Source: Poseidonia sp.
GTDB taxonomy: Archaea; Thermoplasmatota; Poseidoniia; Poseidoniales; Poseidoniaceae
Direction: 5' to 3'
Length of the DNA stretch: 64,000 nucleotides
Assembly: GCA_030827475.1 (NCBI GenBank)
Contig: JAUREJ010000006.1
Location: 4,024-68,023 of the forward strand
How positions within the stretch are numbered: position 1 is the stretch's first letter; every line of letters begins with the position of its first letter. Both the position numbers and the translations under genes were made by a program. The notes beneath the pieces were generated by a model. The model was given only the letters and a program-made list of their open reading frames with translations. It was not told the DNA's origin and searched no databases. Shown here piece after piece: positions 1-64,000 of this stretch.

Positions 1-264
1 AGTCACTTTCGCATTGGAATCAACAAGCGGCATGGATTTGCCGACGGAAGTTCCCGTCCTCGCACGGTCGTGAATGTGGTCGCCAGCGGGTTTGGGCTCT
101 TTGCCGCCCACGGTTTCAGGAATAAAATCCAGGTCTCTTGGACGCATGGTCGGGTTGGAACCCCCCGAGCCGGGGGGAGGAAAGGATTGCTTCCCTGCAA
201 CTCGCTTTCCGTCCTTTCGCACCTCCGAGGACGAGGCGCCCGGTTGTTGCTTGTAGGACCCCAT
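1..264 (-). CDS. Molybdopterin-binding large subunit of the xanthine dehydrogenase / aerobic CO dehydrogenase family, N-terminal fragment running off the left window edge
   Basis: Absent from the ORF track because it is open at the edge. Hand translation of the minus strand from ATG 264..262 gives MGSYKQQPGASSSEV...TGTSVGKSMPLVDSNAKVT. The VGKSxxxxDxxxKVT stretch is typical of CoxL/XdhA-type N-termini. The ORF starts 5 nt downstream of the CoxS-like stop. The start codon is uncertain (an internal ATG is possible). Confidence 0.5.
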   Translation of the reverse strand, partial: MGSYKQQPGASSSEVRKDGKRVAGKQSFPPPGSGGSNPTMRPRDLDFIPETVGGKEPKPAGDHIHDRARTGTSVGKSMPLVDSNAKVT

Positions 265-269
265 GGTGA

Positions 270-872
270 TCACTTCGCATGGCCGGGCGGCATGGTGGGC
301 TCCTCGGGCCCTGATGGATGAGGGTCGGGATGGGGTGAACTGGCCGGTTCTGCAGCCTCGGCGTCGCCTCGGTGAATGGCTGCCGCAGCCTCAATGGCAT
401 CGATGATCTGCTGATACCCCGTGCAACGGCAGAGGTTCCCTTCAATCGCCGTTGCGATTTCCTCTCGAGACGGGGCATCGTTTTCGTTGAGCAAAGCCTG
501 CGATGCCACGAGGAAACCAGGGGTGCAAAAACCGCATTGTGAGCCACCGTGAGTCGCAAAACAGGTTTGAATGGGGGCAAGGTGGGCGCCGTTTGAGAGG
601 CCTTCAACCGTGACGATATCCGCTCCTTCAACCTGACCGGCGAGCGTGAGGCAAGAGAGCTTGGGGACTCCATCGATCATCACCGTACAGCAACCGCACG
701 TGCCCAAATCGCAGCCCCGTTTCACACCGAGCGTTCCAACCTTGTCGCGAAGAACATCGAGGAGCACGGCGTTGCTCGGAGCGAGCACTTCAACCGCTTG
801 ACCGTTCACCGTTGCCAGCCATGGACGGCCCTTCGGCGATGGAATCATCGGCACGTGTTCCTTGCCCACCAT
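270..872 (-). CDS. [2Fe-2S]-binding small subunit of the xanthine dehydrogenase / CO dehydrogenase family (CoxS-like)
   Basis: Two cluster motifs are present: CDLGTCGCCTV, and CGFCTPGF followed by CRCTGY. The size (200 aa) is typical. Confidence 0.9.
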   Translation of the reverse strand: MVGKEHVPMIPSPKGRPWLATVNGQAVEVLAPSNAVLLDVLRDKVGTLGVKRGCDLGTCGCCTVMIDGVPKLSCLTLAGQVEGADIVTVEGLSNGAHLAPIQTCFATHGGSQCGFCTPGFLVASQALLNENDAPSREEIATAIEGNLCRCTGYQQIIDAIEAAAAIHRGDAEAAEPASSPHPDPHPSGPEEPTMPPGHAK

Positions 873-953
873 GGTCGTCCCTGATGTTGCGTAGGCCCTT
901 CACCCTTTGATAATTGGGGGAGCACAACCTCAACGGACCGGGAAGAACGGAAC

Positions 954-2114
954 TTATTCTTCCTCGCTCAAAGGCGTTGTTTCTTCGTTTTTTACGGGTC
1001 CGTCAGTCGCTTCATCGCCCAACGGGTCAATCTTCTCTGAGTCGGCTAATTCGGTGAATTCTCCACCGAACTCACTCTCTCGCTCTTCGATGGCGTTTCT
1101 CAAAACAAGGCCGTGGTAAACCCTCAATTTTTTTGATTTCACCAGGTCGTTCACCACCCGTTCAACCTTCTGTAGTTCTTCAAGCGACTCGCAAGCCTCG
1201 ATGGTATCCAAACAACGGCGGTACTCTTGCCGGCGAGCGAAGTAGACGCCCAAGTAAACGGGAATCAGAAGGAGGGGGATCACGAGTTCTTCAAAGACAA
1301 TCTCACTCACACCGGAGACCGAAAATTCCATGTCGTCTTCTTGGAATTCCTTGGAAAACGAGCCCGGGCCCAAACCTCCAGCGTAGAACAACCCGGTGTT
1401 GATGCCGAAATACATGTTGAACGGCGTTTCCTCGGGATCGAAACGGTCCGAGCCCCGATCGAGTTCAACGTCATCGGGCCACCCGTCGTTGTCGTTGTCG
1501 TGATCTAATACATCGGGAATGGTGTCCGCATCGGAATCGAGCGGTGTCGACTCAGCATTGTAGGGATCATAAAGCACCGTTCCCGTTGAGGCTGACCGTT
1601 CCATTTCATTCCGGATTCCGTCCCCATCTGCATCGTCGTCATATTGGTCGGGAACAAAGTCGCCGTCAATATCCGAACATCCAACGAGGCGAATACGACT
1701 TTTCCCGAAGGTAAACGGGCAGTCGTCAGAAAGAGCATGCTGACCTTGGTCCGCATAGCCATCGCCGTCCATATCGGACCAGATGAGAGGCTGATCGGGC
1801 CACTTGTCGGCCGAATTCTCCGTGCCGTCGCCATCACGATCGGCATCCGAGTTGTCCCCTATGCCATCTCCGTCAAGGTCTCGATGCTCGGTTGCATTGT
1901 TTGGAAAGGCATCAGCGCCGTTGCTTTCGTTCCAACTTGCATCCGGGTCGGACCAGCCATCACCGTCGGAGTCCAAGCACCCCACCCTGTCTTCTGTGGA
2001 ATCGCCAGCGACCTCGCAGGAATCGGTGCTTTCTGAAGACGATTGAGCGCTGACGCCGCTTGCCAAGATGCTCATGAGGAGAAGGAGCAGCACGAGCGGA
2101 ACGCCACACTTCAT
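954..2114 (-). CDS. Secreted, C-terminally membrane-anchored protein with thrombospondin type-3-like Ca-binding repeats
   Basis: Start moved to the internal ATG at 2114, giving the signal peptide MKCGVPLVLLLLLMSILASGVSA. Repeated DxDGDGxxD motifs are present (DSDGDGWSD, DLDGDGIGD, DADRDGDG, DMDGDGYAD, DIDGDFVPD, DADGDGIRN). A hydrophobic segment LVIPLLLIPVYLGVYFA is followed by a charged tail. Confidence 0.7.
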   Translation of the reverse strand: MKCGVPLVLLLLLMSILASGVSAQSSSESTDSCEVAGDSTEDRVGCLDSDGDGWSDPDASWNESNGADAFPNNATEHRDLDGDGIGDNSDADRDGDGTENSADKWPDQPLIWSDMDGDGYADQGQHALSDDCPFTFGKSRIRLVGCSDIDGDFVPDQYDDDADGDGIRNEMERSASTGTVLYDPYNAESTPLDSDADTIPDVLDHDNDNDGWPDDVELDRGSDRFDPEETPFNMYFGINTGLFYAGGLGPGSFSKEFQEDDMEFSVSGVSEIVFEELVIPLLLIPVYLGVYFARRQEYRRCLDTIEACESLEELQKVERVVNDLVKSKKLRVYHGLVLRNAIEERESEFGGEFTELADSEKIDPLGDEATDGPVKNEETTPLSEEE

Positions 2115-2202
2115 GGCGAGTAGAGCTTTGGGGTTCCTAATGGCTTTATTGGACGGGGATGCTGGGGAACTTTTGAATAGGACACGCCACAATTCTTAAT
2201 TC

Positions 2203-2757
2203 ATGAACAAAGTAACCATTTTGCTCGTCGTTACCCTCTTTCTCTCTCCTTTGAGTGGTTGCACAGGCGATGAAGAAGCAGAGGTCGTTGCTTTTCCGGT
2301 GTTTTCACAAACGGCTGATAACGGAGAAACCTACGACAACGCCCGCATGAGCGGGGCTCCTTACATCGTCATCTTCTCGGCAGAATGGTGCAACAACCCT
2401 TGCTACACCACCATGCACACCATTTGGAACACCATCCCTGAAACCACCGTACTGGTGATGTCCACCGACCCCGTCGCCAACGCTGGTGGACTCACCCTTT
2501 CCGAATGGCATGAATCTGCCAACGCCTACGACGACAACGACGACAACGGCGACGGAACCGTGGATGAATCGGAAGAGGGAGTCAGCCTGACTACCTACGC
2601 CTTCATGAAAGGAAGTGATGCCGGTGAAGCCCTCGACATCACGAAGCCAGGTTCGGTGGTGTTCGTGAACAGCGAGGGCGAAGTGACCTTCATGAACGAA
2701 GGGCGAATGGACGACTCCGCTGTGATCCAAGAAAAATGGGACGAAGCATCGGCTTGA
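2203..2757 (+). CDS. Lipoprotein, possibly thioredoxin-fold, with an atypical WCNNPC motif
   Basis: Lipobox LSPLSGC follows a hydrophobic N-terminus. IVIFSAEWCNNPC resembles the TlpA/thioredoxin WCxxC context but has CxxxC spacing. An acidic D/N-rich insert is present. Confidence 0.5.
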   Translation: MNKVTILLVVTLFLSPLSGCTGDEEAEVVAFPVFSQTADNGETYDNARMSGAPYIVIFSAEWCNNPCYTTMHTIWNTIPETTVLVMSTDPVANAGGLTLSEWHESANAYDDNDDNGDGTVDESEEGVSLTTYAFMKGSDAGEALDITKPGSVVFVNSEGEVTFMNEGRMDDSAVIQEKWDEASA

Positions 2758-2795
2758 ATAGCCCGTTAGGTCCAACTTTGAGGGGCGCAAACCGT

Positions 2796-4775
2796 TCATT
2801 CGGGCACATCGGCCTCGTTGACAACCGCTTCGATGTCGTCGTCAACGCTGAAGACCTTCTCCACCATGGTGGCTTCTTCGGCACGGTTGATGACGTACAT
2901 GCCAAGAACCACAAGGAGCAGCAAGAACAGGCCCGCTGCAGGCACTGCCCAGTCGGAAAGCGCTCCGAAGACGCCTTCATCTTCCCCACCGTTCTTTGCA
3001 TTGGCCGTGTCCATGAGCATCACGTTGAGCGAGACAAGAGGCGTGGAGGATGGAGGGCCGAGCGGGTCGGTTTCGTTGGCGATGAGGCCGCGGAGGGAGA
3101 AGGTGTGGTTGCCCTCAACCTCGATGCCGGGTAGGTGTTCAAGTTGGTGCACGATGGTGCTCAACTCAAGAGATGCCGTGGTGTCTCCTTCGTCGAACGT
3201 GTGAAGATTTGCCCAATCGTCCCGCAGGTGGTTGCTGCGCCACTGGACCGTACTCACCTCACCTTGAACATCGACTTCAATGCTGTCGCCGGGCTTGAGG
3301 TGAATTCGGTCGTCTACACCCGCTTCGGTGGTGACCACCAGCGAACGTGAGGTGTCAAAGGCGTAATCCCGCTGAGCAGCCTCCATGACCGCTGCAAGCG
3401 CTTCGACATGGCCGTGGCCGTAGACGTTGTTCTGCCGATTTTTCGGGATTTGGTCCTCAAGGCAGGGTTCGTTGGCGAGCATGTAATGGCATTGTCGATA
3501 CGTTGCCGTTTCCTGCAGGATGTTGCGGACATCAAAGGGCGACAAATCGGGGTTGGCTTGGAGCATGAGAGCTACGGTACCAGCGACACCAGGGGTGGCC
3601 ATGCTCGTTCCGCTGAAGGCAACGTATCCGTCCCCTGAGTTGTGTTGAACCGACATGACATCGGAGCCCACAAAGGCAACGTTGGGTTTCACGCGCCCTT
3701 CTTCGGTTGGACCTTGGCTGCTGTAAACGGCGATGGCGGTGTTCTTGTCCAACGCCCCAACCGTGATGACGTCCTCAGCGGAACCGGGGGTTCCAATTTG
3801 TGCAGAGGCGAAACTGTTGCCTGCTGCGATGAGCATCGTAATGCCCGCCCGTACCATTTCGTTGGCGTATCGGTTCACGCTGTCCTCTTCAGACGAGGTC
3901 CATTCAATCGGACCCGGTCCACCAAGGCTCATCGATGCAGCCCGAATGTTAAACTTGAAGCGGTTGTCAACCGTCCACTCCATGCCGGCCATCACCGTTG
4001 CAAAACTTCCGGACCCGCCCGCATCCAGAACCTTGACGCCGACCAAGTAGGCTTGAGGCGCCATCCCTGGGTGTTCAAAGGTCGGAGCACCGGTCCCAGC
4101 CACCGTTCCTGCACAGTGCGAACCGTGGCCTTGGTCGTCGTAAGCTTGAATTTCCGTTCCATTGGTCTTGTCGGGGTTGTTCACGGGGTCGTAGAAACCG
4201 ATGACCTTCGGGTCATAGGTGCTGTCATCGTCGTCGAGATCGTCCAACCCAGCATGGGTGCTGTCGATGCCCGTGTCGATGACGGCGACGGTGACGCCCG
4301 AGCCGTCGTAGCCGGTCTGTTGTTGGGCCAAATCGACTTCATGAATTACAGCGGCATCCCCGTTTTGAATCGTGAGAATGCCGTCGAGCTCAAGCATCAC
4401 GACGCCCGGGAGGGTCGTCGTTTCCAAAATCATGTTGTGGGGAACTCGCCCTGCAACCGCATCGATGTGCTTGAGGGTCCACTGGTGTTGGAAACCGACT
4501 TCTCGCTCCAGCATGGAAACGTCAGCCTCTGTTGGCGTGTGGTCAAAGTCAATGATCAGCGGAAGGGTGTTGGCTTCGTCCAAAAACAACGGATGGTCGT
4601 TGTATTTCTCAACCATATCGCCGATGCCGTTCTTGTTGCGGTCAACCGTCGTATCAACCCACCAACCGATGTCTTCTCCATCGTCAAGGCTGGTATGGAC
4701 GGGGACCGCAGATGCAAACAACGGGGTCATCATCAGCGCAAAGCAAAATGCCGAGAGAAGGGTGCGGTTCATCAT
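2796..4775 (-). CDS. Subtilisin-family (S8) serine protease with signal peptide and C-terminal transmembrane anchor
   Basis: Catalytic triad contexts are VAVIDTGID (Asp), HGSHCAGTVAG (His) and GTSMATPGVAG (Ser). Start moved to ATG 4775 (MMNRTLLSAFCFALMMTPLFASA signal peptide). The C-terminal TM is AAGLFLLLLVVLGMYVI, followed by an acidic tail. Confidence 0.9.
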   Translation of the reverse strand: MMNRTLLSAFCFALMMTPLFASAVPVHTSLDDGEDIGWWVDTTVDRNKNGIGDMVEKYNDHPLFLDEANTLPLIIDFDHTPTEADVSMLEREVGFQHQWTLKHIDAVAGRVPHNMILETTTLPGVVMLELDGILTIQNGDAAVIHEVDLAQQQTGYDGSGVTVAVIDTGIDSTHAGLDDLDDDDSTYDPKVIGFYDPVNNPDKTNGTEIQAYDDQGHGSHCAGTVAGTGAPTFEHPGMAPQAYLVGVKVLDAGGSGSFATVMAGMEWTVDNRFKFNIRAASMSLGGPGPIEWTSSEEDSVNRYANEMVRAGITMLIAAGNSFASAQIGTPGSAEDVITVGALDKNTAIAVYSSQGPTEEGRVKPNVAFVGSDVMSVQHNSGDGYVAFSGTSMATPGVAGTVALMLQANPDLSPFDVRNILQETATYRQCHYMLANEPCLEDQIPKNRQNNVYGHGHVEALAAVMEAAQRDYAFDTSRSLVVTTEAGVDDRIHLKPGDSIEVDVQGEVSTVQWRSNHLRDDWANLHTFDEGDTTASLELSTIVHQLEHLPGIEVEGNHTFSLRGLIANETDPLGPPSSTPLVSLNVMLMDTANAKNGGEDEGVFGALSDWAVPAAGLFLLLLVVLGMYVINRAEEATMVEKVFSVDDDIEAVVNEADVPE

Positions 4776-4915
4776 CTCACCGTACTTTGCGACGTGAGGG
4801 AGGGTCTTCAATTCATTGGAGGCCCTTGAAGCCGGTTTCGCCTCAGTTTTCATGTTCTCCACCAAAATGCAGGGTGAAATGTTAAGTCTGCACGGACAAG
4901 GCACAAGCGATTGTC

Positions 4916-7900
4916 ATGGCCGCACCGCGTCGTCGTAAAATCCAAGCCCCACAACCAGCAACCTCCGCAACCTCAAGCGCCTCTCCGATGCAAGGCGGCC
5001 TCAGGGCAGACGGTCAAACCAGCGCACCACCGATGACCGTTCATGCCCCGGGGTCTTCGGTTCGAGAACAGGACATGTTCATGCTCAAAGTGTCTCAACT
5101 CGTGATGATGGGCATCGGTTTCCTTGCGATTTGGGGTGGAATTTTCAGCGTCGCGTTCGACGAGGAAGCGACGAATGAGAACTTCCTCGTGCTCTTTATC
5201 GGCGGGTTGGCCTCGTTTGCCGTATCCATTGCCTTGATTGAACTCCAAAGCAAAAAGAACGATTACCACCTCCAAGACATCCAAAACTATATTCTCGGTA
5301 TCGCCTTTTTCTTCTCCACCGTTGGTGTGTTGTGGGGCACTCGTTACCTCGTCGCCGTTGCGACGGGGACATTTGAGTTGGACGTGTTTGGCGACCCTTC
5401 AGCCTACACCGATACGGATTGGTCGCCGAATGCCAACGCCATCTACGCCCAAACCGCAACCAGTTTGCTCCTCACCTACGGGCATTACCGATTGCTCAAA
5501 CGCTACAACGGGCAAACCAGTTTCGGATGGGGCGTTGCAACCTATGCGCCCATGGCGATTCTCCTTGCGGGCGTGGGTCCTTGGATGCGGTGGTCCAACG
5601 ACGTCGTGAGTTGGGAACTCGGCATCGCCATGCTGAGCATCACCTTGGTTTCGTTGGAAATGTCGCTGCGTTCGAACAGAGCCCTCAATTTTGTGGTCGT
5701 GGCCTTTGTTGCAGGTTTGGTTCCTCTCGTTTACGAAGGGCTGAACACCAACGCCCCGGTGGACGGCACGGGCGGTGCACTCTCCCTCATGGTGTTCATC
5801 ATCGCCATCCAGGGGTATTTTGCCGCAAAGGAAGATCTACGAAAAGAGGTCATGGAACGGGCTTCGTTGTTCTTGATCGGCCAAGTCGTGTTCGCTCTTT
5901 TCCTCGTCCGAATCTCGTCGAACGAGTTTAACCTCATCCTCGGTCCGTTTCGTGCCGGTGACTATCCCGCTATCGCCGATTACATCAATGTCCCCGTCGC
6001 TTTGTGGTGTACCGTTCTGTTCGCATATTTTCCCGCAGTCCTGAAACAGCGAGTTCCGTGGATGCCCATCGGTTTAGCCGTGGCGCTGCTCGTCCTCCCG
6101 ATGGCGTCCTCAACCGTGCCGTGGGTGCTCAGCATGCTCATTCTCCCCTACATGGTCTTCATCTCAAAAGTCGCCAGAACATGGGTTGTGAACTTGACGA
6201 TGTTGGCTTTCAGCGTATCCTACCTCCTTACGGATTGGTATGCGTACACCCAAGACATCCCCGTCAAGGAGGCGTTTGGAGGCACGTGGCTGCACGTGCT
6301 CATACCGGTGTTCCTCCTCAGCGTCGCTGAACTTGGACGTTCTCGCGAACGGCTCCAAACGAGTATCACGCTGGCGATGATCGGTTCGGTTATCCTCTCG
6401 AGGGCCATTCTTGACCCCGAATGGTACCTTCCCTGGTTGCTTGTTGCGTACATGTTCTCGATCAACTGGCGCATGCTTCGCACGGCCACACCGTTGACGC
6501 TCCAACACCGAAAGGACGTCACGCTCTCGGTGATCTTCACCACCCTCACCGTTCTTTTGCTCGCCGTCCTCGACAACCTGACGATTCCGGATGTTGCGGT
6601 TCTTGAGGAGCTTATAGGGTTGGGCTTCCGACCGCAATTTTTGATCTTGACTATCGCCCTCTATGCGGTTTCAACAAAGGCTCGCTCCGTTGAACTTGAC
6701 ATGGGTTCGGTCCTCAAGTGGTTGGACCAGGGAAATGCTGCGACACCCACTTACGACACCGAAAGCGGAACATGGGTTGTCCAGGACGCCACGGAGACCA
6801 GCACGGAGGAGGCGATAGCCGAGGCTGCATGGGGTCCTATGGCACGGTTGTCCGTCGGTGGCTGGTTAATGCTGTTCACCCTCTCCATCAGCACAATACG
6901 AGGTGATGTGTGGGCCAGCGACCCGTACATCGTGCTGTTGCTCGTTCTACCGGTCGCCTTGCTGGTGCGGGACATTGTGCAGATGGACACCATCGGCTCC
7001 ATCGACAGAGCCGTTGGTGTTGCCCTCCTCATCTTCCTCGCCGTTCCGCTCTCGTGGAAGTTGTACGACGCAGGGGCGGCTGGAAACGATGTTCTCCAGG
7101 CAGGCCTTTTGTTGGATGCCATCTTGGTGGCCGCGCCTTTTGTGGTGAACGGTGTCATCATGCGCCGAGGCGTCGACGAAACATCGCTCAACCGTTCTGC
7201 TGACGGAGCGATGTACCTGATGTTGCTCGGTTTGGCCTTGCTTGACACTTCAGGCGGACTTCTGTTCTTGCCCTTGGCGGTTTTGGTGGCCTGGCGCACC
7301 GTTCGCCATCGTTTCCACGGGCTGACCTTGTTGGTTCCGCTTGCGGTTTTGATAGCGGATATCGGCAGCGATTCTGCAGGATTGGTTGCAAAGGCCATCG
7401 AAGCCCTTCCGGCATCGGTGGGCGACTATCTGATGAACAACCACAACGGACCGTTCCCTGCCTTTGAGGGGCTTCTCATCATGGTTCACATGACCTCCCA
7501 ACTCTACAGCATGTACAAAACGGACGAATCCGAGGAAGGAAGCGGTCATTGGGTGATGGGAGCCATCTTTTGGTTCACGTTGGCGCTTCTTTCCATCCTT
7601 CCCGACGGCTATTGGATTCCAACGCTGGTCACGCTCCTGCTGATGCCGTACCTGTACGCCAGCAACAGAAGCGATGGCCTTCCCCTCACGCTTGGATTGC
7701 TCTTCGTTTCGTTGTTTATTGGATTCGTCGGCAGCGACACCTTCCAACCCATCACCGATGGGGATGCGGCGGGCTGGAGCGGTGTACTCACCGGCGCAGG
7801 CGGCTGCATAATGGCAGCGCTTCATGCAAAAGGCATGCTCTTCAAGCAAGCACCTGAGGATGAAGAAGAACAACGGAAACAAAACGATGTCGCTCAACTT

Positions 7901-9019
7901 GCCGTCCAAATCGGCGGTTTGGGTTTTGTTGCAGGATATAGCGTGTTTTACGGCCTGGGCCCATTGTTGGGCTTGGCCATCCTCTCGTGGTCCATGCTTC
8001 GAAATGGAAAGCTCGGAGGCGTGTTGCTCTTCCCGCTCCTCTCTACCTTCAGCATCATCAACATCATGATCCAGAGCGATCTTGGCACCGACGACCAACA
8101 AACCACCGTGGCTGGTTTGGCGTTGGCCGTTCAAGGCCTGATCTTGACCCTTCTTTCTGCAAAGGACGACCTCATGTACGATTGGGAAAGGGCTTCGTGG
8201 GACTCTGACGACACTTTCTTTGCCTTCATGGACCGCCTTGGTCTCGCAGGCTTGACGTATTCTCTTCTTGGCGTTTATTTGGCTTTGAACACCGCAGATT
8301 TGGAATCGATTGCCTACTTGCTCATGACGGTCTATCTCGTCATCGTTGGCGTGCAAGGCTTCGACGAAGAAAACGATGCCGTTTGGCGGCGCGGCTTGGG
8401 TGGCTACGGTTCGATCTTCACCGCGCTTTTGTTCGCAAACTCCCTCGAGAGTCCCCTCTTCGGCGCCATCGCCTTCGTTTTGATGGGAATTATTGCACTC
8501 GGTTTCGGCTTCCTGTTCATGCAACGCATGAACGAAGACGATGGCATCTATGTTGACGAGGCAACTCTACCTCTCCCACCCGTGGCGACCAATGCTGGGG
8601 GTACCGAACCTCAGAACCTGACCGATGACGCCGAAAGCCCCCCCGATGAGATGGAGACCAACAATGATGTGGAAATTGAGGAGGCTTCGGAAAACGAGGA
8701 TGCCTCCGAAATCGTGGACGACGAGGTTGACGACATGACCGAATCAACGGAAGCAAAACCCGATGACGATGCGGATGAAGGTGAAATGTTTGATGACGTG
8801 GATGAATCCCCCGCTCAAGAGCCGTCGGTTTCCGCACACAGCGGACTGCTCTCCACTGAAGAAGGGTTCTCACTTCGATTGCCAAGCGATGCGGTGGAGA
8901 AGATCATCGCGACCCTGAAGGTCACCCCGCACGACGGCTACTTGCCGGTGGTTTCCTTCGGTCCGACGGGTGAAATCAAACTCACCTTCGAAGAGGGACA
9001 GAGCACTTCCAAGGCTTGA
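4916..9019 (+). CDS. Giant polytopic membrane protein (1367 aa) with acidic C-terminal tail; function unknown
   Basis: The long ORF has dozens of hydrophobic helix-length segments across about 1,150 aa. These are followed by a D/E-rich low-complexity tract (ESPPDEMETNNDVEIEEASENEDASEIVDDEVDD...) and a short terminal domain of about 70 aa. I see no named motif. The start is uncertain (several in-frame Met in the first 60 codons). Confidence 0.7.
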   Translation: MAAPRRRKIQAPQPATSATSSASPMQGGLRADGQTSAPPMTVHAPGSSVREQDMFMLKVSQLVMMGIGFLAIWGGIFSVAFDEEATNENFLVLFIGGLASFAVSIALIELQSKKNDYHLQDIQNYILGIAFFFSTVGVLWGTRYLVAVATGTFELDVFGDPSAYTDTDWSPNANAIYAQTATSLLLTYGHYRLLKRYNGQTSFGWGVATYAPMAILLAGVGPWMRWSNDVVSWELGIAMLSITLVSLEMSLRSNRALNFVVVAFVAGLVPLVYEGLNTNAPVDGTGGALSLMVFIIAIQGYFAAKEDLRKEVMERASLFLIGQVVFALFLVRISSNEFNLILGPFRAGDYPAIADYINVPVALWCTVLFAYFPAVLKQRVPWMPIGLAVALLVLPMASSTVPWVLSMLILPYMVFISKVARTWVVNLTMLAFSVSYLLTDWYAYTQDIPVKEAFGGTWLHVLIPVFLLSVAELGRSRERLQTSITLAMIGSVILSRAILDPEWYLPWLLVAYMFSINWRMLRTATPLTLQHRKDVTLSVIFTTLTVLLLAVLDNLTIPDVAVLEELIGLGFRPQFLILTIALYAVSTKARSVELDMGSVLKWLDQGNAATPTYDTESGTWVVQDATETSTEEAIAEAAWGPMARLSVGGWLMLFTLSISTIRGDVWASDPYIVLLLVLPVALLVRDIVQMDTIGSIDRAVGVALLIFLAVPLSWKLYDAGAAGNDVLQAGLLLDAILVAAPFVVNGVIMRRGVDETSLNRSADGAMYLMLLGLALLDTSGGLLFLPLAVLVAWRTVRHRFHGLTLLVPLAVLIADIGSDSAGLVAKAIEALPASVGDYLMNNHNGPFPAFEGLLIMVHMTSQLYSMYKTDESEEGSGHWVMGAIFWFTLALLSILPDGYWIPTLVTLLLMPYLYASNRSDGLPLTLGLLFVSLFIGFVGSDTFQPITDGDAAGWSGVLTGAGGCIMAALHAKGMLFKQAPEDEEEQRKQNDVAQLAVQIGGLGFVAGYSVFYGLGPLLGLAILSWSMLRNGKLGGVLLFPLLSTFSIINIMIQSDLGTDDQQTTVAGLALAVQGLILTLLSAKDDLMYDWERASWDSDDTFFAFMDRLGLAGLTYSLLGVYLALNTADLESIAYLLMTVYLVIVGVQGFDEENDAVWRRGLGGYGSIFTALLFANSLESPLFGAIAFVLMGIIALGFGFLFMQRMNEDDGIYVDEATLPLPPVATNAGGTEPQNLTDDAESPPDEMETNNDVEIEEASENEDASEIVDDEVDDMTESTEAKPDDDADEGEMFDDVDESPAQEPSVSAHSGLLSTEEGFSLRLPSDAVEKIIATLKVTPHDGYLPVVSFGPTGEIKLTFEEGQSTSKA

Positions 9020-9063
9020 AGCCACCTGGGAAGAACCAAAGCGTGACGGCCGTACCAACATGC

Positions 9064-9612
9064 ATGGGCGAAGAAGCACATCGGATGGTATGGATGGACC
9101 TTGAGATGACCGGACTTTCAGTTTCGTCAGAATCCATCATCGAAATCGCCACGGTGGTCACCGACGGTGAGCTCAACATCCTCGCTCAAGGACCGAACCT
9201 TGCGATTCGCGTACCGGATGCTTTGCTCGAAGGCATGGACGAATGGAACACCACCCATCATCACAACAGCGGTTTGGTTGACAGAATAAAAAACGAGGGC
9301 GTGACGGTTGAAGAAGCGGAAGAAGCCACATTGGCTTTTCTCTCGCAATGGGTTGAACCCAACACCGCTCCGTTGTGTGGAAACAGCATCTGGAACGACC
9401 GACGCTTCTTGGAAAAGGAAATGCCTCGACTGCTCGACTTCCTCCACTACCGAATGGTGGACGTTTCAACCGTCAAAGAACTTGCACGTCGCTGGTACCC
9501 CAACCTTTCACGCTATCCGAAAAAAGGGGCTCACTTGGCCTTGGACGATGCGCTGGAGAGCATCGAAGAACTTCGTTACTTCAGAGAGCGCATCTTCCAG
9601 CATCAAGATTGA
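9064..9612 (+). CDS. orn: Oligoribonuclease (DEDDh 3'-5' exonuclease)
   Basis: MVWMDLEMTGL...IIEIATVVTD...CGNSIWNDRRFL...HYRMVDVSTVKEL...HLALDDALESIEELRYF matches the Orn exo motifs I-III. Start moved from the TTG at 9016 to ATG 9064. Confidence 0.85.
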   Translation: MGEEAHRMVWMDLEMTGLSVSSESIIEIATVVTDGELNILAQGPNLAIRVPDALLEGMDEWNTTHHHNSGLVDRIKNEGVTVEEAEEATLAFLSQWVEPNTAPLCGNSIWNDRRFLEKEMPRLLDFLHYRMVDVSTVKELARRWYPNLSRYPKKGAHLALDDALESIEELRYFRERIFQHQD

Positions 9613-10475
9613 CGCCAAGTTGCACCGTTCGGGTCCACGTTTTTGTGTGCCGCCATGATTTGAGCGACCACCGCAATAGCGATCTCTTGAGGAGTCTGAG
9701 CGCCGATGTTCAGGCCGATTGGACAAACCACCTGCGCAAGAAGCGTGGAGGGAATCCCCGCATCAAGGCAGACGGTCTCAAAGCTCTGCCACTTTGAGCG
9801 GCTCCCAATCACACCGACTCGAGGCGCTTCAACCCCGTCGAGGGCAAGACCCGCTCCGTGGACAAGGTGCAACAATGCGAGAAGACGCTGTTGGTCTTCA
9901 GCCCAATCGTGACCGAGCAACAAGATGTCTGAAAACCGCTGCAGAGACTCAACGGTTTCATCGGAAAACACCGCATCTGCAGGAACGGATGAACGCGCCT
10001 GAGCGGTGGGGTATTTTTCTATAGAAACATAGTCTTCCCTGGTGTCATGAACCGAATACGACCATTCCAAACGATCGAGGCAGACCGCCAAGGCTTCCCC
10101 GCAGTGACCGCCACCCATGATGTAAACGTGGGGCATGGGCATCATCACCTCAATTGCTACGGTGACCCGACCACCGCAGAGCGAATCAAGCGGCGTTACT
10201 TCATAGCCCTTCGCCCCTTTGTTTAATCCGTACGTGTGGACCTCAGCAAACGGTGCTGTTGCCTTTGAGAGGAGGTCCCGGCACCGATTCAAGACGGTTT
10301 TCTCGAGGCCAGCACCGCCTACCGTCCCTACCCATGTTTCGTTGCGAGAAGACACGGCGAGACGGGCTCCGGTTTTTCCCGGAACGCTGCCGGCAGTGTT
10401 GAGCACCGAAGCCATGGCAACCCGGTGGCCTGCCCGTTGCTCGTGAAGAACCCACTCGAGCACGCGGGCGGTCAT
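9603..10475 (-). CDS. XdhC/CoxI-family molybdoenzyme maturation factor
   Basis: The N-terminal XdhC-like segment is VASVLNTAGSVPGKTGARLAV. The C-terminal Rossmann-like segment is VYIMGGGHCGEALA. The gene neighbours a MocA-like gene. Confidence 0.8.
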   Translation of the reverse strand: MTARVLEWVLHEQRAGHRVAMASVLNTAGSVPGKTGARLAVSSRNETWVGTVGGAGLEKTVLNRCRDLLSKATAPFAEVHTYGLNKGAKGYEVTPLDSLCGGRVTVAIEVMMPMPHVYIMGGGHCGEALAVCLDRLEWSYSVHDTREDYVSIEKYPTAQARSSVPADAVFSDETVESLQRFSDILLLGHDWAEDQQRLLALLHLVHGAGLALDGVEAPRVGVIGSRSKWQSFETVCLDAGIPSTLLAQVVCPIGLNIGAQTPQEIAIAVVAQIMAAHKNVDPNGATWRQS

Positions 10476-10498
10476 GTTGATGCCTCAACGGATGGCCC

Positions 10499-11110
10499 TC
10501 ATATCCCTTCGCCTCCGGTAAAATAAGCGAGAAGGGCCCCTTCGTTCCGTCGTAGTTCAGCGAGTTGTTCGGGCGTATCGACGTTCAAACCCAACCAAGG
10601 AGCATCCACCTCAACCGGTTGAAAATCAACGAGGTCTCGCAACGGAACGTCCGATGGGGCCTCCAACACCGACCGTACAGCTTCGTTGTCCAAAACGACG
10701 GGATGCCCACGACGACCTTCGGCAACAGGGCAACAAGAACCGGCGTTGAGAAGCAGGTTGCGGACGACCCCTGCTCGCCACCCCGGCCGGTCAACCGGGG
10801 CCATCACGACCCGCTGGGGTGCCGGAAACTGTGAAAGGAGGTGGTTCAAACCCACCTGTAAACTCCCTGTTCTCCCGTTTTCAGGCTGGGGGTTGGTCAC
10901 CATCTGAGCTCTGGAGGTCAGGGCACCCAATGTGGAGCGGAGGTGTTCGTTCGTCACCACAACCACCACCCCGCAGCCGGCTTCAAGCAAGTGCCTGCAC
11001 GCCCAATCCACCAAAGGGACACCGCCCACCTCAACCAGGGCTTTGGGTGAACCGAGCCTTTGGCTCAGACCGGCGGCAAGAACGAGCCCCACCGGTGCCA
11101 TGGAGGTCAT
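10499..11110 (-). CDS. MobA/MocA-like nucleotidyltransferase (molybdenum cofactor cytidylyl/guanylyltransferase)
   Basis: GLVLAAGLSQRLGSPKALVEVGGVPLV is the typical N-terminal NTP-transferase signature. The gene is adjacent to XdhC. Start set at ATG 11110; ATG 11101 is also possible. Confidence 0.75.
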   Translation of the reverse strand: MTSMAPVGLVLAAGLSQRLGSPKALVEVGGVPLVDWACRHLLEAGCGVVVVVTNEHLRSTLGALTSRAQMVTNPQPENGRTGSLQVGLNHLLSQFPAPQRVVMAPVDRPGWRAGVVRNLLLNAGSCCPVAEGRRGHPVVLDNEAVRSVLEAPSDVPLRDLVDFQPVEVDAPWLGLNVDTPEQLAELRRNEGALLAYFTGGEGI

Positions 11111-11188
11111 GAGGCGTTGTCCTCCCCCGGCTTCAAGGAGTTTCTCCCCTTTGGACTTCAAATAGTCTCAAACACGGTGTATTCCCGC

Positions 11189-11965
11189 ATGGTAAAACTG
11201 TGGTCGCCTCCAGCACATTGGAGCAAGAAGCGTCGCGATGCGCACGACCGCTCCATCCAGTTCATCCGGGAGATTGCAAGCCAATCACCGCAAATCCACA
11301 TCGACTATCCAAAAGCCATTGTGCCCGGCCTGTTCATTCGGGGTGCCTCAAGACGGTGGTACAAAATTGACGTCTCCATAAACTCTCGACAAGAATGGCT
11401 ACCTGAGTTTGGCTTTGTTGAGGAGACGGTGTTCAGCCTTCATGTCAGCGGAGCGGTTTACAAGAGTGACTTGGTCGAAGAAAACGTCTACGAAACCTCC
11501 CTTTGCATCCATCCAGACGAAAAAGGGCGAGCGCTTCCTGTTGGGGACCAACTTGCTGCCTTGGCGCTTGCGTTGTGCAACGACCGGGTCACGTCACTCC
11601 GCATTCCGCTGCTTGCCCAATTCATCGTGACCGAACGCAGGATGCTCAAAGATATCTACCAGTTTGCTGAAGAGGGTGTCATGACGATTGACGACCTTGA
11701 TACCGACTTCATCAGAAACGCCGTGAACGCGCAAGACCCGTTTGAGGAGGTCTACGGCGTCGAATGCGATGAGCCAACGCCCTCCTTGTTTGAAATCCAC
11801 GCTGAGTGGCGAAGGGAGGCTGAACTGCGAGAGGAAATGGCGTTGGACGATTGGTTCAAAGAGAACGACCACCGCTTCGCCATCAAGGAAAACGAGGTCC
11901 CTTGGCATCACGATGAAGACAAGATTTGGGCCATGGAAGACAAGTTACGCAAGGGGCATGCGTGA
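11189..11965 (+). CDS. Hypothetical protein (258 aa)
   Basis: ORF trimmed to ATG 11189 (MVKLWSPP...) so that it does not overlap the MocA-like gene. No recognisable motif. Confidence 0.45.
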   Translation: MVKLWSPPAHWSKKRRDAHDRSIQFIREIASQSPQIHIDYPKAIVPGLFIRGASRRWYKIDVSINSRQEWLPEFGFVEETVFSLHVSGAVYKSDLVEENVYETSLCIHPDEKGRALPVGDQLAALALALCNDRVTSLRIPLLAQFIVTERRMLKDIYQFAEEGVMTIDDLDTDFIRNAVNAQDPFEEVYGVECDEPTPSLFEIHAEWRREAELREEMALDDWFKENDHRFAIKENEVPWHHDEDKIWAMEDKLRKGHA

Positions 11966-13162
11966 TCACAGGCCTTTCGTGATCTCACGTCCAATGATCA
12001 TGCGTTGAACTTGAGAAGAGCCTTCGTAAATCTGCATCACCTTTGCCCCTCTCATCAACCGAGCGACCGGATACTCCTCGGAGTATCCGTAGCCACCGTA
12101 CACTTGGACGGCATCGGTGGTGACCTGCATCGCCATATCGGCAGCAAAGCGCTTTGCGTGCGCAGCGGATTCGGTGTTTTGGACACCCGCATCAAATTCG
12201 GAAGCGGACTTCCACGTCAACATGCGAGCGGCTTCGATATTGGTTTTCATGTCCGCCAGCATGAATTGGACGGCTTGATGTTGGTGAAGCGGTTTGCCGA
12301 AGGTGTGGCGCTCGTTGGCATATTGCAAAGCGTGTTCGTAAGCAGCTCTCGCAAGACCCGTGGCGTGGGCTGCGATGTTTGGGCGACTCATGTCAAACGC
12401 TTTCATGGCGTTCATCCAACCGCCGGATTCTGAGCCACCGATGAGATGATCGGCAGGCACGCGAACATCGTCAAAGGAAATGGACCGCGTGTCCGAGCAG
12501 CGTTGCCCCATGTTGGTTTCTTTCTTGCCAAGCGAAAACCCCTCTGCATCCTTTTCGACGATGAACCCCGACATGCCTCGGTAACCGGCGTCCGGGTCCG
12601 TTTTTGCAAGGACGAAGAAAAAGTCGGCATGACCGGCTCCCGTGATCCACATCTTGGACCCGTTGATGATGTATTCATCGCCGTCTCTGAGCGCCGTTGT
12701 TTTGCAGGCCGCTACGTCCGAACCCGCACCGGGCTCGGTCACGGCGTAGGAGGCGAGCGCCCCCTCTTCGGCAATTTTTCGCAACCAGTGTTCCTTCTGC
12801 TCATCGGTTGCGCCGGTGATGATGGGGGCACTGGCAAGCGCTGTTGCGTACGCTGCCGTAGCAAAGCCAGGGTCCCCCCATGCAAGTTCTTCGTTGACGA
12901 GCACCTCCTCAAACGAGCCAAGGCCTGCACCGCCGTAGGCTTCAGGGATGTGAAGGTTCAACAATCCCATTTCGTGGGCGGCCTGAATCGTTTCTTTGGG
13001 ATAGTGCGCCGTTTCGTCCCAATGCTCGGCATGAGGCCGAACCTCGTCAACGACGAATTCATGCGCAAGTTCCTTGAGCATGGCTTGCATTTCATCGAGT
13101 TGGAAGTCCACCATGAATCTGCGAAGGGTCGCCCCCTTATGAGCGATGTCTTTCGGGTGCAC
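11966..13162 (-). CDS. Acyl-CoA dehydrogenase
   Basis: Full-length ACAD architecture. Matching segments include YAVTEPGAGSD, INGSKMWITG, GFIVEKDAEGFSLGKKE.KMG.R.SDT and a C-terminal YGGYGYSEEYPVARLMRGAKV.QIYEGSSQVQR. Confidence 0.9.
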   Translation of the reverse strand: MHPKDIAHKGATLRRFMVDFQLDEMQAMLKELAHEFVVDEVRPHAEHWDETAHYPKETIQAAHEMGLLNLHIPEAYGGAGLGSFEEVLVNEELAWGDPGFATAAYATALASAPIITGATDEQKEHWLRKIAEEGALASYAVTEPGAGSDVAACKTTALRDGDEYIINGSKMWITGAGHADFFFVLAKTDPDAGYRGMSGFIVEKDAEGFSLGKKETNMGQRCSDTRSISFDDVRVPADHLIGGSESGGWMNAMKAFDMSRPNIAAHATGLARAAYEHALQYANERHTFGKPLHQHQAVQFMLADMKTNIEAARMLTWKSASEFDAGVQNTESAAHAKRFAADMAMQVTTDAVQVYGGYGYSEEYPVARLMRGAKVMQIYEGSSQVQRMIIGREITKGL

Positions 13163-13174
13163 GCATCAGTGCCC

Positions 13175-14278
13175 TCAAAGCACCAAAAGACCCTGCTGTT
13201 CAGCGAGCAAAAGGGCGACGAAGACAACGTAAATCATGATGAGAACGATGCCCTCCCAGCGCTTGAACTCGTATTGCGACCGCATCATCAACAGGGCCAC
13301 ACCGGTTCCGATGAAGGTCGCTGGAATGATGAGGAAGAACGTAAGATTAGCACTCGCCTCCGTCACCGCCAAAGGATGAACGAGGGCGGCAAACCCGATG
13401 GAGAGAAGAGGGTCGGTGATGTTTGAACCGATGAGGGTCCCAATGGCAACTCCTTCGCTGCGCTTGGCGGCCATGAAAGCAATGGTGAGTTCAGGCAACG
13501 AGGTGCCCAAACCCGAAACGGTGGTACCGATGACGGCATGAGGGACCTTCATGGCGTAAGCGAGGTCGCTGGCAACGTTCACCAAGTGATGAGCAGCAAA
13601 CAAAGCCAACAAGAGACCCATCGTGACCATGCCCGCGTAGGAGGCAGTGGTTCGAGTCAACCGTCGGTCCACCGGCTCACCGCCAATGAGTTCATCCTCA
13701 AGAATCTCTTCTCTGTTCGCAAGCAACCAATAGATGTAGGCGATGTACAACGACATTAAGAGGAGGCCTTCGAGACGGCTGAGGCCGCCTCCCGTGACCA
13801 AGAAAAAGGTCAGCAATACGATGGATGAGACCATGATAAAGCCGTCTCGTTTCAACCACGATGGTCGAATTTTAACACCCCGGAAAGCGACGACAACACC
13901 CAGAATCAGCGTGATTTGAACGAGGACCGAACCGTAGATACCACCAATAGCGAGATCGCCAATCGCGGGATTGTTCGGAATATCAGCAGCGGCGGTTGAA
14001 GTGACCAGAATCTCAGGTAAGGAGGTCCCGATTGACACAATGGTAAGGCCGATGACAACTTCGGGTAAGCCGGCTCGGTAAGCCAAACCTTTCGCCCCTT
14101 CGATGAAAATATCGGCCGATTTGACGAGCAGCAAGAGGGCCAAGGTCAGTAGAGCAAGGGAAAGCAGGTGGTCGTTGTTTGTTGAACCATCCGATGTTGA
14201 ACGAAGGAGGACGATGCCGAGGAAGAGGGCCCCGTTCAGCAACAAGGTGTTGCTCAAAACGAGTTGTGGGATACCCAT
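13175..14278 (-). CDS. Ca2+/cation antiporter (CaCA / YrbG-like Na+/Ca2+ exchanger family)
   Basis: Two alpha-repeat signatures are present: GLTIVSIGTSLPE and GTTVSGLGTSLPE. The protein is polytopic. Start set at ATG 14278, which is preceded by GGGTGGGG; ATG 14305 is an alternative. Confidence 0.8.
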   Translation of the reverse strand: MGIPQLVLSNTLLLNGALFLGIVLLRSTSDGSTNNDHLLSLALLTLALLLLVKSADIFIEGAKGLAYRAGLPEVVIGLTIVSIGTSLPEILVTSTAAADIPNNPAIGDLAIGGIYGSVLVQITLILGVVVAFRGVKIRPSWLKRDGFIMVSSIVLLTFFLVTGGGLSRLEGLLLMSLYIAYIYWLLANREEILEDELIGGEPVDRRLTRTTASYAGMVTMGLLLALFAAHHLVNVASDLAYAMKVPHAVIGTTVSGLGTSLPELTIAFMAAKRSEGVAIGTLIGSNITDPLLSIGFAALVHPLAVTEASANLTFFLIIPATFIGTGVALLMMRSQYEFKRWEGIVLIMIYVVFVALLLAEQQGLLVL

Positions 14279-14393
14279 GACCCCACCCGTCTCGTCACCT
14301 CCCATGGTTGAACCAACCAGCACCACTTCTTGACGGTTCCCACCCCCCCGCCCGTGAGGTGATGGAAGAGCGAAACCTATCTGCCCACTTCGC

Positions 14394-15017
14394 ATGGGCG
14401 AACCGATGAGAAGGGCAGTCGTAGGGGAATTCCTCGGCACCGCCCTGATGGTTGGCGTTGGGTGCGGTAGCGTTGCCCTCGGTGCCGGTCACCTGTTGGT
14501 GTCGCTGACCTTTGGCGTCGTGGTGACCGTGGCGATTCTGCTTTTCGGGCCGTGGAGCGGTGCTCACATCAATCCAGCCGTATCGCTGGCGTTTTGGCGG
14601 TCCGGCCATCTCGAATCCGCGCGCCTGCTTCCGTATTGGTTGGCCCAATGCTCTGGCGCGTTGTTGGCTGCATGGACGGTTCAAGCGGCAGCGCCGACGA
14701 CTGTGGTGCCCTCCCTCTCGTTGTTCGAAGCCTTTCTCATTGAAGTAGGCATTACGGCTGCTTTGATGCTCAGCATTTTCATCGTGTTGCGACGAACCCA
14801 ACGCCGCATCACCATCGCCGTGTGGGTGGGCGGAACCGTTGCCGTGTTGGCGTTCATCGCCGGCCCACTGACGGGCGCCAGCATGAATCCGGCACGAACG
14901 TTTGGCCCCAACCTCCTTTCTGGCCTTTGGGGAACGCTGCCGTTTTATTTCATCTCGACAGCGTTGGGAGCCTGGTTTGCGGTCGACCTGGACCGCCGGC
15001 TTCATCGAAGCCATTGA
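14394..15017 (+). CDS. MIP-family channel (aquaporin/aquaglyceroporin)
   Basis: Two NPA boxes (HINPAVSL and SMNPARTF) and six hydrophobic segments. Confidence 0.85.
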   Translation: MGEPMRRAVVGEFLGTALMVGVGCGSVALGAGHLLVSLTFGVVVTVAILLFGPWSGAHINPAVSLAFWRSGHLESARLLPYWLAQCSGALLAAWTVQAAAPTTVVPSLSLFEAFLIEVGITAALMLSIFIVLRRTQRRITIAVWVGGTVAVLAFIAGPLTGASMNPARTFGPNLLSGLWGTLPFYFISTALGAWFAVDLDRRLHRSH

Positions 15018-15019
15018 AC

Positions 15020-17623
15020 TCAACCGCCGGTTGTTGCCTTGAGCACATCGACAACGTGTTCGAGCGAGGGGACCGTGTGGTTTTCCAAAGGAGGGGAGAA
15101 CGGCACGGGGGTGTCGAGGGCGCCGATGACAACCGGTGCTGCCTCAAGCTCGTAAAAGCAGGACTCCATGATACGGGACTGGACGGTGTGTCCCAAGCCG
15201 CCTGACCATTGGCCCTCCTGAAGCACGACCAAACGACCGGTGCGTTGGACGGAAGCGATGCACGTCTCGGCATCGAAGGGAAGCAGGGTTCGCAAGTCGA
15301 CGACTTCAACTTCAACCCCATCAGCAGCCATGGTTTCAGCGGCTTCAAGAGCGATGTGGACCATTGCACCCCACGTGACGAGGGTCACATCGCTACCACC
15401 ACGAATCACGGCGGCTTGGCCCAACTTGTACGGCGTTCCGGCTTCGATATGGCGTTGAACGGTGGCGGTGTCCACCTCTTGGTTGATGTTCATTCCCCAA
15501 CCTGTTTTGCCCCCGCGAAGACCGTAGAGACCGATGTGTTCCAGCATCAAGACCGGGTCGGGAAGGTTGGCCCCTTCGACCAACAAATCGTAGGCGTCCT
15601 GTGGGGTTCCCGGAGCGAGCACCACCAGACCGGGGTCGTTGGCGAACCAGGATTCGATCATGTTGGCATGGAACGGTCCAGAGCGCGTGCGAGCCCCCAG
15701 CGGAATGCGAACCGTCATTGGGCAGTCTGCACCCCATCGCCAACGCAACATCGAGGCGTTGTTGATGAGGGCGTTGTAACCCAAAGCCGCGAACCCGCCG
15801 AATTGAATTTCAACCATGGGCTTCATGCCCGAGAGAGCAGCCCCAACACCGGTATGAACGATGATGGCCTCGCACAAGGGCATGTCGATGAGTTTGTCTT
15901 CATGACCGGCATTTTTCAGGGCCATGTTCATGCCAAACGCCCCAGCAACCTCCATGTCTTCACCGATGAAGACGCAATCGTCGCCGTGCATGGTGGCGAT
16001 GTCAGCCATGGCTTGCTGAATGGCTCGAGCGTACGTCCATCCCCCTTTGTCTGCATAGTTCCAAGCCCGTTCACCAGGCTTGAGAGGAGCGGAGAGCTGT
16101 GTTGGTGGTGCGTTTCCAATCACCCGGAGAAGATGGTCGGCGTGCGTGTCGGCGTCGTTGATGGAAGTGACGCCTTTGGTGACCGTCTCGGGTTCAGGCC
16201 ACGCCATCTCAACCAGTTCGGTATGGGCAGTAGCGACCGCTTGGTGTTCCTCCTCTTCCATGGTGGCGAGCATCGCTTCCTCCACACCCAATTCAAGCAA
16301 CAGCTCGCGGTGGGTTGGAATTGGGTCTTTCGCTTCCCAATACGCCAGCAATTCTCGGTCCACGTACCCCGGAGGCGTCCCGCTCGGATTGCCGAGGTAA
16401 AGGTCGTCGTGATGATGGGCGTGGCCGCAACCTCGCATGGTTTCCACATGGATCAAGGTAGGACCACCACCGGCCATGGCGAATTCACGTGCAACGGCGG
16501 TTGAGGCGTGCCAAGCAGCAGGGTCAGACCCGTCGATGGTCCACGCAGGGAAGCCCATCGCTCGGGCTTTATCAGCCCAAAGTTCAACACCGGATTGCTT
16601 CGCTGGAGGCGTGTCCAAGGCGATTTGGTTGTTTTGCAAAATGTAGGTGATGGGCAAACCACGGGCACCTGCAAGGTTCATGGCTTCCCAAAATTCACCG
16701 CTGGAGGAAGAGCCCTCGCCTATGCAAGCGACATGGAATCGGTCGAGTCCCTGACGCCAACCTGCAAACGCGAGACCCGTCATGGTGGCGCTCGCAATGG
16801 GAAGGGGAGCTGTAGGCGGTAAGACGCCTACATGCCAGGCACCCACGTGCAAGTCGCGCCCTCCGGCGTCTTCCCAGCCCCCGTTTTGGTTGGATTTGAC
16901 TTTGCCGAGGTTGGCGGCCATCACGTCAAGAGGGGTGTCGCCCATCGCCAAACCAAGGCCAATATCACGAATCATAGGAGCCACAACATCGCCGTCGTAA
17001 CCCGCTCCGGGGCGGGCATTGCGAGGAGCATCCGGCTGACGGCGAAGGGCGGTGGCAACCGCAACGACGCCCTCTTGCCAAGTTGAGCGGAAACCTTTGC
17101 CGCCAAATCGTCCCCCATCGGGCGTCTCAATCCCGTCGGTGAAGATGGATTTGAGCGCGGTATCAAGAGCTCGAGTGCGGGTCATGTAACGCTGCCACTC
17201 GAAGCGAAGGTCGACGGTGATGGCCATGTAATGGGCCAAACGTCGCATCATCAAACGAAGGTCGATGAGAAAGTGACTTCGGCGCCGTTCAAGCATCAAC
17301 GCCATGCTTCGCCGAGGAATCACCTCCCGCTCAAGCTCATCGCCGATGGTGGTCTCCATTTGTTTTTTTAGAGCCCGTTCGAGGCCTTCAATAAAGCGGT
17401 TGGAAAAGGTCAGCCATGACGGGCCTTCGAAGGTCTCGGGCTCTGAATCGATCATGTGGTCCCAAACGTTGGCCACGAGAAACAGATGGGCATCGTGTTG
17501 TTGGGAAACGAAGGCCAAGACTTCGCTTCGCGCAGCGGTCGCGGGCAACGGACGGACGAAATCGAGGGGATGCTCCGGCCTCCATTCTTGGCCAAAAATT
17601 TCCGGAAGGTCACCCTGTGCCAT
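15020..17623 (-). CDS. Fused alpha/beta E1 component of a thiamine-diphosphate-dependent 2-oxoacid dehydrogenase
   Basis: The central TPP-binding E1-alpha-like segment is IGEGSSSSGEFWEAMNLAGARGLPITYILQNNQIALDT. It is followed by a transketolase-like pyrimidine-binding and C-terminal E1-beta-like region (FIGEDMEVAGAFG...DMPLCEA...; VVDLRTLLPFD). An N-terminal extension of about 200 aa is unassigned. Confidence 0.8.
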   Translation of the reverse strand: MAQGDLPEIFGQEWRPEHPLDFVRPLPATAARSEVLAFVSQQHDAHLFLVANVWDHMIDSEPETFEGPSWLTFSNRFIEGLERALKKQMETTIGDELEREVIPRRSMALMLERRRSHFLIDLRLMMRRLAHYMAITVDLRFEWQRYMTRTRALDTALKSIFTDGIETPDGGRFGGKGFRSTWQEGVVAVATALRRQPDAPRNARPGAGYDGDVVAPMIRDIGLGLAMGDTPLDVMAANLGKVKSNQNGGWEDAGGRDLHVGAWHVGVLPPTAPLPIASATMTGLAFAGWRQGLDRFHVACIGEGSSSSGEFWEAMNLAGARGLPITYILQNNQIALDTPPAKQSGVELWADKARAMGFPAWTIDGSDPAAWHASTAVAREFAMAGGGPTLIHVETMRGCGHAHHHDDLYLGNPSGTPPGYVDRELLAYWEAKDPIPTHRELLLELGVEEAMLATMEEEEHQAVATAHTELVEMAWPEPETVTKGVTSINDADTHADHLLRVIGNAPPTQLSAPLKPGERAWNYADKGGWTYARAIQQAMADIATMHGDDCVFIGEDMEVAGAFGMNMALKNAGHEDKLIDMPLCEAIIVHTGVGAALSGMKPMVEIQFGGFAALGYNALINNASMLRWRWGADCPMTVRIPLGARTRSGPFHANMIESWFANDPGLVVLAPGTPQDAYDLLVEGANLPDPVLMLEHIGLYGLRGGKTGWGMNINQEVDTATVQRHIEAGTPYKLGQAAVIRGGSDVTLVTWGAMVHIALEAAETMAADGVEVEVVDLRTLLPFDAETCIASVQRTGRLVVLQEGQWSGGLGHTVQSRIMESCFYELEAAPVVIGALDTPVPFSPPLENHTVPSLEHVVDVLKATTGG

Positions 17624-17703
17624 GGTCTGCCCTCGTCCCTTCGCAGGCGATGGGTGGTTTCAATGCTCTTCTTTCAGAGCATGAAGCAAAGGATGAGGAA
17701 GAT

Positions 17704-18954
17704 TCACCCCTTGCGTTTGTTGATTTCAGTTTCGTAGCAATCGCGAAGAACTTCTTGGTTACTCAGGGTGATGAGCAGCGCCCCCAGCGCAGGAATCGCA
17801 AGCCCTCCAAGCGCCAACGCCCAAGAACCGAAGAGGTCGAAGACGGGGCCCACCAACAAAGGTCCGAGGATGGTCCCGGCCGCCCATGCTGCCCCGAAAA
17901 CGCCGAACGCCAAACCTGGATTTCCTTCGCCAAGGGCCCGGTTGGTGGCAGTATCGATCATCGGCAACATGGGAATTTGTGCAGCGGCGATGGAGAACTG
18001 GAATGCACCGAGCAAGCCGATCATGGCGAACACGGCCACGTCTCCCTTGAGCAACGCACCTGTAGCTCCGACACCCACAAGCGAAAGCACGACGATGGTC
18101 CAGCCGATGACCATGTAGCGGGTCGGACCTTTCCGGTCAACGAGTCGACCCCAAACCACCGAACCGATGCCTTGCATCAACACCATCACCAACAACACCC
18201 CGCCGATTTCCGCAGAAGAAAGCCCGAGCGTGTCGTCGAGGAAGAGCGGAACGCCGGCTTCCAAGGCCCCGGTCGCCACCGTCGTGATGGCCAACAGCAC
18301 CCCGACTCGAAACAAGATCGCGTCCTCAAAGAACACGCGGAGCGAAACCGAGGCTGAACTTCCTTCAACAGGCCCTCCAATCTCCTTCATGGCAGCGACC
18401 ACCACGGGAACAACGGCCAATGTGAGGCCGCCCAGGACGGCGAAGGCCCATGCCTCCCCCCAGGTGAACAACAACCCCCCCATGACCGGCCCAAAGAGGC
18501 CGCCGATTGCGGCGATTCCGAGCAATTTCCCCGCTTGTTCTCCAAACCTGGTGGGCCACAACTGAGAGGCCGATGCAAGCCCTGCGGTCATGATGGTCGC
18601 TCCGGAGGCCCCGTGCACCAAACGTGCGAACGAGAGCAGAATGAACGGATGGCCGACCCATTCCTTGGTGGCCACCACGTACAATCCGCTCGAGCCGGCC
18701 AATAAGATCAGACTGACGGCGACGGTGAGACCAGCGCCGTAGCGGTCCGTGATGCGACCCGTCACCGGTCCGAGCAGAAGTAACGGGACGGCCCATAGCG
18801 ACACCAAAAGCGTGGCCTGAGTCGTGTTCAATCCGAATTGAGTCTGCCATGCGGGCAGAACGGGGACGATGAACGCATACCCGAGAAAGTTCACGAAGAA
18901 AGCAAAGAACAGTGCGTAAAACGCTCGTTGATGCGTCGTTTTGGGAGCGCTCAC
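17704..18954 (-). CDS. MFS transporter
   Basis: About twelve hydrophobic segments and an MFS-like loop motif GPVTGRITDRYG after TM2. The GTG start at 18954 overlaps the upstream stop (GTGA). Confidence 0.8.
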   Translation of the reverse strand: MSAPKTTHQRAFYALFFAFFVNFLGYAFIVPVLPAWQTQFGLNTTQATLLVSLWAVPLLLLGPVTGRITDRYGAGLTVAVSLILLAGSSGLYVVATKEWVGHPFILLSFARLVHGASGATIMTAGLASASQLWPTRFGEQAGKLLGIAAIGGLFGPVMGGLLFTWGEAWAFAVLGGLTLAVVPVVVAAMKEIGGPVEGSSASVSLRVFFEDAILFRVGVLLAITTVATGALEAGVPLFLDDTLGLSSAEIGGVLLVMVLMQGIGSVVWGRLVDRKGPTRYMVIGWTIVVLSLVGVGATGALLKGDVAVFAMIGLLGAFQFSIAAAQIPMLPMIDTATNRALGEGNPGLAFGVFGAAWAAGTILGPLLVGPVFDLFGSWALALGGLAIPALGALLITLSNQEVLRDCYETEINKRKG

Positions 18955-20054
18955 TCCTCTTCCTCCTTCGTAGGGAGGGCATCGAGAACATCGCTCGCCA
19001 ATCGCTCTGCATCCTCGATTTGCGTGAGCAGCGTGAGGTCGGAAAGGGCTCCAGGCCGTTGGAGGGAGGTCATCAATTCTAGGAACACCTCGGCGGACAA
19101 TCGGGTCAACTCAACCGTTTCAGGGTCCAAACCCACCTTCTCGGCTTCGGGAAGAAGAGCGATGTACTCCGGTTCCTCGGAGAGAATCTCCTCCATGGCG
19201 CCTTCAACCTCCTTTGCGATGTCCTCGGCTTGGCGTTCGAGAATGTCTTCCATCGAACTCTTCAAACCAAGACCTGGTGAGGAAGGCGTCGGTGCTTCTC
19301 CCAACGTTGCCCCTTTGCTGAGGTCATTGAACGAAGGCGCGGTGTTGGTCGCGCCGTTTTGGGTTTCAGCCTTGGAAAGCGTAGGAGTAGCTTGCGCAAT
19401 TTGGGAACCTTCCCCCGAACCCACCAATCGGTTGAGCGCTAATCGAAGCATTTCGGTCATGGTGGCGCTCGATACACGCTCTTCCTCTTCTGTCGCCTGG
19501 CCTTCTTCGGCCATCTGCTCACGGAGTGAAGCGACAAATTCGTCGTCGATGTTTCCCGATTCCACCAAGCGACGGAGCATGGGTAAGGCCCACTCGCTGT
19601 CGTTCATCGTCATGCCCACATCGAACCGAGGTGCGCCGAACCCACCCCCTGCGGAAGCAGCAACCTCGGCCGGCGGTGCGACAAATTGTTTGGAAGCGTG
19701 ACGTTGTATCTGGGAAATGAGTTGGTTCATGTCAACGGGCTTACCGATCACCTCGGCGACGCCCGCCATCGCAGCCGAAGCCAAATAATCGGGAGCGGTG
19801 GTTCGGGACAACACCACCGTGCGCGTGGTGGTTCGGAATTTGGGGTGCCCGCTCAAGCGCTGGCAGGTGTCCAAAGCGCTGCCCTGCATCCATTCCCCTT
19901 CGAGCAGAAGAACGTTCGGCAACACGACTGCCGCGGTTGCCTCGGCTTGCGCAAGCGTGCTCAATCGGGTGACATCGTAGCCGTTGCGCTCAAAGGTGTT
20001 GGCGAGCAGGTTCCGTCTGCCTTCGTTTTCATCAGCGATGATGATGCTCGCCAT
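18951..20054 (-). CDS. Receiver-domain-like protein (Glu at the phosphoacceptor position) with an uncharacterised acidic C-terminal region
   Basis: The N-terminus aligns by eye to CheY-like REC: IIIADENEG (acidic pair), VLLLEGEW (Glu where Asp57 is expected), VVLSR (Thr/Ser position) and VIGKPVD (conserved Lys). The remaining 240 aa or so are E/A/S-rich and unassigned. Confidence 0.6.
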   Translation of the reverse strand: MASIIIADENEGRRNLLANTFERNGYDVTRLSTLAQAEATAAVVLPNVLLLEGEWMQGSALDTCQRLSGHPKFRTTTRTVVLSRTTAPDYLASAAMAGVAEVIGKPVDMNQLISQIQRHASKQFVAPPAEVAASAGGGFGAPRFDVGMTMNDSEWALPMLRRLVESGNIDDEFVASLREQMAEEGQATEEEERVSSATMTEMLRLALNRLVGSGEGSQIAQATPTLSKAETQNGATNTAPSFNDLSKGATLGEAPTPSSPGLGLKSSMEDILERQAEDIAKEVEGAMEEILSEEPEYIALLPEAEKVGLDPETVELTRLSAEVFLELMTSLQRPGALSDLTLLTQIEDAERLASDVLDALPTKEEEE

Positions 20055-20204
20055 GGACCCGCCTCCGTTCCAAAAGGAGAACGAGAGTTGCTTTCAACCT
20101 CTCCCCTCAATTCGAAGGCGGAGGGAGGTTTGAGCTTTGCAAATCCACCGCTCACGAGCCTCATGGCCGCAATCCATCTAAACCAAGATACGGTCACTCC
20201 CTGC

Positions 20205-21029
20205 ATGGCCACGAAAACCGATGTGGAACCACTCGGCCGGAAGGCCGCTCTTCATCGGATTATCTTTGAAGCCGACACCGCCTCGGGAAAATTCTTCGAT
20301 GTTGCCCTTTTGGTAGCCATTTTAGCATCCATCATGACCGTTTCCCTTGAGTCCGTGAATTCCGTTAACGCCGAACATCACGCCTTGTTGCGGACGGTGG
20401 AATGGGTGATTACGTTGCTTTTCACCGTGGAATACGCCTTGCGTTTGTATGCCACCGAGAATTCAAAGGAATACGCCACCTCCTTTTACGGTCTGGTTGA
20501 TTTATTGGCCATCCTACCAACGTACCTCAGCCTCGTCGTTGCAGGAGCGCAAAGCTTGCTCGTCATCCGAGCGATCCGTTTGTTGCGAATTTTCAGGGTG
20601 TTTAAACTCGGCCGATACATCGCAGAAGCCAACATGCTCGGTCAGGCCGTGGCGCAATCAAAAACACGCATCATCATCTTCCTGTTCACCGTGACCGTTC
20701 TCGGGTTTATCTCTGGAGCGTTCATGTACCTCATCGAGGGGCCGCAAAACGGATTCACCTCCATCCCACAAAGCGTCTATTGGGCCCTGACGACCATCAC
20801 CGGAACGGGATACGGCGACACGGTCCCGCTGACGCCAGCTGGAAAGATGCTGGCGGTGTTCATCATGGTCTTGGGCTACAGCCTCATCATCGTCCCAACG
20901 GGGATTCTCTCTTCAGAACTGGTCCGACTGAGCGAAGTGACGACCCGTTCCTGTCAAGCCTGCTCGAGAGAAGGGCACGATGCAAATGCCAAGCACTGCA
21001 AGCATTGCGGTGAAGCCTTGCCTAGTTGA
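20205..21029 (+). CDS. Voltage-gated-type K+ channel with C-terminal zinc-ribbon-like CxxC...CxxC tail
   Basis: The S4-like segment LLVIRAIRLLRIFRVFKLGRY has a basic residue at every third position. The selectivity filter is TTITGTGYGD. The tail is CQACSREGHDANAKHCKHCGEAL. Start set at ATG 20205; ATG 20163 is also possible. The long 5' extension in the ORF track is antisense to the REC gene. Confidence 0.8.
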   Translation: MATKTDVEPLGRKAALHRIIFEADTASGKFFDVALLVAILASIMTVSLESVNSVNAEHHALLRTVEWVITLLFTVEYALRLYATENSKEYATSFYGLVDLLAILPTYLSLVVAGAQSLLVIRAIRLLRIFRVFKLGRYIAEANMLGQAVAQSKTRIIIFLFTVTVLGFISGAFMYLIEGPQNGFTSIPQSVYWALTTITGTGYGDTVPLTPAGKMLAVFIMVLGYSLIIVPTGILSSELVRLSEVTTRSCQACSREGHDANAKHCKHCGEALPS

Positions 21030-22215
21030 CGATGTCTTGGGGGGCTGCCGCATACCACGCCATGATGCCACCTTGGAGGTTGAACAAGCGGTTCGCATCC
21101 CATCCGGCACTCACCAACGTGTTGGCAGCTAACTGAGAGCGCATACCGCCTTTGCAATGAAGCAGGATGTCCGTGTCTTTGGGCAATTCGTCCAAAACCG
21201 AGAGCACTTCGGGATGGGGTACGTGAAGTGAAAAATCAGCGATACGGACTTGCTCGTGTTCACCGTCGGAGCGAACATCAAGAATGAACGGAGCCCAACC
21301 GTTGGCGCGTCGTTCAAGCACTTCGTCCATGGAGATTTGGTGGACCATGTTTTCATCTGGAGAGGAAGGGGATATTTGTTCTTCCGACATCGGATTCCCT
21401 GACCCGTTCACCGAACACCACGCCTCTTCAGAGAGCAGACCTGCCGCTTGGGAAAGGTCGGTCACCGGTTGGCGATTTGGGTCTGAGGAAAAGGAAAGCC
21501 GATTGAATTCCATCGTGAGCGCATCGTAGACGAGAAGAACGCCGCTCAGCGATGGTGGAAGACCGAGCAGGAGTTTGATGGCTTCGGTGGCTTGCAACAC
21601 ACCGACAACGCCGGGTAGCACGCCAAACACGCCGGCATCAGAGCAGGAAGGAACGGCTTCGGGAGGCGGTGGTTCGGGGAAGAGGTCACGATAGCAAGGC
21701 CCGCCTTCGTGATTGAAGAGGGAAACCTGCCCTTCGAAGCGGAACACGGAGCCGTACACCCAGGGGGTTCCAAGCAACGAACATGCATCGTCGACCAGAT
21801 ACCGTGTGGGCAGGTTGTCGGTACCATCGAGAACAAGATCCCACCCCTCCATGATTTCGAGGGCGTTTTCGGGATGAAGCCGTGTTGAGTACGTGATGAC
21901 CTCAACCTCAGGATCCAAGGCGTTGAGGGTTGCCTGAGCCGAGTCTACCTTCGGTGTTCCTACGTCCTCGGTCGCATGGAGGATTTGGCGCTGGAGATTG
22001 CTCAAGTCGACCGTGTCGTCGTCCACCAACCCGATGCGACCAATACCGGCAGCTGCGAGGTACAACGCTGCGGGTGAACCGAGTCCGCCAGCCCCGATAA
22101 TCAAGACGCTCGAGGCATTGAGCCGACGCTGTCCATCAAGGCCCACATTGGGCAAGGTGATGTGCCTTGCATGTCGCGTCACATCCACCATGAACGGGCG
22201 ACGAGCCAGCCCCAC
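21022..22215 (-). CDS. ThiF/MoeB-family E1-like adenylyltransferase fused to a C-terminal rhodanese domain
   Basis: Nucleotide-binding motif IIGAGGLGSPAALYLAAAGIGRIGLVDDDTVDLSNLQRQ. The rhodanese active-site loop is HCKGGMRS. Confidence 0.85.
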   Translation of the reverse strand: MGLARRPFMVDVTRHARHITLPNVGLDGQRRLNASSVLIIGAGGLGSPAALYLAAAGIGRIGLVDDDTVDLSNLQRQILHATEDVGTPKVDSAQATLNALDPEVEVITYSTRLHPENALEIMEGWDLVLDGTDNLPTRYLVDDACSLLGTPWVYGSVFRFEGQVSLFNHEGGPCYRDLFPEPPPPEAVPSCSDAGVFGVLPGVVGVLQATEAIKLLLGLPPSLSGVLLVYDALTMEFNRLSFSSDPNRQPVTDLSQAAGLLSEEAWCSVNGSGNPMSEEQISPSSPDENMVHQISMDEVLERRANGWAPFILDVRSDGEHEQVRIADFSLHVPHPEVLSVLDELPKDTDILLHCKGGMRSQLAANTLVSAGWDANRLFNLQGGIMAWYAAAPQDIVN

Positions 22216-22230
22216 ATGAAGGAAACGCCC

Positions 22231-23160
22231 TCAGTGGACGTTCTCTTCAAGCCATTTTTCCACGTCAATGGCTGCGGAACATCCCATGCCTGCGGCGGTG
22301 ATGGCTTGCTTGTAGCGCGTGTCGACGACATCGCCTGCTGCGAACACACCTGGCACCGATGTCATCGTGTGTTCCTTGTGAACGATGTAGCCGTTGGCGT
22401 CGGTTTCAACCTGACCGCCGAGGAAGTCGGTGATGGGGGTGTGGCCGATGGCGATGAACGCCCCCGTCGCTTCGATGATTTCGGTGGAACCGTCCTGGGT
22501 GTTTTCCAAAACCGCCCCGGTCAGGCCCTTCTCGTCGGAGAGCCACTCCTTGATTTGACGGAACGTGCGAATTTCGATTTTCGGGTTGTTCGCCGCCCGC
22601 TCGTACATGATGGTGGACGCCTTGAAAACATCTCGCCGATGGATCAGGGTGACTTTGCTTGCGAACCTCGTGAGGAAGGTCGCCTCTTCACAGGCGGAGT
22701 CGCCTCCTCCAATCACAAGCACATGCTCGTTGCGGAAAAACGCCCCGTCACAGGTGGCGCACGTTGAGATGCCTCGTCCTTTTTGTTCGGCTTCACCCGG
22801 GGCATCAAGCCACACGGACTCGGCTCCGGTGCAGACGATGATGGAATGGGTGAGGTAGGTCTCGCCTTCAACCAAGACCTTGAACGGGCGTTGGGAGACA
22901 TCAACCTCATCGACGTTGCGGTCTTGAACCTCAAGGCCAAAACGCTCGGCTTGCTCTCGAAGTTGCATCATCATCTCCGGACCGCCGATGCCCTCCGGGT
23001 AACCGGGAAAATTCTCAATGTCGCTGGTCAACATGAGTTGGCCTCCCGACATGTAACCTGCAAACATGAGCGGGTTGAGCATGGCACGGCCGGCGTACAA
23101 ACCGGCGGTGTAACCTGCAGGTCCTGAACCGATGATGATGACGTTGCGCACTTCAGACAT
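22231..23160 (-). CDS. trxB: Thioredoxin-disulfide reductase
   Basis: GSGPAGYTAG FAD motif, redox-active CATCDG, GGGDSACEEA NADPH motif and C-terminal GVFAAGDV. Confidence 0.9.
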   Translation of the reverse strand: MSEVRNVIIIGSGPAGYTAGLYAGRAMLNPLMFAGYMSGGQLMLTSDIENFPGYPEGIGGPEMMMQLREQAERFGLEVQDRNVDEVDVSQRPFKVLVEGETYLTHSIIVCTGAESVWLDAPGEAEQKGRGISTCATCDGAFFRNEHVLVIGGGDSACEEATFLTRFASKVTLIHRRDVFKASTIMYERAANNPKIEIRTFRQIKEWLSDEKGLTGAVLENTQDGSTEIIEATGAFIAIGHTPITDFLGGQVETDANGYIVHKEHTMTSVPGVFAAGDVVDTRYKQAITAAGMGCSAAIDVEKWLEENVH

Positions 23161-23262
23161 GACGGTTCCCAGCGTTCGGTGAAGAACGGGGGTGTTTGAA
23201 GATTCGCCCGCGGCCGTCTTTCAAGCCAAAAAGGAATAGAACCGAAACAGACGACTCTGCGC

Positions 23263-23940
23263 ATGGACGACCAATGGATGGCAGCCTTAGGCATGGGCGT
23301 GTACGTCATGATGGTGCTGTACGCCACCAAAATTCCCTACGTCATGATGGTTGACCGAGGCATGGAGCACATTCGAGCGGTGTATTACAACAGGAAAATT
23401 GTCCACATGTTCGCAGGTGGCGTTGGCTCCCTCAGCGTCCCGTTTTTGTTCACCGACTTCTATTACCCCATGCTGGCTGGCCTGCTTCTGACCGTCATGC
23501 TCTACGCCTCTCATCGCGCTGGCGTGGTCATGCATTGGTTCCAAACCGAGCAGAACCAAAACGACGTCAAGTTCGCCTTGATGTGGTGGGTCTCGATATC
23601 GCTGATTTGGTGGTTGGTGAACGACCCATGGTTGGCCATCGTCCCCTCGTTGTTCATGGCGTTCGGAGATGGTGTTACCGGCGTTGTTCGAAACGCCGTC
23701 GTCCGAAAGCGCTCAAAAAGTCCGATTGGGAACGTCTTCATGTTCATCGTCAGTGCTCCCATGGGCTGGTTTGCGGCCAGCGCCGGCGACCCCAGCATAC
23801 CCGTTTGGGGTCTACTTTCAGCCACCGTGGCCACCGTGGTGGAACGCTACGAGTTTGGCCCCATCGATGACAACATTCTGATCACCGTGGCCGCCACGGC
23901 CGTGCTCCTTATCGGCGTTCAAATCGGCCCGCTGCTTTGA
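23263..23940 (+). CDS. Polytopic membrane protein; possible CTP-dependent polyprenol kinase / CdsA-superfamily member
   Basis: About seven hydrophobic segments. The AFGDGVTGVVR loop is reminiscent of dolichol/phytol kinase-type motifs. The assignment is weak. Confidence 0.45.
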   Translation: MDDQWMAALGMGVYVMMVLYATKIPYVMMVDRGMEHIRAVYYNRKIVHMFAGGVGSLSVPFLFTDFYYPMLAGLLLTVMLYASHRAGVVMHWFQTEQNQNDVKFALMWWVSISLIWWLVNDPWLAIVPSLFMAFGDGVTGVVRNAVVRKRSKSPIGNVFMFIVSAPMGWFAASAGDPSIPVWGLLSATVATVVERYEFGPIDDNILITVAATAVLLIGVQIGPLL

Positions 23941-24052
23941 TTCTCCTTACGAGAAATCGGCATCGGGTTGTGATGGACACCCACCGCAGTGAATCGGTGC
24001 AGAAGAGATCATTGCAGACAACATCGTGTTCGCAAGACGCTGGTGGGCGTCT

Positions 24053-24460
24053 TCACTGACCGATAACGGTGTAGTCGTCGCTGAGCGGCGTTGCTCCCGT
24101 TTCAACGTGGATGATCTTCCCGTCCTTGAATCGGTAGAAGGCCAGGACGGCCTCGGAAGTGGATCCGTTGGCGAAGTGTGCGACCGAATGCGCTACACCG
24201 ACTTCGTTGTTCTCAAACAAGATTCGATGGGATTCCGTACGCACGGCACCAATGCCGGCAAAGGCCATGATGTCGCTCTTGGACATGACCATACCCCCGA
24301 CGTGGGGGTGAAACTTGCAGTCGTCGTGAATCACGTTGTCAAGGGCGTCTTTATCTCCGGATTGGAAGGCGAGTTCGTACTGTTCGAGGATGCTCATGGT
24401 CCAAACAGAACCAACTGACAAATAATCCCTTTCCATCAACTTCATGGCGGAATTGGGCAA
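24053..24460 (-). CDS. SnoaL/NTF2-like small protein
   Basis: 135 aa with the pattern LEQYELAFQSGDKDALDNVIHDDCKF...FKDGKIIHVE, typical of NTF2-like folds. By-eye call only. Confidence 0.45.
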   Translation of the reverse strand: MPNSAMKLMERDYLSVGSVWTMSILEQYELAFQSGDKDALDNVIHDDCKFHPHVGGMVMSKSDIMAFAGIGAVRTESHRILFENNEVGVAHSVAHFANGSTSEAVLAFYRFKDGKIIHVETGATPLSDDYTVIGQ

Positions 24461-24491
24461 GGTTTGTCATCGGCCCTTCGCTCGCCCGACC

Positions 24492-25481
24492 ATGCGAATC
24501 CATTGCCTCGGTGGCGGCCTCGTGGGCTCCTTTGTCACTCGAAGACTGGTGGAAGCGGGGTTGGACGTCCACCTCTACGACATCGTGCCTCGGGAATCAC
24601 CGGCAACCTTCCACTTGGGCAACGCTCTGCAAGCCGACCACACCATCGCCGACCTCATCGTCAACATGGTCCCGGGTTCCATTGGTCATGCCGTCCTTCA
24701 GGCCGTGACCCGAACGGGCGTTCCCGTGATCGACCTCTCCTTTAGCGAAAGCACCCCCGATGCGTTGGAGAGCCCACTCAGCCCGGTGCTGTGGGACGTT
24801 GGCATTGCCCCGGGCTTGTCCAACATGCTGGTCGCCTTGGCCCATCGCAATCACGGTCACCTCGACGAGGTGAGCATCAAAGTCGGCGGCAATCCGGCTC
24901 AACCGGACGGAGCGTGGTCCTACATGGCCCCGTTCTCACCTCACGACGTGATCGCCGAATACACCCGCCCAGCACGCATTGTAAGCAACAATAAACTCGC
25001 GGTGGTCCCGGCCATGAGCGACCTTCATCCCATCGATGCCAACGGACGGGCGATGGAAGCGTTTCTCACCGATGGATTGCGTTCCTTGGTGGACCTGCCT
25101 GCGACGTCCATGGGCGAATACACCGTCCGTTGGCCCGGGCATATCCAGCGTTACCAAAACACGGACCTGCACCCCGACGAATTGGTTGAAGCTTGGCGGT
25201 ACGACGCAAGCCGACCGGAATTCACCTGGATGGAGGTTCGTTGCCGAGCCGGCGATGTAGAAGAGGTATGGACCGTTGAAGACACGGGCAAGGACGGCGA
25301 TTCAAGCATGGCTCGCACGACCGGACTCGTGACCGTGGGATGCGTTCTGGCATGGCGAGATAGCGCCCTTTTCAGCGATGGCGTTCATCCTCCTGAAGAC
25401 CTGGCGACGGAAACCATCGAGACGATCATTGAGGGGATGAGACAGGAAGGGGTGTCGGTGACCTACGTCACTCAGGCCTAA
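24492..25481 (+). CDS. Saccharopine-dehydrogenase-like NAD(P)-binding oxidoreductase
   Basis: The Rossmann start is MRIHCLGGGLVGSFVTRRLVEAGLDVHLYD. Length and C-terminal region are consistent with the Sacchrp_dh family. Start moved to ATG 24492. Confidence 0.6.
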   Translation: MRIHCLGGGLVGSFVTRRLVEAGLDVHLYDIVPRESPATFHLGNALQADHTIADLIVNMVPGSIGHAVLQAVTRTGVPVIDLSFSESTPDALESPLSPVLWDVGIAPGLSNMLVALAHRNHGHLDEVSIKVGGNPAQPDGAWSYMAPFSPHDVIAEYTRPARIVSNNKLAVVPAMSDLHPIDANGRAMEAFLTDGLRSLVDLPATSMGEYTVRWPGHIQRYQNTDLHPDELVEAWRYDASRPEFTWMEVRCRAGDVEEVWTVEDTGKDGDSSMARTTGLVTVGCVLAWRDSALFSDGVHPPEDLATETIETIIEGMRQEGVSVTYVTQA

Positions 25482-25501
25482 ACAAGACCAACCGTCTTGT
25501 T
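25481..25501 (+). terminator. Perfect 8-bp hairpin immediately after the stop codon of the 24492..25481 gene
   Basis: AACAAGAC-caacc-GTCTTGTT read directly from the sequence. It overlaps the last base of the TAA stop. No strong T-run follows. Confidence 0.3.
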
Positions 25502-25524
25502 GCTATGGTTACTGTTGTGGCTCA

Positions 25525-25549
25525 AAGGTGAAAGTATTTTCTTCTCCTT
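25525..25549 (-). terminator. Imperfect hairpin 27 nt downstream of the last island gene (possible operon terminator)
   Basis: AAGGTGAA-9 nt-TTCTCCTT (8 bp, one mismatch) lies between the convergent genes ending at 25481 (+) and 25576 (-). Confidence 0.2.
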
Positions 25550-25575
25550 GTGACAAATCTATTCAGTTGCTCTGG

Positions 25576-26319
25576 TTAATCTTTGAGTCCATCGAGAAAA
25601 TCATCGGTTAAATCATCAATGATTTTCTTACCTCGAGGCCACGCCCACCCGATTGCAGCAACCATGCCGAGCAACGGTGCATATCTGTATTGAAGTGCTT
25701 GACAGGCATCAGTTGTCCCTGCAAACATGTCCACTTGACTCAGCAATGCGCCTGCATCTTCTTCACAGGAGATGTTGATTAAAGCAACACCTGCAGATGG
25801 GACAATAGCTGCAATAGTGTAAACCATGATTGCTGTCGAAAGCAGCGTGCACCATGTTATCCGCTCTTTGCCGGGGTCGAGTAATTTCTTTTTGTTCTTC
25901 AATACCAACAACATTGGAACGGATAATGCTGTACAAAAGAGGAAAAATGGCCAGCCAAAAATTTCGGAAAATTGTGCAATCTCATCGGGGTTTGCGATCA
26001 GAATAGCAGAACCTCCCATGGCAATAAACAAGCCGGATGCGACGTTTCCAGTTCGAGCTAAGAAATAACATGAAAGAGGAGCAATGAACAGTTGTCCAGT
26101 AACGAAGACTGCAAGAATCCATTCAAGTCCAGTAGGAAGTCCCCAGTTCTCCATCGCTGACGCATAGGATGTTTGTTCAGTCAATGTATAGGCCATTCCA
26201 GGACAAATAATGGCAAGAGACAGGAGCCATTTTACTGGGTTGTTTCGAATATCACTCATCAACGAATCTTCTTCTGAAAAAGATTCTATGACATCATCTA
26301 AAATATATTCACTGCTCAT
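25576..26319 (-). CDS. Island gene 11: polytopic membrane protein (247 aa), unknown function
   Basis: About six hydrophobic segments. The ATG overlaps the stop of the upstream 976-aa gene by 1 nt (TAATG). AAAGGAGG lies 8 nt upstream of the start. Confidence 0.7.
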   Translation of the reverse strand: MSSEYILDDVIESFSEEDSLMSDIRNNPVKWLLSLAIICPGMAYTLTEQTSYASAMENWGLPTGLEWILAVFVTGQLFIAPLSCYFLARTGNVASGLFIAMGGSAILIANPDEIAQFSEIFGWPFFLFCTALSVPMLLVLKNKKKLLDPGKERITWCTLLSTAIMVYTIAAIVPSAGVALINISCEEDAGALLSQVDMFAGTTDACQALQYRYAPLLGMVAAIGWAWPRGKKIIDDLTDDFLDGLKD

Positions 26320-29249
26320 TACGATGCCTCCTTTTCGTTCTGCTCAGACATGTCTTCTTCAAGGAAGTTTTCAACTTCTTCAATCTCATCAACATCAAAT
26401 TCGACATACTCATCGAATCGAGCATCAGCAGATTTTGTCATTTCACGCTGTCGAATGAGCCCTCGCTTGAAGTAGTGGTCGGCATTCTCGTCTTTCTTTT
26501 TCGTCTTCGGTAGGAATTTAATCAATTCAATTCCATCATCGATGCCGAGATATTTGCCACCTTGTGACAATTTTCTTGCTCCAAATGCGATTAGGCCGCC
26601 ACCAACAAGACCGGTTCCGCCAACGGCTGCGGCAGTTTGAACTTCTTCCTTATCGAGGTCGATGTCTATTATTGACGTTGAATTCTCCTTCACTGGAACT
26701 TCTACTGGTACCTCTACTTCCACCTCGACTTCCACGATAACATCATCGTTGCATCCATCTCTGTCCTCATCGTTTTCTTCAGCAGCAAAAGTGTATGGGC
26801 ACTTGTCGCTATTCGATTGGTTTCTAGTATCAACTGGGATCGTATTGTTCACACCGTCCCCATCAATGTCGAAATCACATGCATCACCCATTGTGTCGTT
26901 GGTATCAGCATCGATATTTGTTTGCAACGGGTTCCAGATGAATACACAATTATCAAGCCTGTTGATGACACCGTCATTGTCTGAGTCGTTTGGATGAACT
27001 TCACATCCATCAATGAGACCATCTTCGTCTTCATCAATCGTGTCATCTGAACCAGGGCACCTGTCCAGACTGTTGATGACACCATCATCATCTAAGTCAT
27101 TATCTTGAACGATGTCATCTAAACATCCATCAAAATTGAGGTCCAACGAAGACGCATTTTCGTATGGACACAGGTCTTCACCAGTGCCATTGAATGGATT
27201 TGAATTGTTAATAAGATCTCCATCGATGTCACCGTCACATGAATCCCCTACGCCATCCTCATCAAAATCGAGTTGATTTGTGTTCGCTATGTACTGACAA
27301 TTATCAAAAACATCCTCTATAGAATCGCCATCTGTGTCATTTTCTGCGTGAATATAGGGGTACGCATCCAGAAGGTCAGGAACGCCATCACCATCGCTAT
27401 CATCGAGACACCCGTCCATGTTGTTATCAGAAAGTGATGCGTTTTCAAACGGACATTGGTCATTTCCTTGTCCGTCGTAGGGTACATTATTTGTTATACC
27501 GTCTCCATCGATATCGGTATCACACTCATCACCTTCGCCATCGCCGTTGTAATCTAGTTGGTTCTCATTCCAATTGTTTGGACAATTATCATTTTGATTT
27601 GCAATACCATCGCCATCAGTATCAGCTGACGCTTGCATGAATGCAAATGGGTCATTCCAGTCAGGAATACCGTCTGCATCAGTATCGTGTTGGAAAGTAA
27701 ACATCGTATACTGTTGACTTGATGCCTCTAGGCCGATGATGCTCGTGTGATATTGATTGTTTGAAATGATGAGTGGTCGTTCTTCAGAGATTTTTGGCAG
27801 CACACCAAGAATGTTCAATGTTGAAGTGTCAACGATACTTATTCTGGGGTCGAGCTCAATAATGCCAACTCGGATGTCATTTTCATCGTACACATCGATG
27901 GTTTCATTGTATGAGTAGTCCCAGTTGAGTACAAGTTGACGTGCAAGGTATTTTCCTTCGATGTATCCATCGGCTTCAAGGGCCCAAGCCAATCCTGTTT
28001 GCCGTGGAACAAATTGAAGTTTTTCTCCAAGTTCATGGTCGAGAATTGTCACGCCAGGGTCTCCGGCTCCTCCTTGGCTGTTGAACGTGAATGTCAATTT
28101 ATTTTCTTCATCAGCATGCACATCAAAGATCGTGTGTGCACGAGTGGGGTTCATGCTAAAATTTTCAGGGGCAGTTGAAACATAACTGTAATTATCTTGC
28201 CTGAAAAACCAACCTGTGGGGTGTTCTGTGGAGCCAGATTTTTCAATTCCCTCGCTCGAATTGAAGAGATAGGTTTGGCTGTTCCCATTCCATGCTTGAA
28301 TGCCGAGGAATACCTCTGTTCCAAAAGGATACACGATGACACCATCTTCGTAACCAAAGTTGTTGCATGGAGAATTAGCTTGGATGTCATTTTGTGGACA
28401 ATTATCTTCATGGTGAAGGATTTCACCAGTTATTGACATCACCATGAAATATGCATCCCCACTATAATCGCCCCGAACAACTTTGGAATTCTCAGTTACT
28501 GCTATTGATGAGAGTTGACCAGCCAAGAATATCTTGCGTTCTGTCCCAACATCACTAAACGCTACACTGTTAAACTTGATGTGTCCATACGTAGGGTCAG
28601 CATCCGATGTCATAATTTCTTTGACCCAAATTTTCGTTCCATTGCTCGCATGCATCATGACGACAAGACCTGCATCAACATCTTGGTATGGGTTGTGAAT
28701 TCGAGATCCGACTCCAAAATCGAAACAACCAGTGAATGAACCTGCGATAACAATTTTACTCTCGTCACTCGATAATGAAATATCCTTCATTTGAATTCTC
28801 GATTCATTTATGTTATTGTAATCGCTTGGAGAACAATAATTCCCACTTTTTGGAGTTGGAGCGAAAATCCAATCCCAATATCCTTCAGCATCCATCTTAG
28901 CAAGGACAAGTGATGAAGTGCCGTCTGCACGGTTGAGCCCGTTGTGGTGGTCAATCCATTCGGACCCAAGAATGAGTTTGTTCTTACTCAACACCCCTAC
29001 CATGTATGTGGAACCCTCACTATCAATGACTGATGATGTGACTTTGAAATCAGTATAGTATGAACCTGGTGTTCCAGTTGGGGTGATGAGTTGCATGACC
29101 TCAGTTGCAGTCTCGTCAAGTTGAGTATATGGTTCGGCGTGTGAATATGCCTGGCCGTTATTCACATCGTCGAGTGAAATATTGACAGACCAAGGCACTG
29201 ACATGAATGAACATAGAATCATCAAAACGAGAATCTTTACATTTTTCAT
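26319..29249 (-). CDS. Island gene 10: secreted 976-aa protein with N-terminal beta-rich region, thrombospondin type-3 repeat array, (EV)n linker, TM anchor and acidic cytoplasmic tail
   Basis: Signal peptide MKNVKILVLMILCSFMSVPWS. There are many DxDxDGxxDxxDxC repeats (DTDADGIPDWND, DTDGDGIANQNDNCP, DTDIDGDGITN, DSDGDGVPD, DTDGDSIEDVFDNCQ, DGDIDGDLIN, DSDNDGVINRLDNCV, DFDIDGDGVNN). The linker is VIVEVEVEVEVPVEVPV and the TM is AAAVGGTGLVGGGLIAFGA. GAGGAGGAA lies upstream of the ATG. Confidence 0.85.
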   Translation of the reverse strand: MKNVKILVLMILCSFMSVPWSVNISLDDVNNGQAYSHAEPYTQLDETATEVMQLITPTGTPGSYYTDFKVTSSVIDSEGSTYMVGVLSKNKLILGSEWIDHHNGLNRADGTSSLVLAKMDAEGYWDWIFAPTPKSGNYCSPSDYNNINESRIQMKDISLSSDESKIVIAGSFTGCFDFGVGSRIHNPYQDVDAGLVVMMHASNGTKIWVKEIMTSDADPTYGHIKFNSVAFSDVGTERKIFLAGQLSSIAVTENSKVVRGDYSGDAYFMVMSITGEILHHEDNCPQNDIQANSPCNNFGYEDGVIVYPFGTEVFLGIQAWNGNSQTYLFNSSEGIEKSGSTEHPTGWFFRQDNYSYVSTAPENFSMNPTRAHTIFDVHADEENKLTFTFNSQGGAGDPGVTILDHELGEKLQFVPRQTGLAWALEADGYIEGKYLARQLVLNWDYSYNETIDVYDENDIRVGIIELDPRISIVDTSTLNILGVLPKISEERPLIISNNQYHTSIIGLEASSQQYTMFTFQHDTDADGIPDWNDPFAFMQASADTDGDGIANQNDNCPNNWNENQLDYNGDGEGDECDTDIDGDGITNNVPYDGQGNDQCPFENASLSDNNMDGCLDDSDGDGVPDLLDAYPYIHAENDTDGDSIEDVFDNCQYIANTNQLDFDEDGVGDSCDGDIDGDLINNSNPFNGTGEDLCPYENASSLDLNFDGCLDDIVQDNDLDDDGVINSLDRCPGSDDTIDEDEDGLIDGCEVHPNDSDNDGVINRLDNCVFIWNPLQTNIDADTNDTMGDACDFDIDGDGVNNTIPVDTRNQSNSDKCPYTFAAEENDEDRDGCNDDVIVEVEVEVEVPVEVPVKENSTSIIDIDLDKEEVQTAAAVGGTGLVGGGLIAFGARKLSQGGKYLGIDDGIELIKFLPKTKKKDENADHYFKRGLIRQREMTKSADARFDEYVEFDVDEIEEVENFLEEDMSEQNEKEAS
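26735..27690 (-). repeat. Coding array of thrombospondin type-3-like Ca-binding repeats inside the 976-aa gene
   Basis: Boundaries located by back-translating HDTDADGIPDW (about 27690) and ENDEDRDGCNDDV (about 26735). Confidence 0.75.
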
Positions 29250-29347
29250 ACATTTTCCTCCTCAATATGTGTTATGTGTCTCACAGCAAATGGTCTAAAC
29301 AGCCTCTTTGTTGTTCTTTTCTTGGTATGTAATTGAGATGTCATCAT
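29246..29347 (-). CDS. Candidate 33-aa basic micro-ORF bridging the 922-aa and 976-aa genes
   Basis: Hand translation gives MMTSQLHTKKRTTKRLFRPFAVRHITHIEEENV. Its ATG directly abuts the TGA of the 922-aa gene (TGAATG). Its TGA overlaps the ATG of the 976-aa gene (ATGA). It is below the 60-aa cutoff of the ORF track. Confidence 0.3.
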   Translation of the reverse strand: MMTSQLHTKKRTTKRLFRPFAVRHITHIEEENV

Positions 29348-32116
29348 TCATTCACCTTGATCGATTTGATTTAATTTCAACCAGCCTTCATATGCAAGCA
29401 TTTTCCCATTCGGCAATCCTGCCAAATCATCACTTGCCTTAACTTCACTCTGCAGAACACTTGATGGTGATTCTCTGTGAAGCCATTTCCACTGCATTTG
29501 TGGCTTACCATCATCAATTGGCATTCGGATTGATGTTGGGTCGACAAGAACTGGTCCAACTTTGAACGTAGGTGCAATCTTTGCCATTGATTCCTCCCAA
29601 TGTTCCCTCAGAAGGATAATCTCTTTTTGCGGCAGGAATCCGCTGGTCAAATGAAGTGCAGATTGTGGATGCAAGAGCAGTGTCAAGAAAATATCAGTTT
29701 CAGGTAGGACATCCAGTGTGTTATCGAATGAAAGGAAATCATGGTCAATCGACTGGTCTGATTCAGGAATCGGTGCACCAGATTCATCGATTGGGAACAC
29801 TGTGTAGAATCTTGTGTAGTCATCATCAATGAAATATCCTAGTAATCCATCGATTTCTCTTTCTATACTTCCCAATTTGACTTGGAAAGCATGCTTACGT
29901 TGTGATTCACTTAACTGCGTCCATCCACCTTCAACTTGAAGACGAAGAAGTGCACGAACAACAGCAACTGGTCGACCCATGTAAAATGAAGGATGATTAA
30001 TGCCTCCTTTACCAAATGGGTCTGAATGCCAATATGTCGTATCAATGGCACGTAATAAAGCTGACAAAACACCCTCCCCAGAGTTTTCGAGATTTCTTTC
30101 CTGTTCGTCGATTCTTCCAACATCCATCAAAGAGTTGATAATCCTGTCAAGGTGCTTATTTCCACAATCTGGAGCGGTTCCTGCAGCAGAAAAGTTTCCT
30201 GGATTATTGTCCCATGCAAGTTGCCCTTTTTGGATACCTCCAAGAGTCCAGTCACGGTCAGCTACACGAAGTTGTCCTCTTGCATTTCCTTCATTATCAA
30301 AGACCTCCATCGCCCATTCGATGTGATCGGGTAGGAGGTAGCCACAAATTGGTGATGCTACTAAATCACTGTTGAGCAGGGCGGCTGTTCCACCCGTAGC
30401 TGGTAGCGTGTCATCGTCGTGAGCAAGCAATCTGAAATCCAGTCTTGACGGTTTGGGAATCCGTGGTCGGATGACAATTTTTCCAGACTCATCGCTGTAG
30501 TTTTGTAAACTTAAACCGACACTTACTTTTGGAGGTTGGCCGCTATCAAAATTGAGAAGGCCTTCCGGTCGAATTTCGCGGAGGTTACCAAAGGCATCCA
30601 CAATTTTCAGTTCAACGATTTCGACGAGACCTGCTCGAATAGGATGCGTCTCAGATAACTGGTTGATTTTATTATCAAGTCCGCTCAGTGTTATGGATAA
30701 GAGGTCACGCTGTTTGAAATCATAGACCAGTTGTTCGAGCATGTCTTCTTCTGTAACATCGAGAACCCCATTTTGATCTTCATCAAGTTCGTTTTCATCT
30801 TTGAGAAATTTGTTGATTTGCGAAACGACCACATTTGGGGCACTTCGGGTGATTGGTAAGCGTTCGGTGATGATGATTGCTTCATCCTCATTGGCTTGAA
30901 TAGTTTCATTTCCACTTGTTCGCTGGTAATCCACACCCTTCAATTCCCAGTTTTCTTTATCAGGATAAAATTTGAATCTGATATCTGCAAAAAGTGGCAG
31001 CCATGCCTGTTTCCACTGTTGATACGCAATTGGTGAAGGTAAACTGCTTCGCAGTCCCCTAACAGAATAACCGCCTAAGTTGAATAATTTCTTGATTGAA
31101 GCGTAGTCTCCTTCGCAGTCCTCCAAGAAACGCATTTCATCGTATAATGCATCAATTTCTAATGGCATCCATAAACGGTTTTGTGTAAATGTCAATGTCC
31201 TATTTGTTTCACCAATGAGCCGATTAATATCTGCAATTGTCCGAATTTTTGTGAGCCCCTCAGGATGATAATATCCCTCCTCCAAAGCTTTTGTCGAACG
31301 CAATTGGTCTGAAAGAAGTAAAACGGGGTCGCGTGGTTCAAAATATCTTGGAGCAGGGTAAGCGGTAACTTTTGGTATTTGTTTCTCTTTAAGCCCAAAT
31401 GCAAGTTGATGATTCTTGGCAAACTGCATTCTGTCTTGATTAAATCCTTGCTGGGCAAAGTTTTGTATCTGCTGACCGAGAGGTGCTTGTTGTTGTGCGT
31501 ATTGGTGTGCTGTTGATACTTCGTTTCCCCGCCGATTTTTCGTTGGTTCGAACCGCTTCTCTTCTTCTTTCACATAATCAAAGAGGATGCCACCATCAAT
31601 GGCGTGAAATGATTCCTTGTGTATTTCATGTTCAAATCGATATTCTCCATCTGCTGTATCGAGTTCACCAAGCAAATCGTGTGTGAAACCAACAAAGAAT
31701 TTCTCGAATTCTTGTCGCTCCTCTTCCGAAACACCTGCATTATTTTCAGCGAGTTCGGATGAAATAAGGGCAGCTAATGCCTCTTCTTGATTAACGCCAA
31801 TGGCTGCATCTAACTCATAAGCATCATTGTTTTCAATAGGATGACCCCACTTGACATTACATACGGCACCGTGGAACAATGTGTGCCTTGGCCAATGTTC
31901 GCCAATGGTGTCAATTGCCGCTCGCACCATGAGGCTGGAATCTATGGCTGTCGCCCCAGCGCCAATATTGATAGCATCGCTCGAATACTTGCTTGACTCC
32001 GACGTTTTGTTTTTTCCAGTCACCTCTTTTTGTTTGCCTTCTTTTCGGGGAAGGATTGATTTCTTTTCGCGTCCAACGTTGTTCTTGTCTGGGGAAATTG
32101 ATGTATCCTTTTTCAC
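29348..32116 (-). CDS. Island gene 9: 922-aa protein, no recognisable domain
   Basis: The GTG start overlaps the upstream stop (GTGA). AAGGTGG lies about 9 nt upstream. The N-terminus is basic and disordered-looking (KKDTSISPDKNNVGREKKSILPRKEGKQKE). No signal peptide. Confidence 0.8.
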   Translation of the reverse strand: MKKDTSISPDKNNVGREKKSILPRKEGKQKEVTGKNKTSESSKYSSDAINIGAGATAIDSSLMVRAAIDTIGEHWPRHTLFHGAVCNVKWGHPIENNDAYELDAAIGVNQEEALAALISSELAENNAGVSEEERQEFEKFFVGFTHDLLGELDTADGEYRFEHEIHKESFHAIDGGILFDYVKEEEKRFEPTKNRRGNEVSTAHQYAQQQAPLGQQIQNFAQQGFNQDRMQFAKNHQLAFGLKEKQIPKVTAYPAPRYFEPRDPVLLLSDQLRSTKALEEGYYHPEGLTKIRTIADINRLIGETNRTLTFTQNRLWMPLEIDALYDEMRFLEDCEGDYASIKKLFNLGGYSVRGLRSSLPSPIAYQQWKQAWLPLFADIRFKFYPDKENWELKGVDYQRTSGNETIQANEDEAIIITERLPITRSAPNVVVSQINKFLKDENELDEDQNGVLDVTEEDMLEQLVYDFKQRDLLSITLSGLDNKINQLSETHPIRAGLVEIVELKIVDAFGNLREIRPEGLLNFDSGQPPKVSVGLSLQNYSDESGKIVIRPRIPKPSRLDFRLLAHDDDTLPATGGTAALLNSDLVASPICGYLLPDHIEWAMEVFDNEGNARGQLRVADRDWTLGGIQKGQLAWDNNPGNFSAAGTAPDCGNKHLDRIINSLMDVGRIDEQERNLENSGEGVLSALLRAIDTTYWHSDPFGKGGINHPSFYMGRPVAVVRALLRLQVEGGWTQLSESQRKHAFQVKLGSIEREIDGLLGYFIDDDYTRFYTVFPIDESGAPIPESDQSIDHDFLSFDNTLDVLPETDIFLTLLLHPQSALHLTSGFLPQKEIILLREHWEESMAKIAPTFKVGPVLVDPTSIRMPIDDGKPQMQWKWLHRESPSSVLQSEVKASDDLAGLPNGKMLAYEGWLKLNQIDQGE

Positions 32117-33492
32117 TTTTCAGCACCACCTTTCTGTTGGTTCATCACGTGTGTAAGAAGCGTTTCCCAATTGGTTGGATCATCGTCAATGTCAGAGCGT
32201 TTGACGTCCCAGCGCAAATCATCTCTCATTTTTGAAAACCATACTTCCTCGGATTCATGTGCTTCCATGTATGCAGGGTCAGAGGACTCATCAGTGAACC
32301 AGCCACATACGAGATAATCAAATGTTGCCGTCGTATCTTGGGATAGTGTGTCATGGAATCCAAACCTACCTTTGGAATTGTCATATGTCGCAGTCCAGTG
32401 CATATCACCCGTCTCGGGTCCGATAGCAGTCATTTCTGGTATCGATGGATCTCGTTTTGTAGGAGTGAAATTATTCAGTGTCGAAACTTCCAATGTGACA
32501 GAATCCACCACCCATGCTTTTACGAGTGGTTCATTTTTTGTTGAGTTTACCACTTTACCGGGAGCAGTTATGTCGTCCACTTTTTTCCTTCGAATTATAA
32601 CCCATAAATCTGGTAGGTATGGAAACTTCAATGTCTCGTTCAGCGGTTTAACATCATCTGTTTCGGTTGTAAACTCCACCCTGTTACGAATAGCATCTTC
32701 AAATGAAATTGGATGTTGAAACTTCTCTTCTGTTGATATAAATTCCGGAGGTACATTGCCATCTGTTTCTTTGTACTCAAATTCATTCATCACATCCTCT
32801 TTTTCGAGTAATTCACCCTCAAGTAATGCTCGAGGGGGTTTCCAAAACAGATGAACGCCCGGCTCTAATCCTCCAGTTGATGGATTGTTTGGGGTGTATG
32901 TGAATGCATCAGGTAACCTCCAATCAGATGTGCCATGGTCTTCTTCGCCTTCCCTTTGAATGAAATGCGTTTTCAATGGTGCTCTCTTGTCATAAAGCAT
33001 GAAAAGTTTGTTTAGGTTTTTATCCTGTTCAATCCTAATGGCCTTGGTGTATGGGACAACAAGGGCTTGCACATCGATTGGAACAAGTAAATGACGCCGC
33101 CTCTCTAAATGTGTTTGAAATGCTGCGTCAATGATTTTATTGTCAAATTTCGCATCATGTTTCATTCCTTTCTCTGGTTGGTCGATGATTTTGCCAGCTT
33201 TTACCTCTTTCACAACCGGCGTTGCGTCTTTACCTGTGACGATTTTCTCTTCTGAAACAACTGTATCTGTCTTCCAAATGCCATCGGCATTCGTCTTCGT
33301 TGATGAGGTTTCTTCGACCTGTTTTGATGTTGAAGTGTTGGATTTAACTTTTGATGCAGTGGATGTGATAGATGCTTTCGTAGGAGTTGACGGAATGTCA
33401 GTTTTGTTTGGTGTATTTGACTGGGAAGCGATGTTTTTGACACTGTCTGCTGCTGTTTTGTTGGCAACAGGGTTTTTCTTTCGCTTAGCCAT
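32113..33492 (-). CDS. Island gene 8: 459-aa protein with Lys/Ser/Thr-rich N-terminal third, otherwise unassigned
   Basis: Start moved to ATG 33492, 1 nt after the upstream TAA and preceded by GGTGGTGA. The N-terminal 100 aa or so are low complexity (KTAADSVKNIASQSNTPNKTDIPSTPTKASITSTASKVKSNTSTSK). Confidence 0.8.
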   Translation of the reverse strand: MAKRKKNPVANKTAADSVKNIASQSNTPNKTDIPSTPTKASITSTASKVKSNTSTSKQVEETSSTKTNADGIWKTDTVVSEEKIVTGKDATPVVKEVKAGKIIDQPEKGMKHDAKFDNKIIDAAFQTHLERRRHLLVPIDVQALVVPYTKAIRIEQDKNLNKLFMLYDKRAPLKTHFIQREGEEDHGTSDWRLPDAFTYTPNNPSTGGLEPGVHLFWKPPRALLEGELLEKEDVMNEFEYKETDGNVPPEFISTEEKFQHPISFEDAIRNRVEFTTETDDVKPLNETLKFPYLPDLWVIIRRKKVDDITAPGKVVNSTKNEPLVKAWVVDSVTLEVSTLNNFTPTKRDPSIPEMTAIGPETGDMHWTATYDNSKGRFGFHDTLSQDTTATFDYLVCGWFTDESSDPAYMEAHESEEVWFSKMRDDLRWDVKRSDIDDDPTNWETLLTHVMNQQKGGAEK

Positions 33493-33493
33493 C

Positions 33494-34924
33494 TTATTCA
33501 CCACCACTGCTCGGTCGATTGATCACAGAAGAATCCTCCACCCTTATTGCATCGACATTGACGATTGATTCGTTTTGGCTATCAATGATTGGTTGTTGTC
33601 GAATTGAATCATAAACGAAGTCTTGTTGATATGGAAATTGCATAAGTTGTGTTGCAACGAATCCACCTTTCTCCAAGTTTGGAATGGACACCGAAGTAGT
33701 AGATTTATTTACCCAATCATTTCCGAACTTGAAATCTCGCATTCGAAGGACTGAAACATCACCGGTGCCTGCGCGGACGCTGATTCTAATTGTTTTGTCA
33801 TCTTCAATCATACCATCTCTATTTTTGTATTTGACGTATAATTTTGGGTCAATTTTTCCTCCGCCTTTGTCTTGTTTTTCAAGCCCTAATCGGATACCTT
33901 CTGAGGGTTCTTTCATTCGCAAATGTGTGGGTACACCGTTGAAAATACAAAGAAGAATTGTCTCTGAGAGTCGTGCGACACGAATGAGGTCTACCGCCCT
34001 ACCTTCATCAAAACCTTCTTCACGCCGTTCGCCAACACATTCAGGAGCATCATAGGCTTGAATTTCAAGCCCAGGGTAATCTCGAACGATAGTTGAGCGC
34101 ATCAAAAACCCCGTGAGTAGCCCACCTCGAATCATCGTCATTTGAGATAAAATACCACTCATTTTCGCTGTTAGTTCACTTTGAACGTCTCGAGAAATTT
34201 CAATTTGTTTCTTTAAAAAATCATGATTATTTTGAGAGAGCATGGGTTCTAGTTGGGTGGGTGATTTCGTATTCTCTTTGTCTTCTCCAGCGAGATATGT
34301 GTTCGATTTTGTTTGTTGAACACTGGTGGCTTTTTGTTTCGATGCAGATGTTGTTGTTGCTGAATCTTCGCTTTTTGCAACACCCATGACGGCATTACTC
34401 ATTGAACGCTGTTGCTCTGGAATTTTCGAGATTTCTTGTTCTACTCGTTGTTTAAAATTTTGGTTTGCTATTGAAACCGCATCTTCAAAAACACTCCTGT
34501 TCAATGCTCTAGCCTTATCATGAGCGGCTAATGCCGTTCGAAATGGATTCATAATCAATTCTTGTTCATTGAGAGCCTCCATGAGTTCGATGTAAAGTTC
34601 CCCTCGCTTCTCTGGGTCAACATCAGCTAATGCTCCTCTTGAATCCAATACACCTGTACTCAAGGCACCATCGATCATAGCATCGATCCAGTTTCGGTCA
34701 ATATGGAAAAATCTGATCGAATCATTTGGAAGCATTTCTTCATGAGGCACAATGTAAGGAAAGGGAACGCCCACAAGCGTACGGAGCTGCCCAAGCCATT
34801 CGATGATAAAATTCCATGCAGCCTCTTCAGCATCATCTGTGGTTGTTCTTGACATTCCCTTTACAAACCATGGAACAACAACGCGTGTGTGATATTCGCT
34901 CATCGTCGTATCACCTTCGGTCAT
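33494..34924 (-). CDS. Island gene 7: 476-aa protein, no recognisable domain
   Basis: ATGA overlap with the upstream gene. GAGGTGG lies 6 nt upstream. No signal peptide. The central segment is S/T/K-rich. Confidence 0.8.
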   Translation of the reverse strand: MTEGDTTMSEYHTRVVVPWFVKGMSRTTTDDAEEAAWNFIIEWLGQLRTLVGVPFPYIVPHEEMLPNDSIRFFHIDRNWIDAMIDGALSTGVLDSRGALADVDPEKRGELYIELMEALNEQELIMNPFRTALAAHDKARALNRSVFEDAVSIANQNFKQRVEQEISKIPEQQRSMSNAVMGVAKSEDSATTTSASKQKATSVQQTKSNTYLAGEDKENTKSPTQLEPMLSQNNHDFLKKQIEISRDVQSELTAKMSGILSQMTMIRGGLLTGFLMRSTIVRDYPGLEIQAYDAPECVGERREEGFDEGRAVDLIRVARLSETILLCIFNGVPTHLRMKEPSEGIRLGLEKQDKGGGKIDPKLYVKYKNRDGMIEDDKTIRISVRAGTGDVSVLRMRDFKFGNDWVNKSTTSVSIPNLEKGGFVATQLMQFPYQQDFVYDSIRQQPIIDSQNESIVNVDAIRVEDSSVINRPSSGGE

Positions 34925-36606
34925 AACTGGCCACCTCGCGTGTATGCTTCTTGGACTCGAAGGTTTTCTTGGAGCATTGTGTTTTCATCAAATTGTAATC
35001 GTTCTAATGAGAGTTTATCAAGGAAATCATCTGTTGTACCATCGGGTGGAAGAGGCACTTCATTGTGAAATCTCAAATCTGGTGGAACTTCTTTCAGAGG
35101 TAACGCGGTCTCTTTGACAATCGCCTTTTGTAAAATAGATTGAAGGGGTAACTTATCTACGCTTTCGATATCATATTTTTTAGAAAGGTGTGATTTATCA
35201 AGAAAGTTTTTTCTGTAAAGTTGGAGGGATTTTTTCTTTAATCGTAATCGTCTCCATCGACTAAGTGTCTCAATAAATTTAGGGTCACTTAATGCAAGCA
35301 ATCGACCGAGTTCAAATGCTGAGGAATGATGAATGACATCCAATCCTGTTGATGGTTCAAGTCCTCTTGCATCGTCTGAGTTCGTGTAAGGCTCTTCCTT
35401 GATATCGTGATATGTCGGTACTGCGATGCAAGGCCCTCTATACAAACACGGTCTTGTGATGCCGTCGTGTTCAACAATATCTGTGTAAAGGAAGGAGTTT
35501 ACAGTGACATCAGGATCCATGTCTGAACCCAGGAGAGCGGGTTCATATGTTCGTTGTTCACCATCTTCAAGGCTGAAACCTGCTAGGGAGTCAAGGTCGC
35601 CCACTTTGTCTTTGTCTGCGAGCGATTGACGGAATTTTATTGCCTTGATTTTCGATTCAAAATCACCGCCGTCCCCTGTATTAAACGTCCAATAATCGAG
35701 AAGAATTAATTTTACATCATCGGTTGATTTTAAATTTTGAATGGATTGAAAAGTCTCAGGTATGTGAAGTGGGAATTGAATTGGATGAGATGTTATGCGA
35801 TGAACACCATGATCAAGACCAACTTTCAAATCAATTTTTTGACCTTGTTTTTCTATCATCTGTGGATTTTCCTCGATGTCTTGAGTCAGAATTTGAACAG
35901 CATCTTCTATTGGTAAACTCGAAGCGTGCCCTTCTATAGAAACTAAACACGCATGATACTTTGTATTGATTTCACTCGGTAAACGATTGGAAATTATCAC
36001 GGAAAAGATTCCATCTTCATCATTCCCACACAACTCTTTGTCTTTTGGGTTGACTTGAAGGGCATGTGCAAGGTAGGGGAGGTCGTGAGCTGTAGGTCCA
36101 ATGTTTTTCAATAAACCCTCTTTGATTGAAAGAACTCGTATTTCAAATGGAATATTTGAGTTGCCTTTACCTGGAATTGTGTATTGTTTTTGACCCTCAA
36201 GAATTTCGCAACAATTCTCAAATTCATCATCGCGAATTAGGAGTAAACTCATCCAAGGACAGTTATCATAGTGCTCTTCATCGTTTACTTTCCTTTCCCA
36301 TGGAAGTGTTTTACTTTGAAAAACAATCTTTGGAATTGATAGGTCGACCTTTACGCCTTGTTCATTTTTTGGTGGAGTTCTCGAATGTATTGTAAGTGGG
36401 TCAATTTGATATGGGGAGCCTTCGATTTGAATGTATTCGTTTTTTGTAATCTCTTCGGGTAAATTTGTATTGACACCTTTGACTGAAGTAGGGAATGTTT
36501 GTTTGGTTTCGACCAAAAATTTCCCTTGCGTCAATGGAGGTTTGATCGAGTCAAAGTAACGTATTGTACCTACATCTGGACTTGGTGGTATTGGTTGTAT
36601 TGTCAT
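34921..36606 (-). CDS. Island gene 6: 561-aa protein, no recognisable domain
   Basis: Start moved to ATG 36606 (MTIQPIPP...), 1 nt after the TGA of the 660-aa gene and preceded by AAGAGGCGATGAA. The longer ORF-track start would overlap the upstream gene by 56 nt. Confidence 0.8.
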   Translation of the reverse strand: MTIQPIPPSPDVGTIRYFDSIKPPLTQGKFLVETKQTFPTSVKGVNTNLPEEITKNEYIQIEGSPYQIDPLTIHSRTPPKNEQGVKVDLSIPKIVFQSKTLPWERKVNDEEHYDNCPWMSLLLIRDDEFENCCEILEGQKQYTIPGKGNSNIPFEIRVLSIKEGLLKNIGPTAHDLPYLAHALQVNPKDKELCGNDEDGIFSVIISNRLPSEINTKYHACLVSIEGHASSLPIEDAVQILTQDIEENPQMIEKQGQKIDLKVGLDHGVHRITSHPIQFPLHIPETFQSIQNLKSTDDVKLILLDYWTFNTGDGGDFESKIKAIKFRQSLADKDKVGDLDSLAGFSLEDGEQRTYEPALLGSDMDPDVTVNSFLYTDIVEHDGITRPCLYRGPCIAVPTYHDIKEEPYTNSDDARGLEPSTGLDVIHHSSAFELGRLLALSDPKFIETLSRWRRLRLKKKSLQLYRKNFLDKSHLSKKYDIESVDKLPLQSILQKAIVKETALPLKEVPPDLRFHNEVPLPPDGTTDDFLDKLSLERLQFDENTMLQENLRVQEAYTRGGQL

Positions 36607-36607
36607 T

Positions 36608-38590
36608 TCATCGCCTCTTTCTTTTTGCCTTTGTTTGTTGGCGGTTGTTTGGGGAAGTTTCATTCGATTTCGATGATTGATTTAGCGAGGATTGGCTATC
36701 GATACTTAACCCATCAGAAGTTGAAGGGAATTGGATGCTTACTTCTGTATTCCTGAGAGTTGATGTATCCGACTTCTTTTCTGATGTCATTTGTTGTGTT
36801 TCTCCGCCAATCTTGAGGTTTGGTTTCCAGTATGGCGCACGATTCAAGATTTTTTCTTTCACTTCAATTTCAAGAACAGCATCAGATGAAAGCCCGCCTG
36901 TGTCCGTGACCCTTAACACACAATGATGGATGCCAACATCTTCAGTTGAAGGCGTACCGGCAATCAACCCTGCTTCTGTGATAAGAAGCCAATCAGGTGA
37001 AGAAACAAAGGTGAACTTGTGTGTGTCACCTTCATCATCATCCCCGACAAAAATCGAAAGGTCAAATTGAAACGCCTCACCTGTCGTTGCAACAGTAGGA
37101 GGCAAACGAGGTAATTCATCAGGAATTTCAACCTGAGGTTGATGAGTTTTGACTTCAACAACCGGTTCGGGTGGTGGTATGATTGGTTTAGGTTGTAGTG
37201 GTATGACAACAGGTTGAACAAATTCCTTCGCTTGTTTTGACGTAGAACTTAGTGTTGAAGATTTACTCATCGTTAAATTCAATTTCATTTCTTGCAAATT
37301 CTTAACTTGGTCGAGTATATTTGGTGAATGCTTCCACATAATCTTTGAACTGCCTTCGAAAGAGAGTGGGCCTTCGTGAACGAGGTGAATCCATTTTTGT
37401 TCTTGGAGGAGATCTAACACATGTTGTGGATGTGCTGCAAAAGCCATGAGTGAATTGACATCTGTCGTCTCGTCAGTAAGAATGTCAATGATTGCAGGAC
37501 CTTTGAATCCATCAATTGCCTGTACTTGCCATATGTAAGCAACTGCATCACTCCTTTTAATGGCAAGGGGGTCTTTTATCGGTGTCACGCCTTCCATGGC
37601 AATTTTGATGTTTGGAGTTTCACCTGGTAACGTTCGAACAATTGCCACAAGCGTTTGGAATGATGATCCACAGTAAAATCGAAGGTTGTCAATTTTTGCT
37701 AATACTTCTCCTGCAGAGAACGATGAGGTTTCTTCCATTGTTCGCTTTGAAGCAGATTCTTGTGACTGAATGTAACATCCTCTGCCTAGGTATCGATAAA
37801 GTCCAATTTGATGTATGGTGCTTAACCGTTGGAAACCGACTGATGGGAATGTTTGGGAGGCGAATTTAGAGGTAATTGAACTGCTTGAGATTTCGACATT
37901 CCCGTAATCGAGATGTTTACCTCCAAGGCCTTCGGCGGTGAAAGACTTTGTACCGAGGGGCACTTCTATTTCCACTAGATTTTCCTGTGGAGGTATTTCG
38001 AGGTCTTGCAGAATTCCACCAGCACCACGATGGAATGTAATTCGTACTGCTTGGTCACTTTGTATTGACAGAACGGGTGCATGGGCGAATTTCTCGTTTG
38101 AATACTCTTCTTGAAGTGCCCAAATTTGTCGTAGTCCGGGAATAAGTACTGCACCCTCGGATTGTATTGCTGTGGTCTGTTGTAACCGGTAACTATGGTT
38201 CTCTATAGAATGGCCTATCATGGATGGTGAAGGTTTTGTTTCGGTTGACTTTTTCCGCTCTTTGACAGGGACTTCGCCGACAAAGACAAGTGAATCATGA
38301 TGGTGAGATGAGACTTGCACCCGTGGGAGTTGTTCAGCATCAGGAATGTGTTGAACAGATGTCGTGCGTTGCTCTACCGCCTCGACATTCATTGTTTCCC
38401 CTGTACTAAGGACATTCACCAACTGAGGTGTGAGGGATGCAAGACCAGGTTGAATCGGTTGAGGTTGAATTTTTTTGACCACACTTTGCTTTTCCATAGC
38501 GTGTTCAACACCTATGCCTGCATACATTGACATGATCCTTGGAGGGGACCTCCTTTGGAGCAATCTTCGTTGATTGTTCGATGGTTTCAT
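36608..38590 (-). CDS. Island gene 5: 660-aa protein with one He_PIG / dystroglycan-cadherin-like Ig domain and a basic S/K-rich C-terminus
   Basis: ATGA overlap with the 2057-aa gene, with GGGGGTGA upstream. The segment TGEAFQFDLSIFVGDDDEGDTHKFTFVSSPDWLLITEAGLIAGTPSTEDVGIHHCVLRVTDTGGLSSDAVLEIEV fits the putative-Ig (LP.GL..d..tG.isGTP) pattern. Confidence 0.8.
   Translation of the reverse strand: MKPSNNQRRLLQRRSPPRIMSMYAGIGVEHAMEKQSVVKKIQPQPIQPGLASLTPQLVNVLSTGETMNVEAVEQRTTSVQHIPDAEQLPRVQVSSHHHDSLVFVGEVPVKERKKSTETKPSPSMIGHSIENHSYRLQQTTAIQSEGAVLIPGLRQIWALQEEYSNEKFAHAPVLSIQSDQAVRITFHRGAGGILQDLEIPPQENLVEIEVPLGTKSFTAEGLGGKHLDYGNVEISSSSITSKFASQTFPSVGFQRLSTIHQIGLYRYLGRGCYIQSQESASKRTMEETSSFSAGEVLAKIDNLRFYCGSSFQTLVAIVRTLPGETPNIKIAMEGVTPIKDPLAIKRSDAVAYIWQVQAIDGFKGPAIIDILTDETTDVNSLMAFAAHPQHVLDLLQEQKWIHLVHEGPLSFEGSSKIMWKHSPNILDQVKNLQEMKLNLTMSKSSTLSSTSKQAKEFVQPVVIPLQPKPIIPPPEPVVEVKTHQPQVEIPDELPRLPPTVATTGEAFQFDLSIFVGDDDEGDTHKFTFVSSPDWLLITEAGLIAGTPSTEDVGIHHCVLRVTDTGGLSSDAVLEIEVKEKILNRAPYWKPNLKIGGETQQMTSEKKSDTSTLRNTEVSIQFPSTSDGLSIDSQSSLNQSSKSNETSPNNRQQTKAKRKRR
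36860..37090 (-). other. He_PIG / cadherin-like Ig domain coding segment
   Basis: Located by back-translating HKFTFVSSPDWLLITEAGLI at 36961..37020. Confidence 0.6.
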
Positions 38591-41500
38591 CGCATCACCC
38601 CCGTTGTATTCGAAACTCGACTGATATCCCCCTTATTGGCGCCTTTCATTTGAAGATTCAAGTTTGCCGGAGCCGTTGTTGTGAACTTTGAATTCGCACC
38701 ATTGGAGACCTGCATTGTAGAACTTGATGCAGTAGGATATGTTCGAGTTGTTGCAGATGGTGTCTTTCGAACTGCACTTTGCTCGATTTGGTTTGAATTG
38801 AATCGTTGAATTGCTTCCAATTCTTCCATTCGCACAAAGTCTTCTGGGGTCATAATTTTCGAATGCTTTCTTTCAATTTCGTCAATTCGAACATCTTTCT
38901 TTAGTTCTAGTCTTAGCTTCTCTTCTTTTTGAGGTTTTGAACCACTGGATTGCTCGATATATCTTCGGAATGGTAGGTTGTGGACAAATTGTGATTTTTC
39001 GATTTGATTAATCGCCATCGTCTTCAACCATCCCTGAGGCTGTGCAACCGCCCTGAAAAGAGATGAACTACCAGAGAGGAATCGTGGCTGTTGAGGGCTT
39101 GGTGATTTCTTTGCTTTAGGTCGACCATTTGCATCTAAATCACAACGCCAGAGCGTTTCAGGGAAGAATGATGAATGACTAATGAATGAAATGCCATTTG
39201 GGAGTTGTACAGAAGAACCTTCCATTCCTGTGATATAAATCGAAAATGTTGGTTCTACATCATCTTCGATACCACATGGAGCGAGTTGAATATTGTCGAG
39301 TGTTTCTTCATTACGTTCCCTCCAACCAGAATCTATCTCAGAATACCCGTCTATTTGGTTCCATGTGTGCATTGCATGGTATTTTGCAGGGAAGAGGTGT
39401 TGGTGTGTAAGTTCAAACTCTGGCTCAACAACAAATGGTTTGTTCATCGAACCATCACCTTCCTCTCCATCATCGGGTCGGACGACTCCGCTCGGAATTT
39501 GTGAAGTAAATTGGCGTTCTGTGAATTTTTGGGAAAGTGAGGTGCTGTGTTCGGATTCAGGTAATTGCAATACATGTTTGTTGATGAATTCAGGCATGCC
39601 AATGGCTTTGAATGCTCTTGAACTATTTGCACCAAAACTAACCGTGAAGGAGATGATGTACCATTCAATTCGAGCTTTTCCACGCATCTTTGGTCCTTCA
39701 ATTTCCAAATCAGCACCCAAAGAAGCTTTCACAGTTCCGAGCCATGTTTTGTAGCGAACTGAAAGGCCGATATAGACTCGGAAACTGTAATAGAATGGAT
39801 CGAACACAACTAAAACATCCACGCCAGCTTTGAATGACGCCGTTAATGAACCCGATTTGAAACTAGCCTCGAATCCACCGCCTAGCATTACTGCTGACGT
39901 ACATACTGTGAAGTATGCACCACCTTTAATCGTCAATTTTGACATGGGTTTCCAACTAAAACCGAGTCGCGGGACAACTGGATAGTAACTTGGTGCCTTG
40001 AATTTTGGATGGTATCCTCCAAGAGACAAGAGGAATTCACCCCGCTTAAACCAACTAACGAGCGCAAAACCACCCGTAAGTCGACAACTCTTGTGGAATA
40101 AATACGATGCATCTGTGAGTTGAGCCTCAACCCAAAGCAACTGTTCCTGTGAATCAAAGTATGCCAAGAAGGCGAGTTCAACGTAGCCAATACCCAGTTC
40201 TTTTGTTGGTAGCGACATTGATGATAAACCAAGGATACCAATTGTGACACCATTTGATAACTTAACGAAGAGGACTCCTTTTGTTTCAAGCACCTGATAT
40301 GTGGTGAATTTCACCCCTATTGCAAACCATAGACTGTCTCGCTTCGCTGGTAAATCTGTGCGTATTTGTTCAAGTGCTCCCATCGGGTCATCTGCAAATC
40401 CTGAAAGTGTTCGCATGAAGATGCTGTTCGGGACATCAGCGACTTTTGGAACGACAAGGTCGCGATTGAGTCCCAAACCACCGGCGAGTCCAGTGACGAA
40501 AAATTCAGGAATACCACCTAGAGGATAGTCGATTGCAGCAATAACGAAACATGTTACATAAGAACCGTCGGTGCTAGGGATTCGTCCAAATGCACCAATC
40601 GCAGAAATGGATATTGTTGAGGTGCTAATCGTGCAAAGTCCTTGATATTCGATATACTTCTCATTGTCTCCACCACCCGGTACATCAAGTTCTTCTTTTC
40701 GAAGGGCCCCTGCAATTTTGAATGCTGGCCCGCTGTAAGCAAGAGCGCAACCCGCCATGTCATATTTCCATTCGCTGAAGTTGAGAGGCCGGAGAATTGG
40801 TATCGTTACGGACAAATCATCGACTTGTGCCAAAAATCCTGCAATTTCTGCCTCTCCATCGACAAGAATTTTCAAAGACGAATTATCATCAGCTGCAGTA
40901 ATTTTCACGCCGATTTGTGCAATCTTGATTGGACCAAACTGCTTGTTGATGACAAACCATGTTTCAAGTGACCCTGCGACATCAAAATCAACGGGATAAC
41001 CATCATATTTCATGACAGCCAAGTCGAACAATGGTTTGACATTACCGCTTCCTTCGCCATTTCCTGCGAGTACACCTGCAGCGAGTCCATTCCCTCCATC
41101 TTCCTTTCCATCTCCACCGAGTGAAATGCCAAAGTCGTCAAGGTCAAGTCGGCCACCTGCAATGAATCGTTTGGTGGCATCAGTTTCAGTAAATGTCATG
41201 TCGATGACGGTCGTTATACGAACAGCGTTGAGAAGGAGGAATGCATCCAAGAGTGGTTTGCGATCTAATTTAGTAAGCAACATCGAGAGGTACCCGATTT
41301 CAATGCTGAGGAATGGTTGGATGATGAGATTATGTTCGTCTAATGAATACTTTAAGAATTGAATATTGAGGCCGGGAACATATGTTTTCCCTGCACTACT
41401 AGGAACAATTGGTGTCGTGACATCATCAGATGTTCCGATGGTTAACAACAGCCCACCGATTTGGAGTTCTGTGTCTTGAAGGACATCGATACAAATGCCA

Positions 41501-44500
41501 ACAAGACTGAATCCCGTTGAGCCTTCCTCGTCCATAATTGTGAGTGACACTTCAAACAGGTCATCTCCTTCCGATCCACTTGAATCAGATGTTGTGGATT
41601 TTCGTTGATAGGTGAAGAGTTTGATTTTGTTTAAACTTTGAGAGGCTCTTTGAATACAAAAATGAACCATTTCAACGGCACCCTCAAGCAAAACATCGGT
41701 GGCTTTTCGAGGTTCAGTTGGAGTGTAATCTGATACAATTTGTTGAATTGAACGTATCGTGTATGTTCCCTGTGTGCCGCTTGCTGGTGCTGCAATATTC
41801 TCATTAGGATCATCTCCCCAAACATAGGCTTTCAAGTGTACAAGCCAATTACCTAAGATTGTCAATTCTTTAAACAAGACATTGTCGCCATCGTACAGTG
41901 GTGTATTGAGCACGTCTTGTACTGCTTGAAGATTTGAAAGAAAATCTAGAGCAGAATTTGCAGCACCGAGTGCTAATGCACCAAGATTTGGTAGACCCCA
42001 TCGAGTATCTTGAATCCACGGTGTTGAGTTCGGCAGCACCTTTGCCCAAAATGCGTTGACACCATCTCCTGTTTCTGGCATCATATCGGGATTGAGTTTT
42101 GAACTGATGTCCAATGTCAAGTTGCCTCCGCTTAATGAAAAGTGAATGCCAGGTTGAATTTGAAGTGGTGATTGAATGATGGGCAAATTTGTATATGTGT
42201 TCACAGAGACGAACGGCTCAAAGTCATGACCTGCAAATGGCAAACATGCCCCGAGTTCAGAATCAATCGTTAACGAAAGACCAGATGTCGCATCGAGAAT
42301 GATGTCATTTGAATACATGAGCCAAATTGCAAGGCAATCTGAATCTCTTCGCCCAAAGCACAATACTGCAGGGTCATACCACTCCCCAGTTGAATTCGTC
42401 AATGTGACTTCATACCTTTCATTTTGAGAATCATAGTTGATCGTAAAGAAATTGTTGACGGAATCTGGAATGGCGTGTCGGATGTGGCCACCAATTGCAA
42501 AAACGAATGCTCCAAGGCGTTGTTGATTGAAATAGGACTGAACATCTCCGCTACAGAGCTTTAGGTTGTCCATTTGGATTTGATTTGAATCCCAAAAGTC
42601 AATACTGGTAAGAAGGTCGATTAAGATTGATGAAACAGTGTGTTGAACTCCATTCTCGGTGTAGACGACATCTGTTAATGATAGGATAAATTCTGTGATA
42701 AAGATAGGAAGAATATTGTCTACGAAGTCTGCTAATATGTGTCGAAGGAACGCATTTACACCAGAGAGTGAAGGGAGAAGTTGTATCACAGAAGGAGATG
42801 AACTATCTGCTGGATTGAAATCGACTTCAAACGAGAGATTCACTTGATTATTCATCATGCCAAACCGAATCGTGAGTGTTGATGTTGCGAACAATCCGAT
42901 GAAATCTGCTAATGATTGGTTTCCAAGATTGGTAGGCAAGACTGAACCAATGTCGTATGTAAGTATACTTTGACTTCCATTCAAGTCGAAGGTTCCAGCG
43001 GGGTGCATCGTCAAAATGAGTTCTATTGAAGCATTGAGAGATGGTACACCAAAGAGTGAATCAGGAGTGCGAATTTTGAGTGAGAGCGAACCAGGAGCAA
43101 TTGGAGATTCACAAATTTCAATTTCAAATGCAATGGATTCTGCAATCCCAAGACCAATCACAACAGATGTAATCATCGAAGTTTCGTCACCAGGTACTTC
43201 ATATTCGACTACCATTTCTACAGGGAACAATGACAAAATTGCATGCGATAAATTCATCATTGTCTCCATATCAAAGACTGCTCCGTCATACAATGCATCT
43301 CTAAAATGTGCTTGAGGGTCAACGAATATGCCAAAGAGTGACCGTGAAGCCAAGGCCCAGTCTGAGGTACGCTGTGCAAGGTTGAGTTCGACAAATATTG
43401 TCGCAAGAGGTGAATCAGGTGAGAATTTTCGTAAAAATAATCTTTCGACTAAAAGTTGCAAGATATTATCCAAAAGGAGCCCTGGAATCATTGGGAGAAG
43501 GTTGTTTTGAACATCGGAGGCATCAAGTAAATCAATCGACGTTGGCGGATTCGTATTCCATTGAAGTCCACTTGAGTTGATCCATGGCAAAGTTGGCAGT
43601 GAAGGTAAATCAAGGTGCAGTGAGAATGAGGGTTGGATGCCCATCGTCATAGAGGCCCCTTGGAACATCCCTAAACTAGCGACATCAGCGGTCAGTGTGA
43701 GTTCAACATTGAAATGCTCGAACCAAACTTCAGGCTCAAAGAGTGGGATTTGGACAAATGCACTCAAGTCAAGCGGCCCGAGTGGGATGCCAACCATCCC
43801 AATCGATAAATCACCATACCGGCCAAGATTGACGTTGATTTGATACCCTTTGAACAACCCTGGTAATTTGAAATTGAGGTGGCCATCGAAAGGGTCATCT
43901 GGGTCATCAATATAGGTCATCCAAGGCGAAGATTCGGCTAAATGGTCGAACATTGCACGATTCGTTCTTGGTAATAATTTTCCAAAATCAATATCTCCGT
44001 TCGCGTTGGTCATCAAGTCCAAAATGTAAGCTTGAGGGTCTTGTACAAAGGTCAAAAGTGCTGGTCCATCGACCCACCAACGAAGTGTGCTATCTTGAGA
44101 CTGAGGGATGATCTCACTCATTGTCGTCTTGTACATGAGTCCTAACAGGTGCATTCCTTCAAAGAAGGCTTCCACCGCAGGGTTATCAATTTCAAGTGAG
44201 TATGTGGCCAAGAATGCATCAAGACATTCAACAGCACCTTCGAGAATAGTCTCTTGATTCAATACTATACGCCCTGGTATCGGAGCATCCCAATCCATGT
44301 GCCCCAGATATGAAGCATCGTTCAGGATGACTGACGTGTTCCATTCTTGTTGATTCCATGAAGCATCTACTTCTATAGAACGCAACCTATTGTCTTCTTC
44401 AGGGTGCCCAAATAGATATGTCTGGAAGTTGTTTTCATCTTGCTTCCACAACTCAGCTTGAAAGTGTACTGCCGGAGCTGGATGGGGTGGTTCGATTGCA

Positions 44501-44760
44501 TCATCGCCGGATAGGTTGATGTTCATGAGGTCAATTCGACACTGAAAGTCGACAACATGCCCCTCATTGTTATCATTCCCACCGATAGAATTGAGTTCGA
44601 AGCGGACTCCTACACCCGCATGAGTTGGAAGCGAGGCTGTTTCCTGTTCGATATTGAACGAGGAGTCAATGTTCTCCACAAGCTCACTGATGAGTTCCAT
44701 GCATGCATGAGACACAGTAGTTGTATGAAGCGTACTTGCAATGGCCAAACTCGGTATCAT
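38587..44760 (-). CDS. Island gene 4: 2057-aa giant protein; N-terminal 1,200 aa or so unassigned, C-terminal beta-rich module with GGYHP motif
   Basis: Uninterrupted 6.2-kb ORF with no signal peptide. GGGGGT lies upstream of the ATG. The C-terminal region is ...LTGGFALVSWFKRGEFLLSLGGYHPKFKAPSYYPVVPRLGFSWKP...FDPFYYSFRVYIGLSVRY... Confidence 0.85.
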   Translation of the reverse strand: MIPSLAIASTLHTTTVSHACMELISELVENIDSSFNIEQETASLPTHAGVGVRFELNSIGGNDNNEGHVVDFQCRIDLMNINLSGDDAIEPPHPAPAVHFQAELWKQDENNFQTYLFGHPEEDNRLRSIEVDASWNQQEWNTSVILNDASYLGHMDWDAPIPGRIVLNQETILEGAVECLDAFLATYSLEIDNPAVEAFFEGMHLLGLMYKTTMSEIIPQSQDSTLRWWVDGPALLTFVQDPQAYILDLMTNANGDIDFGKLLPRTNRAMFDHLAESSPWMTYIDDPDDPFDGHLNFKLPGLFKGYQINVNLGRYGDLSIGMVGIPLGPLDLSAFVQIPLFEPEVWFEHFNVELTLTADVASLGMFQGASMTMGIQPSFSLHLDLPSLPTLPWINSSGLQWNTNPPTSIDLLDASDVQNNLLPMIPGLLLDNILQLLVERLFLRKFSPDSPLATIFVELNLAQRTSDWALASRSLFGIFVDPQAHFRDALYDGAVFDMETMMNLSHAILSLFPVEMVVEYEVPGDETSMITSVVIGLGIAESIAFEIEICESPIAPGSLSLKIRTPDSLFGVPSLNASIELILTMHPAGTFDLNGSQSILTYDIGSVLPTNLGNQSLADFIGLFATSTLTIRFGMMNNQVNLSFEVDFNPADSSSPSVIQLLPSLSGVNAFLRHILADFVDNILPIFITEFILSLTDVVYTENGVQHTVSSILIDLLTSIDFWDSNQIQMDNLKLCSGDVQSYFNQQRLGAFVFAIGGHIRHAIPDSVNNFFTINYDSQNERYEVTLTNSTGEWYDPAVLCFGRRDSDCLAIWLMYSNDIILDATSGLSLTIDSELGACLPFAGHDFEPFVSVNTYTNLPIIQSPLQIQPGIHFSLSGGNLTLDISSKLNPDMMPETGDGVNAFWAKVLPNSTPWIQDTRWGLPNLGALALGAANSALDFLSNLQAVQDVLNTPLYDGDNVLFKELTILGNWLVHLKAYVWGDDPNENIAAPASGTQGTYTIRSIQQIVSDYTPTEPRKATDVLLEGAVEMVHFCIQRASQSLNKIKLFTYQRKSTTSDSSGSEGDDLFEVSLTIMDEEGSTGFSLVGICIDVLQDTELQIGGLLLTIGTSDDVTTPIVPSSAGKTYVPGLNIQFLKYSLDEHNLIIQPFLSIEIGYLSMLLTKLDRKPLLDAFLLLNAVRITTVIDMTFTETDATKRFIAGGRLDLDDFGISLGGDGKEDGGNGLAAGVLAGNGEGSGNVKPLFDLAVMKYDGYPVDFDVAGSLETWFVINKQFGPIKIAQIGVKITAADDNSSLKILVDGEAEIAGFLAQVDDLSVTIPILRPLNFSEWKYDMAGCALAYSGPAFKIAGALRKEELDVPGGGDNEKYIEYQGLCTISTSTISISAIGAFGRIPSTDGSYVTCFVIAAIDYPLGGIPEFFVTGLAGGLGLNRDLVVPKVADVPNSIFMRTLSGFADDPMGALEQIRTDLPAKRDSLWFAIGVKFTTYQVLETKGVLFVKLSNGVTIGILGLSSMSLPTKELGIGYVELAFLAYFDSQEQLLWVEAQLTDASYLFHKSCRLTGGFALVSWFKRGEFLLSLGGYHPKFKAPSYYPVVPRLGFSWKPMSKLTIKGGAYFTVCTSAVMLGGGFEASFKSGSLTASFKAGVDVLVVFDPFYYSFRVYIGLSVRYKTWLGTVKASLGADLEIEGPKMRGKARIEWYIISFTVSFGANSSRAFKAIGMPEFINKHVLQLPESEHSTSLSQKFTERQFTSQIPSGVVRPDDGEEGDGSMNKPFVVEPEFELTHQHLFPAKYHAMHTWNQIDGYSEIDSGWRERNEETLDNIQLAPCGIEDDVEPTFSIYITGMEGSSVQLPNGISFISHSSFFPETLWRCDLDANGRPKAKKSPSPQQPRFLSGSSSLFRAVAQPQGWLKTMAINQIEKSQFVHNLPFRRYIEQSSGSKPQKEEKLRLELKKDVRIDEIERKHSKIMTPEDFVRMEELEAIQRFNSNQIEQSAVRKTPSATTRTYPTASSSTMQVSNGANSKFTTTAPANLNLQMKGANKGDISRVSNTTGVMR
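39600..41200 (-). other. Beta-rich C-terminal module of the 2057-aa protein (possibly the Pfam DUF6603 family; recollection only)
   Basis: GGYHPKFK back-translated at about 39998..40030. Alternating hydrophobic beta-strand-like patterning runs throughout. The family assignment is from memory and was not checked. Confidence 0.35.
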
Positions 44761-44834
44761 GCCACAACCCCCAAACCTGTTATCGTTAGGTGACGTTCTC
44801 TTGAAAGTCTAGGGCTTGTGTACTCATCACTCAT
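44757..44834 (-). CDS. Candidate 25-aa micro-ORF immediately upstream of, and stop/start-overlapping, the 2057-aa gene
   Basis: Hand translation gives MSDEYTSPRLSRERHLTITGLGVVA. GGAGG (44847..44843) lies 8 nt upstream of ATG 44834. Its TGA overlaps the ATG of the 2057-aa gene (ATGA at 44757..44760). Confidence 0.35.
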   Translation of the reverse strand: MSDEYTSPRLSRERHLTITGLGVVA

Positions 44835-44872
44835 TATTCAATCCTCCTATTTTTCAAATACATGGCTAAATT

Positions 44873-47800
44873 TTAGGGCTCCCATGTGGAAGGCTCAAAG
44901 AATTGCATCTCCCTGATTGCAGTATTAAACGTTGCATCTATTTCTCTTAACTGAGCTGCTCTTGCCTCAGGTGTATCAACTTGCAGGTCTGGTGCTCTGT
45001 ATGCCGTTGGTATATTGCCATTGTTTGTGAATATTGAATCAACATCAATAATTTTGCTTGTGTAGTTGATTCCCGCTCCAATTCGGCCTGAGAGGTTAAC
45101 TTGGCCCTGAAAGCCGTTTTGTACGGCTGATATTTTTTCGACCTGAACACATACGTTCTCAAATCGAGTCGAAGGTGACGTTAAGTCTGCCATGATGACG
45201 AAAATGGATCTTTTGTCAGATTCAGTAATGAGTGCCTGAAATATTTGAAAAACATTGTAGAGCGTTGCGTCGAACATGATGGAACATTGGATTTCGACAT
45301 CATCTACCCCAATTGAAGCAGTCAACTTGACGCTACGTAACTCATCACGATTATCGAATACGCTAGCGTCCATCTTCTGCTGGAATCCTTTGCTGCTGAT
45401 GGTGTTTGTATCCTCATGTATGAATTGTTCGATCGGGTCTTTCGTCTTATTTGCATTGTCAGGGCCTAAGTTTGAAGACATGAGCCGGATTTCAAATCCA
45501 AAAGATGTAGACAGCCTGATTGATTTTTGTGTTCTTAAATCAAAAGTACCGTGGGTTCGTAGGTTGAAATCTTCAGTCTCGCCAGCATCATTTTTCAAAC
45601 CGTCCCCATAACTTTCAAGATGTTCCATGATGCCAAGGGAAAAACCTATTCCGCCTTTAACTGCTATTTGGCCGCTCAATCCCCATCCAGATTTCCCTGT
45701 CGTATAGTCGTCCTCATAGTATGCCAAAATATCGATTTTACCACCTAAACTCGCTGCGAACTCCATTATTTTGGTGTTGAGAATTGGAAGATCAACATTA
45801 ATGGCGAAATCGACTTGTGCCTCAGTTTGGAAATTCAATCCACATCTCCAACGAGCACGAGAATCAGTTGCTGTTTGTGTGATCAGATCCGTTCCAGTGA
45901 ACAATTCGGCAGGGTATTGGCCAATGACTGACGACAGCATCAAGAAGGGAAAACATTCACATATTGCGTCTGTGTTTTGAAAAATGTATGCATTTGAATT
46001 GAATAACCTCGCGAAACCTTTGAAGGATGCGTTCGTGTTTTTGCCGACAGCAAACTTTGGCTTGGTTTTCCGATCATTTTTGGTTTTTGGAACATTATCA
46101 AATGACCAGGTTTGCGATCGTATCCCGTACTCAACGCCGCCTCCAAACAAAAATTGAGTTTCAACTTGGTATTTTCCGCCATCTAATTTTGTAATTGTAT
46201 ATTTGCATGTTGATGTGATGGCGTAAGTAAAGTACAAACTGACATCAACAAAGGCTTCAATTTGATTCCCTACCTTTGTGAGTTTTTCAAGATGTTTCTC
46301 AAGTTCTAATACCTTGACTAATTTCTCACCAATTGTCTCGTCCAATGGAAGGGTAGCATCATATTCTTGATCTCTACTCTTGGAGAATGCCGTCCAATCA
46401 GTCATGGTGGGTGCTCTTGCACTAAGGATACTGATTTCCACGTCGCCATTTGGAGAATGTGTGTTTTCATTCGTAACGATGCACATGTTTAATGTGAGAT
46501 AGAATTCACCGACAGAAACTTCTTTAATATTCGGTTGAGGCTTTGACAGGGCGTCACAACTTGAGTTGATTCTCAGATAAAGAACATCGCCCCCATGCAT
46601 TTCTACCTCGATATAAGAACGAGTCAAAAAATCCGGCTTGAAATTTCCTATGTAGGGGTGGGTCCTTCCGTCAGGGATGGAATTCGTCAGGTAATTTGGT
46701 GGGCCACGAACCGACATACGAACCGTCCAGCCTTGGCTGATGACGATTTTTGCAATCGAACCACCCCCATCGTGCTTGAGTGTCAATTTGTCGGGATCGT
46801 CGAAATGGTGATGGCCATGAATTTCGAACGTCGAAAATGGGTCATCAAATTTCACAATTTTTGCCTCTTCATTTGCTTGGTGACGTGTGTAGAGCGTCTG
46901 AATATTGGAGGTCGGGGGCACATGGAAATCGAGTTGATATCTGTTGATGGCATTCAACAAATCTTCATCAAAATCTCCATCCAAGGAGATGACATCATCC
47001 CCGATTTCATCGCAACAGATTTGCCGCAGTGCCTTGACACCTTGCTTCGTCCGATTGCAATACTTCCCCGTGACTTTTTCATTGAAGAGCCCGAATGATC
47101 GAAGGAGCAGTTGAATGGAGCTTACAATATCCGGATTGTTGAGATTAATTGTTGAAAATTCCTCTATATCTCGTTCAAATGCGTGGCCGTCAAACAATGT
47201 ATCGAGGGAGCCAAAAAAATGTTCTCGTGTGTCACTCGATAACAACCGGAGCTGCACCTTTGCCGTTGGGATTTGACCTTTCGTGTTTTTATCTCCCCCG
47301 AATGCTCCAATCAATGTCAAATCGTTATTCTCGAAGCTTGAAACAAAATCAACTTGAACAACCCGACCATTTGTGTTTTTGAAAAACACCAAATCTCCTA
47401 CTTCTGGTATGGCAACTTGGTCGAATTTTTCTGTCATTTTTGCTGAAGACATGTCCTTCCAGTTCAAATTAAACAACGAGTTTAGAACATAGAGGACAAA
47501 CCCTGAGCAATCGGTTCCAGGACCTCCTTCATTTTTTGGGGTGTTACCGCCCCAATAATACGGATCGTTAAGATATGTTTTTGCCTTTTCCACGATTTGT
47601 TGGCGGAAGTCGTGTTCTCTGTTGGCGAGTTGTGAGCTAGTTTGATTTCTATTGATGATATCTGCAATTTCTTGTGCGGTATGGGATTGGGGCGTTTTTG
47701 AGATACTATGGATTGAAATCAGCAAATGTTCATCCAAGGCTTTGGGTTGCTCAAGAATGGCCTCTCCATTTCGAATAATTCTACAATGAAATGCCTCACC

Positions 47801-48286
47801 CCTTTCCTCCATCCAACTACCGTCGATGTCGATATGAAACGTGTCGCCCCCTTTGAATTCAAATTCTGTGCAGCCGGGTGCCTGGCTGGCTTGGTTCTCA
47901 CTATGACGAATTCGAACTTGTTGTATTGAACGCTCAGTATATGACTCATTCTTGCACAACTGATGAAATTTTCCATCGCGTTGTGAGGTATTGATGTACA
48001 CGGGTTGAGGGTACTTCATTACTCGAACGCATAACCGTACAGTGTATCCGTTTTTGACAACCACCTTCAGATAACCAGATTTTCTTCCGACTGGCCAGTC
48101 TGAATCTTTAACCAAAATTTGTGAAGAGCCAATCATTGTGCCTCCATATTCAAGGTGTCCTTTGTCTTCAGTTGGTGCAAGAATAAGGCCTTTTGAGATG
48201 CACGTGGTGAAAGGTTGAAGAGGATCATCTTCACTTGATTTCAAGTAAAAATCCCACGATTTTACCTTGATTTTTTGTTCAGTCAT
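44873..48286 (-). CDS. Island gene 3: 1137-aa protein with NlpC/P60-like and peptidoglycan-binding-like domains, no signal peptide
   Basis: Start moved to ATG 48286, preceded by AAGGAGTGAGGAAA; this overlaps the 1557-aa gene by 8 nt. NlpC/P60 context: YLNDPYYWGGNTPKNEGGPGTDCSGFVLYV...GDLVFF. PG_binding_1-like segment: VSSIQLLLRSFGLFNEKVTGKYCNRTKQGVKALRQ. The remaining 800 aa or so are unassigned. Confidence 0.85.
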   Translation of the reverse strand: MTEQKIKVKSWDFYLKSSEDDPLQPFTTCISKGLILAPTEDKGHLEYGGTMIGSSQILVKDSDWPVGRKSGYLKVVVKNGYTVRLCVRVMKYPQPVYINTSQRDGKFHQLCKNESYTERSIQQVRIRHSENQASQAPGCTEFEFKGGDTFHIDIDGSWMEERGEAFHCRIIRNGEAILEQPKALDEHLLISIHSISKTPQSHTAQEIADIINRNQTSSQLANREHDFRQQIVEKAKTYLNDPYYWGGNTPKNEGGPGTDCSGFVLYVLNSLFNLNWKDMSSAKMTEKFDQVAIPEVGDLVFFKNTNGRVVQVDFVSSFENNDLTLIGAFGGDKNTKGQIPTAKVQLRLLSSDTREHFFGSLDTLFDGHAFERDIEEFSTINLNNPDIVSSIQLLLRSFGLFNEKVTGKYCNRTKQGVKALRQICCDEIGDDVISLDGDFDEDLLNAINRYQLDFHVPPTSNIQTLYTRHQANEEAKIVKFDDPFSTFEIHGHHHFDDPDKLTLKHDGGGSIAKIVISQGWTVRMSVRGPPNYLTNSIPDGRTHPYIGNFKPDFLTRSYIEVEMHGGDVLYLRINSSCDALSKPQPNIKEVSVGEFYLTLNMCIVTNENTHSPNGDVEISILSARAPTMTDWTAFSKSRDQEYDATLPLDETIGEKLVKVLELEKHLEKLTKVGNQIEAFVDVSLYFTYAITSTCKYTITKLDGGKYQVETQFLFGGGVEYGIRSQTWSFDNVPKTKNDRKTKPKFAVGKNTNASFKGFARLFNSNAYIFQNTDAICECFPFLMLSSVIGQYPAELFTGTDLITQTATDSRARWRCGLNFQTEAQVDFAINVDLPILNTKIMEFAASLGGKIDILAYYEDDYTTGKSGWGLSGQIAVKGGIGFSLGIMEHLESYGDGLKNDAGETEDFNLRTHGTFDLRTQKSIRLSTSFGFEIRLMSSNLGPDNANKTKDPIEQFIHEDTNTISSKGFQQKMDASVFDNRDELRSVKLTASIGVDDVEIQCSIMFDATLYNVFQIFQALITESDKRSIFVIMADLTSPSTRFENVCVQVEKISAVQNGFQGQVNLSGRIGAGINYTSKIIDVDSIFTNNGNIPTAYRAPDLQVDTPEARAAQLREIDATFNTAIREMQFFEPSTWEP
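46960..47135 (-). other. Peptidoglycan-binding (PG_binding_1-like) segment
   Basis: DIVSSIQLLLR back-translated at 47100..47131 and TKQGVKALRQ at 47021..47050. The match to the family pattern is loose. Confidence 0.4.
47290..47600 (-). other. NlpC/P60-like domain (Cys retained; Gln at the position where the catalytic His is expected)
   Basis: The Cys codon TGC of DCSGF is at 47509..47507. After GDLVFFKNTNGR the sequence reads VVQVDFV where HVGIY is canonical; the Gln codon is at 47356..47354. Confidence 0.55.
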
Positions 48287-51200
48287 TTTCCTCACTCCTT
48301 TGCATCTTTTTCATGATCTCGTCACTGAACATCAAATTCCCGAGTTGTTCAACAAATGCTTTGTTTTGAATGACCGTATCATTTGGTCCTGATTGAACAC
48401 CAGGTATCGAATGAGTGGATGGCGGTCCAACTGGGATGGCACCCAACAATCGAAGCAGATGCAAAAACAGATACATGTCATCTCCATTGGGAGCATCACG
48501 GACCGGTTGAGCATCAAGTGGTGAAGAGATTGTAACCACACCTGCAACCCTCTCTTCTACAGTATCTTCGCCTTCGGTATCCGTGAGGTAGGTTCCATTT
48601 TCATCTTGTTGCGTGTAATATTTCGCTGCCAGTCCGCCAATTGAGTGGCCGATGATGAACACCTTGCCTCCATTGGACTGTGAAATGTGCTCCACCATTA
48701 GTTTCACCTGTTGTGCTAACAATAGGTCGTATTTTTCCGAATTTTGAATCGAAAATGATGGTTTCAGTACATTTACTCGCTGCGGCTGAGCCAATTGATT
48801 GGCATGAGAAAGAATCGTTGTTTCGCTGAGTTGTGGCCAAGCGGAGAAATCAAACAATGGAGATGTCGTGACGTTAACATTCAACGTCTGATATAATGCC
48901 GTTGCGATGGTTTGACAATTTGACGGGTCAAGCCAGTATGGAACAATGAGAAGGACACTCAGGTCATCATGAGTATCTTGAAGGAGATTCAAAAATGAGG
49001 TGCATTCTTGAATGACCGATACGTCTTGAATAGTATCAAAATGATGAGAGACGGGCGACAAACTTTGTTGACGATTGGCCCATTCGTTCATTGGCTCGAG
49101 TTGGTTGATTTCATGAATCAATCCATCGGAATTTCGAAGATACAATTCAAGGCCACGTAGCGATTTCCGAATTTGCGCTACCGACATGTGTCCAATCGCA
49201 TGTTTTGCTCTCCGGTCGAATTGCTGGAGGTAGTGAATCATAAACGCAAGTGAGTGTTCCCAGCCAATAGGAAGTTGAGGGTGTTGGTGTGGAGTGAACG
49301 TTGATTGATACATTGAATTGACAATGGCTAGAATTTCTCCATTCAAATGCGAGAGTATTTCTTCAACATGTTGGCGCGGCAATCCATCAGGGTCGAGCCA
49401 AAATAGGAGTTCAAATTTAGGCCAGCCTTTTGGCTGGATCCCCATTGCCCAAGGGTCTTCATACGTTCCAGTTCCATCGACAGTCCACGGTATCTTTGGT
49501 AGCGCAAGACCAAATGGATTATTTGGTCGATGTTGCGTATCACGGTCAAAATCGAGTTCAAATTCAAAATCAAACTCGAAATCAAAATTCAACCATGAAC
49601 GTTCACGCTGAGGTTGTTGTCGATTCTTACCCCAGCCAATATCTGGTAATCTCAGGTCGGGCAGGCTGCCAGAGAACAAGCCAAATATCCAGCGTAATGC
49701 GGGGAAGGCGAAGGGTTCTCCACTCTTGGAAGAGGCCGAGAAAATGTGGCGAAGAAATATTCGTAGACTTTCAAAAGGATTATCAACGAACAGATCAAAA
49801 TCAAGTTCTGGCCAATCGAAGGGGAGAGAAAATGGTCCTAAACCGAATGAGTGTTCTGACATTCCATGGAATATTTTCCATCGTTCTGGCCAATCTGGTA
49901 AGCTAACATTTGGAAGCGTAAAATCGCCTCGGGTGAGGAATTGGCGAAGGTCCATATGAGGGAACGTTGAATCAAGGTTGAAAAATCCCCCAAGAAAAAA
50001 TCCAAGTCTTCCTCCCCGAATGGTTAGGAATTGACCAAGTAATATCTTGATTTGTGGAAGTTTCAAGAAATCACCAAGATTCCAGTTGGAAAACTGACCA
50101 CTCATGCTTGGGAATAATTGTTGGAATAACGACGACAAGTCAAACGACAGTCCATCAAAATCAATCGAACGAATCGTGAGTTGTGGGACGCTAAACAACG
50201 ATGCCAAGGAACCCGATGAGAGGCTAATCGAGGGTAATGATGGAAGGTTAAGATGTGAGCCGAGGTCAAGCGGCCACGGTATGGCGTCGAATGATAACTT
50301 CGGGAGCCATCCGCCATTTCCATCAGGTCGGTGATGCCAGCCTAAGTCGATACCTGAAAAAATGATAAACGAACCGTCGGGAAGCGTAAGTGAAATGCCA
50401 TCCCAAGAAAGACCCCGAAGAAGCGAAAAGTCAAACTCTGGCCCGACAAGTTGCGGTAATTGGATGAAGAATTGCTTCAAATCAGGCATCTGACCAGAGC
50501 ACTGCAAATCATCAATCGTCACATAATAGCCGTATGAAATCGATGGGAAACGGACCCATTCGAATCCAAGCGTGACCTCTTGGAGTGTCAAGGAAACGGA
50601 TGAGTAAGAAATTAAATTCATGGGTGGGTGCTCATTTTCAACCATTTTTCTCTTCATGGATGCTTCAAGATTGGCCCGTGTGGCCCATGATGCATCGGTC
50701 AGTTGTTGAGGTGGCAAGAAACAAGAGAACAGGATGAAGTAGATGCCGACATCCATTTCAAGTCGTCCTCCTATGTTGACATGTTCAAATCCGAAAAATG
50801 GTAGAATTGAAAGTTGGTCAGATTCTTCTTCGAATTCAAACTCAAGATTGAGCGGAACAACCGAATCTATAGGGGTGAATTGAAGTGTATGATGGTGCAG
50901 TGTTCCATCGGTTTCATATGATATTCCAGCGGCAATCTCCTCCCATTCACGAATTGGAAGGATGCTTTCACCTTTGGATAATTGGAAAAAGGAATGCAAG
51001 ATGTCTTGAACGGCCTCGGCGATAAAACTCCAAGCATGTGTGTTCGAAATGGCTGAACCTTCTGTACCCGGAACTGACGATATCCTAAACAGTTCACGAT
51101 GATATCGGCCTATGGATTGGAGTGGTTCAGTGATGTATTGCAGAAGTGTTGGCATGCTCACGAGATTACCGCCCTGATTGGTGCCTCCAACACGCAAATC

Positions 51201-52952
51201 AAGAGCACCACCTTCCCAAACATTCGATTGGAACGTCCCTCCTCGTGGTGAACACAATCCAAGGATTGCACCCAATCGTTGGAGTATTGGGTCGGTACTG
51301 AATGTTTGTGAAATGATACTTCGGAGCTGAATGAGAGCTTCTTCCAACGCTGCTTCAGCAAGTGAATCATTGAGAAGGTCAAATTCTGGAAACGATTGGT
51401 TTCCTAAGTTAAGGTCCACAAGCAAACAATATGGATGAAGCCCTGTGCCTTTGATGAAGTCAAGACCCATCAAAAAGGCACCCACCGAGCATTGACCGTT
51501 TAAACCATCAATGGCTGGCTGAAACAAGTTGGATGCATCAACGTTGAACAAAAACTCCGAGACGATTGGATTGATTGAAAACTCGAGGGAAATCTCAGGA
51601 GCAAAGTCAAATAAATTTGAGCCTTCGGATTTTAATCGAATGAGGTGGAAACGTAGGCCTAAATCTAATTCGACCGAGTTGATAGGTTTGGTAAGTTCGC
51701 AAAACATTCCAAAATTAAAACATGGAATGCCATCGCTTGAAGTATCATTCCAAAGGTCGAGATAAAGGGTAAAATTTGTTGTTGACATCCATTCTATTCG
51801 CCAAGGGTTGTCCCTTGTCATGTCAAGTTGATATCTGTCAAACCCAGAGAAATCTACATTCGTTACCGTACCAATAAAAAATTGTCGAATATGTCCGAGC
51901 CATCGGTACAAGTTTTCGGAATCTGTAACAATCTCAAAGATCCAATCTCGAATTGCATTGAGGGCATATTGTGGGCTACCAAGATTCATCATGATATCAA
52001 GCACCGGCAACGTTGGAAGTTCTAATCCTTCGACACTCGCTTCAAGCAATCCGAGGGCAGGGAAAAGATGTTGACGAAGCAGTTCATTTCCGATGGATGA
52101 AGAAAATGTTTGGAACAGTTGATTCCAATCAGGCATGAAACCTCCTGAGGGGGTAACAAGGTCTATACCCACATCCACTGGGGTGGTGTTCATCGATCCG
52201 CTGAATTCAACAAGCGTGAGGTCAACATCCGAACCAACTGGGGAAATTGCACAAGCGATGTCAATAGACTTACATTTTGCACTTCCTACTTGTTCATTCA
52301 CCAAAAGAAATTCCCCTTCGTGAGGGGAGAACGATGCTTGAATTGAGACAGAGCAAAGTTGCTGTGCATCTAAGGAATCTAAAGCGCCTGCGTCTTCTTT
52401 TTTGAGCATAACCATCGTGGAAATGTCAGTCGCACTGGAAATTGAGCCAAAAAGCGGGAGGCTTATTGCTAAATTGAGGCGAACATTTGTTTGACCGATT
52501 CTGAAGTTAAGAACTCTCAAACCTGCACCTATGACGAGTGACTGACAATGATGCCCATCAGCTAATTTCTCATCAAGTTCTGTTCTGTGCAAGGTGATAC
52601 ACGTTTCGACGACTGTTCCATCCGACCCTATGGGTGTTTCCATAATCTTGTACCAAGTTTCTTCAATCGAATTTAGAGAAAATTCTGCTGTTACGTGGCC
52701 ATCTGTACTTCGATACATTGGAAACGATTGAATGGTTGAATCGAGCATATCGAGAATTGTGAGTATAGCGGATGTTCGCTCATAACTTTTTGCAAAATCC
52801 ATTGCTTTTGAGAAATTCCATCCGTCCAAATCGAGATGCTGCCCTGTAGGGTCAAGGAGACCCAACGCTTCCAGGATTGGCAATATTGGTTCAGCAATAT
52901 CTTCAGCGAAATCAGTTAATCCGATTTGTACCGACGGACTAGACAACAGCAT
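48279..52952 (-). CDS. Island gene 2: 1557-aa giant protein with C-terminal alpha/beta-hydrolase (lipase / PGAP1-like) domain
   Basis: AAAGGAGGTGA lies directly upstream of ATG 52952. The start overlaps the CBS gene by 14 nt. The nucleophile elbow is VFIIGHSIGGLAAKYY, followed by VAGVVTISSPLDAQP. No signal peptide. The N-terminal 1,350 aa or so are unassigned. Confidence 0.85.
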   Translation of the reverse strand: MLLSSPSVQIGLTDFAEDIAEPILPILEALGLLDPTGQHLDLDGWNFSKAMDFAKSYERTSAILTILDMLDSTIQSFPMYRSTDGHVTAEFSLNSIEETWYKIMETPIGSDGTVVETCITLHRTELDEKLADGHHCQSLVIGAGLRVLNFRIGQTNVRLNLAISLPLFGSISSATDISTMVMLKKEDAGALDSLDAQQLCSVSIQASFSPHEGEFLLVNEQVGSAKCKSIDIACAISPVGSDVDLTLVEFSGSMNTTPVDVGIDLVTPSGGFMPDWNQLFQTFSSSIGNELLRQHLFPALGLLEASVEGLELPTLPVLDIMMNLGSPQYALNAIRDWIFEIVTDSENLYRWLGHIRQFFIGTVTNVDFSGFDRYQLDMTRDNPWRIEWMSTTNFTLYLDLWNDTSSDGIPCFNFGMFCELTKPINSVELDLGLRFHLIRLKSEGSNLFDFAPEISLEFSINPIVSEFLFNVDASNLFQPAIDGLNGQCSVGAFLMGLDFIKGTGLHPYCLLVDLNLGNQSFPEFDLLNDSLAEAALEEALIQLRSIISQTFSTDPILQRLGAILGLCSPRGGTFQSNVWEGGALDLRVGGTNQGGNLVSMPTLLQYITEPLQSIGRYHRELFRISSVPGTEGSAISNTHAWSFIAEAVQDILHSFFQLSKGESILPIREWEEIAAGISYETDGTLHHHTLQFTPIDSVVPLNLEFEFEEESDQLSILPFFGFEHVNIGGRLEMDVGIYFILFSCFLPPQQLTDASWATRANLEASMKRKMVENEHPPMNLISYSSVSLTLQEVTLGFEWVRFPSISYGYYVTIDDLQCSGQMPDLKQFFIQLPQLVGPEFDFSLLRGLSWDGISLTLPDGSFIIFSGIDLGWHHRPDGNGGWLPKLSFDAIPWPLDLGSHLNLPSLPSISLSSGSLASLFSVPQLTIRSIDFDGLSFDLSSLFQQLFPSMSGQFSNWNLGDFLKLPQIKILLGQFLTIRGGRLGFFLGGFFNLDSTFPHMDLRQFLTRGDFTLPNVSLPDWPERWKIFHGMSEHSFGLGPFSLPFDWPELDFDLFVDNPFESLRIFLRHIFSASSKSGEPFAFPALRWIFGLFSGSLPDLRLPDIGWGKNRQQPQRERSWLNFDFEFDFEFELDFDRDTQHRPNNPFGLALPKIPWTVDGTGTYEDPWAMGIQPKGWPKFELLFWLDPDGLPRQHVEEILSHLNGEILAIVNSMYQSTFTPHQHPQLPIGWEHSLAFMIHYLQQFDRRAKHAIGHMSVAQIRKSLRGLELYLRNSDGLIHEINQLEPMNEWANRQQSLSPVSHHFDTIQDVSVIQECTSFLNLLQDTHDDLSVLLIVPYWLDPSNCQTIATALYQTLNVNVTTSPLFDFSAWPQLSETTILSHANQLAQPQRVNVLKPSFSIQNSEKYDLLLAQQVKLMVEHISQSNGGKVFIIGHSIGGLAAKYYTQQDENGTYLTDTEGEDTVEERVAGVVTISSPLDAQPVRDAPNGDDMYLFLHLLRLLGAIPVGPPSTHSIPGVQSGPNDTVIQNKAFVEQLGNLMFSDEIMKKMQRSEEND
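48282..48960 (-). other. Alpha/beta-hydrolase domain coding segment (GHSIG nucleophile)
   Basis: The Ser codon TCA is at 48644..48642, from back-translation of FIIGHSIGGLAAKYY. Confidence 0.6.
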
Positions 52953-54291
52953 TCACCTCCTTTTGAGCCGGCGATGTTGGTTTTGTCACAAGGAGCCCAC
53001 GTTGGTTCACTGAAAATTCACCTGCAACTGTTCTACGGGGTGTTGAAGCATCGATCCATTCCAAAACATGTTCCCATGTTTTTTCGATAACAAGTTTACC
53101 CCAGACTTCTTGGATGATCTCGTGCGTCTCTAAATTTCGTTGAACTGCGGCACTCCTATTCGCATTCGATTCGGAATTACCCAAATCAAATTCAATGGTT
53201 ACAGGTTGTTTCCCACTTTGGTCGGTTTCGACAGGGAACTCTATGTAAATGACCTCGCCATCTTGCTTGACGATCAACTCGTTTGTGTGAACGATGATTT
53301 CTGAGCCAAGATGTGTCCATACAACAGGGCTCTCTTGTCCATTGGTGTACCTGCGGATGAGATGAGGTCCGAGTGAAGTAAATGTGCCATCATGCTCAAT
53401 TTCTTCGACGATGTGGCCGCTTAATTCACGGAAGTCGGTGGGGCTTAGAAATCCTACGAACATGTTATTCTGGTCAAGAACAATAACGCCATCTGGTTTC
53501 CTTTCCCGTATGGTGTCCAATGCAATATCAAGAGGAGTGTCTTCCCTTAATCTTAGAAGATTTGTTTTCATGTGTTTTTTTATTTTTTCTTTCCGACCAA
53601 GTTTACCCCCAGCGATGATTCGGAGAACATGTTGCACTGAGAGCACACCTTCAATGCCTTTCTTTGACCCCTGTGCAAGAACAAATTGAACCGATGGACG
53701 TCGCAAGAGCAAAGAGGCTGAATCAAGGGTATCATTCACACTTACAATTCGAAACTCATCTCGTAGGTCCACGGCCTCCCCAATGGTTTCAGGTGCAATA
53801 TTCTCCTTCTGTGTTGAGATGAGCATTTTTGATTTCATTTCTCGAAAGTCAGCAGCACTGATGTATCCTTCGAACGTGTCTTGGTCATTAATCACAAGAA
53901 CGGCATGAGGTTGCCTTTCCTGAATGATTTCAATCGCCTTGTCAAGTGGAGTATTGCTTCGTAATCGAAGAACTTCGGTTTGCATGACCGATGTCACAGG
54001 TGTTGAAACTGGGTCAGCACCTTCGGCGAGGTGGTGAAGCAAGATTTGCATTTTCAAGATACCAACGATTCCCCTCCCTTTTTTTCCTCGAACGAGTACT
54101 GCCGAATATTGCACGGGCGAGAGGGCTTTTGCTGCATCTGCTAGAACTGCGTTATATTCAAGAATCGCATACTCATCCCGGAGGTTCAATTCGCCGATAG
54201 TCGAGACCATGCAATCAACATACTTCCATACCTCGTGGAACTCAAATACTTTATTCAGTTGAATTTTCAAAATCAATTGACAGAGGTTCAT
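52939..54291 (-). CDS. Island gene 1: multi-CBS-domain protein (about four CBS motifs) with an unassigned C-terminal domain of about 150 aa
   Basis: Repeated CBS-like units are present (VTSVMQTEVLRLRSNTPLDKAIEIIQERQPHAVLVINDQDTFEGYISAADF; similar units up- and downstream). Start uncertain: ATG 54291 chosen, ATG 54210 is an alternative. The ORF-track start at 54444 would overlap the divergent gene. Confidence 0.65.
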   Translation of the reverse strand: MNLCQLILKIQLNKVFEFHEVWKYVDCMVSTIGELNLRDEYAILEYNAVLADAAKALSPVQYSAVLVRGKKGRGIVGILKMQILLHHLAEGADPVSTPVTSVMQTEVLRLRSNTPLDKAIEIIQERQPHAVLVINDQDTFEGYISAADFREMKSKMLISTQKENIAPETIGEAVDLRDEFRIVSVNDTLDSASLLLRRPSVQFVLAQGSKKGIEGVLSVQHVLRIIAGGKLGRKEKIKKHMKTNLLRLREDTPLDIALDTIRERKPDGVIVLDQNNMFVGFLSPTDFRELSGHIVEEIEHDGTFTSLGPHLIRRYTNGQESPVVWTHLGSEIIVHTNELIVKQDGEVIYIEFPVETDQSGKQPVTIEFDLGNSESNANRSAAVQRNLETHEIIQEVWGKLVIEKTWEHVLEWIDASTPRRTVAGEFSVNQRGLLVTKPTSPAQKEVNAVV

Positions 54292-54327
54292 GAAAAACAC
54301 TTTATCTAACCTGTCAACTTTCCAACC
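54211..54327. promoter_or_regulatory. AT-rich divergent intergenic region between the two CBS genes; candidate bidirectional promoter
   Basis: TTTATCTAA at 54301..54309 sits about 19-27 nt upstream of ATG 54328, which has no SD. This is consistent with an archaeal TATA box and a leaderless mRNA. AATAAAGTATTT lies on the other strand, upstream of the 54210 candidate start. Confidence 0.3.
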
Positions 54328-54750
54328 ATGGCAAAGAATGAACCAATGCTGAAGGATTTGCGACATGCTGATTCCTATGCAATCGTTGAGCCTGATGTTC
54401 CCATGCCTGAAATTGCGAAATTGTTTGCAAAGGACCCGAACCAAGCCGTCCTCGTTTTGAATCCAAAAAAGAACAAATTTGTCGGCGTTATGTACCTCTA
54501 CGATTTGTTGACGCTGTATGGTTCACCGCCCAGACATGTTGAGTCGATACACAAAGCGACGATTGGTCAATGTGCAAATACAAGAGTCATTTCAATCCAA
54601 TGGGATGAAAACATCTCACAAGCTTGGGCGAAAATCAACAAATACAAACCAAAAGCAGTCCTTCTTCACGATGAGAGCAAAGAATTTGTCGGATACATCT
54701 CGAATGAGGATCTATGGGAAGCCCTTGAGGAGATTGGCATCGGCGAGTAA
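54328..54750 (+). CDS. Stand-alone CBS-pair protein (140 aa), divergent from the operon
   Basis: Two CBS-like units are present (LKDLRHADSYAIVEPDVPMPEIAKLF...AVLVLNPKKNKFVGVMYLYDLL and IGQCANTRVISIQWDENISQAWAKINKYKPKAVLLHDESKEFVGYISNEDLW). The composition is AT-rich like the island. Confidence 0.75.
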   Translation: MAKNEPMLKDLRHADSYAIVEPDVPMPEIAKLFAKDPNQAVLVLNPKKNKFVGVMYLYDLLTLYGSPPRHVESIHKATIGQCANTRVISIQWDENISQAWAKINKYKPKAVLLHDESKEFVGYISNEDLWEALEEIGIGE

Positions 54751-54894
54751 AGTGGATTGAACGTTCCTTACAGATATTCGGGTTGTTTGGGATAATCTAT
54801 ACAGTTTATTCTGGTGAAATGCCATGGGATTGGTTATGAACAAGTTGGTCTATAAAATCACAATTTGGACTACGAACGAATCAATTCGGATGCG

Positions 54895-54924
54895 TTGGAA
54901 GGGGCTATCCGAAACCCCATCCAA
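54895..54924 (-). terminator. Hairpin downstream of ribH at the right island border
   Basis: TTGGAAGGGG-ctatccgaaa-CCCCATCCAA (10-bp stem, one mismatch), about 78 nt downstream of the ribH-like stop on the minus strand. Confidence 0.25.
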
Positions 54925-55001
54925 CAGCAAGAAGTTGTTGGAAGGGCTTTGCGTGGGTCTGTTTGTTCGCTACCCATGAAGATACCACGCAGTGCGTGGC
55001 T

Positions 55002-55394
55002 TTAGGAGAAATCTGACAGCGCTCGAACCGCCGCGCGTGCGTGCGGCTCCAATCGCGGCTCGATGTGATGCGCTTCGGCGCCCGGGCCAATGATGCCCAA
55101 ACCAACGGCTTTGTCGTGCTTGAGTTGAAGGTCCAGAATCGTCTTGATGACGGCTTGACCCATTGCCAACCCGTGCTGAGTTTCGCCTTTTTCGATAATA
55201 CCCAAGCAAGCAGCGGCGTCGTGGTTGGTTAACAACCGGTCAAGCGCCAATGGCACCTCCATCGATCCGGGTACCCACACCACATCACCCAACGTAAAGC
55301 CGAGTTCACCCGCTTCTTCTACGGCGAACGCCAACATGCGCTCGACCTCGTTCCGGTGGAAGGAACCACAAACCAGACCGATTCGCTTGCCCAT
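55002..55394 (-). CDS. ribH: 6,7-dimethyl-8-ribityllumazine synthase family protein
   Basis: GLVCGSFHRNEVERML...VWVPGSMEVPLA...LGIIEKGETQHG fits the lumazine synthase pattern (N..i...L, VPGa.E.P, G.vI.G.T.H). The gene is last in the rib operon. The archaeal riboflavin-synthase paralogue is not fully excluded. Confidence 0.65.
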   Translation of the reverse strand: MGKRIGLVCGSFHRNEVERMLAFAVEEAGELGFTLGDVVWVPGSMEVPLALDRLLTNHDAAACLGIIEKGETQHGLAMGQAVIKTILDLQLKHDKAVGLGIIGPGAEAHHIEPRLEPHARAAVRALSDFS

Positions 55395-55406
55395 GCCTCG
55401 CCCACC

Positions 55407-56009
55407 TCATTCATCCTGTTTGAGCATTCGCTCCACGGTCGCAACCACCGTTTGCGTCATCGAGTCGATCTCTATGTTGATGCCGTCCCCGACTTGGACC
55501 GAGTCAAAGGTTGTGAGGCGGAGCGTTTCGGGAATCAAGTGGACGCCAAAAGCCTGCTGTGTGAGGGTACCGACGGTCAATGAGGCTCCGTTGAGTGCAA
55601 TGTACCCCTTTTCGCTGATGTACTTCATCAGTTCAGCCGGCACGCCAATTTTCAGATCCACGCCCTCACCCACTGCCGTGCGCTGCTCCACTATCCCGGT
55701 CGCCATGATGTGGCCCGAGAGCAGATGCCCTCCAAGTTCGTCACCCATTTTCAGTGAGCGCTCGATGTTGACCTCGCTTCCCGCTTCCAACGAGGAGAGC
55801 GTGGTGCGTTCCAGCGTCTCGGGAATCACATCAAAATGAACGCAAGAGCCGACGATGTCGGTTGCGGTCAAGCACACGCCCTGGACGGCAACGCTTGCGC
55901 CTCGCTGCAAACCGTTGGTGTCGGGCAGTTCGATGGCGAAGGTCCACACGGCTGCCCCTTTGGTCACCGAACGCACGGTGCCGATGCCCTGCACGATGCC
56001 GGTGAACAC
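55407..56009 (-). CDS. ribE: Riboflavin synthase (alpha chain, bacterial/eukaryotic type)
   Basis: MFTGIVQGIGTV... start and an internal duplicated lumazine-binding repeat (GHIMATG). The GTG start is preceded by AAAGGAGG at 8 nt. Confidence 0.9.
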   Translation of the reverse strand: MFTGIVQGIGTVRSVTKGAAVWTFAIELPDTNGLQRGASVAVQGVCLTATDIVGSCVHFDVIPETLERTTLSSLEAGSEVNIERSLKMGDELGGHLLSGHIMATGIVEQRTAVGEGVDLKIGVPAELMKYISEKGYIALNGASLTVGTLTQQAFGVHLIPETLRLTTFDSVQVGDGINIEIDSMTQTVVATVERMLKQDE

Positions 56010-56011
56010 CT

Positions 56012-56488
56012 TCAGGCCTCCTTTGATTTGGCCCGTTCAAGGATGCGGGCGATGATTTTCCTGGTGCCGTCCAAATCGTCGCTCAGGCCTTCCACCCGAA
56101 CGACATCGATACCGTTGTAACCACGTTGCTTCAAGGCAGATCGGATGCTTTCCTCAGCGTGTTCTTGGTCGTAGCCCAAGGCGATGATGTCGGGGTTGAT
56201 GGTCGGAAGGATGTCAAAAATCGGGACGTCTGGGGCGTTGCCGACAACGACCTCGTCCACCGGCTTGAGGCCCGCCACCATCCGACGGCGAAGGTCCTGG
56301 TTGGTCACGGGTTCATGTTTTCGCTGACGAACGGTGTCGTCGTGCGCCACCACGACGGTAAGATGGTCGCCCAAGGCTTTGGCCTGTTCGAGGTAATGCA
56401 GATGTCCGGCATGCAGCAAGTCAAACACACCAACCGCCATCACACGCTTCATGCAACCACCGATGTTTTGGTTCGTCCTTCGCCTCAT
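56012..56488 (-). CDS. ribL: Archaeal-type FAD synthetase (FMN adenylyltransferase, cytidylyltransferase fold)
   Basis: GVFDLLHAGH (HxGH), VVVAHDDTVRQRK, LKPVDEVVVG and PDIIALGYDQ closely follow my recollection of Methanocaldococcus RibL. The ATG at 56488 overlaps the ribB stop (ATGA). ATG 56452 (MKRVMAVG) is an alternative start. Confidence 0.8.
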   Translation of the reverse strand: MRRRTNQNIGGCMKRVMAVGVFDLLHAGHLHYLEQAKALGDHLTVVVAHDDTVRQRKHEPVTNQDLRRRMVAGLKPVDEVVVGNAPDVPIFDILPTINPDIIALGYDQEHAEESIRSALKQRGYNGIDVVRVEGLSDDLDGTRKIIARILERAKSKEA

Positions 56489-57213
56489 AGTGATGACGGT
56501 GCATCGTCGTGGCCAAGCGCAGCAACGACTTGCGCTCCTTCAAGGAAGGGAATCCCGTGCTCCTGCGCCCATGCTCTGGCGTCTTCGACACCCAGTGCAA
56601 AGTCGCCTTCCGGCTGCAACATTTCCGCACCGATCACCACTGGAGCTAAACCGGACAAACGAGCCAAACCCACCGCCAATTCGGTATGGCCTTGACGAAC
56701 CGCTAAGCCGCCTTCAGCTTCCCGGCAGACGGGGATGTGACCGGGGGTTCTGAATTCTTCACCCAATCGCTTCATCGCTTCATCTTGCGCCACACCTTCC
56801 TGAAGGCAGGCCTGCGTGAGTTCAGCGAAGCGACGGGTGGTCAGGGCGCGGTCGTGGTCGGTGATGCCGGTGTACGTGTCCCGATGGTTGAGCGAGAGCG
56901 TGAAGGCTGAGCGGGCATCGTACCGAAGGTCGTTGGTGATCAGTTGGCGTAAAACGGGGTGCCGTGCCGTGGTGTCTTCGGTCGTGTGAAGGTCTTGGAG
57001 GAACGGCAGGCCAAAGCATTCCCCCACTTCGTGACCGATGGCCAAAAACAGCAAGCCTCCGCAATCCTTCCGGAGTTGGCGCATCGTGGCGGGAACGGCA
57101 GCGGCCGCAGGGAACAAAAGATCGGTTTCGCCCTCCCTTTTTTCTGAATCAAAAAGGCACACCGGACGTCCGTTTTTGAACGCCTCCACGGCTTCTTGGA
57201 CACCCTCCTCCAT
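56485..57213 (-). CDS. ribB: 3,4-dihydroxy-2-butanone 4-phosphate synthase
   Basis: VEAFKNGRPVCLFDSEKREGETDLLFPA...RKDCGGLL...FRTPGHIP...RQGHTE are the DHBP synthase signatures. Confidence 0.85.
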   Translation of the reverse strand: MEEGVQEAVEAFKNGRPVCLFDSEKREGETDLLFPAAAAVPATMRQLRKDCGGLLFLAIGHEVGECFGLPFLQDLHTTEDTTARHPVLRQLITNDLRYDARSAFTLSLNHRDTYTGITDHDRALTTRRFAELTQACLQEGVAQDEAMKRLGEEFRTPGHIPVCREAEGGLAVRQGHTELAVGLARLSGLAPVVIGAEMLQPEGDFALGVEDARAWAQEHGIPFLEGAQVVAALGHDDAPSSL

Positions 57214-57354
57214 GAAACCCCCTAAAGCCTCACCTTCATGAAGAGTCGTATCTGTTCGTTCTTGAAATCAAGCCCACAGCGCCGAGAAAGCGGACAGCCA
57301 ACAGAAAGGGATTATCATGTGGTGCCCCTTGGGTAGGTTTCGGGGGGGAGACGA

Positions 57355-58500
57355 ATGTCGGTAAAACTTGGACCTGCGGGCGTGCCGCTCTCGTGCAAGG
57401 GGCGAACCATCGTTGAAGGGATGGACGACATTATTTCTCTCGGTTTGGAGACCATGGAGGTGCAAACCGTTCGCATGGTCGCTCCTCAGCACTTTGAACA
57501 ATACTGGCAAGCCGGTGTTCTTGCCAACAAAACCGACTTCGAAATGAACATCCACGGCCCGTACTACTCGGAATTGCTTGGCAACCGTGTTGAACGCGGT
57601 CGCTCTTTGGCAAAGATCGAGGCCACGCTCCAAGCTGCCCGCACCATCAATGCACGTCACATCACCCTCCACACGGGTCACTACGGCGAATTCGGACGCG
57701 GCCATGCAGCAAACCAGCAGGTCGCCAACGTCTTTTCTGGAATCGTTGACCGGATTCATTCCATCTGGCATGACGACGAGGATGAATTCCCCGTGTTCCC
57801 ATGGATCAAGGACGGAACACCATCAAAAATCGGCGTTGAAACCTCGGGCCGCCAGGAACTTTGGGGGAGTCTTGAGGAGGTGCTTGAGGTGGTGAACCAC
57901 GTCGAAGGCACCATTCCGGTGCTCAACATTGCCCATATTCACGCTCGAGGCCACGGCCAAATGCGAACATCAGAAGACTACGGAGAACTTTTTGATATGG
58001 TCCGGGAGACCATCGGGACCAAGGAGTTCTACTGCCACTTTTCAGGTGTCGAACACCGAACCGGAAATGCGATGCACTACACGCAAATCAAAAAATCCGA
58101 CTTGAATTTTGAGCCGTTGGCTGAATTCATCGTTGAAGACGGCGGATGGCTGGACATCACGTTGATTTCAGATTCACCTTTGCTCGAACACGACGCCATG
58201 TACATGATGCAGAACATCGAAAAATCTCGCCACAAGCAACTCGAGCGCAAAGCCCGAGAAGACCGACGACGCTCATTGGCCCTCCAAACCGGAAAGACCG
58301 AGGAAGAACTTCGCTCAAAGGAAAGCGAGTTTGCTCATGCCCGAACGGAAACACCTGCTGACGAAAAGGAAGAAGCTCCCGCTTCTGAGGACCCTGCGAA
58401 TACCAAGGTTGCCGCAACCTCCAAGCCAAAGAAAGCACCTGCAAAAACAGAGGACAACGAGATCATCGAATTTGAAGAGGATGACGACGATTTGTTCTGA
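57355..58500 (+). CDS. Xylose-isomerase-like TIM-barrel protein (endonuclease IV-like family) with Lys/Glu-rich C-terminal tail
   Basis: The MSVKLGPAGVP start and HITLHTGHYG, IGVETSG and HIHARGHG metal-ligand-like motifs are present. The C-terminal 100 aa or so are charged low complexity. Confidence 0.6.
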   Translation: MSVKLGPAGVPLSCKGRTIVEGMDDIISLGLETMEVQTVRMVAPQHFEQYWQAGVLANKTDFEMNIHGPYYSELLGNRVERGRSLAKIEATLQAARTINARHITLHTGHYGEFGRGHAANQQVANVFSGIVDRIHSIWHDDEDEFPVFPWIKDGTPSKIGVETSGRQELWGSLEEVLEVVNHVEGTIPVLNIAHIHARGHGQMRTSEDYGELFDMVRETIGTKEFYCHFSGVEHRTGNAMHYTQIKKSDLNFEPLAEFIVEDGGWLDITLISDSPLLEHDAMYMMQNIEKSRHKQLERKAREDRRRSLALQTGKTEEELRSKESEFAHARTETPADEKEEAPASEDPANTKVAATSKPKKAPAKTEDNEIIEFEEDDDDLF

Positions 58501-58594
58501 TTGGCTCCACCACGGGCATCTCAAAACGCCGACATCATCCGATTTTTGTCCCGAAATGGTATAAACCAACGAAGGAGCGAGGGCTACGATTGCC

Positions 58595-59593
58595 ATGGCT
58601 CATGTCACTGTTTTAGGATTGGGAAACTGGGGGACGGCCATCGCCCGTTTGTGGTTGCTCGAAGGGCACAAGGTCAAAGGTTGGACCATTGAGCAGGAAG
58701 TTTACGAATCCATCACGATGAACGAAGTGAATCAAAAATACCTCCCCGACCACCCTGTTCCGGGTCTGGATGTTACGATGCGCATCGATGAAGCTCTTGA
58801 GGGAAGCGAGATTGTGGTGCTCGCCGTACCGTCCTCGGTCATTCTCCAAGTTTTGGAAGACGTGCTTCCGCACCTTCAGCCCCGCCATGTCCTGCTCGAC
58901 CTTGCAAAGGGACTTGCCCCCGGCAATCGGTTGATCTCCGAGGCGATTCACGCCCGTTTGAAAGAGGAAGGAAAGACAAACCCCCTCGCCGTGTTAACCG
59001 GCCCGACCATCGCCCCTGAAGCCGCAGGCGGCGTCATGACCACGGCCTTGGTGGCCAGCGAGGACCGAGCCATTGCACAGCGCCTCGCCCAGACGTTGAG
59101 CACACCGAGTTTCATTCTCCATCCGGCAAGCGACCCGGTCGGTGCGGAATTGTGGGGCGCCTACAAGAACGTCGTTGCGCTTGCTTGCGGTTTGGTTGAC
59201 GGCTTGAAACAGGTTGGCGACCTCGGAGGAGACAACCTCAAGGCGGCTATTTTCATGTCTGGGTTCAAGGAAGGATGCCTTTTACTCGCTGAACTTGGGG
59301 CCCGCGCCGAAGTGGCGTTCGGTCCTGCCGGCCTTGGTGACATGTACGTCACCGCAACCTCGCCGCATGGACGAAACCGAACCATGGGAGAAAAACTCGG
59401 TACGGGATTGACGCTTGAAGAAGCGCTTGACGAGATGCACATGGTGGCTGAAGGTGTTCGAGCGACACGAATGTTCACCGAACGAGCCGAAGATGCGAAC
59501 CTCAACACGCCGTTCACAAAAGCCCTCAACACCTTACTCAACGGCGACATCGACGCCGAGGAATGTTGTCGCCGAATGGTCGCCTTGGGTTGA
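58595..59593 (+). CDS. gpsA: NAD(P)H-dependent glycerol-3-phosphate dehydrogenase
   Basis: VTVLGLGNWGTAIA Rossmann motif, NQKYLPDHPVP, LAKGL, GPTIAPE, KNVVALACG and MVAEGVRAT are all typical GpsA blocks. Confidence 0.85.
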   Translation: MAHVTVLGLGNWGTAIARLWLLEGHKVKGWTIEQEVYESITMNEVNQKYLPDHPVPGLDVTMRIDEALEGSEIVVLAVPSSVILQVLEDVLPHLQPRHVLLDLAKGLAPGNRLISEAIHARLKEEGKTNPLAVLTGPTIAPEAAGGVMTTALVASEDRAIAQRLAQTLSTPSFILHPASDPVGAELWGAYKNVVALACGLVDGLKQVGDLGGDNLKAAIFMSGFKEGCLLLAELGARAEVAFGPAGLGDMYVTATSPHGRNRTMGEKLGTGLTLEEALDEMHMVAEGVRATRMFTERAEDANLNTPFTKALNTLLNGDIDAEECCRRMVALG

Positions 59594-59638
59594 GGCGCTC
59601 ATCGGTGCTATTTTGAGGGCAGGCCCCCTGACAAGACC

Positions 59639-59854
59639 ATGGCCGACGAGTTGACGGAGTTTGAAGCAAAACTGTTGAAGTGGCTCGTCAAAAGCGAGTT
59701 CCACTTGCAACCCTGGTCCACCAAAGCCGCTGCTAAGGCGTTCAAGGTGAGCGAAGACGAGGTGTACGACGCCGTGGCTGCGCTCAGCAAGAAGGCACCT
59801 GAGCGGATTCAAATTTTCTACAAGGAAGGCTCCCTCCACATCGCTGCGGATTGA
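59639..59854 (+). CDS. Small 71-aa protein, possibly winged-helix-like
   Basis: Compact ORF between gpsA and phnE. No motif beyond a helix-rich pattern. Confidence 0.35.
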   Translation: MADELTEFEAKLLKWLVKSEFHLQPWSTKAAAKAFKVSEDEVYDAVAALSKKAPERIQIFYKEGSLHIAAD

Positions 59855-59856
59855 AC

Positions 59857-60765
59857 TCATTCGTCCTCTGCCGAAACCGAACGCATCGGAGTTGGGTGGA
59901 GGGCAGAAGAAATCGCTGCGGGCAGGAACAACGACGACCATGCAGGACGTTCCACGTCGCCTTCCTCCGTGACGGCGGCTCGAAGCATCATCGAGAGGGC
60001 GTCAATCAAGACCACCACCACGAACACCACCAAGAGAAGAGCGACGACCTTGTCGTATTGGGCCAGTTTGAGGTAGGTGTTGATGTACAGGCCAATGCCT
60101 CCTGCTCCGACCAACCCAATCACGGTCCCGTGGCGCACGTTGTACTCAAACATGAACAGGACGTGACTGACAAGGTTGTTTGCAGATTCGGGAATCGCCA
60201 CCAACCATGCGGTCTCGCTGCGCGTCATGCCCATGGCCCTTGCGGCTTCCAAGGGGGCGTTTTTGATGCCTTCCATCGACTCAAACTGAAGTTTACCGAG
60301 GTAACCCACCGTGTAGAACGTCATGGCGAAGATCCCTGCTAAGGCGCCAACATCGAAGACGATCATGAACAAAACCGCCCAGATGATGGAAGGCAGACTG
60401 CGCATGCCAGCAAGCAGGACTCGGGTGGGAATGGCCAACTCGATGGGCGAGAGGTTGCTTGCAGCCAACACCGAAAGAGGAAGGGCGACAAGAAAACCGA
60501 GCACCGTTGCGACGAAGGCGATTTTTATCGTCTCCCACATGCCAATCCATGCGACTGAACACATGAAATCAAAACTTGCATCGCAAACAGGATACGATTG
60601 GGCCTCCAGCACCGACCAGTTTGGTGGCCAGAGACTTTCGCTGAAAAAGCGCTTGAGGTTCGTCCACCCGCCGCTCAACCGGCCCCAATCGCCCGCGAGG
60701 TCGATGAAGGTCAAAAATGTCAACGCCAGAAGCGCTCCGCCCCAGAAGTAGTAGCGCTTGTTCAC
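59857..60765 (-). CDS. phnE: Phosphonate/phosphite-type ABC transporter permease
   Basis: EAARAMGMTRSETAWLVAIPE...NVRHGTVIGLVGAGGIG matches the PhnE signature region. The protein is polytopic. Confidence 0.75.
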   Translation of the reverse strand: MNKRYYFWGGALLALTFLTFIDLAGDWGRLSGGWTNLKRFFSESLWPPNWSVLEAQSYPVCDASFDFMCSVAWIGMWETIKIAFVATVLGFLVALPLSVLAASNLSPIELAIPTRVLLAGMRSLPSIIWAVLFMIVFDVGALAGIFAMTFYTVGYLGKLQFESMEGIKNAPLEAARAMGMTRSETAWLVAIPESANNLVSHVLFMFEYNVRHGTVIGLVGAGGIGLYINTYLKLAQYDKVVALLLVVFVVVVLIDALSMMLRAAVTEEGDVERPAWSSLFLPAAISSALHPTPMRSVSAEDE

Positions 60766-61424
60766 TCGACCACCTCCTCAACCAAGGTATAATCGGTGAT
60801 ACGCCAAATCCGATTCGCAATCTGTTTGGCCAGTTCTTCGTGGTGTTCCACCATCACCATCGCCGAGTTTTGTGCTTCGATCGCCGAACGAACCGTTTGC
60901 ATCACGATGTCAACGTTGTCGTCGTCCAGTTCGCCAAGGAACTCATCGGCAAGAACGAGTTTTGGCCGCTGTGCCAGAGTTTTCGCCGTTGCCACCCGCC
61001 TTTGTTGACCTCCCGAGAGGATACGGACGGGTTGCTCAGCAAGATGGGCGATGCCCAAATCCTCCATTGCCCGCTGGGCGTGCCGTTGTTGTTGAGCAGG
61101 GAGCGGCAGGAAAGGGAAGTACCAGCGAGACAAAGCCACCCTGGCACCCATTTCCACGTTTGTACGAACGGTGCTGTTGCCGACCAGGCCCAAACGTTGC
61201 GGAATGTAGCCCAAGCCCCCCCGTGACGGAACGCCAAGTTCTACTTCACCCTCCAACGGACGAACCAATCCAGCGATGGTTCGCAGAAGCGTGGTTTTTC
61301 CGATGCCTGACGGCCCCAAGACCGCAATAACATCCCCTGCTTGAATCTCGACGTTGATGCCGGCGATGAGCGGCTCGTCATAGCCAATGCTCACGTCGTG
61401 GAGGTGGACCAAGATTTCCTCCAT
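60762..61424 (-). CDS. phnC: ABC transporter ATP-binding protein (PhnC-like)
   Basis: Walker A GPSGIGKTT, signature LSGGQQRRV and Walker B LVLADEFLGELD. Start moved to ATG 61424 (MEEILVHL). Confidence 0.85.
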   Translation of the reverse strand: MEEILVHLHDVSIGYDEPLIAGINVEIQAGDVIAVLGPSGIGKTTLLRTIAGLVRPLEGEVELGVPSRGGLGYIPQRLGLVGNSTVRTNVEMGARVALSRWYFPFLPLPAQQQRHAQRAMEDLGIAHLAEQPVRILSGGQQRRVATAKTLAQRPKLVLADEFLGELDDDNVDIVMQTVRSAIEAQNSAMVMVEHHEELAKQIANRIWRITDYTLVEEVVE

Positions 61425-61428
61425 TGAA

Positions 61429-62460
61429 TCACTCCGAGGAAAACTTCTCGTCCAGGTAGGCGGTAATCCCGGGCACGTGCTCAATCAGCGATCCGTAATC
61501 GCCCAAGTGCGATGCGGTGTCAACTTCGATGACGCTGGGGGCGTTGAGGATGTTGGCGAGGATTTGGCGCCCGTCTTCAGAAGCATTGAGCGCCACCAAG
61601 GCAGCAACCAAGCTGGATTTTGTTTCGTCGTCAATTGAATCGGGCTGGTACATCAGCGGGTGTGAAGGGGCTTGCCCGAACGGTGGAAGGGGGGTGTAAC
61701 GGTCCCGGTCCAAGCACCATGCCTCACGGTCTCCGTTTTCGGGACAGTACGTGTCGACGCTCGTGTCTTTGACGAACGCCACCGCACCCTCGCCCTCGGA
61801 GAGGCAACGAAGCGCACCCCCGTATCCGTAATAGGGCGTACCCGATTCAGGAATCACGGCGTCCTCGGAAAAGTGATTGAAGATGGTCGAACGCAGGGAC
61901 TCGATATCGTCCTCATCCCCCACCACTTCAGCGTAGCCTTCCCCGATGAAATAGCCCATCGGAATCAACATCCCCGCTGATTTGAGCCACCCGGTGTGGC
62001 ACGTTACGCTGCCCTCGAGCAGGGCAAAGGGGTCGGTTGTGTCGTCGTTGTCGGTGGCCGCCTGACCGGCATCGCTCTCGGTAAGCACCCATGCTTGGGC
62101 ATTGTAGTGCGAACGGCCGTCGGCGTTCGTGCTGGCCGCCATCGCTTCCAGCCCGTATTGCTGCCAGCCCATCCAAGCAGCACCGCCGTCAAGAAACGCC
62201 ATGTCTGCACTTCCGAAGCGGAGGGCTTCAAGGGCGAGGGCGTCGGAGGTGATGGCGTACAATTCCACGGATTTTCCTGTCGCTTCGCTGAGGTAATCGG
62301 CGAGTTTCTGTGGGTTGTCGTCGAAACTCGCGTAATCGTCCTTTACGGCAAAGGCGATTCGCAACGTGTCGCCGCCTTCGTTGGAGAGGCACCCACTCAA
62401 GCCTGCCAAAACCATGGTCAGGCAGAGAAAAAGGGCGTTTGACCGTGATGACCAGTTCAT
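61429..62460 (-). CDS. phnD: PhnD-family periplasmic-type substrate-binding lipoprotein
   Basis: Start moved to ATG 62460 (MNWSSRSNALFLCLTMVLAGLSGC lipobox). This removes the overlap with the tRNA. TLRIAFAV...YAITSDALALEALRFGSADMAFLDGGA fits the PhnD family. Confidence 0.75.
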   Translation of the reverse strand: MNWSSRSNALFLCLTMVLAGLSGCLSNEGGDTLRIAFAVKDDYASFDDNPQKLADYLSEATGKSVELYAITSDALALEALRFGSADMAFLDGGAAWMGWQQYGLEAMAASTNADGRSHYNAQAWVLTESDAGQAATDNDDTTDPFALLEGSVTCHTGWLKSAGMLIPMGYFIGEGYAEVVGDEDDIESLRSTIFNHFSEDAVIPESGTPYYGYGGALRCLSEGEGAVAFVKDTSVDTYCPENGDREAWCLDRDRYTPLPPFGQAPSHPLMYQPDSIDDETKSSLVAALVALNASEDGRQILANILNAPSVIEVDTASHLGDYGSLIEHVPGITAYLDEKFSSE

Positions 62461-62578
62461 GAAAACACCTCCGACACCTTGCGGTTTAGGCCACCCGAAA
62501 ATCCTGACTCGTATAATGTTTAGGGCGCCCGAAACACTTTCAGGAACTGGGAGCAAAAGGGTATGGTTTGAGCGGAAG

Positions 62579-62651
62579 TAGTCCCTCCCGGATTCGAACC
62601 GAGGTCGGAGGAACCAGAATCCTCCATGATGGACCGCTACACTAAGGGACT
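62579..62651 (-). tRNA. tRNA-Gln (anticodon CUG)
   Basis: Hand-folded cloverleaf: acceptor AGTCCCT/AGGGACT (A1:U72), D-arm GTGT...TCAT with GG in the loop, anticodon stem GAGGA/TCCTC with loop TTCTGGT, T-arm CTCGG-TTCGAAT-CCGGG, discriminator A. No encoded CCA. Confidence 0.85.
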
Positions 62652-62703
62652 TTGGTCGGGCGAGCGACCTCGCCTTCTTCAACTCAGCGGTAAGCCGTGA
62701 CCT

Positions 62704-62898
62704 TCATACCGAAACGAAACGAAACAGAACCTTTGACACCCACGAGAGGATCATGATGATCATGAACGACGCGAGCGCATATTTTGCCCAGGGACGTGGT
62801 GGTTTTGTCTCCGGCCAGAGGTCAATGCCCATCGCTTCGGCTTGGGCCACCAAGTCGGCCAACTCGGCCAGGTGTTCTTCCACCGAATCATGGGCCAT
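62704..62898 (-). CDS. Small tail-anchored membrane protein (64 aa), hypothetical
   Basis: MAHDSVEEHLAELADLV... followed by one C-terminal hydrophobic helix, ALASFMIIMILSWVSKVLF. The call is weak. Confidence 0.3.
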   Translation of the reverse strand: MAHDSVEEHLAELADLVAQAEAMGIDLWPETKPPRPWAKYALASFMIIMILSWVSKVLFRFVSV

Positions 62899-62988
62899 GC
62901 CTCGTTCTCGTGGCCCCGTTATTTCAAGTCCCCGCCACCGCCTCACTCACTCACAAGCCTTTGAAAGGACAGTCATCAACGCCTCGAC

Positions 62989-64000
62989 ATGAGTGAGGTC
63001 CCCGAAGGCGTTGTCATGGCCGCACCCAAGCGCGGCTCACCGCGTCCAACCGCCACCATGACCCTCACACGAGACGGTCCCGATGGCGTGGAGGTGCTGC
63101 TTGGCCTCCGTTCGGTGACGATGGGAGCTTTTCCAAACTACTGGGCTTTTCCTGGTGGAGGTGTTTCCTCCGTTGACCGAGCAGCCGTCGAGGCCTTGCC
63201 GCAACTCAAGGGAAGTCAGGGGCCGTCCATTGCGTGCATCTTGCGGGAAATGAGCGAAGAATTGGGCCTCACGCCCACGTCCAACGGGGCGGTCACCCTC
63301 CCCGAAGACGCTCGGAGGGCCATCGTTGAAGACAAGCGGCAATGGCTTCCCTTGGTGCAATCCGGGCGGTTCCCGTTCGATATTTCGGGCATCAGGACGC
63401 TCAGTCATCGCATCACCCCGCCCTTTGGTCCCGTACAATTTGACAACACCTTTCTGCAGTTGCACCTCGGTTCTTGGGAAACGGTTCCAGCCATTGACCT
63501 TGAACCGCAAACCGAATTCACCGAGGTGATGTGGGCAACTCCCACCAACATCCTCGGGCGTTGGATGAAGCACGAAATCAAAGTGGCGCCCCCCGTGGTC
63601 ACCCTGCTTATGGAAATCGAACGTACCCTTGAGCGGTGCAACCGTGACATGGTGTTGGCCTCGGAGGACATCGCCGCCCGTTTACCCGGAAGAAGGGCAA
63701 TTCTCTTTGCGCACGGCGTCGAAGTCGTCCCCATCAAGACCGCAACCTTGCCGCCTGCCGACCACACCAATTGTTACCTGGTCGGCGACCCAGAAGGCGA
63801 ATTCGTTCTCGTCGACCCCGCCATCCGAATGCGAGAGGACATGGAAGCCTTGGCCACGGCCGTGGAACGGCATCGAGGTGAACTTGCAGCCGTTGTCTTC
63901 ACCCACAGCCACGCCGATCATCTCGCCGATATGTCGCTCCTGCGGGAGGCTTTTGACGTCCCCATTTGGGGCTCTTCGTACACGGCAAAGAGCGTCCCTT
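62989..64000 (+). CDS. Nudix hydrolase fused to a metallo-beta-lactamase-fold domain, truncated by the window end
   Basis: Not in the ORF track (open at the edge). Hand translation gives ...FPNYWAFPGGGVSSVD...ILREMSEELGL (Nudix-box-like) and later NCYLVGDPEGEFVLVDP...VVFTHSHADHLAD (MBL HxHxDH motif). Start uncertain (ATG 62989, 63016 or 63058). Confidence 0.65.
   Translation, partial: MSEVPEGVVMAAPKRGSPRPTATMTLTRDGPDGVEVLLGLRSVTMGAFPNYWAFPGGGVSSVDRAAVEALPQLKGSQGPSIACILREMSEELGLTPTSNGAVTLPEDARRAIVEDKRQWLPLVQSGRFPFDISGIRTLSHRITPPFGPVQFDNTFLQLHLGSWETVPAIDLEPQTEFTEVMWATPTNILGRWMKHEIKVAPPVVTLLMEIERTLERCNRDMVLASEDIAARLPGRRAILFAHGVEVVPIKTATLPPADHTNCYLVGDPEGEFVLVDPAIRMREDMEALATAVERHRGELAAVVFTHSHADHLADMSLLREAFDVPIWGSSYTAKSVP

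Follow-up and report, generated by a model that had tools for sequence, protein, structure and literature searches.

Among described systems, contractile injection systems of the eCIS/T6SS kind, Tc (ABC) toxins and a bacterial three-gene A-B-C module come closest to the locus presented here. Contractile injection systems share with it large signal-peptide-less proteins encoded in one operon, a distribution mainly in environmental bacteria with some archaea, and single-lineage links to Hcp, a VgrG OB fold, DUF4157 and Collar/Gp10_C fibres. Lipases and NlpC/P60 amidases are kinds of enzyme used as T6SS effectors, and the hydrolytic accessory domains of the module are of these kinds. Unlike those systems, however, the module lacks sheath, tube, gp25, baseplate-J, PAAR and AAA+ ATPase components, both in the window (the whole 64,000-nucleotide stretch of Poseidonia sp. 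DNA analysed) and in most related loci, and its B and C proteins have no detectable sequence or fold likeness to solved baseplate or spike components.

Tc toxins also consist of three very large, co-transcribed proteins without signal peptides, carrying variable enzymatic parts on a conserved frame. The module differs from them in lacking VRP1, TcA/TcB-binding, SpvB and RHS/YD-repeat domains, in B and C models that find no fold match among the Tc structures of the PDB, and in the position of its variable part, which sits towards the N-terminus of A or in cassettes of its own rather than in a C-terminal hypervariable region. Specifically, neither the window proteins nor 27 bacterial C fusions have a Pfam match to an RHS/YD-repeat, SpvB, TcdB mid, VRP1 or neuraminidase-like domain.

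The bacterial A-B-C module is the nearest relative. The 2057-aa protein of the window is a full-length DUF6603 match with the downstream homologues in order, whereas the Poseidoniales version is split into seven genes and has gained CBS, cassette, lipase-like, TSP3 and membrane parts. The island described below is very probably a Poseidoniales-adapted, split and decorated archaeal form of this conserved DUF6603 module, acquired from bacteria.

A low-G+C operon set between host genes

In 1-kb windows, G+C stands at 0.52–0.60 over 1–26 kb and again from 55 kb, and at 0.40–0.45 over 26–55 kb, so that the drop delimits an island from about 25.5 to 55.0 kb. The computed profile thus contains the steps near 25.5 and 54.9 kb that a preliminary description of this DNA had placed there. 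The island averages 43% G+C against 57% for the host. This 14-point difference and its sharp edges would suit an assembly or binning artefact in which low-GC foreign DNA was joined onto a high-GC contig, but the likelihood of such an origin is negligible. The left junction, with the 247-aa gene beside the saccharopine-dehydrogenase-like gene, is found again in five independent metagenome assemblies from different samples, one of which (L094) has the same GC step; high-GC host genes flank the island on both sides of a single contig; and a distant Poseidoniales copy, L007, adjoins the same riboflavin/AP-endonuclease gene cluster. Because the junction recurs in five assemblies and the GC step is present in L094, the island is a real genomic join and not an assembly chimera.

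The boundaries have no direct repeats in common, the island contains no integrase and has no adjacent tRNA (the only one lies 7.6 kb away), and Rfam reports no non-coding RNAs within it. The preliminary description had seen no Walker A ATPase, integrase, capsid, terminase, sheath or tube, and searches with Pfam, NCBIfam, PHROGs and PADLOC likewise find none, which leaves the window proteins without the usual marks of a prophage or integrative element.

The interval is filled by overlapping or abutting minus-strand genes (Table 1). All eleven minus-strand reading frames listed earlier are present at their coordinates, but a twelfth gene, encoding a divergent plus-strand CBS protein, had been overlooked. 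The junctions read in the sequence agree with the earlier account: overlaps of 14 nt (52939–52952) and 8 nt (48279–48286), ATGA at 38587–38590 and 34921–34924, GTGA at 32113–32116, TAATG at 26319, and single nucleotides separating the ATG starts at 36606 and 33492 from the preceding genes. Each internal start is preceded at 4–10 nt by a GGAGG, GGTGG, GAGG or G-run Shine-Dalgarno motif, as described. The first operon gene lacks such a motif and its start is uncertain: the 450-aa start leaves 36 nt to the divergent gene, and a start at 54210 gives 423 aa.

Table 1. Genes and boundaries of the island, in window coordinates
Feature	Position	Strand	Evidence
Left island boundary, intergenic, between host saccharopine-dehydrogenase-like gene and 247-aa gene	25482..25575		G+C profile; junction in other assemblies
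Polytopic membrane protein, 247 aa, last operon gene	25576..26319	-	4–5 hydrophobic segments
Surface protein, 976 aa, TSP3 repeats	26319..29249	-	Pfam TSP_3 2.4e-28; hydrophobicity
Core C-C, 922 aa, C-terminal part of bacterial C fusion	29348..32116	-	blastp to L001 1.5e-20; jackhmmer
Core C-N, 459 aa (464-aa ORF), N-terminal part of bacterial C fusion (about 1,200–1,350 aa)	32113..33492	-	blastp; jackhmmer
Core B-C, 476 aa, C-terminal half of bacterial B fusion	33494..34924	-	blastp; jackhmmer; profile search
Core B-N, 561 aa (580-aa ORF), N-terminal half of bacterial B fusion (about 720 aa)	34921..36606	-	blastp; jackhmmer
660-aa protein with He_PIG Ig domain	36608..38590	-	Pfam; jackhmmer
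Core protein A, 2057 aa, DUF6603 at aa 1271–1750 (nt 39511–40950)	38587..44760	-	Pfam PF20248 E=6.7e-122
Variable cassette protein, 1137 aa, NlpC/P60-like, PG_binding_1 and about 650 aa of unassigned sequence	44873..48286	-	Pfam; PHROGs; LytE alignment
1557-aa protein matching N-terminal part of bacterial giant A	48279..52952	-	jackhmmer; Pfam below cutoff
First operon gene, 450 aa, CBS pairs and C-terminal domain	52939..54291	-	Pfam CBS 3e-20; family alignment
CBS-domain protein, 140 aa, divergent from operon, in low-GC island; candidate regulator	54328..54750	+	Pfam CBS 9.5e-07; G+C 0.44
Right island boundary, intergenic, between plus-strand CBS gene and host lumazine synthase gene	54751..55001		G+C profile

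The conserved DUF6603 core

The 2057-aa protein matches DUF6603 (PF20248) with 408 bits against a Pfam gathering cutoff of 27. It had been reported that most of the coding mass is unrecognisable; this does not hold for the 2057-aa protein, a strong family member, while Pfam recognises no core family beyond DUF6603, and not one core protein is named by PHROGs, PADLOC or NCBIfam. In bacteria the module comprises three genes: A, a giant protein with DUF6603 at its end; B, which joins the counterparts of the 580-aa and 476-aa proteins; and C, which joins those of the 464-aa and 922-aa proteins. Shorter A proteins, of about 900–1,090 aa, occur for example in Scytonema, P. polymyxa and Chitinophaga. 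Poseidoniales divide A among three genes (1557, 2057 and 660 aa) and B and C between two each, seven in total, and in the window the B and C homologues follow the 660-aa gene downstream of A, with order and strand preserved. Specifically, jackhmmer aligns the N-terminal and central region of the 1557-aa protein with the N-terminal part of the single-chain bacterial giant A (3,160–3,670 aa), and the N-terminal part of the 660-aa protein with the C-terminal end of giant A in Gemmatimonadota, Acidimicrobiia, Micromonospora and Nannocystaceae. The single Ig-like domain noted earlier lies in this 660-aa protein (He_PIG, 5.6e-08). A search for paralogy among the island giants, for example between the 1557-aa protein and the 2057-aa N-terminus, found none.

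The co-occurrence of these proteins is extensive. Of 80 genome loci, 71 contain all five core families by jackhmmer and nine are cut off by contig ends; the A-B-C order is kept in 68 of the 71 complete loci, so that the core genes are conserved in the same order elsewhere. The preliminary description had tentatively suggested that stretches of the 2057-, 922-, 476- and 561-aa proteins resemble co-occurring bacterial hypothetical families; the jackhmmer result bears this out, and the label "orphan" that the same description gave the giant proteins is therefore wrong. Moreover, five window proteins are matched directly by proteins of the bacterial locus L001 (blastp, 4e-65 to 6.6e-06), among them B-N by the L001 fusion (7.9e-23). 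B-N homologues occur in 83 of 88 loci (jackhmmer), and B-C carries the conserved motif GVPFxYxVPxExMLPxxSxRFFxxDxNW. A combined B profile (alignment A6) retrieves 5,615 representative clusters at 50% identity from 1.84 billion representative proteins searched.

The module spans at least 12 bacterial phyla in addition to Poseidoniales, with a patchy, transfer-prone distribution that includes megaplasmids. Carriers include Streptomyces, Micromonospora, Paenibacillus, Chitinophaga, Flavobacterium, Leptospira, Hahella, Sorangium and cyanobacteria; in Leptospira, Paenibacillus, Scytonema and Streptomyces, all three genes are annotated "hypothetical". The DUF6603 locus of haloarchaea is divergent. 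Neighbour-joining analysis of the DUF6603 domain places the Poseidoniales sequences as one clade within a bacterial clade of "giant-type" proteins from Actinomycetota, Gemmatimonadota and Nannocystaceae, whose members also have a 660-aa-like tail and a small homologue of the C-terminal domain encoded by the first operon gene. The nesting of the archaeal copies within a bacterial clade points to transfer of the module from bacteria to Poseidoniales. Such a transfer is also supported by the gene structure, fused in the bacterial module but divided in the archaeal one, and by the low G+C of the island relative to its host, bacterial modules having a G+C content near that of their flanks.

The AlphaFold (AF2) models of a bacterial B fusion (P0108, pLDDT 88.5) and C fusion (P0115, pLDDT 90.4) are confident, and at E<=1e-3 Foldseek returns no PDB match for either and no BFVD match for C. 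Sequence profiles of A (DUF6603), B, C and the first-gene C-terminal domain find no match in the PDB. A coiled-coil hairpin similar to the hairpins of AcrA/EmrA is the sole resemblance from the Foldseek comparisons and was judged non-specific. As the preliminary description had surmised, the core belongs to no characterised system among those covered by Pfam, NCBIfam, PHROGs, PADLOC, PDB profiles and Foldseek searches of B and C. DUF6603 and PF20248 are mentioned in none of the openly accessible papers searched, which give no function for any family member, and the literature searched for Poseidoniales peptidoglycan or horizontal transfer, Marine Group II giant-gene islands and orphan Hcp in Gemmatimonadetes held nothing relevant.

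Variable, sensory and surface components around the core

Around this core, the Poseidoniales operon has gained CBS sensors, a variable cassette and a lipase-like domain, together with a surface protein bearing TSP3 repeats and a polytopic membrane protein. The 1137-aa cassette protein, which lacks a signal peptide and is present in some Poseidoniales copies only, was earlier described as NlpC/P60-like and peptidoglycan-binding-like. Pfam supports both assignments (1.5e-09, and PG_binding_1 at 4.4e-06), although the NlpC/P60 match is partial, covering model positions 2–62 of 105. Its Cys motif TDCSGF aligns to LytE (2.7e-08), and the position of the catalytic His, presuming that the catalytic residues correspond to those of LytE/Spr, is Gln in the window and His in the homologues L010 and L018. 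A peptidoglycan-binding domain, with or without NlpC/P60, is found in the cassette of two divergent Poseidoniales lineages. The C-terminal alpha/beta-hydrolase-like domain of the 1557-aa protein (about aa 1380–1500, nt about 48453–48815) is seen only in Poseidoniales. The GHSxG hydrolase proposed earlier is present as a GHSIGG motif, but it matches PGAP1 (1.3e-04) and LCAT (3.3e-03) below the Pfam cutoffs and has no match among PDB sequences; moreover, motif comparison shows the hydrolase Ser to be missing in the nearest strains. Because the His is replaced by Gln here and the Ser is lost in these strains, both the NlpC/P60 and the hydrolase domains may be decaying or purely structural. Against the nearest strains, identity is 28% for the cassette, 52% for the lipase-bearing protein and 72–85% for the core, a pattern that would be expected for effector or specificity parts mounted on a conserved machine.

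In related loci, a Lipase_3 gene (2.4e-31) lies upstream of the module in 10 bacterial loci; 21 loci encode phage tail-collar/Gp10_C fibre-like proteins and 24 encode Kelch propellers. A DUF4157 protein, of a family associated with eCIS (PMC8213781), is encoded directly upstream of A in L001, and in four Gemmatimonadota loci the gene immediately preceding A encodes a genuine Hcp. The C-N homologue of one Poseidoniales lineage (L005) bears an N-terminal VgrG/gp5 OB fold (Phage_base_V at 2e-06, above cutoff; 1.6e-07 against VgrG structures). A MoxR-like AAA+ gene lies upstream of one Gemmatimonadota locus, and the minimal modules of Scytonema, Leptospira and Streptomyces include no obvious effector and no adjacent surface protein.

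These lineage-specific Hcp, OB-fold, DUF4157 and Collar/Gp10_C associations, a "baseplate assembly protein V"/DUF4280 cluster about 8 kb upstream of the module on the P. polymyxa plasmid p-YT9A, and the resemblance of the cassette NlpC/P60 region to PHROGs lytic domains of phage tail proteins could mark a degenerate prophage or a divergent contractile injection system related to eCIS/T6SS. Such an identity is nevertheless highly improbable. The window has no match to sheath (Phage_sheath_1) or tube (Phage_T4_gp19, Hcp) models in Pfam, NCBIfam or PHROGs, none to baseplate (gp25/GPW, Baseplate_J) or spike (VgrG/Phage_GPD, PAAR) models in Pfam or PHROGs, and no tape measure, terminase, capsid or integrase; the island encodes no AAA+/ClpV-type ATPase. 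Apart from the lineage-specific items, of which Hcp is confined to the four Gemmatimonadota relatives and the OB fold to the L005 homologue, such phage-type genes are also absent among the neighbours examined within 10 kb in bacterial loci. The predicted B and C folds match nothing in a PDB that contains many baseplate structures, nor C anything in BFVD, and the DUF6603 domain has no tblastn match in 50,697 GenBank phage genomes and none in IMG/VR. A weak Phage_base_V flag that had hinted at a phage-tail or contractile-injection origin is real, but it is restricted to an N-terminal extension of one lineage and is absent from 27 bacterial C fusions.

The CBS domains of the first operon gene, claimed earlier, are confirmed by Pfam (Table 1). 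Its C-terminal domain (about aa 355–501 of the 501-aa ORF) corresponds to a separate small gene (about 160–220 aa) that precedes the gene for the giant protein in Gemmatimonadota, Acidimicrobiia and Nannocystaceae (alignment A7); its identification as a divergent Hcp was rejected (hhalign probability 0.1%). With CBS sensors at its head and a core predicted from hydrophobicity to be wholly cytoplasmic, without signal peptides or membrane anchors, the operon could serve intracellular anti-virus defence or abortive infection, in which the giants would sense infection, the CBS proteins read nucleotides, and the lipase and peptidase destroy the host's own membrane or envelope. The patchy spread, the variable cassette next to a conserved core, and a weak match to an NCBIfam CBS anti-phage model (5e-07, far below cutoff) are in keeping with this. 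We consider it distinctly unlikely, however: none of the ten largest proteins matches a defence component in PADLOC-DB; neither the window proteins nor the scanned neighbours carry a nuclease, helicase, ATPase, TIR, SIR2 or cyclase domain; the peptidoglycan-binding domain would have no self-target, Poseidoniales being an archaeal order that is not known to make murein; and the surface proteins, together with the collar and propeller accessories, which carry signal peptides, point outward.

The last two genes were said to be secreted or membrane-bound, and hydrophobicity agrees. The 976-aa protein has a signal peptide, the TSP3 calcium-binding repeats recognised earlier, and, read from the sequence, a likely C-terminal membrane anchor followed by a cytoplasmic tail of roughly 95 aa; in all Poseidoniales loci long enough to show it, a homologue is encoded next after C-C. 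The polytopic 247-aa protein is 77% identical to its L003 counterpart, against only 41–50% for the core proteins. Surface proteins lie downstream of the module in both archaeal orders, those of haloarchaea being BGTF-surface and lamin-tail proteins.

The retention of the TSP3 and membrane proteins in Poseidoniales copies, the surface proteins trailing the haloarchaeal module, the inconsistent conservation of catalytic residues and the many ligand-binding accessories (Kelch, PQQ-like propeller, Collar, He_PIG) would fit a surface scaffold or adhesion apparatus in which large calcium-binding surface proteins, anchored or organised by the complex, would mediate attachment to particles, prey or kin, its hydrolase-like domains being degenerate. 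In such an apparatus, peptidoglycan-binding, Kelch, Ig and collar domains would be ligand binders. We regard this as unlikely, since the core has no signal peptides or membrane anchors, the minimal bacterial modules have no surface protein beside them, and associations with Lipase_3, Hcp, DUF4157 and a VgrG OB fold are unexpected for an adhesin scaffold.

A possible envelope-directed machine

The role we tentatively favour, at somewhat less than an even chance, is envelope-directed effector delivery or attack. It is preferred on account of the accessory genes, which differ between lineages and include lipase, NlpC/P60 with a peptidoglycan-binding domain, DUF4157 and Hcp, a fusion with a VgrG OB fold, fibres of the tail-collar type and surface proteins. 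The preliminary description had offered an envelope-attacking effector or delivery complex beside a CBS-gated intracellular or surface scaffold; the accessory genes fit the former better, and both are hypotheses. In the favoured scheme, A, B and C, lacking signal peptides, would assemble as a large complex in the cytoplasm, for which the 247-aa protein and the cytoplasmic tail of the TSP3 protein would provide docking sites at the membrane. The complex would then expose or deliver hydrolytic and wall-binding accessory domains to the envelope of a neighbouring bacterium, and the CBS proteins would link assembly or firing to the adenine-nucleotide state of the cell. The outcome could be contact-dependent antagonism or prey lysis by a heterotrophic archaeon.

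Against a delivery role, each contractile-injection link (Hcp, VgrG OB fold, DUF4157) comes from a single lineage, and the CBS domains and missing signal peptides equally fit a purely intracellular role. The core shows no recognisable fold, enzyme, ATPase, pore-former or secretion signal, and a "machine" is therefore read only from the lineage-variable accessories. More specifically, DUF6603 A-B-C might represent a class of machine not recognised before, delivering effectors or puncturing cells without a sheath or an ATPase and built of folds that lack a solved relative, which in Poseidoniales would be armed against bacterial walls; this we hold to be possible but doubtful. If true, it would be an archaeal anti-bacterial weapon acquired from bacteria.

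Although the module is widespread in well-studied, culturable genera, no member is named or, among the papers searched, described, and none has a structurally solved relative. Two of its three core proteins are modelled confidently yet match no solved structure, which marks out a broad field of protein structure and cell biology still to be explored, and the culturable bacterial carriers make the role of the module open to experiment now. Poseidoniales (Marine Group II) rank with the most abundant archaea of the surface ocean and are uncultured; should the module prove to be a delivery or attack machine, it would provide a concrete, testable mechanism for direct antagonism or predation between archaeon and bacterium.

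A genuine low-GC island between housekeeping genes

In a 1-kb profile, the G+C content of the window lies at 0.52–0.60 up to 26 kb, falls to 0.40–0.45 between 26 and 55 kb and returns to 0.52–0.60 beyond, confirming the steps near 25.5 and 54.9 kb proposed in a preliminary description made from sequence alone. Eleven minus-strand open reading frames of the sizes listed there occupy the interval, but a twelfth gene, encoding a CBS-domain protein on the plus strand, had been overlooked. The described junctions are present, with overlaps of 14, 8, 4, 4, 4 and 1 nt or 1-nt spacers and just two true intergenic gaps (112 and 98 nt), and every internal start is preceded by the expected Shine-Dalgarno motif, a GGAGG, GGTGG, GAGG or G-run 4–10 nt to its 5′ side. 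The first operon gene has an ambiguous start (450 or 423 aa); since only 36 nt separate the 450-aa start from the divergent CBS gene, the true start may lie further in, e.g. at 54210.

Both flanks of the island carry usual archaeal housekeeping genes: a host saccharopine dehydrogenase-like gene on the left, and on the right lumazine synthase, riboflavin synthase, cytidylyltransferase, DHBP synthase, an AP-endonuclease-fold protein and G3P dehydrogenase. The junction between the 247-aa gene and the saccharopine dehydrogenase-like gene recurs in five independent metagenome assemblies, and the related locus L094 shows the same junction together with the same GC step. The island is therefore genuine, and a chimera created during assembly is scarcely conceivable. 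Neither att-like repeats nor an integrase were found at the island. The sole RNA gene of the window, tRNA-Gln(CTG), lies 7.6 kb off the island edge, with no indication of use as an integration site.

Homology, co-linearity and distribution of the A-B-C module

The core comprises A, a giant DUF6603 protein split in the window into 1557-, 2057- and 660-aa genes; B, a bacterial fusion of the 580- and 476-aa families; and C, a fusion of the 464- and 922-aa families. A search with the 476-aa protein returns 110 clusters; almost all stem from marine metagenomes or from Euryarchaeota/Poseidoniales metagenome-assembled genomes, and the contigs reach 679 kb. Divergent Poseidoniales contigs conserve the order DUF6603-660-580-476-464-922-TSP3(-247). 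The JGI metagenome contig L001 carries the same families compacted into a DUF6603 protein of 1,582 aa followed by B and C: its 717-aa protein aligns to the 580-aa (7.9e-23) and 476-aa (3.8e-14) proteins, and its 1,261-aa protein to the 464-aa (6.6e-06) and 922-aa (1.5e-20) proteins.

A DUF6603 alignment, run against a single genome for each GTDB species, left 80 retained loci, distributed over Poseidoniales, Gemmatimonadota, Acidimicrobiia, Micromonospora, Mycobacterium, Hahella, Chitinophaga and other Bacteroidota, Myxococcota, Acidobacteriota, Verrucomicrobiota, Nitrospira, Alpha-, Beta- and Gammaproteobacteria, and Clostridia. Iterative HMM searches with the window proteins against all open reading frames of these loci detect every one of the five core families in 71, in 68 of which A, B and C follow in that order on a single strand; the remaining nine loci stop no more than 5.5 kb from the DUF6603 gene. 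The co-occurrence with bacterial hypothetical families, suggested in the preliminary description, is real. A-B-C genes also occur in Leptospira broomii, Paenibacillus kobensis, Scytonema, a P. polymyxa plasmid and a Streptomyces linear plasmid, annotated 'hypothetical protein' throughout, and an exhaustive B-family profile search of 1.84 billion representative proteins yields 5,615 representative clusters at E≤1e-3 (3,609 at E≤1e-30). The module reaches far beyond one archaeal island. Plasmid-borne DUF6603 is restricted to large replicons (~0.25–5.7 Mb), among them the haloarchaeal megaplasmids L093 (Salinigranum marinum) and L100 (Halobellus sp.), whose more divergent DUF6603 locus is followed by proteins that match B barely and C not at all, and then by giant surface proteins (a BGTF surface-domain protein of 2,322 aa, a hypothetical protein of 2,619 aa and lamin-tail-domain proteins).

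Two architectures are distinguished, compact (A of ~900–1,700 aa) and giant (A of 3,160–3,670 aa). In the giant type, the 1557-aa-like and 2057-aa-like regions form one chain, to which the 660-aa-like region is also joined in Gemmatimonadota, Acidimicrobiia, Micromonospora and Nannocystaceae. In a neighbour-joining, midpoint-rooted DUF6603-domain tree without support values, Poseidoniales sit as a single clade inside a bacterial giant-type clade made up of Micromonospora, Acidimicrobiia, Gemmatimonadota and Nannocystaceae. Most giant-clade bacteria, Micromonospora excepted, additionally carry a small gene resembling the C-terminal domain of the first operon protein. Many bacterial phyla carry the module genes as fusions, whereas in one archaeal order they are separate; module G+C resembles the flanks in bacteria but lies 14 points below the host in the window. 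On both counts the simplest history is bacteria-to-archaea transfer followed by gene fission. Across Poseidoniales module G+C spans 36–49%, and a lower-GC relative is the probable source of the copy in this high-GC host. A distant Poseidoniales copy, L007, adjoins the same AP-endonuclease/DHBP-synthase/cytidylyltransferase cluster through another junction; this riboflavin-biosynthesis neighbourhood may be a recurrent site of insertion or recombination.

Lack of known folds in the core and identity of the accessories

Compared with Pfam, NCBIfam, PHROGs and PADLOC, the window proteins show the peripheral domains named in the preliminary description (CBS, NlpC/P60 with PG_binding_1, He_PIG and TSP3) and, as stated there, no integrase, capsid, terminase, sheath or tube. 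The proposed hydrolase, with its GHSIGG motif, has a sub-threshold PGAP1/LCAT-type match. The label 'orphan' does not fit the 2057-aa protein, a strong DUF6603 match (E=6.7e-122). The 922-, 464-, 476- and 580-aa proteins match nothing in these four collections. The same searches of the window proteins find no ATPase or defence component, and an intracellular defence system appears quite unlikely.

Among 27 bacterial C fusions there is no Pfam match, and profiles of A, B, C and the small upstream domain have no PDB match. AlphaFold2 models built from family alignments are confident for a B fusion (P0108, 717 aa; pLDDT 88.5, pTM 0.83) and a C fusion (P0115 of Chitinophaga agrisoli, 1,186 aa; pLDDT 90.4, pTM 0.86), and Foldseek places neither against the PDB at E≤1e-3 (best E 0.06–0.08, query-normalised TM ≤~0.1) nor the C model in the viral BFVD library. 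The DUF6603 domain has no tblastn match in 50,697 phage genomes or in IMG/VR, and DUF6603/PF20248 is absent from the open-access literature searched. By these sequence, structure (B and C models), mobile-element and literature results, the core lies outside known kinds of system, which upholds its designation as the main candidate for an undescribed one. On these results the module is unrecognisable as a phage tail, an eCIS or T6SS, a Tc/Rhs toxin, an S-layer, a pilus or any catalogued defence system.

Several relatives carry contractile-injection-type parts, each of them lineage-specific. DUF4157 is a marker of eCIS toxins (PMC8213781). One Hcp-bearing locus, L022, has a MoxR-like AAA+ ATPase (PDB 2r44, 4e-72) just upstream, and the VgrG/gp5 OB-fold domain fused N-terminally to the 464-aa family protein of L005, a Poseidoniales lineage (aa ~48–105), was found in no other examined locus. 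With such parts on one side and the phage and viral negatives on the other, a degenerate tail-like element is highly improbable. On the P. polymyxa plasmid p-YT9A (L092), a cluster ~8 kb upstream of the module resembles a set of spike, toxin and immunity genes.

Features of the window and of related loci
Feature	Location	Strand	Remarks
CBS-domain protein, 140 aa	window 54328-54750	+	inside low-GC island, divergent from operon
tRNA-Gln(CTG)	window 62578-62651	-	
Riboflavin/AP-endonuclease cluster	window 55002-58500		
Riboflavin/AP-endonuclease cluster beside distant Poseidoniales copy	L007:18328-21074		
1137-aa cassette	window 44873-48286	-	counterparts L010:2593-6105, L018:2593-6105
NlpC/P60 region of cassette (with GRVVQVD)	window ~47330-47530	-	
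GHSIGG motif	window ~48650-48700	-	
247-aa membrane protein	window 25576-26319	-	counterpart L003:17927-18670
Lipase_3 gene	upstream of A		10 loci
DUF4157 (eCIS_core) protein	L001, directly upstream of A		
True Hcp	L021:2021-2515, L022:2126-2620, L023:2123-2617, L024:1132-1620		all four Gemmatimonadota loci, between small gene and A; Pfam 8.7e-18, PDB 5urw 5.6e-36
VgrG-type OB fold on C-N homologue N-terminus	L005:11311-12861		Pfam 28.5 bits (cutoff 23.8); VgrG structures 1.6e-07
Tail-collar/Gp10_C proteins			21 loci
Kelch and PQQ-like propellers			24 loci
Signal peptides	L040 (Chitinophaga)		one collar and one propeller protein
Giant surface proteins	after module		haloarchaea
Plasmid cluster	L092 433-7200		annotated as two 'phage baseplate assembly protein V' genes, DUF4280 (PAAR-like), pentapeptide protein, GH-E nuclease, ankyrin protein
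Small upstream proteins, ~200-250 aa	L029:53-2061; equivalents in L030, L031, L033, L034, L036		Hahella/Chitinophaga giant-type loci, 2-3 each; two very glycine-rich (collagen-like GxxG runs), these without Pfam match

Accessory parts and a possible envelope-directed role

As the core proteins yield no clue, functional evidence rests on the accessories. In the window, the 1137-aa cassette between the A halves carries PG_binding_1 and an NlpC/P60-like domain, the latter alignable to LytE of B. subtilis across the catalytic Cys (2.7e-08), and lacks a signal peptide; PG_binding_1 is kept in the same slot in L017, from a second, divergent Poseidoniales lineage. Since Poseidoniales are not known to have murein, the wall-binding domain speaks for a target among bacteria. 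At the C-terminus of the 1557-aa protein lies the lipase-like GHSIGG domain, and the operon closes with a TSP3 calcium-binding protein bearing a signal peptide, a likely C-terminal anchor and a cytoplasmic tail, followed by the polytopic 247-aa membrane protein. The latter is the operon's most conserved protein relative to L003 (77% identity, against 41–50% for the core).

Divergence from the nearest strains, L010 and L018, is highly uneven: the core proteins are 72–85% identical and the DUF6603 domain 96–97%, whereas the lipase-bearing C-terminal half of the 1557-aa protein reaches 52% and the cassette just 28%, so that, judged from sequence, the cassette is fast-evolving or swapped. Loss of catalytic residues is reciprocal. 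In the window the catalytic His of NlpC/P60 enzymes is a Gln and GHSIGG is intact, whereas L010 and L018 retain the His (GKVVHVD) and replace the hydrolase nucleophile motif with IGVGLGG.

A non-toxic surface scaffold is unlikely, and the rest of the probability falls to something else. The best-supported reading, held tentatively, treats A-B-C as a complex that bears lineage-specific parts, hydrolytic or binding, at the cell envelope or deploys them there. A, B and C would be made in the cytoplasm as a conserved complex that docks at the membrane and is exported, the CBS proteins would act as metabolic gates, and the Poseidoniales parts would be aimed at bacterial walls and membranes.

Follow-up and report, generated by a model that had tools for sequence, protein, structure and literature searches.

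A probable fissioned DUF6603 gene cassette in a low-GC island of a Poseidoniales archaeon

Five mid-sized genes lie packed end to end on the minus strand of the stretch of Poseidonia sp. DNA analyzed here (64,000 nucleotides in all, hereafter the window), and they raise a simple question: what do they encode, and why are they held so closely together? A first-pass annotation, made from the letters alone, had called them orphans and proposed for them a structural or chaperone role at the center of a secretion or injection machine. We arrive at a different reading, to which we give a probability of roughly 0.72: the five genes, together with the upstream genes for a 2057-aa DUF6603 protein and a 1557-aa protein, are a fissioned version, found in Poseidoniales (Marine Group II), of a four-gene cassette (A-B-C-D).

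Five coupled genes on the minus strand

The open reading frames and their junctions, listed from the 5' end of the block, are as follows.

36608-38590, minus: 660-aa protein, ATG start
34921-36606, minus: 561-aa protein, ATG start (longest open reading frame 580 aa)
33494-34924, minus: 476-aa protein, ATG start
32113-33492, minus: 459-aa protein, ATG start (longest open reading frame 464 aa)
29348-32116, minus: 922-aa protein, GTG start
38587-38590, minus: ATGA overlap of the 2057-aa and 660-aa genes
36607, minus: 1-nt gap between the 660-aa and 561-aa genes
34921-34924, minus: ATGA overlap of the 561-aa and 476-aa genes
33493, minus: 1-nt gap between the 476-aa and 459-aa genes
32113-32116, minus: GTGA overlap of the 459-aa and 922-aa genes

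Each junction was read base by base, and the tight packing described for the block at these positions holds throughout. So does the claim that every gene has its own Shine-Dalgarno (SD) motif: an SD-like 4-mer (GGTG, GAGG, AGGT or GGAG) lies 4-18 nt 5' of all five starts. Such 4-mers precede 13% of minus-strand positions and 14% of the ATG/GTG codons that lie internally and in frame; at five of five starts they would occur by chance with a probability of about 4e-5. Simple scans likewise agree with the earlier impression that none of the five proteins has a signal peptide, a transmembrane (TM) helix or a nucleotide-binding motif; a Kyte-Doolittle scan, which is not a trained predictor, finds no hydrophobic leader or TM-like segment (maximum 19-residue hydropathy 0.78-1.50 among the five), and Walker A motifs are absent from all five in a simple motif scan. 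The label 'orphan' survives only in part: no curated family covers four of the genes, but all five have many homologs.

Archaeal pieces of a bacterial cassette

Those homologs belong to a bacterial cassette of four abutting genes, A (3100-3600 aa), B (~650 aa), C (~350 aa) and D (~1300 aa), in which the giant A contains an internal lipase-like alpha/beta-hydrolase stretch, a beta-rich DUF6603 domain and a tail of ~420 aa. Within the Poseidoniales clade, A is divided into proteins of 1557, 2057 and 660 aa, a hypervariable gene is inserted after the first piece, and the ends created by fission have each acquired a tail that is basic, disordered and rich in Ser/Thr/Lys. The neighborhood of the five genes in the window is made up of the following features.

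25512-54968, no strand: low-GC island of 29.5 kb (43% GC vs 57% in the flanks)
52939-54444, minus: 501-aa CBS-domain protein, first gene of the operon (Pfam CBS, E = 3e-20)
48279-52952, minus: 1557-aa protein, N-terminal third of giant A by alignment to the giants
44873-48295, minus: 1140-aa protein with NlpC/P60 and PG_binding_1 domains (Pfam)
38587-44760, minus: 2057-aa DUF6603 protein, middle of giant A by PF20248 and alignment to the giants
26319-29249, minus: 976-aa protein filling an 'E slot' that abuts D; it has a signal peptide, TSP3 repeats and, at its C-terminal end, a TM anchor
25576-26319, minus: 247-aa polytopic membrane protein, last gene of the island

The giant can be followed from piece to piece. 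Residues 969-1440 of the 1557-aa protein align with giant residues ~784-1203, and a PGAP1-like alpha/beta-hydrolase region (GHSIGG) closes the protein; of three complete bacterial giants scanned, two contain a collinear hydrolase stretch, the matches here and in the giants being below Pfam cut-offs. The 2057-aa protein, with PF20248 (DUF6603) at residues 1271-1750 (E = 6.7e-122), aligns with residues ~2000-2800 of the bacterial giants. Residues ~5-421 of the 660-aa protein correspond to the C-terminal tail domain of the giant (A-tail), here detached: a profile built from archaeal sequences alone matches 27 of 47 bacterial giants and ends a median of 7 residues from their C-termini, and reciprocally a bacteria-only tail profile matches residues 5-421 of the 660-aa protein (E = 1e-36). 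Beyond the A-tail this protein carries the one nameable domain of the block, a He_PIG Ig-like domain that had been placed at about 36860-37090 and that Pfam now sets at 36860-37105 (PF05345, residues 496-577, E = 5.6e-8, 33.6 bits vs a gathering cut-off of 24 bits), followed at residues 576-660 by a tail that is basic, Ser/Thr-rich and, by composition, disordered. Only the He_PIG part has relatives in the PDB, namely Ig-like domains of an endofucoidanase and of dystroglycan, and single-sequence searches with the giant pieces gave no significant PDB match.

Cassette protein B, a family without a curated model, is here the 561-aa product (580 aa if the longest open reading frame is used); tblastn finds it in 63 of the 80 loci fetched, always between the giant and C, and it has no match in Pfam, NCBIfam, PHROG, PADLOC or PDB. 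Protein C is the 476-aa product, in which the archaeal sequence has a low-complexity insert of ~90 residues (162-254). This family is large, with 3,594 clusters at 50% identity drawn from 1.84 billion proteins, and was detected in 65 of the 80 loci by tblastn and profile. An AF2 model of the 476-aa protein (pLDDT 70) has no Foldseek match in the PDB at E <= 0.001; scattered Hcp-type and Ig-like beta-sandwich matches in the fold searches with C and D, all with TM < 0.2, were set aside as noise. No weak family recurs at E <= 1 across the 60 sequences of the C alignment (A2) or the 57 members of the B alignment.

The last two genes, for the 459- and 922-aa proteins, encode the two halves of D (D-N and D-C), which is fused in most bacteria and forms a single open reading frame in 54 bacterial loci. 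Profile-based local mapping of the halves onto fused D aligns residues 128-441 of the 459-aa protein with profile positions 29-256, behind a basic, Ser/Thr/Lys-rich disordered tail at its N-terminal end, and residues 34-918 of the 922-aa protein with positions 294-1234. A model of a fused D homolog (pLDDT 86, pTM 0.83) puts the archaeal break in a low-confidence linker (residues ~257-285), that is, between domains. D was detected in 71-80 of the 80 loci (tblastn and profile), and D-C, with 192 relatives in a collection of species-representative genomes, is the most conserved of the five proteins. The D model matches nothing at E <= 0.001 in the PDB or among viral predicted structures (BFVD), its best Foldseek match in the PDB having E = 0.18. 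Similarly, C, D-N and D-C have no match in Pfam, NCBIfam, PHROGs or PADLOC, profile searches of the PDB with B, C and D gave nothing significant, and hhalign detects no hidden paralogy among the three (probability <= 0.12%).

The closest known relatives are the proteins of Pfam PF20248 and the unpublished A-B-C-D cassettes around them: DUF6603 is present on the upstream 2057-aa gene, and the five genes are homologous to and collinear with A-tail, B, C and D. The archaeal version differs in its host, in having A in three genes and D in two, in the hypervariable NlpC/P60 gene inserted within the split A, and in the added He_PIG domain and basic disordered tails. A search of open-access papers turned up none that names DUF6603 or PF20248.

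Conservation and horizontal transfer

Comparison of gene order across genomes, which had been suggested as a check on the block, gives the same order wherever a locus includes enough upstream DNA, in archaea and in about eight bacterial phyla. The DUF6603 gene is visible in 57 of the 80 loci, which include archaea, Actinomycetota, Pseudomonadota, Acidobacteriota, Gemmatimonadota, Myxococcota and Verrucomicrobiota, and four relatives at 23-86% identity keep the succession DUF6603, (660), B, C, D. Coupled junctions (-4/-1) are present in most loci and across phyla; those in the window are -4, -1 or +1. Moreover, for every adjacent pair there is at least one lineage in which the two are joined in one polypeptide, with an A-B fusion in locus L077, B-C fusions in 9 representative clusters and a clean C-D fusion in P0113. 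An apparent C-D fusion in L060 was left uncounted, its C part being incomplete and scattered over three frames. Gene order, junction coupling and fusions together support the view, already put forward for this block, of a co-assembled unit, and identify it as a conserved and co-inherited core. It was also asked whether single pieces belong to unrelated known families with distributions of their own, and no piece matches one.

The archaeon gained the cassette en bloc by horizontal transfer, which has occurred both across domains and between Poseidoniales species. The nearest relative (G034) has a 640-bp spacer in place of the island, and its flanks align with positions 22418-25511 and 54969-58312 of the window. 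Between genomes, the island shows greater similarity than the core genes do, and all ten split copies from archaea fall in a single clade (SH-aLRT 100). Their distribution is sporadic: within the order they occur in 10 of 301 genomes and in 5 of 26 genera. The CBS gene heads the island also in G006, G012 and G058, and the 247-aa membrane protein keeps 89-94% identity in relatives, including those whose core genes are at 23-43%.

The slot of the 1140-aa gene, between parts of the split giant, is by comparison hypervariable, with 28% identity between islands vs 68-94% for their other genes. Its NlpC/P60 match is partial over the profile, the catalytic His looks replaced on inspection by eye, and the only PHROG 'tail' matches among the operon proteins are to this domain. 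The E slot is occupied in bacteria by Sortilin/BNR propellers, Ig-like domains and similar, and its proteins mostly have a C-terminal TM segment without a signal peptide; bacterial neighbors also include a weak M15 peptidase match and PG_binding domains.

Possible roles of the complex and competing explanations

The products of the five genes very probably assemble together, as judged from order, coupling and fusions. Coupled translation would yield the pieces in fixed ratios, and they would then reassemble into one large A-B-C-D complex, which we place in the cytoplasm because no piece has an export signal. More speculatively, the complex would act at a membrane or cell envelope through the lipase-like hydrolase and DUF6603 domain of the giant, with specificity coming from the adjoining membrane-anchored binding protein and the variable cell-wall-hydrolase-like subunit. 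A weapon against neighboring bacteria is a real possibility, though at somewhat less than even odds, and no export signal, ATPase or recognizable secretion part is present to carry such a weapon out of the cell. Action directed at the envelope is favored by the presence of NlpC/P60 and PG_binding domains in a murein-free archaeon, by the M15 (weak) and PG_binding neighbors in bacteria, by the surface-type binding domains of the E slot and by the published antibacterial archaeal hydrolases described below; against it, the hydrolase matches fall below Pfam cut-offs and the NlpC/P60 match is partial.

Known systems offer partial parallels. Tc (ABC) toxin complexes likewise have very large leaderless subunits whose genes abut; their enzyme-bearing parts vary, and they spread horizontally. 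The likeness of the cassette to their TcA, TcB and TcC components is conceptual: Pfam and NCBIfam find no TcA, TcB, SpvB, RHS or YD family here, the D model is unmatched in the PDB, and the number and sizes of the subunits differ. Secreted archaeal antibacterial hydrolases (the peptidoglycan hydrolases Woldo and Danwoldo and the alpha/beta hydrolase cinquedea) share with this locus a murein-free archaeal host that encodes NlpC/P60 and PG_binding domains and a lipase-like stretch; however, they are reported to be secreted singly and to bear Tat or Sec signals, whereas here the putative domains sit in leaderless cassette subunits of 1140 and 1557 aa. Antibacterial archaeal peptidoglycan hydrolases have been published, 68% of them without signal peptides and proposed as cargo of contractile injection systems or type VI secretion (PMC12352652), and a preprint describes an archaeal alpha/beta hydrolase as bactericidal (bioRxiv 10.64898/2026.06.10.730825).

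The earlier proposal of a secretion or contractile-injection core now looks improbable. In its favor are the coupled, leaderless, mid-sized genes adjoining hydrolase-type proteins, an arrangement that extracellular contractile injection systems and type VI secretion do share, and the C model has sub-threshold fold matches to Hcp-type tube proteins (E 0.65-3.5). Yet searches of Pfam, NCBIfam and PHROGs detect no sheath, tube, baseplate (gp25, gp6, VgrG), spike, AAA+ or other ATPase, or secretin family, nor does a recurrent weak family emerge from the C and B members; neither the C nor the D model has a secretion, injection or phage-tail-like match in the PDB, D having been compared with viral predicted structures as well, and the five include no membrane protein. 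Even less credible is the notion that the five frames are decaying fragments of a bacterial cassette broken up after its transfer into archaea. Single bacterial genes do correspond to several frames here, and the close relative L024 has many frame breaks, but all five genes are under purifying selection (dN/dS 0.07-0.19), the same split layout persists throughout an archaeal clade that is deep (branch lengths 0.5-1.3), and every piece begins at its own start codon behind an SD-like motif and joins its neighbor through a coupled junction, the breaks lying at domain boundaries. L024, the sole frameshifted case when close relatives were checked for degradation, shares 98.8% identity with an intact locus and has 21 of its 28 frameshifting indels in homopolymers, which points to long-read assembly error rather than decay.

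A more serious contender, if still an unlikely one, is abortive-infection-type defense against viruses, in which a cytoplasmic sensor-effector complex at the inner face of the membrane would destroy the cell's own membrane on infection. The sporadic distribution, the transfer across phyla and domains and the hypervariable slot are all in keeping with defense, as are the core proteins without export signals and the bacterial E-slot proteins, which look tail-anchored; with a C-terminal TM segment and no signal peptide, the latter fit an intracellular location better. One E-slot protein has CHAT and TCAD7 conflict-system domains, and a few MADS, AriA or PtuA-type genes occur in the flanks. Against this, no PADLOC-DB 2.0 family matches any of nine operon proteins at E <= 0.01, and the 114 distal flank frames, for which there is no baseline, are mostly housekeeping with that handful of matches and form no evident defense island. 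Nor is there an obvious role inside a murein-free archaeon for a PG-binding/NlpC-P60 subunit or for a signal-peptide TSP3 protein, and more than 8,000 residues per copy is large, though precedented, for such systems. What odds remain fall to some function that is neither weapon nor anti-virus defense.

The fissioned A-B-C-D cassette is the reading we prefer, and what is new here is the fission pattern together with the cross-domain transfer. No characterized protein or described system matches B, C, D or the DUF6603 giant, and the C and D models match no fold in the PDB; for a system spread over about eight bacterial phyla and Marine Group II, with its > 8,000 residues per copy, the lack of any literature is a real gap in knowledge. 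It is tempting, although we hold it as a tentative and on balance doubtful proposal, to see in A-B-C-D a new kind of large, cytoplasmically assembled, membrane-attacking particle that Poseidoniales, the most abundant archaea of the surface ocean, would have taken from bacteria and would use against bacteria, the archaeal splits marking its module boundaries. In any case, the archaeal lineage provides a natural dissection in which the giant and D are cut at domain boundaries while coupling is kept, and the cuts are therefore a guide to construct boundaries and to the binding partners to be expected. Cross-domain transfer and a murein-hydrolase-like subunit in a murein-free host together make antagonism between archaea and bacteria a testable hypothesis.

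Operon and island

From about 25.5 to 54.5 kb of the window there is a run of ORFs, all on the minus strand, which includes the operon listed here.

Genes of the operon in order (window coordinates; all on the minus strand)
Gene 1: CBS-domain protein, 501 aa (domain match)
Gene 2: 1557-aa protein with a C-terminal PGAP1-like alpha/beta-hydrolase stretch (Pfam match below cut-off)
Gene 3: 44873-48295, NlpC/P60 and PG_binding_1 protein, 1140 aa (domain match)
Gene 4: DUF6603 protein, 2057 aa (PF20248, E = 7e-122)
Gene 5: 36608-38590, 660 aa (ORF)
Gene 6: 34921-36606, 561 aa, or 580 aa as longest ORF
Gene 7: 33494-34924, 476 aa (ORF)
Gene 8: 32113-33492, 459 aa, or 464 aa as longest ORF
Gene 9: 29348-32116, 922 aa, GTG start (ORF)
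Gene 10: TSP3-repeat protein with signal peptide, 976 aa (domain match and simple scan)
Last gene: 25576-26319, polytopic membrane protein, 247 aa (simple scan)

The first-pass annotation had singled out genes 5 to 9 as tightly coupled, and this is confirmed: checked at single-base level, the successive junctions consist of ATGA, a gap of 1 nt, ATGA, another gap of 1 nt and GTGA, and the claimed SD motifs (GGTG, GAGG or AGGT type, 4-18 nt 5' of the start) precede all five genes, against a background of 13% and a chance of ~4e-5 for five of five. He_PIG (residues 496-577 of the 660-aa protein), the one domain named at that stage, is indeed the sole curated domain among the five products, in which simple scans, again as claimed, detect no TM segment, hydrophobic leader or Walker A motif. 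The same genes had been called orphans; this does not hold, as all five have homologs, the family of the 476-aa protein for example comprising 3,594 representative clusters at 50% identity in an exhaustive profile search.

With dN/dS of 0.07-0.19 against two relative genomes (G006 and G012), all five genes are functional. Numerous frameshifts in a close relative, which would have spoken for degraded ORFs, occur in the case of one locus, L024 (JAYQHX010000017.1), which is 98.8% identical to an intact locus (L017), yet carries 28 frameshifting indels. We reject decay of this copy as an explanation: 21 of the 28 lie in homopolymer runs and the contig name denotes a long-read polished assembly, so that these are assembly errors. 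The cassette genes of the public contig would be miscalled as pseudogenes.

The source genome is a 1.8-Mb MAG, 87% complete, whose close relatives are labelled Poseidoniales (Marine Group II archaea). GC content is 43% in the island containing the operon versus 57% in its flanks. In the nearest relative, G034, these flanks (83-84% nucleotide identity to those of the window) are only 640 bp apart versus 29,457 bp in the window, and the island (25512-54968) is therefore read as an en-bloc insertion. The insertion spot (window 25481-25575 and 54445-55406; G034 contig C2, locus L105, 3088-3727) lies between a 345-aa gene and riboflavin genes, and is variable across the genus, with flanks 0.5-8.6 kb apart in other relatives. 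Nucleotide identity to G006 and G012 is 76-83% for island genes versus 57-71% for the core genes that flank them in these genome pairs, the latter being saturated at synonymous sites; the island has thus been transferred between Poseidoniales lineages. The family of the 476-aa protein was found in 10 of 301 searched genomes and 5 of 26 genera of the order, with one copy in the window genome. For the 247-aa membrane protein, identity to the copy in G011 (contig C16, within loci L013 and L014) is 89%, versus 23-43% for core cassette proteins of the two islands; this points either to recombination of modules or to a host-side gene accompanying different cassette versions.

Relation to a four-gene bacterial cassette

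Homologs of the 922-aa protein are 50-99% identical in archaea and 27-32% in bacteria, where they are ~1300 aa long; a pattern scan that took a single genome for each species yielded 192 relatives, and 80 loci were compared. The gene-order comparison proposed in the first-pass annotation finds DUF6603-660-561-476-459-922 identical in four Poseidoniales relatives, two of them at only 23-43% protein identity. The bacterial cassette has four genes, a DUF6603 giant (A) followed by B, C and D, with B and C the counterparts of the 561- and 476-aa genes. This order is kept across the 80 loci wherever upstream sequence suffices, and the DUF6603 gene is visible in 57 (Actinomycetota, Pseudomonadota, Acidobacteriota, Gemmatimonadota, Myxococcota, Verrucomicrobiota and archaea). 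The -4/-1 junction coupling is likewise conserved between phyla.

D is a single ORF of 1146-1568 aa in 54 bacterial loci and covers homologs of both the 459- and 922-aa proteins, whose residues 128-441 and 34-918 map by profile to D positions 29-256 and 294-1234, respectively. An AlphaFold2 model of the fused Actinoplanes D (1164 aa; 73-row alignment) is confident (pLDDT 86, pTM 0.83), and near the break its sole internal low-confidence dip is at residues 280-283, so that the site of the archaeal cut is an inter-domain linker. In a quick, unrooted tree with long branches and uneven composition, the ten archaeal split copies form one clade (SH-aLRT 100) apart from the fused bacterial copies, and the intermixing of phyla among the latter indicates inter-phylum transfer. 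Nested among the fused relatives is an uncultured alphaproteobacterial D (L083) split independently at a position close to that of the archaeal cut.

In bacteria the DUF6603 proteins reach 3100-3600 aa. The 1557-aa protein aligns through its residues 969-1440 with giant residues ~784-1203, and the 2057-aa protein through its DUF6603 region with ~2000-2800. The 660-aa protein is the giant's C-terminal tail: an archaea-only profile of its family matches 27 of 47 bacterial giants, the median match stopping 7 residues short of the C-terminus, and a bacteria-only tail profile matches its residues 5-421 (E = 1e-36). A lipase-like alpha/beta-hydrolase stretch, below Pfam cut-offs in every case, lies inside two of the three complete bacterial giants that were scanned, where it is collinear with the final part of the 1557-aa protein; being internal and collinear, it is probably an integral domain rather than a swappable effector.

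A and B are fused in L077, B and C in nine representative clusters, and C and D in P0113; together with the fused D and the giant itself, every adjacent pair is thus encoded as one continuous polypeptide in some lineage. Such fusions along the chain are classic evidence that its members form one unit, physically and functionally, and the archaeal layout is the bacterial cassette in fissioned form.

A Ser/Thr/Lys-rich disordered segment of net charge +5 to +8 lies at the new terminus of each archaeal fission product; a similar segment of the 476-aa protein is internal and near-neutral (net -1) (by composition, minus strand: 36608-36865, 33175-33492, 31925-32116 and 34163-34441). The TSP3 membrane protein has an acidic predicted cytoplasmic tail (net -8), and an electrostatic tether between this tail and the basic ones is possible.

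B, C and both pieces of D have no matches in Pfam, NCBIfam, PHROGs or PADLOC, no weak family recurs in scans of all sequences in the B and C alignments, and B, C and D have no relative in PDB profile searches and are unrelated to one another. At E <= 0.001 neither the C model (pLDDT 70) nor the D model has a structural neighbour in the PDB, nor D among viral predicted structures. We found no mention of DUF6603 or PF20248 in the open-access literature searched.

Accessory genes

The NlpC/P60 slot is hypervariable, its gene showing 28% identity between islands whose other genes reach 68-94%. Of the 105 positions of the Pfam profile, the match takes in 2-62; on visual inspection DCSGF keeps the catalytic Cys, but the His motif, usually HVGIY, reads QVDFV. 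Also variable is the E slot, the gene position abutting D, which holds Sortilin/BNR propellers, TSP3 repeats, HYDIN/ASH Ig-like domains, PG_binding_1, a fucose lectin or, in one locus, CHAT with TCAD7. A C-terminal TM occurs in 17 of 42 E-slot proteins, and bacterial ones mostly lack the signal peptide found in the archaeal TSP3 protein. Those of BNR/Sortilin type (~1000-1280 aa; L047, L051, L057, L065, L070-L072 and L093) often combine a single C-terminal TM helix with no N-terminal signal peptide. Bacterial E proteins of this kind would be either tail-anchored with cytoplasmic bulk or exported by an unfamiliar route. Bacterial distal flanks carry mostly housekeeping genes and few defence-type matches; in three loci MADS-system genes follow the cassette at a distance of a few kb, namely mad3 (E = 1e-52), mad8 and mad1 (alignment A6).

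Assembly and candidate role

It is well supported by gene order, coupling and fusions that coupled translation would give the pieces in fixed ratios and that these would reassemble in the cytoplasm into one A-B-C-D complex. We infer with much less confidence that this complex acts on a membrane or the envelope, given that it includes a lipase-like domain as an integral part and a DUF6603 domain that is beta-rich and Gly/hydrophobic, that its binding partner is membrane-anchored, and that subunits resembling murein-binding or murein-cutting proteins occur in a murein-free host.

Archaea kill bacteria with PG hydrolases, 68% of which have no signal peptide (PMC12352652), and an archaeal alpha/beta hydrolase is reported as bactericidal in a preprint abstract (bioRxiv 10.64898/2026.06.10.730825). 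Two points speak against the A-B-C-D complex as a weapon: it has no export route, and tail-anchored E proteins suggest an intracellular site. Such a site fits a role of the A-B-C-D complex in defence.

Follow-up and report, generated by a model that had tools for sequence, protein, structure and literature searches.

The target gene and its operon

The window analyzed here (64,000 nt of contig JAUREJ010000006.1, Poseidonia sp.) contains a low-GC island, the borders of which are sharp in the GC profile. The island carries a nine-gene operon together with the genes for a TSP_3 surface protein and a multi-TM protein (Table 1), and an NCBI archaeal MAG has the same island on a contig of 679 kb. 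The genes of the operon lie on one strand with overlapping stops and starts, and the ATG region of the target gene overlaps the stop codon of the upstream gene by 8 nt. An in-frame GTG at 48295 would extend the target to 1140 aa, the numbering used in our Pfam scan (the 1137-aa numbering given here is lower by 3). The ATG is favored because of a public gene call with an identical product, the upstream GGAG/GAGG and the 8-nt overlap.

Table 1. Features of the island, the operon and the target gene
Feature	Position	Strand	Basis or remark
Low-GC island, 29 kb	25500..54950	.	~43% GC vs ~56% in flanks
Multi-TM protein	25576..26319		within island
TSP_3 surface protein	26319..29249		within island
Conserved core genes g660 (He_PIG Ig-like domain), g580, g476, g464, g922	29348..38590	-	
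g2057, downstream partner, 2057 aa	38587..44760	-	directly follows target
DUF6603 domain of g2057 (aa 1271-1750)	39511..40950		Pfam, E=6.7e-122
Target gene, 1137 aa	44873..48286	-	hypervariable cassette of operon
C-terminal beta-meander (aa 671-1090), strands ~20 aa long	45017..46276	-	AF2 secondary structure
RepA2 (aa 481-625), second RepA copy	46412..46846	-	hhalign
PG_binding_1-like segment with three predicted helices (aa 383-450)	46937..47140	-	Pfam
NlpC/P60 papain-like domain (aa 237-370)	47177..47578	-	Pfam, LytE alignment, AF2, Foldseek
Gly327, third triad column	47308..47306		codon
Gln311, catalytic His position	47356..47354		codon caa
Cys260	47509..47507		codon tgc
RepA1 (aa 1-200), beta-rich, motif GGD..F..DID	47687..48286	-	hhalign; homologous to RepA2
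g1557, upstream partner, 1557 aa	48279..52952	-	
Hypervariable C-terminal ~350 aa of g1557	48282..49355		
Ser1437 of g1557	48644..48642		codon
CBS-domain protein, first gene of operon	52939..54444	-	C-terminal part matches b212, the small protein ahead of the bacterial giants

The genes flanking the island are 82-86% identical to those of Poseidoniaceae (Marine Group II archaea), and the E1 dehydrogenase gene among them shows this identity to Poseidonia/Poseidoniaceae MAGs. Murein and pseudomurein gene clusters are absent from Poseidoniales (PMC11706807). The host is thus a murein-free archaeon, as the original prediction had supposed from the letters of the window.

In the neighbors of the target, conserved and variable parts are set side by side. 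The first 600 aa of g1557 are conserved, while its variable C-terminus holds the nucleophile elbow GHSIGG of an alpha/beta-hydrolase with Ser1437. In g2057, the DUF6603 protein, the first ~100 aa are hypervariable. The five core genes correspond in order to the C-terminus of a bacterial giant protein, followed by b643, b360 and b1298.

We defined the DUF6603 giant-protein operon by synteny, as a b212-like gene and a DUF6603 protein gene followed by homologs of b643, b360 and b1298. The archaeal operon has this organization and matches a Gemmatimonadota locus gene by gene, except that the target is without a bacterial counterpart. Judged by gene sizes, the core gene order is also found in Aliiroseovarius, in Marihabitans and at another bacterial locus, the fourth (NCBI GCA_023423335.1). 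In bacteria, a single giant of ~3300-3600 aa combines an alpha/beta-hydrolase domain with the DUF6603 beta-domain; in archaea, the giant is split over three genes and the target occupies the first split point. The target is not a stand-alone enzyme but a hypervariable cassette inside a conserved operon, a setting that the original prediction did not include. Our literature search found no paper mentioning a DUF6603 system, and DUF6603 has no solved relative, its predicted fold giving no significant match in the PDB.

A sequence scan found no N-terminal hydrophobic segment, TM helix or signal peptide in the target, in agreement with the original prediction, and none of the eight core proteins (0/8) has a signal peptide or TM helix. 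By sequence, the lack of export signals throughout the core would weigh against an envelope-directed role of the operon. Fungi, too, have DUF6603 proteins, an occurrence that suits an intracellular role and likewise counts against an envelope-directed one.

The sharp borders and low GC of the island, PHROG matches to minor tail proteins (phrog_329, E=1.5e-11) and an Hcp-like tube gene preceding the giant in the Gemmatimonadota locus might point to a provirus or tailocin-like element, with the target as a virion-associated cell-wall lysin. However, the PHROG matches are limited to the NlpC/P60 segment, and the other island proteins have none except for one marginal match of unknown function. 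Pfam shows no capsid, terminase, sheath, tube, baseplate or integrase in the island, no relative was found in IMG/VR, and neither att repeats nor a tRNA were found at the borders. The Hcp gene is confined to one of the four bacterial loci, and the archaeal islands lack it. It is thus hardly credible that the island is of viral origin.

Domains and catalytic residues of the target

The target is built in the order RepA1, helix, NlpC/P60, PG_binding_1, RepA2, beta-meander and C-terminal helix. Its flanking regions, which had been left unassigned, now resolve into a duplicated beta domain (aa 23-196 and 481-625), the two copies of which are homologous (hhalign probability 96.8%, E 2.8e-10), and the C-terminal beta-meander (aa ~671-1090). 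Foldseek matched the meander to NalP, FadL and BamA at TM<0.2 and rmsd ~20 A, and the model suggests a likeness to membrane beta-barrels only at the level of topology.

Both domains named in the original prediction were recovered by Pfam: NLPC_P60 with E=1.5e-9 and 38.2 bits against a cut-off of 23 (partial, profile positions 2-62 of 105), and PG_binding_1 (PF01471) with E=4.4e-6 and 27.2 bits against the same cut-off (partial, positions 4-36 of 57). When the PDB was searched with the profile of the target family, B. subtilis LytE matched at E=9e-11. Modeled by AF2, aa 230-370 (pLDDT 82-91) adopt a papain-like alpha+beta fold, which Foldseek superimposed on LytE (8i2d) with TM 0.77, rmsd 2.1 A and 30% identity. 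These sequence and structure matches are far above chance. The PG_binding_1 segment is predicted to contain helices at 385-397, 411-428 and 441-449 (pLDDT 61-78, no separate structural match), and it persists in every relative, also in P0008 (33 bits) and P0015 (26 bits), which lack NlpC.

Alignment with LytE and 21 family members located the catalytic positions. Cys260 is present in GTDCSGF, which contains the DCSG motif, but the position of the catalytic His is occupied by Gln311. The column of the third His in LytE is Gly327, and Gly is found in 21/21 sequences, so that the polar residue of the triad which orients the His (His/Glu/Asn) is absent in all alleles. Asp313, two residues past the His position, is invariant in the family. 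The same Gln occurs on the independent JGI metagenome contig L091 (99% identical), which excludes a sequencing error. The caveat originally attached to this codon thus holds, and with both the dyad His and the third residue missing, so does the possibility of a variant or binding-only pseudo-enzyme; of the papain-like fold and its triad, the fold and the Cys were found, but not the His or the polar third residue.

The substrate of such a domain need not be murein. PG_binding_1 also occurs in the pro-domains of matrix metalloproteinases (matrixins), and murein binding by the target is therefore not guaranteed. In a host without murein, the papain-like domain might act instead on the cell's own surface proteins or glycopeptides, on gamma-glutamyl polymers, or on membrane lipids in the manner of LRAT/HRASLS-type acyltransferases, with PG_binding_1, a pro-domain in matrixins, as a protein-protein module. 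The lipase-like character of the neighboring domain would suit this explanation, as would the lipid acyltransferases of the NlpC/P60 superfamily and an LRAT match for a related NlpC/P60 protein. Nevertheless, the best matches in sequence and structure are murein D,L-endopeptidases such as LytE, along with phage lysins. The second-tier matches of the family profile are modular hydrolases combining PG_binding_1 with NLPC_P60, along with PG_binding_1 repeat proteins, and the window's allele has no His in any case. We consider a non-murein substrate improbable.

Allelic variation and selection

We compared four archaeal islands. All neighbors of the target were 67-99% identical among them, whereas the target itself was only 25-36% identical. 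Between the window and the L089 island, the five downstream genes were 98.5-99.5% identical, the DUF6603 protein 88%, g1557 69% and the target 25.5%; in the case of L093, the identity was 93.5% for the DUF6603 protein versus 27.6% for the target. Divergence peaked in aa 1200-1557 of g1557, in the whole target and in aa 1-100 of g2057. Within g1557, aa 1-600 were 93-99% identical and aa 1200-1557 19-37%, while the target ranged from 15 to 41%.

The target family (21 sequences) falls into six allele groups that are at most 38% identical to one another and share the same domain order. Across the groups, the NlpC/P60 domain is the most conserved part (43%, N-lobe 54%), followed by PG_binding_1 (33%), and the identity elsewhere is 20-28%. 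Cys and His are retained in 4/6 groups; the window's group, which comprises only two near-identical sequences, has Cys and Gln, and one group has Ser and Gly. Five groups retain the alpha/beta-hydrolase Ser; the one without it keeps Cys-His, and no observed group has lost both Cys-His and the hydrolase Ser, a pattern based on only six groups. The dN/dS values within groups were 0.11-0.38, and that of the NlpC/P60 domain in the Ser/Gly group was 0.03. This domain, devoid of both Cys and His, is under strong purifying selection.

These results bear on whether the module of the window's allele is a decaying, functionless relic. The His is lost, and two near-identical sequences do not allow selection to be measured in this group. 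However, two assemblies have an intact reading frame, no part of the protein is better conserved across groups than the module, and the same domain is tightly constrained in the group lacking Cys and His. Decay is thus very unlikely.

The original prediction pictured an anti-bacterial or prey-processing peptidoglycan endopeptidase that leaves the cell by a dedicated export route or by lysis. In favor of an active enzyme, the two domains are genuine and the host is free of murein, bactericidal peptidoglycan hydrolases are known from archaea (PMC12352652), and Cys260 is retained in its DCSG motif with an invariant Asp313. In the window's copy, however, two independent assemblies agree on Gln311 in place of the general-base His, and Gly stands at the third position, which makes an active peptidase unlikely. 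Catalysis is dispensable in the family, as the Ser/Gly group is strongly constrained without Cys and His. The target is also embedded in a multi-protein operon rather than being a free enzyme. An active endopeptidase at this locus is therefore quite unlikely.

A putative envelope-directed system and its known relatives

We tentatively favor, at somewhat less than an even chance, the interpretation that the target is a variable envelope-directed subunit of an uncharacterized 'DUF6603 system' and that the window's allele binds but does not cut. The system would be a large multi-protein apparatus common to Marine Group II archaea and bacteria, and the target a lineage-specific gene inserted at the first split of the giant, joining the duplicated beta domain, a murein-hydrolase module of bacterial/phage type and the long beta-meander within the presumed complex. 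The block formed by the hydrolase C-terminus of g1557, the target and the first ~100 aa of g2057 would be swapped by recombination between otherwise near-identical islands and persist as six or more ancient allele types. Variation of this sort is the mark of a part in contact with a changing partner on the outside (target cell, prey or enemy), and the block would be exposed outside the cell, in an antibacterial or prey-contact role. The Cys-His dyad persists in most alleles, which probably cleave peptidoglycan stem peptides; this activity stays a prediction because the third triad residue is absent in all alleles. For the module of the window's allele, binding alone is the most probable role, with murein or muropeptide-like compounds as ligands, by analogy with RipD of M. 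tuberculosis, an NlpC/P60 protein that binds peptidoglycan without catalysis (PMC12067865). The neighboring alpha/beta-hydrolase keeps its nucleophile.

Alternatively, the operon could be an intracellular conflict system (anti-virus, abortive infection or self/non-self) in which the hypervariable block is the sensor or specificity determinant and the NlpC/P60-PG_binding module is repurposed, e.g. for recognizing viral lysis or entry proteins or peptide ligands. Alpha/beta-hydrolase (lipase-like) domains act as cell-death effectors in immune proteins of fungi and bacteria, which counts for this explanation. The absence of secretion signals, the location in a low-GC flexible island, the sporadic occurrence across bacteria, archaea and fungi, and the extreme diversity of recombining alleles, as specificity determinants of immunity typically show, would also agree with it, and viruses of Poseidoniales carry genes for murein-type amidases without an assigned role (PMC11706807). 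On the other hand, PADLOC gave no matches at the locus, and Pfam found no NTPase, nuclease or other recognizable defense domain in the core proteins. The He_PIG Ig-like domain and the TSP_3 surface protein encoded next to the operon are hints of the cell exterior, and the target is missing altogether from the bacterial loci. We regard a conflict system as a serious but unlikely alternative.

If the envelope-directed interpretation is right, its boldest form would be that the DUF6603 operon is a previously unrecognized, signal-peptide-independent giant-protein apparatus of bacteria and archaea, with DUF6603 also in fungi, which Marine Group II has armed with a recombining lipase-like and murein-hydrolase-like cassette for attaching to bacteria, attacking them or feeding on them. 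Such an apparatus, unlikely as it stands, would amount to a new mechanism of archaeal-bacterial antagonism in highly abundant surface-ocean archaea. For the abundant, uncultured archaea of Marine Group II, the locus is a concrete, testable candidate for an interaction with bacteria. The operon is conserved across domains of life, with the murein-directed module in its archaeal form only and the block of this module under long-term diversifying or balancing selection, and the locus draws attention to the DUF6603 system. The natural allele series (Cys-His, Cys-Gln and Ser-Gly, with or without the lipase Ser) can separate catalysis by NlpC/P60 from binding. A module that merely binds murein may be an adhesion or prey-recognition device; alleles that cut would provide a new delivery context for the recently discovered archaeal peptidoglycan hydrolases.

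These enzymes are among the nearest published parallels. Modular peptidoglycan hydrolases have been described in murein-free archaea, some of them bactericidal and 68% without a signal peptide (Strock 2025, PLoS Biol, PMC12352652), so the inter-domain reading is not new in itself. The catalog includes Poseidoniia entries (MGIIb SH3_3+NLPC_P60 and MGIII PG_binding_1+Amidase_2), and the target, with one catalytic and one binding Pfam domain in an archaeal genome, falls under its definition, PF00877 being on the catalytic list (PMC12352652). Like the Woldo/Danwoldo class, the target pairs a hydrolase-type domain with a PG-binding domain (PG_binding_1) in a murein-free host, and it shares the lack of a signal peptide with most of the catalog. 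In contrast, the target has 1137 aa with ~850 aa of unrelated beta-rich domains, lies in a conserved nine-gene operon, is hypervariable and, in the window's allele, lacks the catalytic His. The target is a variant of already known archaeal peptidoglycan hydrolases in a novel setting, and its residue states argue against bactericidal or muralytic catalysis by the window's allele.

The closest solved structure belongs to the LytE/CwlS-type D,L-endopeptidases (PF00877), which have the DCSG motif and its Cys in common with the target. The Cys-His-His triad of LytE, a secreted bacterial autolysin with LysM repeats, corresponds to Cys-Gln-Gly in the target, which carries PG_binding_1 in place of LysM.

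T6SS effectors include Tae NlpC/P60-type amidases and Tle lipases. The target locus shares the logic of polymorphic toxins and T6SS, in which a conserved part for delivery or structure is followed by a variable, recombining block pairing lipase-like and murein-hydrolase-like domains. Unlike those of classical polymorphic toxins, the target alleles differ in sequence and not in toxin fold. There is no small immunity gene downstream of the target, where g2057 follows, and neither Pfam nor PHROG matched sheath, tube or baseplate genes of a contractile injection system in the island. Thermococcales have a hypervariable gene module with Ig domains that is seen as a system of conflict or self/non-self discrimination (Makarova 2021, PMC8416519). 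This module is likewise archaeal and combines a large protein with a hypervariable component; its proteins are probably unrelated to those of the target locus, and its host lineage is another.

RipD, like the target, has the NlpC/P60 fold with substituted catalytic residues, and in RipD a binding role is kept. As a small, secreted protein, RipD is directed at the wall of the bacterium that makes it, whereas the host of the target is wall-less and the Cys of the window's allele is still present. By analogy, RipD would nonetheless be the best functional counterpart of both the window's allele and the Ser/Gly group.

Domains and catalytic positions of the NlpC/P60 protein

A GGAG/GAGG motif precedes the ORF, and there is an 8-nt overlap between its ATG and the upstream gene's stop codon. 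By exact look-up, the identical 1137-aa product is called in a public ENA assembly, while the GTG-start form (1140 aa) has no identical public gene call; the Pfam scan was numbered on the latter form, and 3 was subtracted to give the 1137-aa numbering. As the original prediction held, the product combines NlpC/P60-like and peptidoglycan-binding-like domains and is devoid of a signal peptide. NLPC_P60 (E=1.5e-9, 38.2 bits) and PG_binding_1 (E=4.4e-6, 27.2 bits) are partial matches, both above the Pfam cut-off of 23, and neither an N-terminal hydrophobic segment nor a TM helix was found. The family profile matches B. subtilis LytE (E=9e-11), and the AlphaFold2 model (mean pLDDT 65; 82-91 at aa 230-370) superimposes on LytE with TM 0.77, an rmsd of 2.1 Å and 30% identity. 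The N-terminal beta-rich domain RepA1 (aa 23-196) is homologous to the middle domain RepA2 (aa 481-625; hhalign 96.8%, E=2.8e-10). The C-terminal ~420 aa are modeled as very long beta-hairpins, whose likeness to membrane beta-barrels is one of topology only (TM<0.2, Foldseek). In profile comparisons, this beta-meander is unrelated to RepA, and the protein family is unrelated to DUF6603 (probability 1.9%).

In the alignment with LytE, Cys260 occupies the nucleophile position, and Gln311 and Gly327 align with the first and second His, respectively. The Gln at the canonical His position, noted beforehand as a caveat, is real because an independent JGI contig (L091, 99% identical) encodes the same residue. 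In NlpC/P60 enzymes, Cys is the nucleophile and His acts as the base (PMC12067865), but the window's allele carries Gln311 and is therefore unlikely, as judged from its residues, to work efficiently as a peptidase. An active antibacterial enzyme, as first proposed, would fit the domain pair and the retained Cys260; with Gln311 and Gly327 in place of both His residues, we consider it improbable.

Coordinates of the features discussed (blank cells, not given)
Feature	Sequence	Coordinates	Strand	Remarks
NlpC/P60 protein ORF	window	44873..48286	-	1137 aa, ATG start
Cys260 codon	window	47509..47507		tgc
Gln311 codon	window	47356..47354		caa
g1557, hypervariable hydrolase-bearing part	window	48282..49355		aa 1200-1557
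Gap between NlpC/P60 and DUF6603 genes	window	44761..44872		112 nt
Low-GC island	window	25500..54950		sharp borders
Multi-TM protein	window	25576..26319		in island
TSP_3-repeat surface protein	window	26319..29249		in island; signal peptide, C-terminal anchor
Subtilase	window	2796..4904		702 aa
ORF without any Pfam family	window	4916..9019		1367 aa, high-GC flank
DHBP synthase (ribB)	window	56012..57213		archaeal type
Glycerol-3-phosphate dehydrogenase (GpsA)	window	58595..59593		bacterial type, NAD-dependent
Phosphonate-binding-protein gene	window	61429..62682		mechanically listed ORF
tRNA-Gln(CTG)	window	62578..62651
NlpC/P60 protein gene	L084	6429..9884
NlpC/P60 protein gene	L089	6431..9976
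NlpC/P60 protein gene	L090	6376..9888
Small ORF	L083	3767..3877		between NlpC/P60 and DUF6603 genes
Small ORF	L090	9870..9992		between NlpC/P60 and DUF6603 genes
T6SS_HCP gene	L085	9494..9988		Gemmatimonadota GCA_040384045.1

Genomic island and the DUF6603 operon

The gene lies in an island of ~43% GC between ~25.5 and 54.95 kb, flanked by DNA of ~56%. Related genome loci of the flanking E1 dehydrogenase gene number 595, and the top 80 all belong to Poseidoniales, with identities of 82-86% to Poseidonia and Poseidoniaceae MAGs and ~60% to Thalassarchaeaceae. A complete murein or pseudomurein gene cluster is absent from Poseidoniales genomes (Poseidoniales virus paper, PMC11706807), which supports the presumed archaeal, murein-free host. 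The protein might then act on a non-murein substrate, which seems quite improbable. The same gene order, compared within the island only, recurs within a contig of 679 kb from an NCBI archaeal MAG (L084; GCA_027618765.1) and on an 84-kb JGI contig (L098); the island therefore did not arise during assembly, and a chimera was rejected as the source of the GC jump. At the borders there is no tRNA, and direct repeats reach 12 nt at most, none of them att-like.

Elsewhere in the window, the 1367-aa ORF adjoins the subtilase, and ribB adjoins a gene for a cytidylyltransferase-like protein of 158 aa that may be an FAD synthase of the RibL type. GpsA fits the G3P-lipid potential reported for Poseidoniales. 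The ORF listed for the phosphonate-binding protein overlaps tRNA-Gln(CTG), and the gene probably starts further downstream than listed.

Between 54444 and 29348, every island gene is encoded on the minus strand, and neighboring genes overlap or are separated by short gaps. Their order is CBS protein (501 aa), g1557, NlpC/P60 protein, g2057, g660, g580, g476, g464 and g922 (g, operon protein; number, length in aa). DUF6603 is carried by g2057 (E=6.7e-122, Pfam) and He_PIG by g660. Apart from He_PIG and CBS, no Pfam families were found in the core partners, PDB sequence searches with g922, g580, g476 and g1557 returned nothing meaningful, and our literature search found no paper mentioning DUF6603. 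The DUF6603 domain is modeled with confidence as all-beta (pLDDT 78, core >90) with no significant PDB neighbor in Foldseek, the best being generic large beta-barrels or beta-belts (TM<0.3). Archaeal metagenome contigs encode homologs of the DUF6603 protein at identities of 81-95% and ~47%. The domain is also found in 3200-3600-aa giants of bacteria (Gemmatimonadota and the cultured Aliiroseovarius sp. S1339 and Marihabitans asiaticum) and in fungal proteins of 2200-2400 aa (P0181 and P0182, from Naviculisporaceae sp. and Arthrobotrys musiformis), one with Lactamase_B, and therefore spans all three domains of life.

We mapped the archaeal genes to a Gemmatimonadota locus, b212-Hcp-b3575-b643-b360-b1298 (b, bacterial protein; number, length in aa), by BLAST and phmmer. 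The C-terminus of the CBS protein matches b212; g1557, g2057 and g660 correspond to consecutive stretches of the DUF6603 giant b3575; g580 matches b643, g476 matches b360, and g464 and g922 match b1298. Three more bacterial loci repeat this gene-size order, all without Hcp. The NlpC/P60 protein has no counterpart in the Gemmatimonadota locus, and its family HMM had 0 matches across the four bacterial loci. Thus, the archaeal system corresponds to a split bacterial giant, to which the NlpC/P60 protein has been added at the first split point.

In the Gemmatimonadota locus (L085), the gene for the Hcp-like tube is directly upstream of the giant, with a MoxR AAA ATPase gene nearby. Hcp was rejected as a core component, as it occurs in only one of the four bacterial loci and in no archaeal island. 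That the operon serves as a novel apparatus against bacteria, for delivery or contact, is distinctly unlikely. An exterior role is hinted at by the Ig-like domain He_PIG and by the TSP_3 protein next to the operon, which has a signal peptide and a C-terminal anchor; the lack of signal peptides and the DUF6603 proteins of fungi hint at an interior one. The latter hints would suit an intracellular conflict or defense sensor, an unlikely reading; PADLOC gave 0 matches and PHROGs none that were informative.

Cassette exchange, catalytic states and constraint

The comparison covered the island of the window and three other complete archaeal islands (L084, L089 and L090). The CBS gene is 90-97% identical among them, g660, g580, g476, g464 and g922 71-99.5%, the DUF6603 protein 81-89% and g1557 67-77%, but the NlpC/P60 protein only 25-36%. 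Between the window and L089, the five downstream genes differ by ~1% and the NlpC/P60 proteins are 25.5% identical; between the window and L093, the values are 93.5% for the DUF6603 gene and 27.6% for the NlpC/P60 protein. In per-100-aa profiles, the divergence peak covers aa ~1200-1557 of g1557, the whole NlpC/P60 protein and g2057 up to aa ~100, flanked on both sides by zones of intermediate identity. Such divergence between near-identical neighbors identifies the region, at the sequence level, as an old, diverged cassette exchanged by recombination. In L084, L089 and L090, the GC content of the NlpC/P60 protein gene is below that of its neighbors (35-39.5% vs 41-44%), and it is 42% in the window, consistent with cassettes differing in origin or age. 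ORFs of 36-40 aa lie between this gene and the DUF6603 gene in L083 and L090; the window has a gap there.

The family is rare. A word-indexed search found three relatives, and when 1.84 billion representative proteins were searched exhaustively with HMMER, only seven matches were <1e-30, the others being limited to the NlpC/P60 or PG_binding segments. PG_binding_1 persists in two relatives devoid of NlpC/P60 (P0008 and P0015). A scan of 185,579 species genomes found none, which is weak evidence of absence because several allele groups (e.g. those with GLGTDCSGF and GNGTDCSGF) would have escaped the two peptide patterns on which it relied. A viral lysin would account for the viral structures matched by the model in Foldseek, which are lysins only; as these and the PHROGs matches are made through the NlpC/P60 segment, and IMG/VR yielded no relative, this origin is extremely unlikely.

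The 21 sequences fall into six groups with ≤38% identity between groups. The Cys-His dyad is kept in four of them (e.g. in the allele P0003/L089), while the window's group is Cys-Gln and another, with the allele P0004/L083, is Ser-Gly; the third catalytic position is Gly in all six. The variable domain of g1557 contains a GHSIGG alpha/beta-hydrolase nucleophile elbow (Ser1437) with weak, below-threshold Pfam matches to PGAP1 and LCAT; the bacterial giant bears PGAP1 and DUF7379 annotations. This Ser is kept in five of the six groups, including those without the Cys-His dyad, and the group in which GHSxGG has become GVGxGG (L090, L093-L095) retains Cys-His, so that no group lacks both motifs. 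With n=6, complementary retention of one of the two predicted activities is only suggestive.

Across group representatives, NlpC/P60 (43%; N-lobe 54%) and PG_binding (33%) are the best-conserved segments, the rest being 20-28% identical. Within-group dN/dS, calculated with our own Nei-Gojobori script, is 0.11-0.38, and the alleles are therefore working genes; the altered residues might otherwise suggest a decaying relic, which is very improbable. The NlpC/P60 domain of the Ser-Gly group, catalytically dead by its residues, is yet strongly constrained (dN 0.010, dS 0.33; ratio 0.03, the lowest among domains), which points to some function other than catalysis, such as the binding of a ligand. 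The group of the window's allele is represented by only two near-identical sequences, and we therefore infer its constraint by analogy.

Proposed role and relation to known systems

Tentatively, and with slightly less than even confidence, we favor the reading that in MGII archaea the DUF6603 apparatus includes this protein as a variable subunit directed at the envelope, the window's allele being a binder or adaptor and most alleles probably cleaving. Its murein-hydrolase module would have been captured from bacteria or phages, and stem peptides would probably be cleaved by most alleles. The window's allele would have lost the base and serve as a binder or adaptor beside the still-intact lipase-like domain. 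The subunit would presumably assemble with the apparatus and be exported, with murein as its putative ligand.

Modular peptidoglycan hydrolases occur in ~5% of archaeal genomes, prominently in Thermoplasmatota, and Poseidoniia are among the tabulated entries; 68% of these enzymes lack a signal peptide, and two kill bacteria (Strock et al., PLoS Biol 2025; PMC12352652). Hence, a murein-directed module in a murein-free archaeon, and the inter-domain antibacterial role suggested for it, are of a known kind, although Gln311 and Gly327 speak against an active enzyme in this instance. What is new is that a hypervariable, recombining cassette carries the module, that the operon around the cassette is uncharacterised and shared between domains of life, and that its alleles form a natural series of catalytic and non-catalytic types. 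The proposed retention of the Ser-Gly domain for binding resembles M. tuberculosis RipD, whose NlpC/P60 domain has a non-catalytic, ligand-binding role (PMC12067865).
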